From the NCBI GenBank assembly GCA_014905635.1, contig CM026547.1, positions 2,728,001 to 2,792,000 of the forward strand: DNA of 64,000 nucleotides, read 5' to 3'. Shown one piece after another: positions 1-64,000 of this stretch (position 1 is the stretch's first letter; each line of letters begins with the position of its first letter). The position numbers were made by a program, and so were the translations under genes. Origin of the DNA: Scenedesmus sp. PABB004. Its lineage: Eukaryota. The notes below the pieces were generated by a model. It saw only the letters and a program-made list of their open reading frames with translations. It was not told where the DNA came from and ran no database searches.

Positions 1-43
1 TCGGCGGCGGTCGGCGCGTGGTGAGCCTCGCGGCGCACGAATT

Positions 44-48
44 TGTAA
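44..48 (+). promoter_or_regulatory. TGTAA poly(A) signal, probably of a + strand gene ending upstream of the window
   Basis: TGTAA in an AT-richer patch (ATTTGTAACAAC); UGUAA is the established chlorophyte poly(A) signal. Confidence 0.45.
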
Positions 49-91
49 CAACATTGATTGCGTCGGCGGCCTGGTGGCAGCCCGTCCGCCT

Positions 92-122
92 TGCCCAAAA
101 CTGCCCAAAACTGCCCAAAACT
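92..122. repeat. 10-bp tandem repeat (TGCCCAAAAC) x3
   Basis: Directly visible: tgcccaaaac tgcccaaaac tgcccaaaac. Confidence 0.9.
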
Positions 123-232
123 TGAGCCACCGGTGCTTCAGGCGGCGTGGATTCACTGACGCGCGTTCACGCGAGCGCGCGGTGCGCGCGCTCCTTGTTC
201 GAGTACCGCCGCCGCACAGCGCAGGGCACAGC

Positions 233-1560
233 TCAGCCCTCGATCAGCTTTGTGCGGTACCCCAGCGGCGAGGTCTTGATCGACAGCAGCTCCACGTCCA
301 CCGTGAGCGTCGCGTCGCCCGGGATCTCGCCCAGCCCGCGCTTGCCGTAGCCCTGCGGCCGAGGCGGCGCGCGGCGCGGCCTCGGCCGCCCGCCCGCGCC
401 CGCCGCAGCGTGCCGCAGCACGCGGCACACGCCGCGCCGCGCCGCGCCGCGCACCAGGTTGGGCGGCACCAGCAGCCGCCGCTGGCCGCCCACGCGCATG
501 CCGCGCACGCCCTGGCGGTCGGCAGCAGGCGCGCGTGAGGGGCGGCGCGGTGGCGGCGGCGGCGGTGCGGCGGCGGTGCGGCGGCAGCGCCCCGGCCGCG
601 CCGCACCAGGTCGATGCCCGGCAGCGTGCTGCCTGGCGCGCCCGCGGGCTGCCCCACGTCAAACCCCAGCGGGTTGCCGCCCGTCACGCCCATGCCCTGC
701 CTGCGCAGCGGCGGGCGCGATGGCGCGGCGGCACTCGCGCGTCGCACCGGCCGCGCCCGGCTCCATGCCCCCTGTCCGCCCCGCGCTCTCGCGCGCGGCG
801 CGCCCGCGCCGCCGCGCTGCGGCCCCGCCTCGCCGGCCCCGCCACGCCGGCCCCGCCGCGCCGGCGTGCGTGCGCGCGCGCGCGCGGGCGCACTGGCGCA
901 CCTGCTGGTCATGAATGTCACGCCGCGCCACTTGACGTCGATGTGCACCGCCACGCGCTCGCCGACGCGCGCCTCGGCGCCCGAGCCGACCGTGATGTCA
1001 AACAGCTTGAGGCCCTCCGGGCCGTCCGAGTACTCGGACTCGGGGATCTTGCGCCGCTTCTTCGCCAGCTCCTTCTTGAAGCCCAGCGGGTTGGACGTGA
1101 TCGCGCCCGCGCGCGCCGGCGCCGCGAGCTGCGCGGCGCCGGCCAGCCCGACCGCCGCGCCCAGTGCCAGGAGGCCGCGCCGCGTGTGCGCCGCGTCTGC
1201 GCCAGGTGCGGCGGGGGAGTTGGCCGCGGCCGGCTGGTGGCGCGGCTGGCAGGTGGCGTGGCCTCGCCTTTTGGCCGGGCAGGCGCGGCGTGGCAGTGCC
1301 GCGCGCACCCGCTGCTGCTGCTGCTGCGCTCGCGTCGGCGGGCAGGTGCACGCGCTCCAGGGCCGGAAGCCGCGGCGAGCTGAGCGCGAGAGGGGTGGGT
1401 GCGGCAGGCGCAGGGCGGGCGCGCGCCAGCGCGGGCGGCGGCGGCGGGCGCAACATCCCGAGCGCGGCGCCGGCGCGCCGGTGCCGATGCGCTTGCTGGC
1501 TGGCTGGCGGTGCGGCCAGGCGTTCTGCAGTGCGTGTGAGAACACAACGCGCCCGCACAT
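233..1560 (-). CDS. FKBP16-4: Thylakoid-lumen FKBP-type peptidyl-prolyl isomerase (FKBP16-4-like); start codon uncertain
   Basis: Exons ?-902, 700-607, 511-455, 352-233 (GT-AG) give [104 protein letters not shown]. This resembles plant FKBP16-4 as I recall it. Twin-arginine signal TRRGLLAL..ARA lies upstream. Confidence 0.85.
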
Positions 1561-1668
1561 TGTCTGGCATTGTCAGTGATTGTGAAACGCGTCGCTCGCG
1601 GCGTCCGCGCCCAGGCGTCGCGCGGCCGCGCGCCGCCGCCAGACCCGCCGACCAAGACGCGTGCCGCG

Positions 1669-2282
1669 ATGCAGTGCCTCACGTGCAACAGCGCCCTCGC
1701 TCGTCAGCGGCGCCCAGCAGCGGCGGCGCGGCGGCGCGGCAGCAGCGGCAGCGGCGCGCCAGCGGCGCGGCCACAACTCCCGGGCGGCGCGCGCCGGCGG
1801 CAGCTGCCCCCAGCGCGCGCGGGCGAGGGCGGCGGGCTGTTTGGCGGCCTGTTCAGCGGCGGTGGCGGCGGCAAGCCCGCCGCCGCTGCGGCGCCCGCGG
1901 CGGCGGCGCAGGCGCCCGCGGCGGCGGGCACGCCGGCGTCGCCGGAGCTGCCGCCGTATCAGGTGCTGCGCAGGGGCGGCGGCTACGACCTGCGGCTGTA
2001 CGGCGTGTACGCGGTGGTGGAGGTCGACTACGAGCGCCGGGAGGCCGGCTACCTCGCGCTGGGCGCGTACAAGGACGGCGCCAACGCGGACGGCGCGCGC
2101 TTCGCCTTCACCGCGCCGGTGATCATGACGTATCACCCGGACGTGCGTGCGCAGCCGCCGGCGCGCTGGCGCCGCGCTCGCGCTCGCGTTCACGCCGCGC
2201 GCGCCGGCGCCTGCGCCCGCGCTCACGCGGCGCAGGGCCGCAAGGTGATGCAGCTCATGGTCGGCTCGCGCCGCCGCGGCGG

Positions 2283-2322
<40 letters not shown>

Positions 2323-2589
2323 GACGTCGCGTCGCTGCCGGCGCCGAGCGAGCCGGGCGTGCGGCTCTCGGTCGCGGGCGGCGAGCTGGTCGCAGTGCTG
2401 CCGTTCGAGGGGTACATCACGCCCGACGCGGCGGCCGCGGCGCGCGCGCGCCTCGCGGCGGCGCTCGCCGCCGACGGCCTCGCGCTCGCGCCCGACGACG
2501 AACGCGGCACGTTTCGTTGCGCGCAGTACGGCGCGGTGCACACGCTGGAGGCGCGGCTGAACGAGCTCATGTTGGCAGTCGCAGTCTGA
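1669..2589 (+). CDS. SOUL haem-binding family protein, probably plastid-targeted
   Basis: ELPPYQVLRRGGGYDLRLY..GYLALGAYKDGAN..FTAPV..LPAPSEPGVRL..VAVLPFEG..AQY..RLNELMLAV; one 93-nt GT-AG intron at 2143-2235; Arg/Ala-rich N-terminus. Confidence 0.8.
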
Positions 2590-2939
2590 GCGAAGAGCGC
2601 GGCGGCCTCGTCGGCGCGTTGGAACCGCGTCAAAGCCCTGGCCGCTGCGCGCGGAACCGCGGCGGCACTCCAAAGCCCTGGTCGCTCGAAACAGCGGCGG
2701 CGCTCGGCTCGCAGCTCAGCACGCACAGGCGCCAGCTCAGCACAGACCACGCGCCGCGGGGGCGCCGCCGCCAGCAGCAGGCACGCCGGGCGCGCCGCGG
2801 CAGCAGCGCCGCGTCTCCTCGGCGCTGCGCCCGCAGGCCTGCGGGCGCCGCAGTGGCCGGCACATGTGGCGTGCAAGGAGGATCTCGGGACTCGAGCAGC
2901 GCGGGCGGGGGAGGGCTCGGTGACGGGCCCGGCAGCAGG

Positions 2940-5531
2940 ATGGCGCACCGCTCCCGGGATGTCCACGCGCTGCAGGCGCTCTGGCCGCCCGTGGCGCCGT
3001 CGCTGCGCGCCACGGCGCTCGCGGCCGATGGTGACATCGCGTTCGTGGGGGCAGAGGACGGCAGCATCACCTGGTGCGGCGCGAGCAGCGGCAGCGCTCG
3101 CCGCCGCGCTCGACAACCCCGCGGCGATCGCGCGCCGCGCCCCGCCTCCACGCCTCACCTCACCCGCTCGCCTGAACGCCCGGCCGCACCGCCCGCTGCA
3201 GCTGGCAGCAGCGGCCACCCCACGCGGCGGCGGACGGGCAGCAGCACGGCGCGGCGTCGCTCGAGCCGGTCGCCCTGCTGCAGCAGCACGCCCACCCGGT
3301 CGTCGCGCTCCTGCCCGGCCTGACGGGTGCGGGCAGCGGCAGTGGCGGCCGCTGGCTGCGCTGCGCTCGCGCCCTCCTCACCACGCCGCGGGCGCGCCCG
3401 CCGCCGCGGCGCCGCAGAGGAGGGCGGCGGCGGGCCCTTCCTGCTCTCCCTCGATGGTGAGGGCTGGGCGTGCCTGTGGGACACGAGCACCTGGACCTGC
3501 GCCGACGTGCAGCGCGCGGCGCCGCTACCGCCGGGCGTGGCGCCGACGCTGCTGGCCATGGTGCGGCCGCGTCCACGCGCCCCGCAGCGCCGCGCCGGGG
3601 GCTGGCGGAACAGCGCCGCCTGACCCCGCCCGCGCCCGCGCCGTCGCGCCCGCGCCCGTGCCGCCGCCAGCCCGAGGCGGCGCACGTGTGCATCATCATC
3701 CCCGCCACGCCCAGCGCCGCGGCGCAGCAGCACCTCGCGGCGCAGCACGCGGGCCGGCGGGGGCAGCAGGCGCACGCGCTCGCCGCGGCGGCGGCGGGGC
3801 ACGCGCCGATGATGCTCCTGCTCGCCTGGCGCTCGCTCGCGCTCGTCGCGGCGCCGCTCGTGGCGCCGCTGGGCGTCGTGGCGGCGACGAGCGGCGCCGC
3901 GGGGCACCACCCCGGGCCGGACGACGTCGTCGCCGCGGCGGCGCTCACGACCGCGCCCGCGCTCGCCCCCGCCGCGGCGGACACGGTCGTGCTGGCGGTC
4001 ACGCGCAGCGGCGTCATGTTTGGCGGCAGCGTGGCGGGCAGCCCCCTGCCACAGGTGCGCGAGCCGGGGCATGCGCCGCCCGGCGGTGGCGCAGCCGCCA
4101 GCCGGGGTGGGCGGTGCTGTCGCAACCCCCGCGTCGCTGCCGCTGCCCCCCCCCCACCCGCCCCATCCCACACACACGCGCCGCCGCCGCCGCCGCGTGC
4201 ACGCGCGCGACAGGCGTGGCAGCAGCCGCTGGCAGTCGACGGCAGCACGGCGCCGCTGCGCCCCGGCTGCCTGCGCGTGGTCAGCGCCGGCGGGCGTCGC
4301 AGCAGCTGCGGTGGCGCCGCGGCGGCGGGGCTGCAGCTGCAGCTGCTGGTGGTCCAGCACAACTCCTGGCGCCTGTTTGTGTGCCGCGCCTTCAGCCCAA
4401 CCAGCGGCCTGCCCGCCGCGTGGCAGCTGGCGGCGGGGCAGCAGTACGTCGGCGACGCCACGCTGCTGGCGCAGCCCTGCATCAGCAACAGTGCCTCGCC
4501 CTTTGCGCGCGACGCGCAGCGCACGCCTGGTCGGCTGGGCGCCGCGGCGCCGCGCGTACGGTTCAGCGCCTGCGACAGCGGTGACTGCAGCAGCAGCAGC
4601 GGCGGCGGCGACGACGACGACGACGACGAGGCGGCACCGCGCGGCCTGCAAGAGCAGGCCGGCGCCGCCGGGCAGCAGGAGAGCGGCAGCGAGGCGGCAG
4701 AGCCGGCCGTCAGTGAACACGGCGGCCGGGACGGGCCCTCGTTTGCCGTCTGGGGTGGCCAGCCGTCCGCGTCGAGCCTGGCGCCGAGCAGCAGCGACTG
4801 GGAGCAGCAGGCGGCGGCGCTGTGCGCGTCGTCGCCGGCGCTGGCGCAGGGCCTGGAGCGGAGCCAGTCGTCCGCGGCGTACCAGCAGCGGCCGCACCAG
4901 CAGCAGCAGCGGCCGGGGCAGCCACTGGTGCGGCTGCTCGGCGGCCTGCTGCTGGCCATGCCCAGCGGCGCGGACGGGGGCGCAGCGGCGCCCTGCCCGC
5001 CGGCCGTGGTGGTCTGGAACAACCAGGGCCTGCAGGAGCTGTGGGGCGTTGAGGCCCCCGCCGACGCGGGCGCGCCCCCGCAGCAGGCGCAGCGCCCGCC
5101 GGCGGCGCTGCTGGAGAGCCTGCAGCTGCAGCCCTGGCCGCACGCCACGCCCGTGGTGCCGCCCGCGCAGCAGGCGCTCGGCGGGTACCGCTTCCGGCAC
5201 GTCTTTGCGGCGGCCGGGCGGTGCGGCAGCTACGCCGTGCTGGCGCAGCACGAGCACGCGCTCCCGGGGCCGCTGGGCGAGCTGCAGCCTCCGGCCGTGC
5301 GGCGCGCCGACTGGCGCATCCGCCTGCTGCGCCTGCTGCCGGAGCCGCAGCGGCACCGCCACCGCCACCAGGCGGCGGCGGCGGCGCAGCAGCAGCCGGA
5401 GGCGGAGGCACAGCAGCGCTGTTTGCCGGCGGTGCGGTTGCGGGAGGTGCAGGGCAGCTGGAAGGGCGGGTGGTGCCGCGAGCACCCGTTTGATGGCGCA
5501 GAGCTCGCGAGCACAGCAGACTCGGAGCTGC

Positions 5532-5586
<55 letters not shown>

Positions 5587-8165
5587 CGAGCAGGATCAGT
5601 CGCTCTCGTTGGACAGCCAGGAGACACCGGGCGGCGGCGGCGGCAGCCGCAAGCGCCCAGCGGCCGGCGAGCTCAGCAGCTGCGGCGAGGTGCCAGACGG
5701 CGCGTCAGAGGCCGGGCCCGGCGGCGGCGGCCGCGCCAAGCACGCCTGCACCGCAGCCGGGCGCGGCGCAGCGCAGCGGGCGGCCGCGGCGGCGGCCGAG
5801 GCAGCCGCGGCGCTGCAGGAGTGGGGCCAGCAGCGCGTGACGCGGCTGCTGCTGCTGGGCAGCGACGCGCCCGGGCTGCACCAGGTCTGCGTGCTGCTGC
5901 AGTCTGGGGCGCTCCTGTTTTATGACCTCGCCACCTACTGCCTCCCGGGCGCCGCCTGGCACCCCGGCTGCGCGGCGGTGGGGCTGGGGCACACCGGGCG
6001 CGTCACCGTGACGGTGGAGCTGCTGTTCCGCTGCCCGCCCGCCGACCTGGTGGCCGGCGGCGGGGGCGGCGGCGAGGCGGGCTGCGCGCTCAGCGCCGCC
6101 GCGCGGCAGGCGCCGGGCGGCGGCAGCGGCGGCAGCCTTGCAGGGCACGGCGGTGCGGTGCCGCAGCACGGCCACGCGCAGCACCGCCACGCGGCGGGCA
6201 TGAGCGAGCGGCCGGCGCAGGGCGGCAGCGTGCCGCTGCTGCTGACGGGCGGTGCCGACGGCAGCCTGCGCGCGTGGGACTTGCGCGTCGCGCACCTGGG
6301 GCGGGCGTGGATGGCGGTGCACCCGCACACAGGTGCGGCGCACGCGACGGACAAGGGCGGCAGAGCGGCAAACAGCGCGCGCTCTGGCGCCGCCGCGCCG
6401 CCTCACCCGCCGCGCCCGCGCCCGCCCACCGCCGCAGCACCGGTGGAGTCGATTGTGCTGCCGCCGGCGTCGTCGCGGCTGCCGTGGAGCGCGTGCGTGC
6501 TGAGCGTCGACGCGCGCGGCGTGGTGGCTATGTCCTGCCTCGCCGCCGGCGCCACGCACCGCACCTTCCAGGGCTGGGGCCACGGCCCGCCCGCGCAGCT
6601 GGCGTGGAGCACGAGCAGGTGGGGCGCGCGTCCGCCGCTGGGGGCGCGGCGGACGCGCGCCGCGCGCCGACGCGCGCCCGCGCGCGACCGCAGGGGCCTG
6701 CTGGCGGCGGGCGGCTGGGACGGTGGCGGCACGTGGTGCTGCGCGGTGTGGGACGCCTACTCGGGGCAGCTCGACCGCACGCTGGCGGGCCCGCCCGCGC
6801 AAGCGCTCATGGCGGCACTTGCGCAGGAGCTGAGCGCGGGCATGCGCCACGTGCACAGCGGCGAGGGCGCGGGCGGCCCCGCGGCGGCACCGGACGCCCT
6901 GCCGCAGCAGCCCGGCGGCAGCCACTCAAGCTCGGACCTGGCCGCGCAGGCGGCGCACGGCGACGCGGGTGGCGGCGCAGCTGGCGGCTTGGCGTTTGCG
7001 CCGCGCATGCAGCTCGCGTCGCACGATGCGGGGCCGCTGCGCGCGTGCCCGGGCGGGCGGCCCGACGTGCTGCTGCTGGACCTGGACATCACTGCGCTGC
7101 TGGCGCGCCTCGAGGCGCACACGCGCCAGCAGCACCAGCTGCAGCGCGCCGCGGGCAAGCGCCGTGGTCACGCGCTCGGCCGCAGCGGCAGTGGCGACGG
7201 CGACGGCGGCGGCGTGCGCTCGCCGCTCAGCAGGCCCGCGTCGCTTGACCTCGGCGCGGCCCACGGCGGGCTGGCAGGGCTGGCGGGGCTGGCGGCGGAG
7301 CCCGGCGCGCAGAGCAGTGGCGCGCGCGACGCGTTTGGCGGGCAGGGCCTGTCGCGGCAGAGCTCGATGAGCTCGGCCGGCCACCTCACCGCCGGCGGCG
7401 GCGACGACGACGCCGGCGCGCTGCGCGCCTGGGGCGCGGCGTCGCCGGGCGTCGCCGGCGCGGGCGGCGTGGCCGCGCCCCTGCACCGGCGCGTGCCCCA
7501 GCCGCCGGCGGTGGCGCTCGCGCTGCAGGCGCTCTGCCTGCTGCACCGCTGGGGCTGCGACGCCGAGGTGGACGAGCAGCTGGTCGCGGCGCTCGCAGAC
7601 GCGGGCGTGGCGGCGGCGGCGCCGCTGCTCTCGCGGCGCATGCGACACGGCGCGTCGAGCGGTGGCCTGGCGTCGGGGGTGGCAGCCGCGCGGGCACGCC
7701 GGACGACGCAGAGCCCGCGCCCTTCGGCGGCGGCGCCGCGGCGTGGGACCTTCCCGGCGCCGACGAGAGCACCGAAGTGGCCAAGGACCGGCTGCTCGGG
7801 GCACAGCTGCACCAGCTGCTGCAGGACGTGCACGCCCACGACGACGGCGCGGCGCTCATGCGCGGCGCGCCCTGCCTCGCCCAGGAGGTGCTGGCGTCGC
7901 CCAACGGCGCGCTCGCGCTGGGCGTGCCCGCGGCCCAGGCGCCGCCACAGCTGCAGCAGCAGCAGCCCGGCTGCGCGCGCGCGCCGCGCGGCGCGCTGCT
8001 CCATACAGCGCCGTCGCTGGTGACGGCGCGGCTGCTGGCCCTGGTCGCGGTGGCCAAGTGGCTCATGGCCGTGCTGCCGGGCGCGCCGCGCGCGACTAAC
8101 GCGTCCAGCGGGCTGGTCACGCTCTACGCGCTGACCCTGCCCGACAGCCTCGCGCGCGCCGCCCG

Positions 8166-8220
<55 letters not shown>

Positions 8221-9186
8221 AGGGCCCTCTTTGACCTGCCCCTCGTCGCGAGCGCGGCGCTCGCGCCCGCCGGGCTGCTCGCCGAGGCGGCGCAGCTGCT
8301 GCTCGCTGCGCTCGTGCGGCCCGCGCCGCCCGGCACGTACGCGGTGCCCGCGCTGGCGCCGCGCGGCGTGGCGGCGCGGCAGCAGGCGCAGGCGCAGTCG
8401 CAAGCGCAGCAGCTGGCCGAGGCGGAGGGCGTTTTCGTCGCACCGGGCGCGGCGCTCGCCGCGAGCTGCTGGCCGCCCGCGGTGCTGCAGCTCGTGCTGC
8501 TGCACCGCCAGCACGCGGCGCAGGCGGCGGGCAGCGGGCCGCTGTCGCTGCGGCGCCTGCCCGAGTGGCTGCCGCTGCTGGTGCTGAGCGCCGCGGCGGC
8601 AGTGGCGCAGCCCACCCATGTGCCGCAGGAGCTGCTCGCGGCCGTGGCGGCAGGCCTCGTCGACGTGCTGCTCGGCGCCGCGCCCGGCGCCGCGAGCTGC
8701 ACCGCCGCGGCGTGGCTCGGCCAGGCGCTGCGCAGCGGGCACTGGGCGCTGTGGCGGCCCTACGTCGGCAAGCCGGCGTTCCTCATGCACCGCCTCTGTG
8801 TCAGCGTGGAGCGGCTCAACCACGGCAGCCCGGCCGGGGAGGGCGGCGCCTGCGCGCAGCAGGCGTGCGGCCTCCTGGTCGCGCAGCCGGCGGCGGTCGC
8901 GGACCCGTGCGTGCTGCTCGCGGCGGCGCCGCACGCGCGCCCGCGCTCGCCGCACCACGTCGAGGGCGGCCTGCTGGTCGCGGCGGACGCGGGCCCCCTG
9001 CCCGCCGGCGGCGGCCCGGGCGCCTGGGTGGCGGGCGGCGCGGAGCTGCTGACCAGCAGCGTCACGGGCGTGCGCTACAGCTACGGCGGCGACGGCGCGG
9101 CCCCGGCGGCGCTGGGCCCGGGCAGCCCGCCCGGCGCGCTGCCGCCGGGGCACGGCGGCCTGCCGCCGCCCGGCGCGCACCCGCAC

Positions 9187-9220
<34 letters not shown>

Positions 9221-10892
9221 TCCACCAGCAGCAGCAGCAGCTCCAGCAGCAGCAGCCGCCCGCGGCGGCACCGGGCGCAGCGCTCGCCGGGCGCGGCATG
9301 CTGGTGTCGTGGCAGCGGCACGTGCTGGATCTGCTGTCGGCACTTGCGCTGGTCGACCCCGGCGCTGTGCTGGGCGAGCTCAGCCAGCGCCTGGCCGACC
9401 CCGCCGCCGACAGCAGCAGCAGCCTGCCGCTCGTCATGAGCGGCCTCGCGCGCTTGCTGGCGCGGCCGGGCGAGCGCGGCGCGCTGGCGGCGCAGCTCGG
9501 CTTTGCGGCGGCGCTCGCGGTGCAGGCGCTCGACCCGGCGCGGCCCGCGCTGCGCAGCGCGATGTACGCGCCCGTCACCGCGCTCGTGCGCGAGGCGACG
9601 ACCTGGTTCCCCCAGGTTGCCTGCCACGCGGCGAGCCTGCAGCTCGCCGTGGGCAGCACGCGCGCGCTCGGCGCGCGGCCCAAGGAGCCCGCGCCGGCGG
9701 GGCTCACGCGCTGGTCGGGGACCGACCCCGCGTCGGGCGAGGCGGGCGGGCTCGCCGCGTTTGGCGGCAGCCGCGGCGGCGCGGGCCCGCACCTGTCAGG
9801 CGAGCTGCTGCAGGCGCCCGCCGTGGCCGTGTTTGACCTCAACGGCGGCACCAAACGAAAGGTGCTGCTGCTGCCGGTGCTGCTGCCGGACGCCGACGCG
9901 GCGGCGCACGCGCCCGGCGCGCTGGCGCCGCTGGGCGCGGGGCAGCCGCCCGCCAGCGCGAGCGCGGCCAGCCTCGCCAGCAGCAACGGCGGCCCGGCGC
10001 TCCCCCGCGGCATCCACGGCCTCTGGTCCGGCGCCGAGGGGCTGGGCGCGGAGGGCGACGAGGCCGGCGCGGCGCGCCTGGCCGGCGGCGGTGCCAGCGC
10101 CGCCAGCGCCAGCAGCCTCAGCACCGCCGCGCAGGACAGCGACAGCGACGCGGGCGCGGCGCCGCGGCCGGGCGGCGGGCTGCGCGGCGCGCTGGCCAGC
10201 AGCACGCTGACGCGCGCCGAGGCGGCGATGATGCAGCACTGGTTTGGCATCACCGGCGCGCCGCCGGGGCCGGCCGCGCGTCCAGCAGCGGCGGCGGCGG
10301 CGCGCCCGCCGTCGGCGGCGGCCACGCGCCGCTGCTGCAGGTCGGCGGCGGCCGCGCCAGCAGCGCCGGCGGCTCCGCGCCCGGCCCGCGCGCGGCGGCC
10401 GCCGCCGCGGCGCTCGACCCGTCGCTGTGGGGCGTGGCGCGGCTGCACTCCGCGCGCGCGGCGCACTACGCCACGCCAGCGACCGCGCACCTGGCGCTGC
10501 TGGGCCCGGAGCACGTGGCGTGCGGGCTCGCGGCGGTGGCGTTCAACCCGGCGGGCGACGCAGTGGTGGCGTACGTGGAGGCGGCGCGCTGCCTGGTGTT
10601 GTGGCGCCTCTCTGCGAGCTGGACGCAGAAGCTCACCAGCTTTGGCAGCGCGCGCCCCAGCACGCACCAGCCGCACGCCTACATCCCTGTGCCGGCGGAC
10701 GAGCTGCCGGCGGGCGGCGGCGGCGCGCAGCACCACGCGCACGGCGGGCACCGCCACCACCACGGCGGCGTCGGCGGTCCCGCATCGGCGGGCGGCGAGG
10801 CGTCGCCGTGGCAGCTGCGCTGGCAGGCGGAGCGGCTGGTTGACCTACTGCACCAGGGCCAGCCCTGCGTGTGCGTCGAGGTGGAGCTGTGA
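2940..10892 (+). CDS. Large WD40 protein, WDR7/WDR72 (rabconnectin-3 beta)-like, with two apparent 1-nt frameshifts
   Basis: N-terminus [50 protein letters not shown] motifs LLTGGADGSLRAWDL, VWDAYSGQLDRTL, VAVFDLNGGTK; C-terminal AVAFNPAGDAVVAY..LVLWRL. Several introns. Frame switches at G runs 7675-7679 and 10266-10269. Confidence 0.7.
5534..5578 (+). repeat. (CAG)15 microsatellite encoding poly-Gln in the WD40 gene
   Basis: Directly visible CAG run. Confidence 0.9.
8170..8220 (+). repeat. (GGC)17 microsatellite encoding poly-Gly
   Basis: Directly visible GGC run. Confidence 0.9.
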
Positions 10893-11094
10893 CGCCCATG
10901 TGGGGGAGGGCCAGCGGGGGAGCGTTGCTGCACTGAGCTTGCTGCGAGCTGAGCTTGACGTCTGGCGCAGTCGTGCCGCTGTCCCGCGCGCGCGCGCCGG
11001 GTCGCTGGTCCGGCGCTTGAACTCGCGCCGAGCACGCCCGTGCCCGCCGCGCCCACGGCAGCTTTGCAGCTGCGCCGCCGCCCCCGGCCCTCTC

Positions 11095-11153
11095 GCCCCG
11101 AGCCCGCCGCCCCCGAGCCCGCCGCCCCCGAGCCCGCCGCCCCGAGTCCGCCG
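11095..11153. repeat. 15-bp tandem repeat (CCCGAGCCCGCCGCC) ~x4 in the convergent intergenic region
   Basis: Directly visible. Confidence 0.8.
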
Positions 11154-11181
11154 CAGCCCCGCCGCGCGCGCTGTGTGTGTG

Positions 11182-12029
11182 TCACTTGTCCTCCTGCTTC
11201 TTGATCTCCGCCACGTTGAACGTGTCGCCCGCGACGCCCGTGAGCGCGATCTTGTGCACCCGCGTCGTGTCGGCGTCGTCCTGGTTGCTGTCGATCAGGA
11301 TGGACAGGATGTTGACGCTGTTGAACTGCGCGCGCCGCGCGGGCCCGGCGGTGGCGGCGGCGGCGGCGGGTCGGCGCGCGCAGCGACGACGGGAGTGCGG
11401 CGCGCGCGCCGGTTGCGCGCGCGCGGGTGCTCCGGGGCGCGCGCGCCGCGCGCCTTTGTGAGCTTGAGCGTGACCGGCTCGCCGCCGAGCTCCTTGCTGG
11501 TCAGCTCCAGCTGCTGCGCGCACAGCACCGCGTCGGCGTCGCTGAAGCCGAGGGACATGCGGTTGGTGAAGAGCTTGACCACGCGCGGTCCCTGGTCTTT
11601 GGGGCCCGTGATCGTGATCGAGTGGATGCGGACCTTCTGGTTGAAGTGGATGTTCAGCAGCAGCTGCGGCGCGTGTGCGTGGCGGGGCGGCGCGCGCGCC
11701 GCGCGTCGCGCGGGCGCCTGCGCGAGCCGCGCCAACCGCTGCAACGGAACGCACGCCCGCCGCGCCGCGCGTCGCGCCCGTGCGCGCACCTGCTCGTCCG
11801 TGTCCGACTCCAGGTACAGGCCGTCATCCTCCCGGTATCCCTGCGGCCGGCGGCGGCGCCCGTGAGCGCGGCGGGCCCGCCGCCGGCCGCGCAGCAGCGG
11901 CGGCGACGCCCCCGGCGCGCCCTGTTCGCCCCGCGCCTGCTTCAGCGCGTTGGCTGCTCCGTGGTTTGGCTGCTCGTTGAGGCATTCGAGGCAGGAGAAG
12001 TCGATGTGCTCGAGCAGGTCCTTGGCCAT
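11182..12029 (-). CDS. PITH domain-containing protein (proteasome-interacting, TXNL1 C-terminal-like)
   Basis: Exons 12029-11937, 11840-11790, 11663-11454, 11325-11182: MAKDLLEHIDFSCLECLNE..YLESDTDEQLLLNIHFNQKVRIHSI..GPRVVKLFTN..LKLTKFNSVNILSILIDSNQ; introns 1 and 3 are GC-AG. Confidence 0.9.
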
Positions 12030-12473
12030 TTTCAACGGCGCCGCTGCAGCTGGGTGCGCCGTGTGCGGGCGTGGCGGTGCAGGGCGGTGGAGGGGGCGAA
12101 GAACTGCGCGCTCGGCGTGCCCGCGACGCACGCGGGCGCGGCGGCGCTGCGGCGCGGCTGCTGAGCCCCGAGACCGCACGCCGTGCCCCTACGGCGCCTG
12201 CTGCGCCCGCCAGTGCTGCTCACCCCCCGCCGTCTCGCTCTGGCCTCCCTCGCGCGCTCCGCCCGGACGTCCGCGCGCGCGCCACGGCCGCCGCTGCCGC
12301 GCGCCCGCTGCTGCCGCCGCGCCATGCGCAGCCGTCGCCGACAGCAGCGAGGCGGCCTGCGCTGAGCAGTGGCGGTGTGCTGCCTGTGAGCAGCCGCACC
12401 GGCAAGCGGGGCGGGCGAGCAGCGGCGGCGCGTGCGCCCGCGCCCGCGCCTGCAGCAGCGGGCGCGGCGCGCG

Positions 12474-13925
12474 ATGCCGCGCTTCAAGACCACTTTCAAT
12501 GGCTACTCCGTCAAGTTCAGCCCCTTTGTGGAGAGCCGCCTGGCGGTGGCGACGGCGCAGAACTTCGGCATCATCGGCAACGGCCGCCTGCACATCCTTG
12601 AGGCGCGCGCCGCGCCGCGCCGTCCGCCGCATGCGCCGCATGCGCCGCATGCGCCGCCGCCGCCGCCGCCGCCGCCGGCGCGCCGCCGGCGTGCGGCCGA
12701 CCCCCTGCCGCCGCCGTCCCCGCCCGCGCGCCTGCGCGCGGCGCCGCAGATGACGCCGGGCGGGCTGGTCGAGGCTGCTGCGTTTGACACCGCGGACGGG
12801 CTGTACGACTGCGCGTGGAGCGAGGAGCACGAGAGCGTGGTGCTCGCCGCGAGCGGCGACGGCAGCGTCAAGGTCTACGACCTCGCCGCGCCGCCGGGGG
12901 CCAACCCGCTGCGCGTGTTCCGCGAGCACAAGCACGAGGCGCGCGCGCCGCCCGCAGCGGCGCAGCAGCAGCAGCAGGCCGCGGCGGCCGCGCCCACGCG
13001 CCGCCCGGTGTCGCGCGCGCGCGCCGCAGTGCTGCTGCCTGAGCTGGAACCTTCAGCGGCGGGACCTCTTCCTCAGCAGCAGCTGGGACGACAGCATCAA
13101 GCTCTACTCCATGGCGGGCCCCGGCGCGGTGCAGACGTTCCTGGGGCACTCCTACTGCGTCTACCACGTCGCCTGGTGCGCCGCGCCGGGGCCGCAACGG
13201 GGGGGGGGGGGGGGGCAGTGCAGCAGGCGCCAGCGGAGCAGGCGCAGCAGGCGGGGGTGGCGGCGCGGGCTGCGCAGCGGCACGGGCTGCGCAGCGGCGC
13301 GGGCTGCGCAGCGGCGCGGGCACACCCGCCGCGGCGCGCAGGAGCCCCGCGCACGGCGACGTCTTCCTGTCGGCGTCGGGCGACACGACGGTGCGGCTGT
13401 GGGACCTGCGCCAGCCCGCGCCGACGCTGGTGCTGCCGGCGCACGCGTTTGAGGTGCTCTCGGCCGACTGGTGCAAATACAACGACTGCGTCATCGCCAC
13501 GGGCAGCATCGACAAGACCATCAAGATATGGGACGTGCGCCAGCCGCAGCGAGAGCTCACCACGCTCTTCGGCCACTCGTGAGCGCGCCGCGCCGCCAGC
13601 AGCCGGGGCGGGGCGGGGACGGCCGCGGCGGGGCGCGCCGACTGACCGCCCGCGCCGCGCCGCCGCGCCGCCGGCGCGCAGCTACGCGGTGCGGCGCGTG
13701 CAGTTCTCGCCGCACGCGGAGAGCGTGCTCGCGTCGTGCGCGTACGACATGAGCGTCAAGCTGTGGGACTACCGCGCGCCCGAGGACGCGCTGCTGCGCT
13801 CGTGGGACCACCACAGCGAGTTTGCGATCGGCCTCGACTTCTCGCTGCTGCGCGAGGGCCTCATGGCCAGCGCGGGCTGGGACGAGTGGGCGTGCGTCTG
13901 GCACACCAGCGCGCCGGGGCCGTGA
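12474..13925 (+). CDS. PEX7: Peroxisomal targeting signal 2 receptor (peroxin 7)
   Basis: Exons 12474-12602, 12750-12938, 13030-13175, 13342-13578, 13682-13925: FNGYSVKFSPFVESRLAVATAQNFGIIGNG..FDTADGLYDCAWSE..SSSWDDSIKL..AHAFEVLSADWCKY..GHSYAVRRVQFSPH..HHSEF; first two introns GC-AG. Confidence 0.95.
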   Translation: MPRFKTTFNGYSVKFSPFVESRLAVATAQNFGIIGNGRLHILEARAAPRRPPHAPHAPHAPPPPPPPPARRRRAADPLPPPSPPARLRAAPQMTPGGLVEAAAFDTADGLYDCAWSEEHESVVLAASGDGSVKVYDLAAPPGANPLRVFREHKHEARAPPAAAQQQQQAAAAAPTRRPVSRARAAVLLPELEPSAAGPLPQQQLGRQHQALLHGGPRRGADVPGALLLRLPRRLVRRAGAATGGGGGAVQQAPAEQAQQAGVAARAAQRHGLRSGAGCAAARAHPPRRAGAPRTATSSCRRRATRRCGCGTCASPRRRWCCRRTRLRCSRPTGANTTTASSPRAASTRPSRYGTCASRSESSPRSSATRERAAPPAAGAGRGRPRRGAPTDRPRRAAAPPARSYAVRRVQFSPHAESVLASCAYDMSVKLWDYRAPEDALLRSWDHHSEFAIGLDFSLLREGLMASAGWDEWACVWHTSAPGP

Positions 13926-14196
13926 GCTGGGCGCAGCCGCGACAGTTGGCCGAGCGCACGCCGCGCCGCGCCGCCGCGCGCGCGAACCGCGTCGTTTAAC
14001 GGCGGCGCCCCGCACGCCCGGGGCCCGCGCCACGCGCGCCGGCGGGCGACTCGCGCAGCGTGGGCCAGCAGCCAGGCGCGGCGGGCGAGCGTGCGCGCGC
14101 CAGCGGGCCCTCCCGCCACGCGCTGCTGTCGCGCGCGCCGCCTGCTCGCCCGTGCGAGCAAAAAAGCCCGGCAGCCATACGTTCCAGCCCGTCACG

Positions 14197-17100
14197 ATGC
14201 TGGGCCGCGTCGGGCGTAAGGTGGCGCACGGGGGCAAGGCGGGCCGCAAGTTCCGGCTCACCGTGTCCGTGGAGAAGCTGGACCACCTTCCCGCCTCCGT
14301 CAAGCGCTGCCGGGTCGTGTGGAGCCGCGGTCCGAAGGTCCAGATGACGGAGTGGCAGCCCGCGGCCAAGGGTGCGCGCCGGCGGCGGCGGCGGCGCGCG
14401 CCGACGACCGCCGCGCTGTCGGCGGCTGCGGCCGAGCGCCAGCGCGCGCGCGGGCGCAGGCGCGCGCCCGGTGGCCACGCCCCCGGTCACCCCGCGCGCC
14501 CCGCCGCCCGTCGCATGCGCACGCGCAGGCGCCGCGGTGTTCTCGCAGCAGCTCACGCAGATCGCGACGCTCTTCGGCGACACCAAGCACGGCTTCGAGC
14601 CCAAGGTGACGCCGCCCGGGCGTCCGGCCCGCGCCGACGGCGCGGGGCAGAGAAGTTGGCGGCGGCCACGGCCGCCGGGGCCGCGGGCGCGCGCCCACGC
14701 GCGCGCGATCGCCCGCTCCGCCCGCCGCCGCTCTGCAGGAGTATCGTTTCGCGGTGCAGGTGCCCGGCGGCCGCGGCGAGGAGGGCAAGACGCTCACCGT
14801 GGGCAAGGCCGACCTGGACCTGGCGTTCTTCGTGCTCGCAGAGGGCCAGCCGCAGAGCAAGCTGCTGCCCATCATGTTCAAGGCGCGCCGCTCACGCCTC
14901 CCCGCCGCTGCCCGCGCTCTGCGGCCGCCGCCCACACACGCGCGTCGCCGCCGCCGCCGCCGCCGCCGCGCAGGTGGGCGCCGCGTCGACGGGCTACCTG
15001 CGCCTGGTGGTCACCGCCGAGCCGGCGGGCGAGCTGAGCGACGGCGGCACGGAGGTGTCGGGCATGACCGGGTTCACCTCAAGCCATCTCCACGATGAGC
15101 AGGACCTGTCGGGCTTTGACGACGACGCCGGCGCGCAGGGCCCGCTCGCCAGCGGCAGGCGCTCGCCGCAGCCGGCCGCGCCCGCGCAGGCGGCCCAGCA
15201 GGGCGGCAGGGCGTCGCCGGCGCCCGGCGCCGCGGCGCAGCGCCCCAGCCGGCTGGGCGGCGCGCCGCCCGAGGGACAGCCGGCCGCGGCCGCGGCCGCC
15301 GCCGCCGCGCCGGCGGCGGGCAAGGCAGGGGCCGGCGGCGGCCGCGCCGCGCCGGCGCCGCAGCCGCAGGCGGCAGCGGCGGGCGACGCGGGCGGCGGCG
15401 ACGAGGGTGACGTGTCGCCGCTCAGCATCTCACCCATGGTGCGCAGGCCGGCCCCTCGCGTGCACGTCGGCGCGGGGGCACGCCATGCTGCCTGCACTGC
15501 CACCAGCAAGAGATCGAGCAACAGAGCCCGCCCCGCCCCGCCTGCCTGCGCGCCCGCCCGCGCCGCAGTCGTCCGAGCCCAGCTCGCCGCGCGGCGGCGC
15601 GCCCAAGCCCACCGCCCCCGGCCGCAGCGCCGGCAGCGCCAGCGTGCTGCCCGGCCAGGGCGGCCGCGCCGCGGCAGCGACCGGCGCGGCCAAGGGCGCG
15701 CGCGCTGAGCTACTGGGCGCCGCGCCGGCCAGCGGCGGCGGCGGCGGCATGGCCGCGCCGCGTGACGGCAGCAGCCGCAGCGTGGCCGAGCTGTCAGAGG
15801 ATGAGGCGCGGGCGCAGCTGTTTGGTGGCAGCGCCAGCGCTGCCGCCAAGGCGGGGCGCGGCGCGGCCAGCGGGGGCAGCAGCGCAAGGCCTGGCGGCGG
15901 AGCCGCCAAGGCCGCGGGCAGCGCCAGCAGCCAGCCGCTGGCGGCGCCGGGCAGTGCTGGCCCGCTGGCGCGCGCCAGCAGCGGCCGCAGCAGCCTCAGC
16001 GGCGCCAGCGCGACCGCCATGGGCGCCGGCGCGGCCGGTGACAAGCCGGCGAGCGGGCCTGCAGCCCCCGGGGCGCGGCGGGGCCTGCTCGACCGCACCC
16101 GCCCAGCGGAGGACCCTGGCGCTGCGGAGCGCACAGAGGCCGGCAGCGCCCACGGCGGCGCTGCCGCCGGTGCCAAGCACAGCCTGTCGGACTCGGACGA
16201 CGAGCAGCCAGCTGCAGCGCGCAGCGGCCGCCCGCCGCAGCCGCTCAAGGCGCCCGGCGCGCGGCCGGGCGGCGCGGCGCAGCCGGCCGCGCCCGGCGCG
16301 GCGCTTGCGGCTGCCGGCGGCGGCGGCGCAGCGCTGGGCGGCGGCGGCCTGGCCGCTGAGAACGAGAAGCTGCGGGCTCAGCTGGCGGCGCTGCGGGGCC
16401 AGGCGGCCGAGGCGGAGGACGCGCGGCGGCAGGCGCGGCTGGCAGCGGAGAACGCGGCGGCGGAGCGCGACGACTACCGGGCCCAGGCGGCGGAGCTGCA
16501 GCAGCAGCTCCAGGAGGTAATGCGGCCCGGCGGGTGGAGGGCGGGGAGGGGCGGGGGCTGGGCGGCGGGGCGCACGCACAGCAGCGCCCGCGCGTGCGCG
16601 GGGGGAGGGGGAGGGCAGGGAGCACGTGCACGGGCGGCGGTGGCCGCCGCCGACAGGCCCTGCCGCGCGGCGGTCGCGGTGCGCCGCGCTCCGCCAGGCG
16701 GTGGTGGGCATGCTCACGCCGGAGGAGGGCGAGGAGCTGCAGGCGCAGGTGGCGGCGCTGCAGCGCCAGCTTGACGCGGCGCAGCCGCTGACCCTGCCGC
16801 AGCAAGCGCCAGCGTCGCAGCCGCGCGACGAGGAGCTGGACGCGGCGCGCGCGCAGCTCGCAGCCGCCAGCGCGGAAGCGGCGGCGCTGCGCCAGCAGCT
16901 GGGCGAGCAGCAGCGCAGCGCGGACGCGGCACTGCAGGACCTGCAGCAGCAGCTGTTTGAGCTGGCCAGCGAGCGGCTTGAGGAGCAGCACCAGCTTGCG
17001 CTGGCTCAGCTCCAGGCGCAGCTCGCGGACGCACAGCGCCTGGTGGAGCAGGGCGCGGCGGAGGCGGCGCGTGCGGCGCAGGAGCGCAGCGCCCTGGCGG

Positions 17101-19024
17101 CGCAGGTGGGCAGGCACTGGCGTCCGCGCCCGCGCCCGCGCGCGCAATTGCCAGCCACCACTCAGTCTGCGGCCGGGCCAGGTAGTGCCGCGCGCTGACC
17201 CCGTCTCCACTATTCTGCCGGCCCCGCCGCAGGTCGCAGAGCTGGGCCAGGAGCTCGCTGCCACGCAGCAGCTGCTTGCGCGCGAGCAGGCGCTGCAGTC
17301 GGCGGCTGACGTGCCGGGCCTGAGCAGCCTGGTCGTGAGCCTGCGGGCAAGCCTGGCAGAGGCTGAGCAGCGCGCGGCGGCCGCAGAGCAGCGAGCAGCC
17401 GGGGCGGCTGCTGAGCAGGCGGCGGCAGCGCTGGTCGGCACGCTCGGCCGCAAGGCAGCCGCAGCTGAGCAGCCGCCGCTCATCCGCGCCAGCCCCGAGC
17501 AGCAGCCCCTGGCGCCCGAGGCAGAGGTGGGGGCGCGGCTGCTGCGGGGGCGCGAGCCGCGGCCGCCGTGCGCGCACCGTCTGCGCGGCCGCCTGAGTGG
17601 CCGCCCGCCTGCCACGCGCAGGAGCTCGCCCGCACGCGGGAGCAGCTCGCGCGCGCGCGGCGCAAGGCCAGGGAGCTGGCGGGGACGCGGGACAAGCTGA
17701 CGGCCATGCTGGCAGACTTTGAGGCCGCGGCAGCCGAGGAGCGGGAGCAGCTGCTCACGCAGCTGGCGGCCGCCAACCAGGCGGCGCGTGCCGCCGGCCA
17801 GGCGCTCGCGGAGGAGCGGCAGCAGCACGCAGATGCGGCCGCGCAGCAGGCGCAGCTGGCAGCGGTGGTCGCGGCGGCAGCTGCTGCGGCGACGGCGGCC
17901 CCGGCCGCCGACGGCCACGCCGCGCCGCAGGTGGGCCGGCGGTGCGAGGCACTCACCGCGCCCCGGCCCACCAGGGCCGGCATCGCCGCCGTGCCTAACG
18001 CGCGCCACGCGTGGCACGTGTGGCTTGCACGGGAGCACGGGCCGGGCGGAGGCAGGGGGCTTCAGCATGCACGCCCCGCCCGTGCCCCGCCCCGCCCGTG
18101 CCTGGCCCCGCCCCGCCCGCCCCTGCTCGCTCACGTGCACGCGCCGCCGCCCGCCCGCGCGCCCGCAGGCGCTGGAGCTGCTCGACGGCGCCGGCCCCGC
18201 CGGCGCGCAGGAGGCGCTCGCGGCGGCGCACGAGCAGGCGGCCGAGCTGACGCGGCAGCTCGCCGAGGCGGCCGCCGCGCGGCGCGCGCTCGAGGCGGAC
18301 GTGTCGCGCCTGCGGCGGCAGCTGGCCGACGAGGCGGCGGAGCGCGGCGCGCTGGAGGGGCAGCTCGCGCAGCAGCTGGAGGACTCGGGCGACTTTGGGG
18401 CGCAGGACGCGGTCGCCGCGTTTGAGGCCAAGCACAGCCGCCTGCGCGCGCGCTTCCACGAGCTGAGCCAGGCGCACGCGCAGGAGACCGAGGCGCTGCG
18501 CGACGAGCTCGCCGCGACGCAGGAGCGCCTCGCCGACGCGGAGGCCGCGGCGGCGCAGCTCGAGGCGGCCAGGTGCGGGCGTGCGCGTGCGTGCGGACCA
18601 GCGGGAGCGATGCGGCGCGGCGCGCCGACGAGGACTGCTGCCGGCCACGCCACGCGAGCGCAGGTCGCGGGCGCAGGCGAGCGAGGTCACGCTGGAGGAG
18701 GCGCTGCAGAAGGGCAGCAGGGCCGGCGCGGAGCTGGCCGCGCTGCGCAGTGAGAACGGCGCGCTCATGCAGGTGCGGCGCGTGGCAGCAGCGCCGCGCT
18801 CGCGGGCGGGCCGCAGCCAGCGGCGGCGCGTGTGACGCGCCCGCCGCGCCCGCGCCGTGCGGCAGGAGCTGGTGGGCACCAAGATGGCGCTCGCGCTGTG
18901 CGCGGAGCGCGAGGTCGTGGGACGGCACGAGCTGTACAAGGTGCGCGAGACCAACATGCGCCTGGCCAGCAAGATGACCAAGCTCGAGGCGGTGGCCTAC
19001 GGCCAGCGCGGCGCCAGGAAGTAG
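14197..19024 (+). CDS. NT-type C2 (EEIG1/EHBP1 N-terminal-like) domain protein with long coiled-coil C-terminus
   Basis: KFRLTVSVEKL..CRVVWSRG..AVFSQQLTQIATLF..FEPKEYRFAVQ..TVGKADLDLAFF..LRLVVTAE fits NT-C2. Ala/Gly/Ser linker, then heptad-rich exons ending ELVGTKMALA..KLEAVAYGQRGARK*. About 10 introns. Confidence 0.75.
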
Positions 19025-19262
19025 CGCCGCGGCGCGGCGGCGCCGCGGCGCTGCCTGCGGCTGCGCGCCCCGGGCGCGGAGAGGGGCACCGCGCGCGGCG
19101 TGCGGCGCCGAGCCGGCCAGAGGGCAGGGCGAGCGGCGGCAGGGTCCTTGGTGCAACACTGGTCACACCGCAGCCGCGACAGCCCTCCGCCCGCGGCGAG
19201 TGGCGCAGCGCCCGGCCCGCTCCGCCCGCGCCCTGCGCCGCGGCGCGCCGCTGGCGCTGGGC

Positions 19263-20978
19263 TCAGCGGCGCAGCGCCGCGAGCTGGTCCTTGAAGTCTG
19301 GCATGTGGTGCATCACCGGCGCCGCGAGCGTGAAGAGCGCGTTGAGGTCGACCAGCTTCTCCAGCAGCCGGAACCCCAGCGCCACGCCGCCCACGTCCTG
19401 CGCGCCCGCGCCCGCGGCGGCGCGTCAGCCGTCGGCCGCCGCCGCGCCGGCCGCGCCGCCGCGCCGCCGGCCCCGTCTCCGCACCTTCCAGATCGTGCGC
19501 CCGATGCTGGCAAAGATGACGTCCGGCAGCTCGTCCGGCCCGACCGCAAGCTTCTTGAACGCCTCCATCATGCCAATCTTGATCGCGCCCTGGCCGTCGT
19601 AAAAGCTGCGGGGCGGCGGCGGCGGACGCGGCGGCGGATGCGGCGGCTGCGCCTCGCGCGCGGCGGCTGCACGTCTGCGCGCGCGCGGCGCGCGTCCCCG
19701 CCCGCCCGCCCGCCCGCCCGCCCGCCCGCCCGCCTGCCCCGGCAGGCGCCGCACCGCGAGGCCACGGGCGAGGGGTGCACCGCGAGGACGTCGATGCCGA
19801 GCCACTTGACCTCGGGCGCGAGGCTGATCGCAAACATGCTCAGGAAGGCCTTGGTCGCGGCGTACGTCACCGCAAACGGGCTCGGCAGCACCGCCGACGC
19901 GCTGCTGGTGAAGACGAAGCAGCCCTTGAGGCTGGCGTCCATCTGGCGTCCGCGCGGCGGCACGGGGCCGGGTGAGGGGCGCGCCCCGGCCTGGCCCAGG
20001 CCCGAAAGCGCGCGGCCGCCGCCGTCGCCGCCGCCGCCGCCACTCAGGCGCCGCCGCGGGCGCGCGCGCCGTCGCACCATGCGCTGCAGGAAGTGGTGCG
20101 TGATGTTGACCGCGCTCACGGCGTTGCACTCAATGTTGGCCTGCACCTGCTCGATCGACCTGCGCGCGGCGCGCAGCGCGGCGGGCCGTCGCCGCGCAGC
20201 AGCCGCCGCCGTGCTGCCGCCGCGACGCAGCCGCGCCGCGGCTGTCGCCGCCGCCGCGCGCACCGGGCGTAGAAGAAGCCGGAGAGGATGTAGCCGGCGT
20301 TGCAGAACACGATCTGCACGTTGATGTCGGCGGTGGCCTTGAGCACGGCCGGCATGTAGCCCGGCCGCCCCAGGTCCACGCCCACCTGCGCGGCGGCAGA
20401 GGCAGAGGCCGAGGCGCGCTGCTGTCGGCGCGGGCGCCCCGCGGCCGCTGGTGCGGCCGCCGCCGCCGCCGCCGGGGCCGCCGCTCTGGCTCTGTCCGGC
20501 GGGGCGCGCCTTGCGGAACTCTGCGCCCGGGAACTCCTCGCTGAGCTCGTCGGTCGTCGCGTCCAGGTCGGCGCCCGGCAGCGCGACCAGCACCACCGAC
20601 AGCCCCTGCTGCGCCAGGCGCTTGGCGATGGACTTGCCGATGCCTGCGGTGCGCCGCGCGCCGCGCGCCGCGCGCCGCCCGGCCGTCGGCGCGCGCAGCA
20701 GCGGCGGCGGCCGCGCCCGCGCCACCCGCAGGCCGCGCCGCGCCGCCGCCGCGGCCCCGTCGCGTCGGGAGCTCCCCGGGCGACGCGCAGGGGGCGGCCG
20801 CGGGCGCCGCACCCGTGCTGGCGCCGGTCACGAGCGCCCACTGCGCATTGTAGCGCGCCTTCAGGTTCTGATACTTGTAGTACGTCCCGCACAGCGTCTG
20901 GAGCAGCGCGTAGCTGCCAAAGGACAGGAAGACCACCGCCAGGCCCAGCCAGGACAGGGGCGTGAGCAGCCAGCCCAT
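19263..20978 (-). CDS. Short-chain dehydrogenase/reductase, very-long-chain 3-oxoacyl-CoA reductase (KCR/HSD17B12)-like
   Basis: N-terminal TM segment, WALVTGASTGIGKSIA (TGxxxGxG), CNAG, TSS, YAATK (YxxxK); 6 introns, one GC-AG (donor 20509). Confidence 0.85.
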
Positions 20979-21372
20979 CTTGTGCGTGATGGTCGTGAAG
21001 TGCGGTCCCGGGCCGCGCCGCCCCCGCGCGTGCTTGGCGTGTGTGATGGCGTCGCGAGGATCACGCCCGTGTTGCGCCGGGCCGGCTGAGGTTTAAGGAA
21101 GGGCGCGGGGCTTGCTGCTGCCAGAGTAGTTGGGCGGTGCTCTCGCCCGCCGAGTTTTCGCCACCGCGCTCAGACCCGCGTCGCCGTCCCCACGCCGCCA
21201 CCCCAGCGGCAAGCGGCGCCGGGCACCAAAAAACGCCCGCACGGGGCTCGTTGGCTTTTGGCGCGCTCCCACGCGCCATTCCCTCACCGGCGGGGCGCCG
21301 CGCGCCGCGGACAGACTTCTTGCACGCCTCTCTCCCTCACCAGCGGGCTGCGGGCCCCCGGGCGGCCACATC

Positions 21373-23104
21373 ATGGCGTTCGCAGCCGAGAAGGCTGTCA
21401 GCAGCGCGGCCTCGCGCGCTGAGGAGGCATCCAGCTGCTCCAGCGCTGTGCTGACGCCCGACGGTGACGAGGCGTGCAGCGGGGACACCGGGCCCGGCGT
21501 GCGCGTGTACACCGAGCGGCAGGGACCGATGCCCATCTGGTGCGCAGCGCAGGCGGCCCGCACCAGCGCGCGCCGGGCCCGGTCGGCGGGCCCGGCGGCC
21601 CCGGCCGCCTCCCGGCAGCAGGGTCGCGCGCCGGGGGCGCGCACGAGGCGCGGGGCGCGCAGCGCCGGCCCGGCAGCCGCCGCCCCCGCTGACCGGGACG
21701 CCCGCGGCCGCCGCGTCGCCGCGCCGCGCAGGCAGCAGGCGCTGGCGGTCGCGACGCTGCTGGGGTTCATGGGCATCATCTACGTCCTCGCCGCGCTGCT
21801 GCTCGCCGCGCCGTTCAGCCGCGCCGCCGCGCTGCTCGCGGCGGCGGCGTGGGGCACGCTGCTGCTGCCGCGCGGGCCGCTGCCGTGGCGCGCCGCGCTC
21901 GCGAGCCCCGTGTTTGCGCTCTGGCGGCGCTACTTTGACTACTCGGTGCTCTACGAGGTCAAGCTCGACCCCAGCCAGCACTATCTGTTTGCTGACTACC
22001 CGCACGGTGCGCGCGGGGCGAGGGCAGCAGGGGGGAGAGGAGGGCGGGGAGAGAGAAGGGAGTTACACAGGGCGGATCATGCAGCCGGGGTGGCGGGCCG
22101 CGGCGTGCGGGCGCGCCCGCCCACGCGCCGCCGCGGCCCGCCGCGCAGGAGCCTTCCCTCTGAGCCAGCTCCTGGGCCTGACCGTGCGGCACCGCGCGGC
22201 CTGGGAAGGTGCGCGCAGCGGCAGGGGGCGCGCGCCGCGCCGGGCGCCCCATGGCCTGCCCCCCTGACTCTGGCCTGCCCCGCCGCGCCGCGCAGGCGAC
22301 AAGTTCTTTGGCTTTGCCGCGGACGCGGCGTTCCGCATCCCGCTCTGGCGCCACGTGTACAGCTGGCTGGGCATCGTCCCCGCGAGCGCGGCCAACGTGC
22401 GGCGCTATTTCAAGTGGGGCAGCGTCGCGGTCACGCCGGGCGGCATACGCGAGATGTACCTCGGCGGCCGCCCGGGGCACGGGCGCGCGGACCACATCTA
22501 CATCAGCGGCCGCAAGGGCTTTGTGCGCCTCGCGGTGACGGAGGGCATGAGCATCGTGCCGGTCTATCACCTCGGCGCGACGCAGGTGCGCGGGCGGGTG
22601 CGCAGCTGGGGGGCGTGGGTGCGCGTGTGGGTAGGTGTGGGTGTGGGTGGGCGGGTGAGGTGTGTGTGTGTGTGGGGGGGGGGGGGGCAGCGAGCAGCGA
22701 GCACCGCCAGCGCGCGGCGCGGCCGGCGGCGGCCGTGCCCCAACGGCGGTCGCCCCACGCGCGCGCCCCGCCGCCCCGCCGCGCCGCCCCGCCGCCGCCG
22801 CCGCGCCGCGCGGCGCCGCCAGATCCTGGGCTTTGGCCCCGCGTGGCTGGAGTCGTACGGCCGGCGCTGGCGCTTCAGCCTCGGCCTGCTGCACGGCGTC
22901 GCGGGGCTGCCGCTGCCGCGGCGGCTGCCGCTGATGATGTGCGTCGGCGCGCCGCTGGCGGTGGAGAAGCTGCCGCCGAGCGACCCCCGCTTTGAGGCGG
23001 CGGTGGACGAGGCGCACGCGCGCTACGTCGCCGCGCTGCGCGGCATGTTTGAGCGCCATAAGGCGGCCTACGGCTGGCCCGACCGGGAGCTGGTGATGCA
23101 CTGA
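21373..23104 (+). CDS. Diacylglycerol acyltransferase type 2 family (DGAT2/DGTT)
   Basis: TM hairpin, WRRYFDY, YLFADYPHGAFP, FRIPLWRH, VTPGGIREM, RKGFVRLA, IVPVYHLG, VGAPL, YVAALRGMFERHK; 4 GT-AG introns. Confidence 0.9.
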
Positions 23105-23846
23105 GGCAGGGGCGGCGCGCCCGGCGGGACAGGGAGAGGGCAGGGGACGGGCGCGGGGGCAGCGCGACCAGCTGCGACGGCGCCCCGCGCGCGCCTCTTG
23201 TGCATGTGTGGGGCGCGCCGCGCGCGTCGCATCATCACCGGGGGGCCCCTGTACATCCGTTGTGTGTGCAGCGTGTGTCGCGCGGCAGGCGCGGGCGGCG
23301 GCGGCCGCGCGCGTCGCGGCGCGGGCCGGCCGCCCGCCCGCCTGCAGGGGGGCGCCCGGCCGCCTCGCCCATCGGCAGGCGGCGGGGCGCCTCGCGGGAG
23401 TGCGCCGGGGAACAGAGCGCAGCGCCGCGTGGCGTTGTGTCGTGTGTGTGTCTGTGGAGGAGGGAGGGCCGGAGACTTGACTTGATTGGTTGCGGCTAGA
23501 CGGGCAGCCGTTCGCGTCTGCTGGCGGCGACGTAGCGCCCAGAACCCTGGCGGCGGGAGGCATCGACTACAGTACTGGCGGCGACGCACTGACGGCTGGC
23601 TCGTGCACTGGGGCGCGGCTGGCGCGAGCTGACAGCGGGGGGCGCGGCCCACCGCCGGCGTCGATGACTGACGCGCGAGCGGCGGCCGCGCGGTGTGGGC
23701 TGCCCTTTACGTTGCCACGCTTGCGTGGCAACCGACCACTAGCGCCGGGGGCCCACGACACGGGGCGCCACAGACGACGCTTACCAACAGACCCAGGAGC
23801 GCGGCAACCTGCTGCGACGAGCGGGCGAGCACCTGGTAACGAGTCA

Positions 23847-26250
<2,404 letters not shown>

Positions 26251-26351
26251 TCAAAGCGCCTGGCGGCGCGCCGCCGCCACGTTTGGGCTGGGCGCCTTGC
26301 TGCCTGTGCGGTCTGCTGCCTCCTCACGTGCCCTGCGCGCCCGTCGACAGC

Positions 26352-27891
26352 ATGGCGCGCGCACTGCCGCTGCCGCTGCTGCTGCTGGCAGCAGCGCTCG
26401 CCGCCGCTGCCGCCGCCGCCGCCCGGCCCGAGCTGGCCTTTACCGCCGCCGCGGCCCGGCCGGAGGTGTTTGGCTTCTCCGTCGGCGGCCCGGGCGCGAA
26501 CTATTCCGGCTACGACTGGTCCGTGCTGACGACGATCGGGTGGAACACCGACACTGAGCTCATGGCCCTCGCGCGCGCCCACGGCGCGGCGGTGCACGTC
26601 GCCGCCGGCGCCGACGCCGCGCTCGCGCGCGCGATGGCCGACCCTGCCCGCCGGCGGGCGTGGGTGCGCGCCAAGGTGGTGGACGTGGTCAAGGCCGGCG
26701 CGGGCGGGGTCAACTTTGACTACGAGGCCCCGCTCCCGCCCGGCGGCGTCGGCGCCGCCGCCTACACCGCGCTCGTCGCCGAGACCGCGGCCGCGCTGCA
26801 CGCCGCGCTGCCGGGCGCGCGCGTCTCGGTCGACGTCCCCTGGTCGCCGTACGACGTCGACGGCCGCAACTTTGACTGGCCCGGCCTCGCCGCGGCGGCG
26901 GACACGCTGTTCGTCATGGCCTACGACACACAGTCACAGGCGCGGCACCTCCGCCGCACGCGCACGCGCACGCGCCCCAACCAGCCCCGGCGCCCCAGGC
27001 CGGGGCGCGCCCAGCCACGCGCGCGCCGCGCCGCGCCGCGCAGGTGCTCGGCCGCTGCGTCGCGGGCGCGAACGCGCCCCTCGACGCCGTGCGGCGCGGC
27101 GTGCGGCAGTGGCTCGCGCTGGGCGTGCCGGCGCAAAAGCTCGTGCTCGGGCTGCCGTGGTACGGGTACACCTATGCCTGCGTGCCGCCGCCCGGCGCCG
27201 GCGCCGGCGCGCCGTCGCCATCGCCTGACGTCGACCTGTGCGCGATTCGGGCGGTACCCTTCCGCAACGTGTCGTGCAGCGACGCCGCAGGCGCGCAGCT
27301 CTGCTTCAGCGAGGTCATGCAGCGTGAGCGCGCCGCGCCGGCGGCGCCACGCCGCAGCGATGCAGCCGCCGCCGCCGCCGCGGTGCCTCGCCGCGCGCAC
27401 GAGCCGCCGCCGCCGCCGCCGCCCCCGCCGCCGCCGTGCCGCGGCCGCAGTGCTGCACCCCGTGCACGGCCGCAACACGACGCCCGTGCGCTGGGATGCG
27501 GGCCAGGCCAGCCCCTACTTCAACTACCGCGCCAAGGACGGCACCATCCACCAGGCGCGCGCCGTGCAGCGCCGCGCGCCGTGCGCCGCCACCGCCGCGC
27601 CGCGCCGCGTGCCCGTCGCCGCCGCGCGCCCGCCGCCGCCGCGCCGCGGCGCGAGCCGGCGCCGGCGCCGGCGCGGCGCGCAGGTTTGGTACGACGACCC
27701 CGCGAGCCTGGCGCTGAAGTACGCGGTCGCGGCGGAGGCGGGGCTGGCGGGCGTGGGGGTGTGGAACCTCGACTGCCTCGACCACCGCGGCGGCGCGGCC
27801 GCCCCGGCCGCGGCGCAGACGCGCGCGATGTGGGACGCCGTGGGCGCCGCGGTGGCGGCGATGGGCGGTGGCGACAGCGGGGGCGGCGGCA

Positions 27892-27934
<43 letters not shown>

Positions 27935-28037
27935 GAGTGGAGCGCGCGTGGCGCGCGCGGTGCGCGGCCGCAGCGGCTGGCTTGCGCGGCTGCTGCGCCG
28001 CCCTGCGGGGGCGCGCGTGCCGGCCGAAGCCGTCTGA
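26352..28037 (+). CDS. GH18 di-N-acetylchitobiase (CTBS-like), secreted or vacuolar
   Basis: Signal peptide; YDWSVLTTI, GGVNFDYE (GH18 catalytic motif), VSVDVPWSP, FVMAYD, KLVLGLPWYG, SPYFNY, QVWYDDPASLALKY..GVGVW; exons 26352-26939, 27044-27323, 27451-27554, 27684-28037. Confidence 0.9.
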
Positions 28038-28842
28038 CACCGCGCGCGCGCGCTGGAGGTCGCGCCTGGGCGTGCTGGCGGCTGGGGCCGAGAAATGCCG
28101 ACCTCCCCGGAGCCTCGCGGCAGCTTGCGCGGCCCACGCGCGCCCGGCGGAGAGCTGTTTCCGCGCGACGCCTGCAGTCAAAGCGCGCGCGCGCCGCGCT
28201 GCGGCCGCCGCCGCCCAGCCGCGGGCCAGACGGCGCCCCTATCCTTACCTGCAGGCTCACGGCCCGTGTGCACCCTCAGCAACCCCCTGCCTGGTCAGGA
28301 ATGAGCGCCCGCGAGCGAGCGCCGCCGGCCGACGCTAGCTCGCTCGCCGCAGTGGCTGCCCTGGCTCCGCAAGGCTCGGGCGGCCCGCCCGTGACCTTCC
28401 AAGCAGGGTGAGCTTGGTACACGGTCGACGAGGCTTTTCGACGAGGGCCAAGACCATACCCTCAACCGCGATGCTGCGCGAGTCGGGCTGTCGGCGCCCG
28501 GCATGACCCCGCCCCGCCTCAGCGCCCGCCACAGTCGCTCTCGTCGCCACACAGTCGCCTCACTCCAGCAGCAGGTGCGCGCCCTCGAGCGCCAGCCGTC
28601 GGGCGCAGCTGGCCCGCTCAGCTCGGCAGCAGCGCCCGGCGCGCCCCGCGGGCGGCGGCTCGCCAGCGACCGCATGGCGCTGCGCGACGCCGCCGCAGTG
28701 CCGTGGCCGCAGTGCCGCACCCCGTGCGCGCCGCCCGCGCGCGAGCCGTCGCCGCCGCCACGCCGCGCCGCGCCGCGTGCCGGGCACGCCGTGCCCGCCC
28801 CCGCCGCGGCGCGCCGCGAGCCCGGCGCGGCATGGCACGCAG

Positions 28843-29028
28843 GCCTGGCGCTGAAGTACGCGGTCGCGGCGGAGGCGGGGCTGGCGGGCGTGGGGGTGTG
28901 GAACCTCGACTGCCTCGACCACCGCGGCGGCGCGGCCGCCCCGGCCGCGGCGCAGACGCGCGCGATGTGGGACGCCGTGGGCGCCGCGGTGGCGGCGATG
29001 GGCGGTGGCGACAGCGGGGGCGGCGGCA

Positions 29029-29062
<34 letters not shown>

Positions 29063-29165
29063 GAGTGGAGCGCGCGTGGCGCGCGCGGTGCGCGGCCGCA
29101 GCGGCTGGCTTGCGCGGCTGCTGCGCCGCCCTGCGGGGGCGCGCGTGCCGGCCGAAGCCGTCTGA
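28843..29165 (+). pseudogene. Duplicated 3' fragment of chitobiase (copy 2)
   Basis: LALKYAVAAEAGLAGVGVWNLDCLDH..PAEAV*, identical to 27706-28037 apart from a shorter Gly tract. Confidence 0.8.
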
Positions 29166-29970
29166 CACCGCGCGCGCGCGCTGGAGGTCGCGCCTGGGCG
29201 TGCTGGCGGCTGGGGCCGAGAAATGCCGACCTCCCCGGAGCCTCGCGGCAGCTTGCGCGGCCCACGCGCGCCCGGCGGAGAGCTGTTTCCGCGCGACGCC
29301 TGCAGTCAAAGCGCGCGCGCGCCGCGCTGCGGCCGCCGCCGCCCAGCCGCGGGCCAGACGGCGCCCCTATCCTTACCTGCAGGCTCACGGCCCGTGTGCA
29401 CCCTCAGCAACCCCCTGCCTGGTCAGGAATGAGCGCCCGCGAGCGAGCGCCGCCGGCCGACGCTAGCTCGCTCGCCGCAGTGGCTGCCCTGGCTCCGCAA
29501 GGCTCGGGCGGCCCGCCCGTGACCTTCCAAGCAGGGTGAGCTTGGTACACGGTCGACGAGGCTTTTCGACGAGGGCCAAGACCATACCCTCAACCGCGAT
29601 GCTGCGCGAGTCGGGCTGTCGGCGCCCGGCATGACCCCGCCCCGCCTCAGCGCCCGCCACAGTCGCTCTCGTCGCCACACAGTCGCCTCACTCCAGCAGC
29701 AGGTGCGCGCCCTCGAGCGCCAGCCGTCGGGCGCAGCTGGCCCGCTCAGCTCGGCAGCAGCGCCCGGCGCGCCCCGCGGGCGGCGGCTCGCCAGCGACCG
29801 CATGGCGCTGCGCGACGCCGCCGCAGTGCCGTGGCCGCAGTGCCGCACCCCGTGCGCGCCGCCCGCGCGCGAGCCGTCGCCGCCGCCACGCCGCGCCGCG
29901 CCGCGTGCCGGGCACGCCGTGCCCGCCCCCGCCGCGGCGCGCCGCGAGCCCGGCGCGGCATGGCACGCAG

Positions 29971-30156
29971 GCCTGGCGCTGAAGTACGCGGTCGCGGCGG
30001 AGGCGGGGCTGGCGGGCGTGGGGGTGTGGAACCTCGACTGCCTCGACCACCGCGGCGGCGCGGCCGCCCCGGCCGCGGCGCAGACGCGCGCGATGTGGGA
30101 CGCCGTGGGCGCCGCGGTGGCGGCGATGGGCGGTGGCGACAGCGGGGGCGGCGGCA

Positions 30157-30190
<34 letters not shown>

Positions 30191-30293
30191 GAGTGGAGCG
30201 CGCGTGGCGCGCGCGGTGCGCGGCCGCAGCGGCTGGCTTGCGCGGCTGCTGCGCCGCCCTGCGGGGGCGCGCGTGCCGGCCGAAGCCGTCTGA
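29971..30293 (+). pseudogene. Duplicated 3' fragment of chitobiase (copy 3)
   Basis: Identical to copy 2 by eye. Confidence 0.8.
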
Positions 30294-31171
30294 CACCGCG
30301 CGCGCGCGCTGGAGGTCGCGCCTGGGCGTGCTGGCGGCTGGGGCCGAGAAATGCCGACCTCCCCGGAGCCTCGCGGCAGCTTGCGCGGCCCACGCGCGCC
30401 CGGCGGAGAGCTGTTTCCGCGCGACGCCTGCAGTCAAAGCGCGCGCGCGCCGCGCTGCGGCCGCCGCCGCCCAGCCGCGGGCCAGACGGCGCCCCTATCC
30501 TTACCTGCAGGCTCACGGCCCGTGTGCACCCTCAGCAACCCCCTGCCTGGTCAGGAATGAGCGCCCGCGAGCGAGCGCCGCCGGCCGACGCTAGCTCGCT
30601 CGCCGCAGTGGCTGCCCTGGCTCCGCAAGGCTCGGGCGGCCCGCCCGTGACCTTCCAAGCAGGGTGAGCTTGGTACACGGTCGACGAGGCTTTTCGACGA
30701 GGGCCAAGACCATACCCTCAACCGCGATGCTGCGCGAGTCGGGCTGTCGGCGCCCGGCATGACCCCGCCCCGCCTCAGCGCCCGCCACAGTCGCTCTCGT
30801 CGCCACACAGTCGCCTCACTCCAGCAGCAGGTGCGCGCCCTCGAGCGCCAGCCGTCGGGCGCAGCTGGCCCGCTCAGCTCGGCAGCAGCGCCCGGCGCGC
30901 CCCGCGGGCGGCGGCTCGCCAGCGACCGCATGGCGCTGCGCGACGCCGCCGTCCGCGCCCGGCCGCGGCGGGGCGGGCTTGCGGCGCGCGGGAGGGGGCG
31001 CCGCAGAAAAAATCAACACCGCCCCTTTGGCGGGGCGCCCCGCCGCCCCGCCGGCGCGGAGCGCCGCGCCGCGGCGTCGAACGGCTAGCTGAGATGCGTC
31101 TGCGCGCGCCTGCGCGTGCGCAGGTCCTGTCCCGTCCCCCCCGCCCGCCTACGGTTACGCGCGAGGCAACA

Positions 31172-32140
31172 ATGGTCGCCAAGGCCAAGACCCCCGCCAG
31201 CGCCAAGAAGGCCACGCCCAAGGTGGCCAAGAAGGCCACCAAGAAGGCCACGCCCAAGAAGACTACGCCCAAGAGCGCGGTGAGCGGCGGGGGAGCTACA
31301 GGCCGCGCCATGCGCTGCTGGACGCCCCGCACGCCGCCCCGGCGCGCCGCCTGGCGCCGCTCGGCGGACAGGCCGGTCCAGAGCGGGCCCAAGAGCCTGG
31401 TGGTCAGCTGCCCGCGAGCCGGGAAGCTCGCCGGAGCCGGCGCGCGCCGCCGGCCAGGCTGGCTCCAGCGCCGCGCCACGGCGCCGCCGCCGGCAGCCCC
31501 GCCGCGGCAGCGGGCGACGCATGGGCCCCAGGCCCATGGCGTGGCAACAGCGCCAGCGTGACGCAGCAGCAGCCGCGCGCCGCCCTGCGCCGGGCGACCC
31601 CGCTCTGAGCGTACTGCTCCCCCCGCCCCGCCGCCGCCCGCCAGCCCAAGGCCGCGGCGCCCGCGCCCGCGCCCGTGGTGGCCAAGGCCCCCAAGGCCGC
31701 CAAGAGCCCCGCCAAGAAGGCCACCCCCGCCAAGAAGGCCAAGGCCACCACCCCCAAGGTGCGCGCGGGGTCATGGGCGGCCTGCTGTTATCACGCGCGC
31801 CGCCGCGCCCGCGCGCCGCGCTCCCGCCCACCGCCCGCACGTGCGTGCGTGTGCGCGCGCAGGTGAAGAAGACCGCGACCAAGAAGACCCCCGCCAAGAA
31901 GGCCGCCACCCCCAAGGTGAGGGACGGCGGCCGCAGGCTGCGTGGCGCAACCGGCGCCGCCCGGCGCGCCGCCGCCAGCCGACACGCGCGCCACCCACCC
32001 ACGCGCGCCACCCACGCGCGCCCCGCGCCGCCGCGCAGAGCGCCAAGAAGGCCACCCCCAAGAGCGCCGCCAAGAAGGCCGCGCCCAAGGCCAAGACCCC
32101 CAAGAGCACAGCCAAGAAGACCCCCGCCAAGAAGGCCTGA
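31172..32140 (+). CDS. 125-aa Lys/Ala/Pro/Thr-rich basic protein, histone H1 tail-like, no globular domain
   Basis: Exons 31172-31279, 31645-31758, 31863-31916, 32039-32140 (all phase-0 GT-AG): MVAKAKTPASAKKATPK..SPAKKATPAKK..TPAKKA*; strong AAG/GCC codon bias; ACAATGG start context. Confidence 0.85.
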
Positions 32141-32602
32141 AGTGCCGCCGCGGCGGCGGGTGGCCGGCACGCAGCTGCGGGCGCAGCTGCCGCCGGCGCG
32201 CGCGCGCCTGCCGCCTGACCCGCGCCGCGCGCGGCCGGGGCTGCAGCAGGCGCGCGCGCGCCGGTCGGGGACTGCCAGGGGTTTGACGCTTTGGCACGCA
32301 CACGATTTCCGCGGCGCGCGCGGCCGCGCCGCGCGGCCGCCGGGGGGCCGCTGACCGGGCGAGGACGGCCGTGCGTGTGTGTGGCGCCGCGCTACATACA
32401 TAAATGACCGCACCGCACGGGCTTAACTGCGTTGGGGGCGTGGAGCGCGGCGCGCGCGGCGGCGGCCGCACCGCGCAAGCGCTGCACGGTCGGCCGCGGC
32501 CGCGCCAGCGTCGCATTTTGGCCGGCCGCGGCGCGGCGGCGTCCGGCGGCCCCGCCGCTGCGCGCCGCCGGCCGCGGACAGGGCGCCGCCCCACGACGCG
32601 CG

Positions 32603-32607
32603 TGTAA
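32603..32607 (+). promoter_or_regulatory. Candidate TGTAA poly(A) signal for the H1-like gene
   Basis: First TGTAA I found downstream of the stop at 32140. Confidence 0.45.
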
Positions 32608-33120
32608 CTCTACCATCAAAACAGCTCCCGCACGACCGGGCGACAGCGACGGTGCGTCCTGGCTGCGTCAGGGCCTGGCAGCCTGGCGCCGCCGCGCGGC
32701 CGGCCAGCTTCCGACGCTGCGCACAACTTTGCATCCCCAGGTGCCCCAGCTGCTTAGTGCAGGAACCCCTCTCGCTCTCTCAGAGCAGCCCAGGCTGTCG
32801 CGGCTGTCTCGCGCCGACCGGCGGCGAGCCTCGAGCAGCGGCGGCGCCGGCGGGTGCCAGCCTGCCGCGCCGTGGCCTGCGCACCTGTCCGCAGGCTGCC
32901 TTCACCGCGGCGCCTGCTCCTTCGCCGCGCACGCGCCGCTGCGGGCCTGCCACGGCGCATGGCCCCGCGGCGCGCCTCACGGGCGCGCTGAGGACCGCCC
33001 GCTGCCCGCGGTGAGTGCGCGCGCCGGGCCAGGCAGCTTGACAGGGCGCCCCGCGCTCGCGCGCTGAGGCCCACACGACGCGTGGCGCCCGCTGCTGCCG
33101 CAGGCGACAGCAGCCGGCGC

Positions 33121-33443
33121 ATGCGGTGCGCTGCCCCAGCCGCGGGCGGGGTGAGCCGCCGGCTCGCCACCCCGCCCGCGCGCTGGCGGCCAGCGCCGCG
33201 CGGCCCCTGCGGCGGCGCGGCGTCCGCTTGCGGCGGAGCAGCCGCCGCCACGCGGCGCCGCGGCCACGCCGCGGCGCCGCAGCGCTGCAGGGCAGCTGCT
33301 GATCGAGCAGAGAAGGCGGCCTGGTCAGCGCACGCGCCGCGGCCGCCGGCCGGGGGCGCCGCTGCCGGCGCCGCCGACGCGGCTGCTGCCGCGCACACGC
33401 AGCCTCCGCTGCCGCAGCAGCCGCGCCACCACCTGGAGCAGCA

Positions 33444-33504
<61 letters not shown>

Positions 33505-35514
33505 CAGGAGCAGCAGCAGGAGCAGCAGCAGCAGGAGGAGCAGGAGCAGGAGCGGCAGCGAGACGAGCAGCGCTGGGCGCGGCGCGCCGACTACGTGGGC
33601 CTGCTGCAGGCGGCGGCGGCCGCGCGCAGCTGGGCCGCGGCGCACCGCCTGCTGCGGCAGCACCGCGCCCAGCTGGAGCAGGCCCACGTGGGGCTGCTGT
33701 GGTGGCAGCTGCGGCCGAAGCTGGCGCAGCACCGGCCGCCCCGGCTGCCGCCGGAGCAGGCGGGGCAGCCGCAGCGCGCAGAGCCGGCGCGCGGGGACGA
33801 GCGGCTGTGGCAGCAGCAGCGGCGCGAGGTGCTGGCGTGGCTGTGCGAGCTGACGGCGCAGCACGCGGGCAGCCTGTCACCGCAGGGCCTCGCGTACAGC
33901 GTGCAAGGCCTGGCGGCAGCGGCGGCGTGCGGCGCGGTGGCGGCCGGCGGGCAGCCGGCGCCGGCCGGCGCGGTGCGCGCCGGCGACCTCCCCCGCCTCA
34001 CGTGGCGGCGCCTGATGGCGGTCGCCGACCGCTGCACGGCGCAGCAGCTGGCGCTCTGCATTGCAGGCGGGCAGCGGCTGGGCTGGCAGCTGGGCGGCGG
34101 CGACGACCCGGCCGCCGAGCAGCTGGGCTGCTGGCCGGCGCTGCTGCGCGCCGAGGCCGGCCTGGTGGGCGCGGGGCTGCACGCGGCAGCGCGCGCGCCG
34201 GGAGGCGCAGCGTCCGAGCCCGGCCTGAGCTGGAGCAGCGCGGAGGCCGCGCAGCTGCTGCACGCGCTCGCGCGCCACGCGGCGCAGGAAGGCCTCGCGC
34301 CGGCGCAGCAGCGGCGGGTGCTGGGCAGCGCGCTCGTGCGCCGCCTCGCCAGGCGCGCCGAGCAGCTGCTGGCACCGCAGCCGGGGCCGCCCTGGCGCGG
34401 CGAGGGCCCGACCGCGGCGGGCGAGGTGGCGGCGGCGGTGTGCTACCTGCAGAGCGCAGCGCTGCTGCGCCTGCCGCTGCGCGCGCGGCAGCTCGAGGCG
34501 CTGGTGGCGCGGCTGGAGCCCTGCCTGGACGCCGCGCCGCCCGGCCAGGTGCTGCAGCTGCTGGGCGCGCTGCAGGGCCTGGGCGTCGAGCCGTGGGCGC
34601 CCTGGCTGGCCGCCGCGCTGGCGCGGCTGGAGGGGGCGGGCCTCGCGCAGCTCAGCTCGGGCCAGCTGCTGCAGCTGGCGCAGCTGCTCCCGGAGCTGCG
34701 CCGCGCCGCGCCGAGCCGCGGCCTGCTGGAGGGCCTGGCGCGGCTGACTGCTGTGCGCGCGCAGCGCTGCGGCTGGCGCCAGCTCAGCGCGCTCGCAGCC
34801 GCGGTCGCGGCGCTGCCTGGCCCGCCGCCGCCGCCGTTCTGGCTGGCGGCCTTCGTCGCCGCCAGTGGCGCGCGCATCGCGCACCTGCAGCGCCGGCTCG
34901 ACGCGGCACAGCGCGCGCCGGGCGAGCCGGGCGCGCTGGCGCAGCAGTGGCAGCTGGTGCTGACGGGCGCCGTGCAGATGCTGCTGGCGGTGGCCCGCCT
35001 CGCGCCGCCCGCGCCGCCAGGCGCGTGGCTGGCCGCGCTGGAGCAGCTGATCGCGTCCAGCTGCGCGGCGGCGGCGGCGGCGGCGGCGGAGCAGGAGGAG
35101 GCTGCAGCGCCAGCAACGCGCGCCGGTGTGCCGCTGTCAGGCGCCGGCGCAGCCCTCGGCGCCGAGCGCGCGGGTGCCGTGCTGCAGGCGCTGGCGGCGC
35201 TGCAGCGCGCGCCCAGCCCTGCGCTGGCGGGCCTGCTGCGCGAGGCGAGCGGCCCCACATGGCCCCACAGCAGCAGCGGTGGCTGCGCCAGCGGCCACCT
35301 GCCGGCAGCGCGCCGCAGCCGGCAGCGGGCGCGGTGCAGCACGGGCGAGCCGGCGCGGCAGTCGCACGAACAGGAGCTGCGGCAGCATGAGGAGGAGGGT
35401 GCCTCCAGCGAGCTGGTCGTGCACCACCGAGGAGGCTTTGCCGTCCCGCTGAGCGTCGCCCGCCGCCCCGGCGCGCTCGCGGGCTCCGCGGCGGGCGCGC
35501 TCGCGTCGCTGTGA
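33121..35514 (+). CDS. Intronless alpha-helical repeat protein, octotricopeptide-repeat (OPR)-like, putative organellar RNA-binding
   Basis: Open Leu/Ala-rich frame with OPR-like motifs SPQGLAYSVQGLA, EPWAPWLAAAL, PPPPFWLAAFVAAS, PPGAWLAAL, PSPALAGLL; Arg-rich N-terminus; Q/E tract at 33436-33552. Confidence 0.55.
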
Positions 35515-35780
35515 GAGACTGTGAGAGCGGGAGGGCGTGGTGGGTTGGGGATGTGGGCGAGGCGTCGGGCCACGGCGGCACAGCTCTGCGTCATTGACAG
35601 CGGCGCCGCGGCTGCGGCGCGTTAAGCCGGCGGTTCAGTCCTTTCCGGTCGGCGTCCCTCCCGTCCGCTCGCCAGCACGCGTGTCGTCACTCCTGAGGGT
35701 GCCCCGCGCCCCGCCGCGCTCAGGCGCCGTGCCGCTGCCGCTGCTGTGCTGCTGCCGCCGAGCCGGGGCATGGCGCCTTA

Positions 35781-37548
35781 ATGGCCGCCCGCCTGCTCGC
35801 CAGGCACAGCGCCTTGGCGCTGCGCAGCCGCCGCTGTTACGCGCCGCTGGCGAGCGGCCGGCCGCTGAGCGCGCTCCCGGCGGCGCCCGGTCTGGGCCGC
35901 CGGCTGCCCGACCTGCCGGGCATGGTCCGCGACGGCGCGGCGCTGTCGCTGGAGGAGACGCTGTCGGCGGTTGCGGTGCCCCCGCGTGCGGGCAACCTCG
36001 GCCCCCGCGTGGAGCACCTCGAGGTCGGCGCCGACGGCGACGGCGCGCTGCTGTCGGAGGTGATCGCCGCCGCGCTGGGGCTGCCGCCCTGGTTTGCGCG
36101 CGAGCTCATCCGCTTCGGCGCGGTGCACACGTGCGCCATCATGCCGCCGCCCGCACCCGCGGCGGCGGCGCGCATGTCGGACGTGCACCTCGCGCGCGTC
36201 GCGGCGCTGCGCGCCGCCGGCGTGGCGCGGCACGGGCGAAACCCCAAGCTGCAGCACCCGCGCCGCGCGGCGGCCGATGCGCCCGTCACGGCCGGCGCCT
36301 ACGTGCGTGTGCACGTGCACCCCAAGCGCTTCCCTGCCGCGCACGCGACCGACTGGCGCGCCGCCATCCTGGCCGACGCCCCGGAGTTCGCGGCAATTGA
36401 CAAGCCGCCTGGCGTCCAGGCACGGCGCGCGGCGCGCGGCGCGCGGTGCGGGGGCCGCCCACAGGGCCGGCGCCGACGGGCGCGCGGCGCGCCGCGCCGC
36501 GCCGCAGGTGCCGCCGACTGTCGACAACGTGCTGGAGAGCGTCGCGGCGTGCGCGGGCGCGGCGCTGGGCCTGCCGCAGGGCGCCCTGCTCACGACGCAC
36601 CGGCTCGACGTCGGCACGTCGGGCGTCGTGCTGCTGGCCAAGACGCCCGGCTTTGCGGCGCACTTCAGCGCCCTGCTGCGGGACAAGCCCGGGCACCTGG
36701 TCAAGACGTATCGCTGCCTCACCGCCGCGCCGCCGCCCACGGGGCCGCTCGTGCACTGGGCGACGATGCGCACGCGGCGTGCGGGCGAGCCCGCGCACAC
36801 GCGCATGCGGGGCGCGCCGCCGCCCCCGGGCGCGGGCACGGGCGCGGGCGCGGCGCGCTGCGAGCTCGTGGTGCTGTCGGTGGAGCGCGTCGCGCTCGCC
36901 GGCGCGGCGGCAGCGGAGTGGGGCCCGGCCGCGTGGGAGAGCCAGCTGCAGCTCGTCACGGGGCGCACGCACCAGATCCGCGCGCAGCTCGCGGCGGAGG
37001 GCTGCCCCCTGCTCGGCGACCAGCTCTATTCCGCGCTGGCAGGCGCCTGGCGCGAGGAGGACGCCGCCGCCGCCACCGCGGCAGCCGCCGGCGGCGACGG
37101 TGCTGCCGGCAGCAACGGCGCGGCGGCGCCGCGGCAGCCGAGCGGGGAGCAGCTGGAGGGGGACCAGCAGCCGCAGGGAGAGCAGCGGCAGCAGGAGCAG
37201 CAGCAGCAGCAGCCACAGGGACAGCAGCAGCAGCAGGGGGTGCAGCAGCAGCAGGGGGAGCAGCAGCAGCAGCCGCTGGACGTGGAGCAGCAACAGCCAG
37301 GCGACCACGAGCCTGCGACGCCGCCCGCCGACACCGGGCAGCCGGCGGCGCCGGACGGCGCCGCGTGGTCTCGCATCTACCAGGAGGACCCCAGCCGTCC
37401 CATCGGTTTGCAGGCGGCGTGCCTGCGCGTGCGCGACGCCGACGGGCGCATGGCGGCCGGGCTGGCGAGCGCGCGGGGCGGCAGCGGCAGCGAGGAGGGC
37501 TGGGTCGAGTTCAGCGCGGGCACGCCGTGGTGGCGGCAGGAGGCCTGA
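35781..37548 (+). CDS. RluA-family RNA pseudouridine synthase, organellar (plant PUS6-like)
   Basis: YVRVHVHPKRFP, IDKPPGV|QVPPTVDN, HRLDVGTSG (catalytic Asp), KTYRCL, LVTGRTHQIRAQLA..PLLGDQLY, IGLQA; one GC-AG intron 36420-36507. Confidence 0.9.
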
Positions 37549-37788
37549 GCGGTGCCGCGCGCGCGGGCGGCGGCGGCGGCGCAGGCAAACGGCGCTTCAA
37601 GCCGTCACCGCACCGCTTTTGCTTTGGTGCGCAGCTCGTGCCGGCATCGCTGGCAGGGCCCGGGCAGCGCATCACGCAGGCCGCGCGAACGCCGCACCGC
37701 CCCGAGCGGCCAACTCCGAGCAGCAGCAGCACCCGGGGCGAGCAGCAGTGCAGGGCGTGTTCTGATCGGCCCCGGAGGCGCCGCCGCC

Positions 37789-40420
37789 ATGGAGGGCGGC
37801 AACGGGCATGCGGGCCCGGTGAGCGGCGCGGCTGGGGGTGGGCGCAGCGCGGGAGCAGCGTGGGATCATCACCCCGCTCGCCGCCCGCCCGCCACCGGCG
37901 CAGGAGGTCGCGCGCCGGGCGAGCAGCAGGGAGGACAGGTGGGGAGCGCGGGGCTCATTCGAGGACCGGCCGCCGCAGCTGGCCTGTGCGGGGCGCCGCG
38001 CGGCGGCCGCCGCTGCTCTGCGCCGGACGCGCCCGCCCCGTCGTCGCCGCAGGGACCGCCGCGACCGGGACCGGCGCAGGAGCAGATCACGGTCGCGGTC
38101 GCGGGACAGGCGGCGCAGGTGCGCGGCGCCCGCCTGCGACGAGCGGCGGCAGCGGCGGCAGCGCGGCGCCCGCGCCGAGCCCGCCGCGCCCGCGCCGCCG
38201 CTGCGCAGGGACGACGACCGCCACAAGTCCAGCAGGCACCGCTCGCGCTCGCGCGAGCGCAGCAGCCGGCGCAGCCGCTCGCGGTCGCGCACGCCGCCGC
38301 GGCGCCCGCGGCGCCGGCCGACGCAGTGGGACGTGCTGCCCGAGGGCGGCATCCCGCTGCCCGGCCTCGGCCTCCCGGGCATGCCGGGCCTGCCGGGCGT
38401 GCCGGGCGTGCCGGGGCTGGGGGCCGCGTTCCCGCCGCCGCCGGGCATGGACCTGCCGGGGCTGCCGGGGGGCATGGCCGCCGCCGCGATGGGCGCGCTG
38501 GGCGGCGCGGCCGGAGCGGCCGCGGCAGGTGCGCGCCGCGCCGCGCCGGCCACGCGGCCGTGCCGCGCCGCGCGCGGCGGGCCCGCTCGCACGCGCGCGC
38601 CTCACGCGCCGCCGGGGGCGCCGCGCCTCAGGCCAGCAGGCGACGCGCTTCGCGCGCCGCCTGTACGTGGGCGGCCTGCCGCCGACGGCGACCGAGCCGA
38701 GCGTGACGAGCTTCTTCAACCACGCGCTCGCGGCCATCGGCGGCAACACCGCGGGCCCAGGCGCGCGCGCCGCCGGGGGCGGCGGCCCGGCGCCGGCCGC
38801 GCCGGCCGCGCCGGCCGCGCCGGCCGCGCCGGCCGCGCCCCTCCTTACCCCGCGCCGCGCGCCGCGCAGGCAACACGGTCGTCAACACCTACTACAACCT
38901 GGAGAAGAACTTTGCGTTCATCGAGTTCAGGACGGGTGCGGCGCGGGGGGCGGGCGGCAGCGCGCGGGGGTGCGGGCGCGTGAGTGGCGACGCGCGCGGC
39001 AGCGCGGCAGCGCGGACGGCGGCGGGGCGCGCAGCCCAGCTGCGCGCGCGCCGGCGCCGTCGCGCGAGCGGTCCGTCCAGCTGCCGCCTGCTCTGCTCCC
39101 CCTCGCTGCCGCCGCCCCCTCGCTGCCGCCGCCTCCTCTGTGTGCCCTCCCCCTTTGCCGCGCTGCCCCCCCCCCCCCCCCCCCCCCGCACCCCTGCTGC
39201 CCCTCGGCGCTTGCCGCCGCGCAGCCGCTGCTGACCGGGCAGCGTGCAGCGCAGCGCGGCCCGCGCCGCCGGCCGCCCCCTCCGCCGCGCGGCGGCGCGA
39301 GGTCGGCGGGCGCGCGCAGCGCGGGGCCGCGTGCAGAGCGCCGCGGCGCGCGCTGGGCCTGCTCGCTCACGCGCCCGCGCCGCCCGCGCCGCCCGCGCCC
39401 GCTGCTGCTGCTGTCGCTGCCGCGCAGTCGAGGAGACGTCCAACGCGCTCGCGCTCGACGGCATCATGTTTGAGGGCGTCAGCGTGCGCGTGCGCCGCCC
39501 GAACGACTACAACTCGGGCCAGGCGACCGGGCTGGGCCCGCAGTTCCCCAGCCCCAACCTCAACCTCGCGGCGATCGGCCTCAGCGGCCCGCCCGCCGCG
39601 ATGCCCGGCCTCGGCGCGATGCCCGGCGCCATGCCCGGCCTCGGCCTGCCCGGCGGCCTGCCGGGCATGGTCGGCGGCCTGCCGGGCGGCGTGGGGCTGC
39701 CGCCGGGGGGCGACGAGCACCGCGTGTTTGTCGGCGGGCTGCCGACGTACCTCAACGAGGAGCAGTGCCGCGAGCTGCTGGGCAGCTTCGGCACGATCGC
39801 GACCTTCACGCTCGTGCGCGACCGCGACACCGCCGCCAGCAAGGGGTGCGCGGCGCCGCGTGCGGGGCCGGCGCGCGCGCAGGCGCGCGGGCGCTGCCGC
39901 GCCGGCCCCCTGACGGCGCGCGCCGGCTCGCCCCGCCGCCCGCTCACCTTCGCGGCCGCGGCCACTCACCTCGGCGCCAGGTACGGCTTTGTCGTGTACG
40001 CCGACCCGGCGGTGACCGACCTCGCGGTCGCGGGGCTCAACGGCATCACCATGGGCGACCAGACGCTCACCGTGCGCCGCGCGGCGCCCGGCGAGGTGCG
40101 TGCGGGCGGGCGCGCCGGGGCGCGCGCGCACGCGCGGGCGCAGCGCCGGCGCCCGCCCAGTCGCGCCCCGGGGCGCCGGCCTGACGCGTGCGCGCGCCGC
40201 CGCGGCCGCCGCCGCCGCGCAGGGCGCTGCCGAGGCGCTGCCGGGGCTGGGCGTGCCTGGGCTGGGCGTGCCGGGGCTGGGCGTGCCGGGGCTGGGCATG
40301 CCGGGCCTGGTCGGCGGCGTGACGCGCATCGTGGTGCTCAAAAACGCGGTGGACCTGGAGGAGCTGAACAACCCGACCGAGTACGAGGAGATCGTGCAGG
40401 ACATGCAGGTCCGCCATGTT

Positions 40421-40468
<48 letters not shown>

Positions 40469-40772
40469 CTGCCTGCTGCCGCCGGCGGCCGCTCACTGCA
40501 GCGCCTGCCGCGCGGCGCCCCCCCCCCCCCCGCAGGACGAGTGCGCCAAGTACGGCACCGTGACCAAGCTGACCATCCCGCGGCCCACGGCGGAGGCGCC
40601 GTCGCCGCAGGGGCTGGGGCTGATCATCATCGAGTACGCCGAGCCCGGCGCGGCGATGCAGGCGCGCAACGCGATGCACGGCCGCAAGTTCAGCGGCAAG
40701 GTCGTGGAGGGCACGTTCCTGTCGGAGACCGACTACGCGTCCGGCAACTTCTTCAGCGGCGTGGCGGCGTGA
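37789..40772 (+). CDS. U2AF65: Splicing factor U2AF large subunit
   Basis: RS domain, RRRPTQWDVLP (ULM), RRM1 ARRLYVGGLP..NFAFIEFRTVEETSNALALDGIMFEG..RRPNDYN, RRM2 RVFVGGLP..SKGYGF, UHM YEEIVQDMQDECAKYG..MHGRKFSG; 8 introns. Confidence 0.95.
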
Positions 40773-41054
40773 GGCGGGCGGCGGCGGCGCGGCGTGTGAC
40801 CGCTCGCCGCGAGCACCCGCGCGGGCCGAGCGGCGGCGGTCGGCTCTCGCGCGGCGCGGCGTGGCGTGCAGGTGCTGCCCGACCTGGCCGCACCTGGCGC
40901 TGGCCCAGGGCTGGCGGGCGCTGTCAAATGCGCACTCGGCCAACCCACGCGCCCGCTCACCTCCCGCATCGCTGCACAGCCGAGCTCGCCGGCGCGCGCG
41001 GCGCTCGCCCCTTTGCAGCGCTGTGCCTGGCCCGCTCACGCCACTCGCGTCAAG

Positions 41055-43834
<2,780 letters not shown>

Positions 43835-44354
43835 GCGGCGGCGGCGGCGCGCGGCCGCCGCCGACGGCCGGCGGCGGCGGGCCCCGCCAGCGCGCGGCGC
43901 GCGCGGGGCGCGCCGGGCAGGATGTGCATCGCAGCGGCGGGCGGGCGGCGGCGCCGCCGGCCCTGCCAGCCCGCCGGCGGGCAGGGGCCCGGCCCCAGGG
44001 TCGAGGGCCGGCGCCGCGCGTGAACCCCCTGCAGTGCTGTGTGGGGCGGCGCTTGAGAGCGTGTGCGTGCCTGGACGGGCGGTAACCGGAGGCTAGCGAG
44101 CGGGCGCTTCCAATTGGTCTCGAGCGCGGCAGCCGAGCGGGCGGCGGCGCTGTTCGAACGCGCGCGCGCGCAGGCCGGGCCGAACAGCCCTCCCGCACGC
44201 GCGGCACTCCGCGTCAGGACCGGAACCGATCGCCCGGGGCGCGCACGACCGGTGGGGCCGCCCTGCCGCCGCACGGCGCGAGCCGCCGCTGCCGCGCCGC
44301 GCCGCGATGCCCGGCCGGCCGCCCGACGCCTGAGCGCTCCTGCGCGGCCTGAAG

Positions 44355-47300
44355 ATGGCGCTTCTGGGCGGGCTGGTGGAGCGCGAGCTGCTGGGCGGCC
44401 GCCGTGAGCAGCAGCGCTGGCGGCGGCGCGCGCGGCGGGCCGTGGGGGGCTGTGGGGGCCCGCCGCAGCCGCCGGCCGGCTGGGTGTGCGGCCCCAGCTC
44501 ACCCTTGACACCCCGCCCGGCCGCAGGCGGCGCGGTGCTGCCGGGCGCGTTTGCGCACGCCTTCACCACGGCAGCGCCGCACGCGGGCGTCATCCGCATC
44601 GACCCCGAGGGCGAGCCCTGCCCGCCCTACGCCATCGCTTACAACCAGGCAGGCGCCGCGCGCGCGACCGCCGCGCGCGCAGCATGCCGGCTGGACGGAG
44701 TCGGCGCGCGCGGCAGCAGCCTTGCGCGGCGGCCGTGCGCGGCGCGGCCTCACGCGGGGCGCGCGTGGCACGCAGGTGGCCAACGGCTGCCGCTTCCTGA
44801 CCGTCGGCGACGAGGAGGGCTGCGTGTCGATTGTCGACACGAGCGCGGAGGCGCTGCCAGAGAGCCTCTACACCGACGCGGCGCGCCCGCCGCGCGCCAA
44901 GTGGGTCGCGCACCACAACACCATCTTCGACATGGCCTGGGCAAAGGCACGCGCGCCCGCGCGCTCGCAGGACAGCTCGCAGGACAGTTCCCGCGCGCGC
45001 GGCGCCGGCGTCCGCGCGCCCGCGCGGCGCGCGCTCACGCCGCGCCCGCGGCGGCGCCCGCGCCCGCGCTGGCTCGTGCGTCCGCAGGGCGACTCGCTGC
45101 TCTACACCGCGTCGGGCGACCAGCACGTGGGCGTGTGGGACACGGCGGCGGGGCGGCTGCGCGCGTACTGCGCGGGCCACGGCGGCAGCGTCAAGGCGGT
45201 CTGCCCGCACGCGACCGCGCCCGACGTGTTTGCCTCGGGTGCGCGCGACGGCGGCATCGTGGTCTGGGACCTGCGCAGCCCCGCGCGCTGGAGCGCGGCG
45301 CGCCGCCGCATGCAGCTCGGCCCCGTGCTGCGAATCGACAGCGCCGCGCCGCCGGGCGAGGCCTGCGGCGCGGCCGCGACGCCCAGCGGCGGTGGCGGCG
45401 GCGGCGGCGGCGGCACGCCCGCCGGCAGGCGGCGCAGCGGCACGCCCGGCGGCGGCCGCGCCGGCGCCGGCGGCGCGGGCCGGCGCAGCGTGACGTCGCT
45501 GCTCTTTGTGCGCAGCGAGCACACCCTGGTCAGCAGCAGTGACGTCGACGGCGTGGTCAAGCTCTGGGACCTGCGCCGCCTCACGTCGCCGACCGGCGGC
45601 ATCGTGCTGCCGCCCGCCTGCGGCGCGCGGCGCGGCGGCGGGCGGGCCGGCGCGCGCGGCGATGACACCGGCACGTGCTGGCTGGGCCTGGCCTGCCCCA
45701 GCCGCAGCAGCAGGCCGGCGGGCATCACAAGCATGGCCCTCTCGCCCGCGGGTACGCGCGGGGCGCCGCGCCCGCCGCGCCCGCTGCGCGCCGCCGCGCC
45801 CCGCGCCCCTTGGCCCCTCCCGGTCTGTGCACACGCGCGTGCCGCACCTCTGCGCCGCCCCCGTGCCCCCATCATCCCGCCAGGCGACATGCTGCTAGTG
45901 AGCTCCATCGACTCAGCGCACTACCTGTACAGCCTGTCCGCGCTCGACGCGCCGCCGCTCGCCACGCTCGTGGGCCACCGCGCCGACAGCTTCTGCGTGA
46001 AGGCGGCGTTCAGCCCCGACGGCCGCCACGTGCTCAGCGGCAGCAGCGACCGCTCCGCGTACGTGTGGAGCGTGGCCGACCCCGGCGCGCCGCCCGTGGC
46101 GCTGCCGGGGCACGCGGGCGAGGTCACCGCGGTCGCGTGGTGCCCCGGCGACGCGTGCCAGCTCGCGACCGCGGCGGACGACGCCACGCTGCGCGTGTGG
46201 GCGCTCGACCGGTCCAACCCGCGCTACGAGCGGCACTATCAGCAGTTCAACGCCCGCGCCCCGCCGCCCGGGGCGCCGCCGCCGGGCCTCTGGGAGCGCC
46301 TGCTCGGCGCCGCCGCCGCGGCGCCGCCCGCCGTGGCGCCGGCGCCGCACGGCGCCGGGGCGGCGAGGCCAGCAGCGCGGCGACGGCTGGCGGGCGGCCA
46401 GGGCCCAGCGCGTGCTCGCCCTCCACCCCGCAGCTGCCCTTCTGGCGCGGCGGCGCGGGGGAGGAGGGCGCTGGCGCGCCGCTCAGCGGCGGCGGCGCGC
46501 CGGCGGCGGCGCGCGGCGGCAGCGGCAGCGCGGCCAGCCCGCTGCCCGCGGCGTGGGCGGGCAGCAGCAGCGCGTCGCGCTCGCGGCAGCCGCAGTCCAC
46601 GCCGCGCCTGCGCCAGCTGCTCATCTCGCAGCAGCTGCGGCCAGCCAGGCCGCTGTCGCCGCTCGCCGCCAGCCCCGAGCAGGAGCAGGAGCAGCCGCCG
46701 CAGCAGGAGCAGCCGCCGCAGCAGGAGCAGCAGCAGCAGCTGGAGCAGCTGGAGCAGCTGGAGTCGCCGCCGTGGCGCGGGCTGGCTGACGCGGGCGCCG
46801 GGGGCGCCAGCCCGGCGGCGCCGCCGGCCGCGCAGCAGCCCGCCGTGCAGCAGCCGAGCGCGTGCCCGGCCACGTTCGAGGCCTGGATGAAGGCCCTGGC
46901 CCCCAGCCCGGCCGCCAGCCCCGCCGACGCGGCGCAGCAGCCGGACCAGGGCCGGGCGCCCAGCGCCGCGCCCGGCAGCAGCTCGCAGGACGGCTCGCGC
47001 CCGCGGTCGGCGGCACGTCCGGGCCAGCTCACCACGCCGCTGCTCGACCTGCCCACGCCGCTGCGCGAGCAGCGCGCGGAGCAGGCGGCCGCGCTGGAGG
47101 AGGAGCGGCTGCTGCAGGCGCAGTTCAGCCGCCTCGCCTGCGGCGCCGCGGCGGGGCCCTGGGACTGCCGGCCGGACGAGGCCGCCGGCGCGCCCTCGGG
47201 CGGCGGCCGCGCGGCGGGCGCCGGGCTGAGCGGGCGCGTGCTGCAGGACGAGTTTGAGGTGTACTGCGACGACGGCGGCGGCGCCGACGCCGGCGCGCGC

Positions 47301-48469
47301 GGCGCGAGCCCCTGCGGCGCGTCGGCGCAGGAGGACCTGTGGGGCGCGCCGCCGCAGGGCGCCGGCGGCGGCGCGGCGGGCGAGCCGGGCGCGGCGCGGG
47401 CGCGGGCGCTGGCGCGGGCGGGCCGGGCAGCCCGGCGGAGCTGGACATGGTCCCCTGCTCGCTGCCGCCCGACGGCTCGCAGGCGCCCGAGCAGCACGCG
47501 CCCGCCAGGCCGGGCGAGGCGCTGCTGGGCGGCGCCGGGCGGCGGCCGCTGGGCGACCTCTCACGCCTGCTGCCCGCGGCGGCGGAGCCCGGCCTGCTGA
47601 GCCCCGGCGGCGCGCCGCTGGGCGCGCGGGGCAGCCCGGCGGTCGCTGGGCACGCGAGCCTCGGGCGCGCGCGCGAGCTGGGCGGGCGCGCCGGCGTGTT
47701 CAGCAGCCCGGTGCGGGCGCTGGACTTGGCCGCGGGCCTGCCGAGCAGCGGCTCGCCGGGGGCCACCGCGTTTGGCGTGCCGTCGGCCGCCGTCGCCGAC
47801 GCGCCACTGCTGCAGATGCTGCAGCACGCGCGCCTGGGCGGGCAGCAGCAGGCGCCGCCGCAGCAGCTGGGTGGCGCGCCGGCGCCGCCGCCGGGCATCG
47901 GCGCGCTGCTGGCCAGCCCGCTGGGGTCGCCGCGCGGCGTGGCGCAGCTGCTGTCGCCGCCGCGGCACTCGCCCGTGCACGTCGGCGCGGCGGGGCGGCG
48001 GCCGAGCCGCCTGGGCGACAAGCAGGTGTCGCCACTCATGTTCAGCAGCCCGGGGCACCACACGCCGCAGCAGCAGCACCTGCGGCAGCTGTGCGGGGGC
48101 CTGCCGGGCGGCGCCAGCCCGGCGGGGACCAGCCCGCCGGGGGCAGGCAGCCGCCTCGGCGTGGCGGCGCTGGCGTACCACTGGCAGCAGCCGGCGGGCG
48201 GCGAGGGCGCGGCGCCGGGGCAGCCGGGCGACGCGGCGCCGGGGCGGCTGGGCGACGCGCCGCCGGGGCAGCCGGGCGACGCGGCGCCGGGGCAGCCGGC
48301 GCCGGCCGTCCCTGCCGTCGGCGCGCGGCCCACGCCGCCGAGCGGGCGCATCAAGCGCTCGAGCGCGGGGCCCGGGAGCAGCCGCAAGAGGCAGTGCACG
48401 CTGGCTGACATGTGGAGCAGCAAGGCCGCGGAGGTCGAGGACGCGGGCAGCAGGTTCAGCGGTTTCTGA
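44355..48469 (+). CDS. CDT2: Denticleless/CDT2 (CRL4 substrate receptor) WD40 protein, with two apparent 1-nt frameshifts in the tail
   Basis: VGDEEGCVSIVDT, WVAHHNTIFDMAW, TASGDQ, GHGGSVK, ASGARDG..WDLR, VKLWDLR, SFCVKAAFSPDG..SGSSD, GHAGEVTAVAW, ATAADDATLRVW; C-terminal PIP-like RKRQCTLADMW; shifts at 46357-46360 and 47387-47389. Confidence 0.85.
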
Positions 48470-48523
48470 GGCGAGCGCGTGTGCCTTGGGTCGGCCGGGT
48501 CGGGTGGGCAAGACTTGCTGACT

Positions 48524-48528
48524 TTACA
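48524..48528 (-). promoter_or_regulatory. TGTAA poly(A) signal for the amine oxidase gene
   Basis: TTACA on the + strand, about 220 nt downstream of the minus-strand stop at 48745. Confidence 0.55.
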
Positions 48529-48694
48529 GCTAGCTGTAGCTAGCGCAGCGCAGGTGGTGCTTGGCTCTGTTCTCTTGGCTCTCCATGTTCTCAGCACGCC
48601 GGCCGCGCGCCGGGGCGGGGCGCGCCCCACCAGAATTGGCGGCGGGGCGGCGCCGCCCGCCGGCGGTGCGGCCAGTGAAAGTTCAGTTCGCGCG

Positions 48695-48699
48695 TGTAA
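48695..48699 (+). promoter_or_regulatory. TGTAA poly(A) signal for CDT2
   Basis: TGTAA about 225 nt downstream of the stop at 48469. Confidence 0.55.
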
Positions 48700-48744
48700 A
48701 ATGACGAGTGCTCGCCCGCTGCAGCGTGCCGAGGGGCGCGCGCG

Positions 48745-50657
48745 TCACAGCCTGCTCGCGGGCCCGAGCGCTGCCAGCACCTCCCGCGCCGCGCGCTCGC
48801 CCGTCTCCAGCGCGGCCTGCATGCAGGGGTTGACAGCCGTGTGCGTGGCCTCGCCCGCAAAGAACAGCGCGCGCCCCACGGGCGCGGCGAGCGCGGCGCG
48901 GTCGCCCGCCTCGGCGCCGAGGCTGGGGAAGGTGTACGCGCCGCCCACCCAGGGCTCGCGGGCCCAGTCAAAGACGTGGGCCTTGACGTACGAGTCGCTC
49001 GCGGGCCGCGGGTCGGCGGGCGTGCCAAAGATCTCGTCCAGCTGGCCCACAAACGCTGCCGCCGCCGCCTCGGGCGCCATGCCCGACAGCGCGTCGGCGC
49101 GGGGGCCCGCGATGAAGCCTGGCGCGCAGCGCGGCGCGGTCGCCGGCGGCGGCGGCGGCGGTGGGCGCGCCGCGCACGCACGGCACGGCGCGGCGCGGCG
49201 CGGCGCGGCGCGGCGCGGCGGTGCGGCACGCACCGACGCACGCGTGGAGGCGCTCGTGGGCGGGGTCTGTCACGGCGTGCCGCGTCATCCAAAACTCGGG
49301 CACGAAGCAGTCGGTGCACACGACGTCGTACAGTCGCTCCGGCCAGAAGCGGCGGCTGAACGCGACGATGACCTGCGGCGCGGACCAGCGCGGCGCGGCG
49401 TGGCGGCCCGGGCCGGCCCGACCCGCCCCGCGCTGCGGCGCGGCGCGGCGTGCGCACCTTTGCGGCGTTGCCCATGCGCAAGCGGCGGATTGCTGCCACC
49501 TTGTCGGCCGGCAGCGGCGGCGTGAAGCCGATCCTGCCCGCCTGCAGCACGGCGAGGCTGGCGGTGATCACGACCGTGCGCGCGCGCAGCGCGAGCCCGC
49601 CCGGCCCGCGCAGCAGCGCGCCGGCCGCGTCGTGCGTGACGCTGGTCACGGGGCAGCCGGTGCGGATGGTGAGGCCCTCCGCGAGGCGCGCCACCAGCGT
49701 GCTCATGCTCTGATCCATGATCAGGTACGACTCGCCAGAGTCCCACCTGCAGCGCGGCACGGCTCAGGGCATCGCGCGGCGCGGCATGGCGGCATGGCGC
49801 CCGCACCCCGTGCCACGCGCCGCGCCGCGCCGCGCCGCGCCGCCCGCGCGGCGCGCGCACCGCTGGCTCTCCACGATCATCTCTCGCAGCCCCAGCTGCC
49901 CGAGGCTGGCGCCAAAGTCGTTGGCATAGCACGCGTCCGCGACCGCGAGCTGCAGCGCCGTCGCGCCCTTGCCGCGCAGCCACTGCTCCACGCTCACGTC
50001 GGCGCCCGGCGGCGGCGGCGGCTCGTCGCACACGTTTTCAAAGAGCTCGTGCAGCTGCGGGGCGCGGCGTTGGTGCGCGGCCCGCCGTCGGCGCGGCGCG
50101 CGCTGGCCGTGCGGCGCGTGGCCAGCTGCCTATCCTCGCCCTCTCGCCGCCCCTCAGCAGCGGTCAGCGCACCTCGTCCACCTCCTTGGCCACGCCCTCG
50201 TTGTCGGTGAGGCGGCGCTGCGCGCCAAAGTACCAGTAGTCGGGCCAGGCCTTCTCGCTCGCGGCCAGCCCGTACCGCGCCATCACCTCCGTCAGCTTGC
50301 TGTGCGCGCCGTGCACGAACTCGGGACCCACCTCGATGGGCCAGCCCGTGAAGCCGTGCAGCTGCGCCGGCGGCGGCGGCCGGGCGGGCCGCGTGGGCGG
50401 CGGGCGGCGGCTGGCTGCGCCCGCTGCCGGCGGCTCGCGGCGCCGGGCGGCCGCGGCGCAGCTCCAGGAGATGGTCGGGGCCGCCGCCGAGCCAAAGCCC
50501 GCCGCACCTGCCGCACGCGCCCGCCGACGTGCTGCTGCGCCTCCAGGACCAGCACATCCGGGTGGGCCGCCCGCAGCGCCTGCGCGGCCTGCAGCCCCGC
50601 GATGCCCGCGCCCACGACGATGCAGGAGCGCACGCGCTCCTCACCCGCCGCGGCCAT
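48745..50657 (-). CDS. Flavin-containing amine oxidase (polyamine oxidase/MAO family), peroxisomal (SRL>)
   Basis: CIVVGAGIAGLQAA..VLEAQQHVGGRV, IEVGPEFVHG, FTPPLPADKVAAI..MGNAAKV, DWAREPWVGGAY, LFFAGEAT..MQAALETGERAA; ends ASRL*; 5 GT-AG introns. Confidence 0.9.
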
Positions 50658-50876
50658 TGCAGCCGCAGGGGCTCCCTGTGCAGCGGCGCGTTCGCGGCCG
50701 CGGCGGCGGCTGCGCTCGCGCTGCGCGCCGGCCTGTGCCTCTGCTGCTGTGGCGAGCTGGCACGGTCCCAGCGCGACTGTGGGGGTCGCCTTCCGCGCGC
50801 CGCCGGGTGTCACCCGTCCGCTCGAGCGCCGCGCGCGGCGGCGGCGCAGCGCGCGCGCCCCTCCCTGGCTTCGGCC

Positions 50877-52540
50877 TCAGTGCAGCGCGCGCACGCCGGC
50901 CGCGGCGGCGGCGCTGCTGCCGGCGCCGCCGGCGCCGGCGTGGCGCGCGGGCGAGCGCTCGCGCGGCGAGTCCAGCAGGCCCTCGCCGCTGCCCGTGCGC
51001 CGGCTGCCCAGCACGACCGCGCGCGCCTGCGCCAGCAGGCCGCCGGGGCTTGACGGCGACCCCACCGCCGCGCCGCCCAGCTCCCGGCTTCTGCTCCTGC
51101 TGCCTAGCGCCGGCTCCGTGCCGGCGGCCGCCCCGCTGCTGCTGGGCGGGGCCGGCCCCGCGCCGTCGCTGGAGCCCGTGCGCCGGCTGCCCAGCACGAC
51201 CGCGCGCGCCTGCGCCAGCAGGCCGCCGCCGGTGGGGCTGACGGGCGAGCTGGCGCCGGGCTCTGGCCGGCCTGCTGCTGCGGGGAGCCCCGGCGCCAGC
51301 GGCGGCGCGGGCTGCTGCCAGCGGCTGGCCACCGTGCCGCCCGCGCGCGCCGTGTCGTCGCTGCCGGCGTGCGACGCGACGCTGGCACCGCTGCTCAGCA
51401 GCGTGGCCGAGTCCTCACGCGGCGCGACCGCCAGCAGGGGCGCAGACGCCGGCTCCAGCTCCTGCAGCCTGCTGTGCTGGGTCGCCGGCGCCCCGGCGCT
51501 GGGCGCGGCGCCGCCGCGGCCGCCAGGCGCTGCGGCTGCGGCGCTGCTGCCGGCGCCCGCGCCGGCGCCGGGCGCCAGGCCGGCGGCCAGCATCGCGCTG
51601 TCCTGCGCCTGCAGCGGCGCGCGGCCGCCCGCCGCCGGGGCCGGACCGCCGGCGCCGGCGCCGCCGCCGCGCGCGCCGCGCCGGCCCCCCGCCGCGGCGC
51701 TGCGCTCGAGGTACTCGCCCGAGCCCGACCCGCTCGCGGCCAGCGAGCTCGCTGAGCTCGCGCTGCCCTCGCGGCGGCGCAGCAGCGCGTCCGAGTCGAC
51801 CTGCTGCTGGTGCATCGCCTGCGTCTGCCAGAACGCCTCGTGCGCCTCCGGCTCGTCGCCAAAGGGGCCCTGCATGCTCGCCGAGTCGCGGCGCCGCAGC
51901 GCGGCGGCGGGCTGCGACGCCGCGAGCGGCGCGCCGGCGCCCGCCGCGCGCGGCGGGCCCTCCTCCTCGCCGCCGCCCGCCATCGCGCTGTCGAAGCTGC
52001 GCCGCCCGCGCGGCCGGGCGCCCCCGCCGCCGCCGCCGCCGCCGCCGCCGTACGAGGGGAGCCGCAGCAGCGCCGAGTCGTCGTCGTCCGACAGCCGGCT
52101 GCGCCGCAGGCCCGCCAGCGGCGACGACAGGCCGCCCGCGCTGCTGCTGGGCGCGCCGCCGGCGCTGGCGGGCGCGCCGAGCTCCTCGCCCGCGGCGCTG
52201 GGCGGCAGCGCGCCACCCGCGCTGCCGGCCTCGTCGCGGTCGTCGTCCAGCGTCATCGCACTGTCCGCGACGCTGCGCGCGTCGACGCTGGGCGGCGCCG
52301 CGTCGGCGGCGTCCGGCAGCAGCACGTGGAAGGCGGCAGCCGCCGGCGGCTGCGCCGCGCGCGCCGCGCCGCCGCCGCCGTCGTCGCTGCTGCTGCCCGG
52401 CCCCGCGCCGCCCCGGCCGGCAGCCGCACGCCAGCGAGCGCCCGCGCCAGCAGCTCCCCGCCACCGTCGCCCTCCGCCTCGGCCGCCGTCGCCGCCGCCG
52501 CTGTCTCCTGCTCGCCGAGGCGCCAGCGCGGGTCCGCCAT
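50877..52540 (-). CDS. Hypothetical low-complexity protein with an internal 18-aa repeat and one apparent frameshift
   Basis: MADPRWRLGEQE.. joins the 52325-50877 frame (..PFGDEPEAHEAFWQTQAMHQQQ..) if one G is added at 52411-52414; coding-like codon pattern; no recognisable domain. Confidence 0.55.
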
Positions 52541-52996
52541 CAGCAGCTGCGGCGGCGCGAGCCGCGAGCGAGGGAGTGGTCGCGCCGGGCCGCTGGTTCT
52601 CCTTTCGACCCGCACGGTCGTCCGCTGGGTCTGGCGGCCAGGCGAGCGGTGCTGTGGTGGGAGCGGCGGCGGTTGCGCAAGCCGCTGCTGCTGCGACGGC
52701 GCGGCCGACGCGGTCTGCAGGGCGGCGCGGCGTTTGTGCGCAGGCGCTCGGCGACCAGCGGGCAGGTGGTCACGCCGCAAAGCGGTGGGGTTTTGAAACA
52801 CCACGGCTTTTGCCGTGCCGGTCAGCAGAGCGCGGCGCGCACGAGCTCGAGCTCCGCAGCCGCGAGGCCGGGCACGTCGGGCGCTGTGTGAAGCGGTCTG
52901 GTCAGGAGCGGCGGCATCAAAGGAAGGAGCAGCGGCGAGCGCCGCGCTGCGCGAGTGCGGCGGCGCTCGCCGAGCGGCCGCGGCCCCCGCGCAGCC

Positions 52997-55110
52997 ATGG
53001 AGGGCGCCAGGATGCAGATGCAGGGTGCGCTTCTCAAGCGCAACAGGGCGCACCGCAAGGCCAACCTCCTGGTGCGCGGCGCGGCAAGCGCGCGGCGCAG
53101 CCGGGGCGCGCGCAGCGGCCGCCCGCCCGAGCGCGTCCGGCGCCCGCTGCGCAGGGTTCCCAGTACAAGCGGCGCTGGGTGGAGCTCACCGCCGACACGC
53201 TGGCGTACGCGGCCAGCGCGGCGGAGCTCCGCGGTGGCGGGCGCGTCGCGGTGTTCTCGGTCAGCGAGCTCATCTGGGTGCGCGCGGAGGGCGGCGCCAA
53301 GTTCCAGGTGCGCCGCCGGCGGGGCGGGGCGCCGGCCAGGGCGCTGCTGGTGCTGCGACGCCGCAGCGCAGCGCGCTGCGCCGCGCCGAGCGCGGCGGCG
53401 CGCCGGTGCAGGTCAAGTTCCCGGAGCGCGCGATTACGTTCAAAGCCGAGGCCGGCGGCGACGAGTGCGACCGCTGGGTCGCGGCGCTCGAGGCGGCACG
53501 TGCGCTCAAGGCGCAGCTGCACCGCTCGAGCGGCGACAAGCTGGAGCAGCTCAAGCGGGTGCGGCCGTGCGCGGCCGCCGGGGTGGGCTGCCCCGCATGC
53601 TGTGACGCGCCCTGCTTTGCCCTGCCCTCTCCTGCCCTGCCCTGACCTCCCCTCACCTCACCTGACCTGCCCTGCCCTGGCTGCCTGCGCAGACCGCGGA
53701 GGAGCGGCTGCTCAACCCCGCGCCACTGGCGAGCGGCGGCGGCATCGCCGCCTTCCGCAGCGCGGCAGGCTCGGCGGCGGCGAGCCCGCGCAGCCGCGCG
53801 AGCAGCGCGGGCGCCGCGCCCCCGCTGAGCGCGCTGTCGGCGAGCGCCCACGGCGCCGAGGCTGGGCAGCGCCCGCCATCGCCGCGCTCGCTGCTCGCGT
53901 CGGCGCGCGCGGGCGCGGCGTTTGTCGGCAGCGGCGCGGGCGGCGGCGCCTGCTCGCCGCGGCCGCCGCCGCCGTCGCCGCCGCCGGGCGGCGCGGCGCG
54001 GCGGGACAGCACCAGCAGCGACTCGGGCAGCGACGACGACAGAGGCGGCAGCGAGGACGAGGGCGACGCGTGGGACGCGCGGTCACCGGCGGTCAAGCGC
54101 GCGGCCGCGCCCGCCGGTGCGTGCGTGGGCAGCCTGGCGCGCAGCAGCCTGGAGCTGCAGCGCAGCGCCGGCGCAAGCCAGCGCAGTACCTGCAGCAGCC
54201 CGCTGCCACCGGCAGTCGCCGTCGCGGCGTCCGGCGCGGACGGCGTCGGGGGTGGCTCAGGCGCCGCCAGCCCGTCCACGTTCAGCGCGGGGCGGCGCGA
54301 GAGCCTGCAGCGGTGCGCCGCGCGCCGCGCGCCGCGCTGAGCGGCTGGCTCGCCACCGGGCGGCAGCGCCCTGTGCTGAATCTCCCGCCCCTCGCACTGC
54401 CGCGCCCGCCGCCGCGCCCGCAGGCGGCTGACGCCCGGCGTGATGCTCATCAGCACCTCGGCGCCCCCACGCCCGACGGCTCGGCCGCGCTGCCGCAGCT
54501 CACGGCCGGGGCCGCCGCGCCCTGGCCGGCCGTGGCGGCCAGCCCGCGCGGCGCGCCGCCGGTGCTGGGCGCGGCGCAGCGGGGTGCGGCGCGCCCCGGC
54601 AGCGCGCTGTGCGACGACGACGACGCGCTGTGCGACGAGATTCTGCGCCTGGACCCCGCGGACCTGCTGCCGCCGCCCGGCGCCGCGCAGCGCCTGGCCT
54701 GCAGCCAGGGCCGGCCCGAGTCGGCGCCCGCCAACGCGGCGCGGCCGGGCACGCCGCTCAAGTCGTGCCTGCGCGGCGGCAGCGCCGGAGGCGCCCACCC
54801 GGGCAGCATGTCCTCGCCCTCCTCCGGCAGCGCCGCGCTGGCGGCCGCCGCGGCGGCGGCGGCTGCCGACCTGCGGGGCTCGCCGCTGCGCAGGGGCAGC
54901 GTCGAGGTCGGCGCCGGCGGCACGGGGCGGCAGGCCCGCGAGCGGCTGCGCGGCGACTCGAGCGCGCCCGGCAGCGCGGGCAGCAGCCGCGCCAGCCTGG
55001 CCGGGGGCAGCCCCGCGGCGGTCAAAAACGAGCGACACCCGGCGGCGCTGGCTGCGAGCGCGCAGGCGCGCCGGAGCTGGCTGGGCGAGGGACTCGACGG
55101 CGACGACTGA
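52997..55110 (+). CDS. N-terminal PH-domain protein with disordered Ser/Gly-rich tail
   Basis: MQGALLKR..|GSQYKRRWVELTADTLAY..FQ|VKFPERAITFKAE..ECDRWVAALEAA is a typical PH fold pattern; 4 GT-AG introns; stop at 55110. Confidence 0.8.
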
Positions 55111-55304
55111 GTCAACTGATCGAGGGGCGGCGCGTGCTATCACCGAAGTGCAACGTCGCGGGGCGCGTGCTGGTCGCTGGTCACCTCTCGCTCTCCCGTC
55201 ACTCGCGCACGCGCAGCACGCAGCGCGCGGCCGCACTGTCCCCCCCCTCCCCCCGGTCTGCGCGCTACGGGGCTGGGCGCCGTCCAGCTCCTACTCTCGT
55301 CGAC

Positions 55305-56321
55305 TCACTGCACCGGCGGCAGCACGTTGTCCTGCGCGCCGCGGCAGCAACGGCGGGAGCGCGGGCGTCGCCCCGGCGCGCGGCAGCGCAGGCGGCAGCG
55401 CACACAGCGTGTGCGCGGGCGCGCGCGCCGGCGTGCCTGGAACTGGCCGATGACGTTTCCCGGGGGGCTGTAGTGGCAGACGTAGAGCGAGCAGCGCGGC
55501 GCGTAGCCGCACCCGAGCTCGCGCACGCCGCGCCAGACGATCTCGGTGAAGTGCCCCGTCGCGTAGCTGAACTGCCCGTCCCAGCGATACGACGCCTCCT
55601 CGGCCATCCACGCGCGCATCGCGGCCCCGAAGTTGGGAAAGTTCTGCGCCAGGTTCTCGCCCGGGCCCGAGTGCTGGAAAACACATCGCTCGGCCCACGC
55701 CTGCGCGGCCGCGGCGAGGTCGGCCGACCAGCCGAGCGGGCCGGCGCGGTGCGCGGCGCGGGCGGCGTTGTGCGCGTCCCAGACGCCCTGGAGCTCTGCG
55801 CGGGGCGGGCGGCGGCGCGTCGGCGGCGGCGCGCAGGGCCGGGCCGCCTCGCGCGCGTGGCGCGGCGCGACGTCCCGGCGCCGCACCCGGGTCGCCCAGG
55901 GAGCCCGTGCCGCCAGCCCGGCTCGGCGCGCTGGCCGCCAGTGGGGCCTCCTGCGCCACCGCGGGCGCGGCCAGCGCGGCCGGCGCGGCCGGCGCGGCCG
56001 GGGCAACAGCTGCCGGTGTGCCAGCCTGGCCGACGAGGAACGTTGTGCCGGGCGGCGCCGTCACCTGCACCAGCTGGCCTGCCAGGGCGAAAAGGGCGCG
56101 GGGCGAGGGCAGGGGACGCGTGAGCTGCGCTCGAGCCCGCGCCGGCTGCCAGTCCACGAGCCAGCGGCGCGGAGCTGGCCGCCCGCACCCGGCGCGGCCA
56201 CGACGACCTGCTGCCTGAGCTCGCGCGCGGAGCAGGCGGGAAGGGAGGTGGCCGCCAGGACGGCGAGGACGGCAGCCAGCAGGGCGGGGCGGCCGCACGC
56301 GGCGCTGGTTGCGCTGCGCAT
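55305..56321 (-). CDS. Secreted CAP/SCP (PR-1-like) protein
   Basis: Signal peptide; [54 protein letters not shown]; last intron GC-AG (donor 55436). Confidence 0.9.
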
Positions 56322-56695
56322 TTTGCTGCGGCGGTGCTCAAGCGGGCGGGTATCGCTGGGCGGCGGCGGGTGAGAGCTCGAGGAGCAGCTGGCGCGTCTC
56401 TGTGGAGCAGCACGCGGACGCACGCGCCACCGCCGCCGCCGCGCGCGCAGGACGGCGGCACTTTTGCACGCGTCCGCCCGCCTCCCCAGCAAACCGCCAC
56501 CTGCTGCTGCGTCCGGTCCCGCCGAAGGCGTCCAGAACTCCTCTCGACACGCTCCTGCTGCGCGACACGCCGAGTCGACCACTACCGCGCGCAGCCCGCG
56601 GCCCGGGCAGCGGGGGGCTGGCCGCCCCGCTCACGAGCTCTCCGCAAGCTCTCCAGCCTTCTGAGAAACAGCGCGCGCCAGGCCCACGCCGCGCC

Positions 56696-59172
56696 ATGGA
56701 GCTCGCGCCGGCGCTGGCCGCGGGCGGCGCTGCTGCTGCGGCCGAGTCGCCGCTGCGGGCCTGCGCCTCAGTGGGCGCGCTGGAGCGCGCGCTGGACTCG
56801 CTGGACCTCAGCGGAGGCGGGCTGGCGGCGTCGCAGAGCTTCAGGTGCGGCGCCGCTTCTTCTTGGCGCGGGCGGCGGGCGCGCGCAGCGGGCGCGCGCG
56901 CTGCTGGCTGGCGCGCCGGCCGAGCTCCGCCGAGCGCCGCCCGCGGCGCCGGCGCACGCCCCGCAGAAACCTGGAGCACCTGCTGCTCGCCGCGCAGCAG
57001 CAGCAGCTCCGCCAGCTGCGCCGGCTGCAGATGCTGAAGCGGCAGGAGGAGATGGCGGCCGCGCAGCAGGCGGCGTGGCAGGCCAAGGAGCAGGCGGAGC
57101 AGCTGAGGCTGGAGCTCAAGGCCGCGCAGCAGGCCGAGGTGCGCGAGCGTGCTGCCGCCGCCGCAGCAGGCGGCCGGCCGCGTCGTGGCCGACCGCGTCG
57201 CGGCCGCGTGTGGCCTGGCGGCGAGCGTCGCGCCCCCCCCCCTCTCCCCCGCCGTGCGCGGCCCCCCAGGAGGCGGCGCGCAAGGCGGCCAAGGCGGCGG
57301 AGGTGGAGGCGCGGCGCCGCGCGGCGATGGCCGCGGCGGAGCGCCAGGAGGCGGCCGCGCGGCGCCAGCTCGAGGCCAAGCTCTCGCGCGCCAAGCCCCG
57401 CCTCGACGCGGCAGTGCTGGAGTATGAGCGCCGCGCGAGCGCCGCGCGCGCGGCGGCGCGCATGGTGCGCACGCAGGCGCGCAAGGAGCAGGTGCTGGAG
57501 GAGAAGCGCGCCGGCATCCTCGCGGCCGAGGCGGCGGCGGAGCGGCGGCTGCAGCAGAAGCAGGAGGTGCGCGGCGCGTGCGTGCAGGGGCGCCAGCGGC
57601 GGCGGGCGCGGCCGCGCCGCCGCGCCCCGCCTGCCGCCCGCAGCCCACGCCCGCGCCGGCCGGCCCGCCCGCAGCTGCGCCTGCTGCAGGAGGCCATCAA
57701 ACGCGAGGAGGAGTCCCTGGCGGAGGAGCACAGGCGCGCATGCGCAGCGGCGCGGCGCGCGGCGCCCCGCCGCCGCGCCGGCGGCGCGGCGCCGCCGAGC
57801 CCCCCGCCCTTGGGCCCGCAGGAAGGAGATCCAGGCGCGCGCCAAGGCGGACGAGGCGGCCAAGGTGGCGTTCTACGAGGCCAAGCAGCGCGAGCGCGAG
57901 CAGCGCGTCGCGCAGGTGTGCGCGCGGCGCAGCAGGGGCCGGCGCGCGCCACAGCACTGCGGCCGACGCGGCCGCCGCCGCCGCCGCCGCCGCCGCGCAG
58001 CGCCAGCAGGAGGCGGAGCTCCTGCGCGGCCTGCGCGCCGACGAGGCGCGCGCGCGGCACGAGTGGGCGCGCTGCCGCGCCGACGAGGTCAGCCTGCAGG
58101 AGGAGGCGCGGCGCGAGGCGCTGGCCAGGAACCTGCAGGCCAAGCTCGCGCGCGCCGAGGCGCTGGCCGCGGAGCGCGAGGCCGTGGCGGCGCAGATCAA
58201 GCGCGCGCTGGACGCGCAGGAGGTGCAGGTCCAGCAGGTGCGCGCCGCGCCGCGCGCGGGCGGGCGGCGCACGCCGCCAGCCCGCTCGCCGGCGCCCGCG
58301 GGCGGTGACGGCGCGCGCGCCGACGCCCGCGCCCGCCGCGCACGTGCGCGCGCAGGTGCTGCAGCGCTGCGCCGCGACCGGCAAGCTGGAGCTGCCGGCC
58401 GACCTGCTTGCCACCCTGGCGGGCCTGCAGACTGCGGTCGCCAGCCCCTACGCCCGCAGCAGCGCCGGCCGCGCGCGCAGCGCCAGCCCCGGCCGCAGCA
58501 GCCCGGGCGCCAGCCCTGGCCGCAGCAGCCCGGGCGCCAGCCGGCCCGGCAGCCCCGTCGGCCGCGCGGTGAGCCGCGGGGGCGGCGGTGGGGGTGGGGG
58601 CTGGATCGGGCGCGCCCGAACCCAGCTGGCGGCGTCCGTCGCCCACGCCGCCAACGAGCCCGGCCGCCCGCCCCGCCCGCCCCGCCCGCCCGCCGCGCCG
58701 CGCCGCCAGTCGTCGTGCTCGCCCGCCAGCCCGCGGCGGGTGCTCCCGGCCGAGGTGCCCATGGGCCCGGGCCTGACCGCGGGCGCGGCGGCCGCGCTCG
58801 CGCGGCAGCAGGAGGCGGCGCTGCAGCGCGTGCTGGAGGAGGAGATCATGGCAGAGACGGCCCGCGAGGCAGCGCTCGCGCGCGTGCGTGCGCCGCGTGC
58901 CCCGCGTCGAACGAGCGCGCGCGCGCGCGCGCTCGGGCGCGCCGCCGCGCGCCGACGACGCGCGGCCCTCCGTCCGCGCGCAGACGGCCGACGCCGACGA
59001 GCGCCGCCGCCTGATGCGCGAGTTCACCGACGAGCGCGCCGCGGCCAAGGCGCGCATCCTCGAGGCGGGGCGGGCCCTGCTCGCGCGGCGCGAGGCCGCC
59101 GCCAGCGGCGTCGCCGCCGGCCGCCCGGCGGCGGCGGTGGGCGCGGCGGCGGCGGCGGAGGCGGAGGCGTAG
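56696..59172 (+). CDS. Coiled-coil E/R/K/A-rich protein of unknown function
   Basis: Eight exons splice in frame (NLEHLLLAAQQ.., EAARKAAK.., KEIQARAK.., ..LQRVLEEEIMAE..ERRRLMREFTDERAAAKARI..*); no diagnostic motif. Confidence 0.7.
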
Positions 59173-59467
59173 CGGCGGGGCGCGCGGGCCGGGGCGCAGG
59201 GCGCAGCGGCGGAGCGGTAGCGGCCGGCGCCGCCGCTCCGCCCCCGCCATTCCCACGGGCACGCGGACCCGCCCGGCACGCGCACGCGGTGCCAGATCGC
59301 CGGCAGCCCTCGCGAGCGCGTGCGGGAAGCAGCTGCTTTTGGTACTCCCCGTCGCCGCCCCCGCCGCGCCCGCTCGCGCGCGTCGTTCGCGGTCCTCGCC
59401 GGGCATGCCGCGCCGGCGGACCAGCAGGCGGTGCCGGGCCTGAGCGGAGCGGGCCTCGCCGAGCACG

Positions 59468-62400
59468 ATGGAGGGCGCGGAGGCGGCCGGCGCGGGCGTC
59501 GGGTGCGTGTCCCCCCGCGATGGGAGGCCCGGGATCGGCGCGGCGGGCGGCCCGGGCGGCCGGGGCGGGCGCCGGGCGACTCGTGCAGCGCAGCGAGCGG
59601 CCGGGCGGCCGCGGCGCGGCGCTGTGCGATGGCTGGGTCGACCCAGCAGGCCGCCGGCGTGGCCCGAAGCCCGCGGGGGGCGCGCGGGCGCGCGGGCGCC
59701 GGCCATCGCCCACCAGCCTGCGCCCGCCCTGCGCGCCCCGCGCCGCCCGCGCAGGTGGGCGGCCCTGCCGCCGGAGCTGCTGCGCCGCGTCGTGGGGCAG
59801 CTGCTGTGCGACTGGCTGTACCCGGCGCCGGCGCGGCCCAGCGACGCGCTGCTGCCCCTGCGCGCGACCTGCCGCGCCTGGCGCGGCGTCGTGGACGCGG
59901 ACGTGACGCACCTGGGCGCCACCACGCCCTGCGTGGAGCCCGGCTTCCTGGCGGCGCACTTTCCCGCCGCCACGAGCCTCGACCTGAGCCGCTACCAGCG
60001 CAGCGCGCAGGAGCTCTTCCCCGCGCTCGCGCGCCTGCGCCTCACGTGCGCGCGCCGCCGCGCCGCGCGCCGCCGCGCCGCGCGCCGCCGCGCCGCGCGC
60101 CGCCGCGCCGCGCGCCGCCGCGCGCCCGCGCTCGCGTCGCGCAGCGCGCAGCGCGCACGAGCGCGGACGGCGGCGCGGCCGTCTGCGCGGGCGGCGGCGC
60201 CGGCAACGGCGCTCACGCGCGCCGCGCGCCGCGCGCAGGTCGCTGGTGCTGGCGGACCCGTGGGACCCGCCCATGGCGCTGCCGACGCAGTCGCTGACCG
60301 CGCTCAGCCACCTGAGCTTCCTCGCGGAGGGCCTGCTCGTGCCGCGCCTCGCGGCGCAGTTCTGCGCGGCCCTGGGGCAGCTGCAGGCGCTGCGCCACCT
60401 CGCGCTCAGCCGGCTGCAGCTGTCGTCGCAGGCGGCGCAGCTGCTGGGCCACACGCTCACGCAGCTCCCGCACCTCGAGCTGCTCGCGCTCTCGGGCGGC
60501 GCCGCGCCCGTCGGCGCGGCGGAGCTGTACGTGCTGCTCAACGGTGCGGCGCGCAAGCAGCATGCGCGCGCCGCGCAGCGCAGCGGCCGGCTGCCCGGGC
60601 GCGCCGCACGCCCCGCCGGCGCGCGCGCGCGCTCACGCCGCGCCACGCCACGCCGCGCCGCGCGCAGTCGAGCTGCCGGGCCTGCGCGCGCTCGAGCTGA
60701 CGCGCCTGGGCGTGCGCATGCTGCCGCTGAGCCTCACGCGCCTGTGCGGGCTGAGCCGGCTGACGTTCAGCGGCGAGATGCTGCGCAACGTGCAGCTGCG
60801 CGACGAGCTGCGCCAGCTGGAGGGCCTGCGTGTGCTCGACATCTCGGCCAACCTCGCGGAGCAGCTCCCCGGCGGCGTGCTGGAGCTCACCGGTCTGCGC
60901 GAGCTGCACGCGGGCATGAACCGCCTGGGCATGCACATGCACAGCTTCCGCCGCATGGAGGCGCTCGAGGTGCTCGTGCTGGCGAGCAACAAGCTGCTCG
61001 CGGTGCACCACAGCCTCTGGGCGCTCACCAGCCTGCGCCGGCTCGACCTGGGGCACAACAACCTCAGCGAGCTGCCCGCCGACGTCGGGCAGCTCGTGGA
61101 GCTCACGGTGCGGCGGCGCACAGGCGCAGGGGGGCCTCGCGGCGCGGCCGCGCGGAGCAGCCGCCGCCGCGCGCGGCGCGTGCGCGGCAGCGCGCCCACG
61201 CCGCGCGCCGCCGCCGCCGCGTCGCGTCCGCGCCGCGCAGTACCTCAACGTGTGCCACAACTTTCTCACCGCGCTGCCGGCGGGGCTGAGCTGCCTGGTG
61301 GCGCTGGAGGAGCTGGACGTGAGCCTCAACACCGACATGCGCGAGCTGCCGCAGGGCCTGGGCCAGCTCTCGCGGCTCACGCGCCTCACCGCCAGCCACA
61401 TGCGCCTGAAGCAGCTGCCGATGTGAGCCGGCGGGGCACGCGGCGGCCGCCGGGGCGCGCCGCCCGCCGGCGCGCGGCGCGCCTGCGCGCGCCGCCGTGG
61501 GCGACGCTGACGGCCCGCCCGCCCGCTGCTGCACACGCAGGGACGTCGGCGGGCTGGTGTCGCTGGTGCACCTGGACGTGTCGCACAACAGCCTGCACCA
61601 CCTGTCGCCGCAGCTGTCGTGCCTGGCGGGGCTCACGCACCTCGAGGCCAGCGACAACAAGCTCCACCAGAGCGCGGCGGTGCCGGAGGAGCTGGCCAGC
61701 CTCACCGCGCTGCGGGTGCGCGTGCGGCGCAGCGGGGCGCCGGGGCGCGGCACGCGGGCGGGCTCTAGCTCACGCCGCCATCGCCGCCGCCCCCGCTTGC
61801 CGCCAGGTGCTGCGCCTGGCGCGCAACCGGCTGCAGTCGCTGCCCGAGGCGCTGGGCTGCTACAGCCGGCTGCAGGTGCTCGACTGCAGCGGCAACCGCC
61901 TCACCAGCGTGCCGCGCGTGGTCGGGCGCTGCACGGCGCTGCAGCAGCTGCTGATGGCGAGCAACCGCCTGCGGGGGCTCACGAGCGGCATCGGCAACCT
62001 GGTGCGGCTGCAGGTGCTCGACCTCAGCCACAACCAGTACCGCCACCTGCCGACCATGACCGGCGACCTCACGCAGCTCCAGGCGCGACCCCGCCTGCCC
62101 GCCCGCGCGCGCCGCGGCGCCGACACAGCCGCCGCCGGCGCCGACGCTGCCGCCGCCGACGCTGACGCGCCGCCGCCGCGCTGGGGCTTGTGCCGCGCCG
62201 CCGCGCAGGCGCTGCTGCTGGAGGACAACCAGCTGGAGGACCTGCCCAGCAGCTGCAGCGCGCTGCTCAAGCTCACGGCGCTCACGCTGAGCAGCAACCG
62301 CCTGCACGTGCTGCCGCCCGCCATCGCGCGCATGAGCGGCCTGGCCAGCCTCAGCCTCGCGGACAACCCGCTGCTCGGCCGCGACGCGGTGGTGCTGCAG

Positions 62401-63125
62401 CTGCAGCGCCAGCTCCCCGGCCTCGCGGTGGACCACCTGCCGTCGCTGCCCGCGGGCGGCGCGCAGCTGCCGCTCGAGGCGATGCAGCAGCATCTGCTCA
62501 GCGGCTGGGGCGCCGCGGCGGGCGGCGGCTCGCCCCTGCCGGCGGCGGCGCCCGCGGCGGACGGCGGCGGCGCGGTGGGCGGCGCGGCCGCCGCGCCGGG
62601 CTGGCTGCTGCAGCCGGGCGCGTTGCCGCGCAGCCTGGCGCAGCTGGTGCAGCAGGCCATCGACGCGGCGCAGGAGCAGCCGCAGCACACGCGGCAGCTC
62701 ATCAAGCTCGTGCTGGGCGAGCGCTTTGGGGCCGACAGCGGCAGCGACGGAGCGGCGGCGGGCCGCGAGGGTGCCGCCGCCGCGCCGGCGAGCGGCGGCG
62801 CAGGCTCGAGCGCAGCCGCTGCGGCGGCCGCCGCCAGCGCGCCGCTCAACCCCGGCACGTGGCCCGGCCACCCGGCGGGCGAGCCGCTCCCCTGGCAGCG
62901 CATGCTGGCGGCGCAGCCGCCCGCCAGCCACCCCATGCTGCACCTAGGGGACGCCTCGGCCGGCTCGAGCGAGGGCGGCGCCGGGCTGAGCGACGCAGCG
63001 AGCGCGGCGGCCTGCGCCGCGCAGCTGCACCTCGCGGCGTCGCTGCAGCAGGCCCAGGCGGCGGCAGCCTCGGTCTTCCAGGCCCACCAGGAGCTCCAGG
63101 CCGCCGCGGGCACGCGCTTCAGCGA

Positions 63126-63157
<32 letters not shown>

Positions 63158-63970
63158 CCGGCGACGGCGGCCGCGACAGCAGCCCGCTCGGCGACGGCGC
63201 GCCCGGCGGGCACGGTCTGCGGCACCTGCTGTCGCCCGCGCGCAGCGCGCCGGCGCCCGGGAGTGCGTCGTCGAGCAGCGGCGGAGGCGGCGGGTGCGGG
63301 CGGGTCAAGTCGTACCTTGAGGTCGCCACGTCGCCCGCCACCACGGCGCGCAGCAGCGCGGCGGGGACGAGCAGCGGCGGCGCGAGCGCGAGCGCGGCGA
63401 GCCGCGGCCTGACGCGCGCGTCGTCGCTCGACCCCGGCGGCCTCGCCGGCGCGGCCTGCTTCCAGGCGGGCGCGCTCGCGCAGCAGCGGCAGCCGGGCCT
63501 GCACCGCTGCCACAGCGCAGCGCCGCAGCTCGCGTGCGCGCTGTCCGGCGGCCTGCTCGCGCCCGTGGGCTCGTTCGGCGGCTGCAGCAGCGTGAGCGCT
63601 GCGGCCGGCGGCCGCGGCGCCGGCGCGCCCGGCAGCAGCGGCGGCGGCGGGGGGCGGCAGCAGCGGTGGCGGCGCGGGCAGCGCGGGCAGCGCGGGCGGC
63701 GCGCCCTCCGCGGCGGGCGACATGGACGACGTCTCGAGCGCCGCGGGCGTGGAGAGCTGCGGCTCGGAAGACAGCGGCTCGGACGTGCTCGTGCACCTCG
63801 CGTGCGCGGAGCAGGCGCCGGCCGACGGCCAGCGCGGGCAGCCGTCGCCGTCGGCGCAGGCGCCCGCGCCGCCTGCGCCGCCTCCGGCGCAGCCGCCGGC
63901 GCGGCAGGGCGAGCGCAGCTTCACGCAGCACATGCTGGAGGGCGCGTGGTGGGGCCGGCGGCGGGGGTGA
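59468..63970 (+). CDS. F-box-like plus leucine-rich repeat protein with low-complexity tail; 3' end depends on a frameshift
   Basis: WAALPPELLRRVV..LRATCRAWR (F-box-like); many LxxLxLxxNxLxxLP repeats (LRRLDLGHNNLSELP, LQVLDCSGNRLTSVP, LTALTLSSNRLHVLP); 7 introns; frame change at G6 63649-63654. Confidence 0.8.
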
Positions 63971-64000
63971 CGCGCGGGGGGCGCACTGTCATTGGCGGCG

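Follow-up and report, generated by a model that had tools for sequence, protein, structure and literature searches.

In this study, we report that close to one fifth of the introns in a stretch of the Scenedesmus sp. PABB004 genome are probably genuine U2-type GC-AG introns, with GC pressure being tolerated at optimal donors. The window, that is, the whole stretch of DNA analysed, is 64 kb long and has a GC content of 79% overall and of 76-81% throughout; it is a single window and may not represent the genome. The analysis assigned it to a chlorophycean green alga related to Raphidocelis and Monoraphidium. An earlier note on this DNA had proposed 18 GC donors among about 86 introns, lying in 13 genes, always in an AG/GC context (the slash marks the exon-intron border) and nearly all reading GCRCG. 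Sequence inspection of the window revealed AG/GC at the 18 proposed coordinates and on the proposed strands. The introns began with GCGCG in 14 cases, GCACG in three and GCAGG in one (GCRCG in 17 of the 18), and all 18 ended in CAG, so that the borders were GC...AG throughout (Table 1). Their distribution across 13 genes was confirmed, and the proposed proportion is bracketed by our own tallies, in which GC-donor introns were 18 of 93 in the curated set (19.4%) and 27 of 111 in the uncurated model set (24%). Curation removed 18 of the 111 model introns, nine with GT and nine with GC donors and none with homology support, on the grounds of a length below 70 nt, gene merges, a 1128-nt tandem repeat, low-complexity sequence or a poor score; seven of the nine removed GC candidates lacked the exonic AG, and these nine were discarded because of their length and because nothing supported them, which does not prove them wrong. 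The 1128-nt tandem repeat was found by a repeat search in the 27-32 kb region, where Tandem Repeats Finder gave no match to it, the longest period being 500.

It must be noted that AGGC occurs 397 and 421 times on the two strands of the window, and AGGC[GA]CG 85 times. Therefore, the motif alone is no evidence for a donor, and the evidence is the gene structure. The common donor in the window is G/GTGCG, and the GC donors repeat this signal, the T at +2 being replaced by C (AG/GCGCG). None of the 18 matched RTATCCTT, the U12-type donor consensus quoted in PMC2846911, and U12-type introns were consequently rejected. The branch-point motif CTRAY was found in just 12 of the 93 introns.

Table 1. 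GC-AG introns of the window (coordinates are window positions)
Gene	Intron	Coordinates	Strand	Donor	Length (nt)	Remarks
PITH-domain gene	1	11841..11936	-	CAG/GCGCGG	96	phase 0
PITH-domain gene	3	11326..11453	-	AAG/GCGCGC	128	
PEX7	1	12603..12749	+	GAG/GCGCGC	147	
PEX7	2	12939..13029	+	GAG/GCGCGC	91	
NT-C2 / coiled-coil gene		14883..14973	+	AAG/GCGCGC	91	ab initio only
Short-chain dehydrogenase gene	2	20386..20509	-	AAG/GCGCGC	124	moderate support
Acetyl-CoA acetyltransferase (thiolase)	4	24570..24667	-	AAG/GCGCGT	98	acceptor corrected from gene-finder model
Acetyl-CoA acetyltransferase (thiolase)	5	24365..24512	-	CAG/GCGCGA	148	junction EINQ/AFSVV
GH18 chitinase-like gene	1	26940..27043	+	CAG/GCGCGG	104	
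GH18 chitinase-like gene	3	27555..27683	+	CAG/GCGCGC	129	junction HQ/VWYDD
RluA-type pseudouridine synthase gene		36420..36507	+	CAG/GCACGG	88	probable
U2AF large-subunit gene	in RRM1	38761..38869	+	CAG/GCGCGC	109	phase 1
Ketol-acid reductoisomerase	5	43168..43336	+	AAG/GCGCGG	169	
CDT2-like WD40 gene	2	44649..44775	+	CAG/GCAGGC	127	
CDT2-like WD40 gene	3	44947..45087	+	AAG/GCACGC	141	
CAP/PR-1 gene	last	55332..55436	-	CAG/GCACGC	105	probable; in frame; ab initio
Coiled-coil gene		57734..57821	+	CAG/GCGCGC	88	phase 2; ab initio only
F-box/LRR gene		62083..62208	+	CAG/GCGCGA	126	in frame; moderate support

Splicing at these borders restored a conserved protein to the residue at 12 of the 18 sites, as judged from how the exons line up with homologues, with solved structures or with Pfam profiles; at 20509, 55436 and 62083 the support was moderate, 14883 and 57734 were placed ab initio, and 36420 has an in-frame GT rival. 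In the PITH-domain gene, exon 1 extended to Pfam position 36/37, the 17-residue unscanned exon 2 corresponded to positions 38-54 and exon 3 started from 56, while intron 3 separated profile positions 56-128 from 129-173, with continuity between 128 and 129. The two PEX7 junctions, HILE/MTPGG and HKHE/CCCLSW, were gapless with respect to 10 of 10 full-length homologues and 10 of 10 homologues, respectively. The thiolase exon upstream of intron 4 ended at residue 305 of PDB 6aqp_A and the last exon started at residue 325 (position 50 of the Thiolase_C profile), leaving a gap of 19 residues that is the size of the 57-nt exon 24513-24569. For intron 1 of the GH18 gene, the last aligned residue of the upstream exon (195 of 196) fell on Pfam position 185 and residue 6 of the downstream exon on position 190, which places its residue 1 near 185 and leaves the profile continuous; the junction YDTQSQ/VLGRC was gapless in homologues. 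At intron 3 of this gene, Q immediately precedes [VIMQW]W[FY]D in most of about 60 homologues. The upstream exon of the U2AF gene aligned to residue 42 of PDB 5ev1_A, followed by the split-codon residue and one more, and the next exon aligned from 45, whereas the exons of ketol-acid reductoisomerase met at 372/373 of PDB 1qmg_A, the top such match. In the CDT2-like gene, the exon before intron 2 ends in ITYNK in the relative protein P0125 as well, where V (GTN) comes next, and the exon after the intron is also shared; the Tetradesmus protein P0122 was collinear with intron 3 at MAWAK/NDS.

With respect to the remaining sites, the profile positions flanking 20509 agree, to within 1-2 residues, with the combined length of exons 3 and 4, which is a comparison of lengths. 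The yeast Pry1 chains 5ete_A and 5jys_A each extend 8 residues past the aligned end, which equals the 8-residue last exon of the CAP/PR-1 gene. In the F-box/LRR gene, splicing preserves an exact 23-residue leucine-rich-repeat register, according to a manual reading of the model protein, and retention of the intron would add 42 residues. In a PDB search with the RluA-type gene, the downstream exon had no matches at 1e-6 and the upstream exon chance matches only; the coordinates of a per-exon NCBIfam scan were too coarse to place 36420 and 20509. For the NT-C2 exon 14739-14882, no homologue was found at E <= 0.001.

The sites were also recovered by a gene finder of our own, a two-strand Viterbi model whose donor matrix was built from GT donors only, with +1 and +2 ignored, and whose background was non-periodic sequence; a single-strand version was dropped because of merged genes and shadow-frame readings. 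With GC donors permitted, the model chose the 18 sites for penalties from 1 to 4 nats, and 16 of them when the penalty was 5 nats, and the total score rose from 4201.6 with GT donors only to 4360-4447. The GT-only model was wrong at all 18 places, in 13 of the approximately 20 genes of the window, shifting the donor to another GT at 13 sites, retaining the intron at two (PITH intron 1 among them) and skipping a small exon at three. The expectation that standard gene finders would mis-model many of these genes was thus borne out, and this is the practical point for annotation.

It could be argued that hand splicing produced the GC donors, the true donors being nearby GT dinucleotides or the introns being retained coding sequence. 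An in-frame GT does lie within 30 nt at nine of the 18 sites, six intron lengths are divisible by three, and the introns at 11936, 55436 and 62083 contain no stop and preserve the frame, so that the reading frame stays open if they are retained. However, at 12 sites any other donor adds or deletes residues in a way that the conserved proteins disallow, and sliding of the junction cannot yield GT-AG in these sequences. In addition, the GT rivals score poorly: the in-frame GT at 36414, 6 nt upstream of donor 36420, has a score of -2.73 vs 2.26 for the GC donor, and the in-frame GT at 27564 one of -0.66 vs 4.44 for donor 27555. The GH18 homologues that align there have no 3-residue insertion, which is further evidence against 27564. 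No GT is present within 30 nt of donors 38761 and 44649. We therefore consider an artefact of splicing very unlikely.

Regarding the exon side, AG preceded all 18 GC donors, compared with 35 of the 75 donors with GT (Fisher p = 9.5e-6), although the donor matrix rewards AG and both the invariable AG and the stronger consensus are thus partly a detection bias. The claim that GT donors tolerate other exon ends is in agreement with the 40 of 75 lacking AG, as compared with none of the 18 GC donors. GC donors had the higher exon-side score (2.13 vs 1.13 for GT donors, p = 2e-5), the intron-side score did not differ between them, and G was present at +5 in 18 of 18 GC donors. Reportedly, GC-AG donors adhere more closely to the consensus at their other positions. 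Their donor sequence in other organisms is GCAAGT, while the intronic part here is GCGCG. On the acceptor side, G at exon +1 was found in 15 of 18 GC and 47 of 75 GT introns, which is not significant (p = 0.16). Sixteen of the 18 GC introns were in phase 0, an excess explained by the exon ending in AG, given that 26 of the 35 AG-ended GT donors were also in this phase.

The window can be taken as a natural experiment on the T at +2, and its data quantify how selection on the 5' splice site depends on context when composition bias is extreme. C makes up 87% of the pyrimidines inside introns, which can be regarded as the neutral value, while the GC share was 34% among AG-ended donors (18 of 53) and 0% after other exon ends (0 of 40). 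Since C/(C+T) is 0.87 inside introns, T at +2 is clearly selected for, and more weakly so where the exon ends in AG. The earlier note had GC pressure converting T to C wherever exonic AG compensates; this was too broad, as 35 AG/GT donors persist and GC is found in just 18 of the 53. In the mechanism that we favour, GC-biased substitution pressure, by mutation bias or biased gene conversion, would drive the +2 T towards C, and the C would persist solely at 5' splice sites whose remaining contacts are optimal (exonic A at -2 and G at -1, plus G at +5), T being maintained by selection at the other donors. Compensation would presumably operate through U1/U6 pairing and composition bias would be the cause of the GC donors, and on the sequence evidence we infer that RNA is spliced at them in vivo.

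A different view is that the spliceosome of this lineage is altered, in the U1 5' end, the U6 ACAGAGA box, U1C or Prp8, and accepts C at +2 as a regular donor class. The usual GT donor consensus is GTAAG/GTGAG. The GT consensus of the window is unusual (GTGCG) and, together with the high GC share (18 of 93), this leaves few positions for U1 pairing. Nevertheless, GC donors are tied to the most favourable exon context (AG in 18 of 18) and remain far below the neutral 87% C, which resembles tolerance by ordinary machinery rather than free acceptance. Moreover, GC-AG introns of other eukaryotes are spliced out by the ordinary major spliceosome (PMC4028052; PMC6310983), so that an adapted spliceosome is not required. 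An Rfam scan of the window gave no matches and no snRNA gene. We regard an altered spliceosome as unlikely, and it is similarly improbable that GC has become a second regular class of donor that depends on exonic AG and is backed by changes in the U1 5' end, U6, U1C or Prp8. If it had, a share of about 20% across the genome would exceed any other known from the green lineage.

Comparison with relatives bears on tolerance of GC pressure as the preferred explanation. At four sites the orthologous donor is GT in relatives: 12939, in seven loci (e.g., L078, GAG/GTGCGCGG); 44947, where V follows MAWAK in genomic ORFs of four relatives; 26940, where V (GTN) follows QSQ in genomic ORFs of two; and 44649, in one (P0125). 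This fits a putative T-to-C change in this lineage. The PEX7 donor 12603, in contrast, is GT in L046/47, L056/57 and L067/70 but GC in L061, L064 and L078, three independent metagenome algal contigs with 57-68% GC; it is therefore older than the extreme composition of this genome, and not every case is due to that composition. GC pressure with compensation is, in general, partly supported: the AG-only context and the GT of relatives speak for it, and the persistence of AG/GT donors and the old donor 12603 against it. Sequencing or assembly errors turning T into C at the donors are hardly credible: no support was found for them, 18 independent errors would be needed, all at +2 and all after AG, and the GC at 12603 recurs in those three contigs.

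High GC-AG use has already been published for Emiliania huxleyi, and the window is a further case, in a GC-rich green alga. According to Feldmesser et al. (2014, BMC Genomics 15:148, PMC4028052), GC makes up 56-60% of the donors of this haptophyte, whose genome has 65% GC; RT-PCR confirmed nine GC junctions, and the authors attribute the GC-AG excess to genomic GC content. Both are GC-rich algae with a large GC-AG share, a canonical acceptor and mispredictions by GT-preferring ab initio models. They differ in that the green algal share, predicted here from DNA, is about 19% at 79% GC; GC donors do not outnumber GT donors as in Emiliania, either in the curated (19%) or in the uncurated set (24%). 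The strict exonic AG rule seen in this window is not reported for E. huxleyi in the available text of PMC4028052.

In plants, GC-AG introns average 1.2% over 121 annotations (Pucker and Brockington 2018, PMC6310983), and the share in this window is about 16 times higher; in both cases these are U2-type introns that open with GC and close with AG. The usual figure of around 1% thus agrees with the plant average and is exceeded by E. huxleyi and, as computed by us, by two green algae at 6-7%. From the supplement of PMC6310983, where major non-canonical introns comprise GC-AG plus AT-AC, we computed 5.7% for Chlorella sorokiniana (7090 of 124,435), 7.0% for Micractinium conductrix (8057 of 114,347) and 3.2% for Tetrabaena socialis (2139 of 66,369); these shares are also raised, but lower than here, and the species are trebouxiophytes or volvocaleans, not Selenastraceae. 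Annotated GC-rich green algae thus stand at 3-7% and the Monoraphidium neglectum genome has 64.7% GC, which, with a single window sampled at 76-81% GC, leaves some room for real GC donors whose share of about 20% is local to unusually GC-rich DNA and falls to a few per cent genome-wide. We consider this less probable than not, given that the 18 sites are scattered evenly along 51 kb, in 13 genes unrelated to one another, and that nothing sets the window apart.

Among the papers searched, none dealt with raised GC-AG use in Selenastraceae or Chlamydomonas. In the public annotation of M. neglectum, the nearest annotated relative, 19 of 67,746 introns (0.03%) are major non-canonical in the table of PMC6310983, a count that reflects either GT-only annotation or real rarity, and probably the limit of the annotation. 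With almost no annotated GC-AG introns in M. neglectum, Selenastraceae proteomes may carry many small errors.

The frequent use of GC-AG introns in this DNA is confirmed. The GC content is 76–81% along the entire window, and the A/T positions show a clear three-base periodicity, on and off in blocks of 100–400 nt, as expected of a eukaryote whose introns are short and rich in GC. The closest named matches of a PEX7 exon were from Raphidocelis subcapitata and Monoraphidium neglectum (88% identity each), and a transcript-sized contig matched it at 92% identity; these matches place the organism among the chlorophycean green algae, within the Selenastraceae or close to them. Each of the 18 coordinates proposed as GC donors by the earlier note is the first base of a GC with an exonic AG directly before it on the stated strand. 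The claimed AG|GC context (exon end|intron start) therefore holds throughout, as does the statement that nearly all donors read GCRCG (GCGCG in 14, GCACG in three, GCAGG in one). Nevertheless, AGGC occurs 818 times and AGGC[GA]CG 85 times on the two strands of the window, so the motif alone is uninformative in such DNA.

Independent gene models were obtained with our own two-strand Viterbi gene finder, with codons scored as log-odds relative to a background learned from non-periodic stretches, donor and acceptor matrices trained iteratively on GT-only models, and a donor matrix blind to +1 and +2. The GT-only run gave 20 genes and 105 introns (score 4201.6). When GC donors were allowed at a cost of 1 to 5 nats each, the score ranged from 4447 to 4338; all 18 sites were chosen at penalties of 1, 2, 3 or 4 nats, and 16 of them at 5 nats. 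They were distributed over 13 genes, the number originally noted.

GC-AG donor sites by gene, in window coordinates
Gene	GC sites	Donor coordinates	Strand
PITH-domain protein	2	11936, 11453	-
PEX7	2	12603, 12939	+
NT-C2 / coiled-coil protein	1	14883	+
Short-chain dehydrogenase	1	20509	-
Thiolase	2	24667, 24512	-
GH18 chitinase-like protein	2	26940, 27555	+
RluA-type pseudouridine synthase	1	36420	+
U2AF large subunit	1	38761	+
Ketol-acid reductoisomerase	1	43168	+
CDT2-like WD40 protein	2	44649, 44947	+
CAP/PR-1 protein	1	55436	-
Coiled-coil protein	1	57734	+
F-box/LRR protein	1	62083	+

At penalty 3, nine further GC sites were chosen (1699, 7650, 32135, 46252, 47396, 52445, 54461, 63596 and 63860), and no homology support was found for them. 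Five of these introns were only 35–53 nt long and that at 7650 was 62 nt, real introns here being at least 75 nt. The donor at 32135, with TGA immediately after it, produced a false gene merge: it wrongly joined to its neighbours a small K/A/P-rich gene (31124–32134) with AKKATPKK-type repeats resembling a histone H1 tail, which lies after the GH18 repeat and before a large ORF rich in glutamine. The tail of the CDT2-like gene may contain an intron at 46252–46433 with no good GT or AG|GC donor, for which the model took AAC|GCCCGC. An ORF at 1669–10892, very long (about 2600 aa), largely of low complexity and in parts WD40-like, is probably the WD40 gene excluded in the earlier note, and its intron calls (1699, 2571, 7650 and 10242) are unreliable.

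Twelve of the 18 junctions were fixed to the residue by homology, either by searching single exons and comparing the coordinates on either side or by aligning fetched homologues with the models. In the PITH-domain gene, the Pfam profile runs from 56 to 128 in one exon and from 129 to 173 in the next, and this continuity fixes site 11453; exon 1 stops at profile position 36/37, and the interval from there to 56 corresponds to a 17-aa exon, which fixes site 11936. The PEX7 junctions HILE|MTPGG and HKHE|CCCLSW were without gaps in all ten full-length homologues. (The third intron of this gene, a GT intron, contains a run of about 17 G at 13200–13216.) Against the PDB chain 6aqp_A, the upstream thiolase exon reached residue 305 and the last exon began at 325; the 19 residues between them are exactly a 57-nt exon (24513–24569), which corrects the acceptor picked by our own model. 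The GH18 profile was unbroken across 26940, and homologues were gapless there (QSQ|VLGRC) and at 27555 (HQ|VWYDD). In most of about 60 GH18 homologues listed, Q immediately precedes [VIMQW]W[FY]D, and no 3-residue insertion was found in the homologues aligning there, which argues against the use of an in-frame GT at 27564. The last exon of this gene and its downstream sequence form a tandem repeat at 27701–30400 (copies to about 30900), in three copies 1128 nt apart and 93–95% identical, which our models linked into a single gene. In the U2AF large subunit, alignment with 5ev1_A gave an exon to residue 42, a split-codon residue plus one residue, and then a 21-aa exon from 45; the latter had weak E-values (0.03–0.05), yet all its matches were to U2AF65 at the collinear place. 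This gene (37789–40772), itself encoding a splicing factor, thus carries a GC-AG intron within its first RNA-recognition motif. The ketol-acid reductoisomerase junction fell at 372|373 of 1qmg_A. In the CDT2-like gene, a Tetradesmus protein was collinear at MAWAK|NDS, and both junctions had the same exon ends in a relative's genomic ORF.

Among the remaining six sites, three GC-AG introns are moderately supported: at 20509 the profile positions on either side match the summed exon lengths to within 1–2 residues; at 62083 the 23-residue LRR register continues exactly across the spliced junction, in our own reading of the model protein; and at 55436 the 8-aa last exon corresponds to the 8 residues past the aligned end in each of two yeast Pry1 chains. 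The introns at 11936, 55436 and 62083 are in frame and stop-free, so frame alone cannot exclude their retention. The candidate GC donor at 36420 scores 2.26 and has an in-frame GT rival, 6 nt upstream of it, that scores −2.73; searches with this gene gave no homologue alignment. The candidate introns at 14883 and 57734 come from ab initio models, and no homologue was found for the exon searched from the former gene.

From the 111 model introns, 18 (nine GT and nine GC) were dropped for being shorter than 70 nt, merging genes, lying in the tandem repeat at 27.7–31 kb or in low-complexity tails, or having poor donor scores. The curated set of 93 comprised 75 GT and 18 GC donors (19.4% GC; 27/111 uncurated), in agreement with the noted share of about 20%. 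All 18 GC donors followed AG, compared with 35 of the 75 GT donors (Fisher p = 9.5e-6); the other 40 followed GG, CG, TG, AT, AC, TC, GC or CC, the tolerance previously described. By context, GC was used in 18 of 53 donors after AG and in 0 of 40 after other ends, where the AG-favouring donor matrix makes GC donors harder to detect. Since C/(C+T) is 0.87 in intron interiors, T at +2 must be under selection everywhere, with weaker selection after AG. On the intronic side the two classes are alike (G+3, C+4, G+5): GC donors are GTGCG with C at +2, and their intron-side score is not above that of GT donors. The excess of phase 0 among GC introns (16/18; 26/35 in AG-ended GT donors) is due to the AG exon end. 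Acceptors were CAG in all 93 introns and GCAG in 80; a CTRAY branch-point-like motif was present in only 12, and the interiors contain only 14% A+T.

Relatives' genomic contigs are read straight through by gene callers, so that the residue following an exon end reveals the donor. V (GTN) followed MAWAK (44947) in four relatives, QSQ (26940) in two and YNK (44649) in one. Scanning metagenome contigs with the PEX7 alignment gave 80 loci, mostly without the two PEX7 introns. The 12939 position had a GT donor in seven loci (L056, L057, L064, L066, L069, L074 and L078), for example GAG|GTGCGCGG compared with GAG|GCGCGCGC in the window. At 12603 the donor was GT in L046/47, L056/57 and L067/70, and GC in L061 (GAG|GCGCGCGCC), L064 and L078 (CAG|GCGAGT), from contigs of 57–68% GC, so this GC donor is conserved across several algae. 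Thus, several GC donors are T-to-C changes toward the window genome, and one or more are of earlier origin and occur in other algae too. The explanation first offered, that GC pressure converted the +2 T wherever exonic AG compensates, is partly supported, by the restriction to AG and these T-to-C changes, but most AG-ended donors keep GT and the donor at 12603 is older. The postulated adapted spliceosome is not needed as a cause.

Elevated GC-AG use is already known from GC-rich algae, and the present case is of this kind. The mean over the 121 plant annotations summarized in PMC6310983 is 1.2%. In Emiliania huxleyi, PMC4028052 reports GC-AG at 56% of 241 hand-mapped junctions (nine confirmed by RT-PCR), attributed by its authors to the 65% GC genome, and mispredicted junctions in ab initio models; the window has the lower share at a higher GC content. 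From the supplementary counts of PMC6310983, we computed major non-canonical shares (GC-AG plus AT-AC) of 5.7% in Chlorella sorokiniana, 7.0% in Micractinium conductrix and 3.2% in Tetrabaena socialis. The corresponding value for Monoraphidium neglectum (19/67,746, 0.03%) may represent real rarity, although it probably reflects GT-only annotation. A literature search gave no report of elevated GC-AG use for Selenastraceae, the family in or near which this alga falls and for which the observation is new; the context rule is unusually clean.

The consequences for annotation are clear. As had been anticipated for standard gene finders, the GT-only model was wrong at all 18 places: the intron was retained in two, a small exon was skipped at three (both thiolase sites and 38761), and another GT was used in 13, up to 84 nt before or 63 nt after the GC site.
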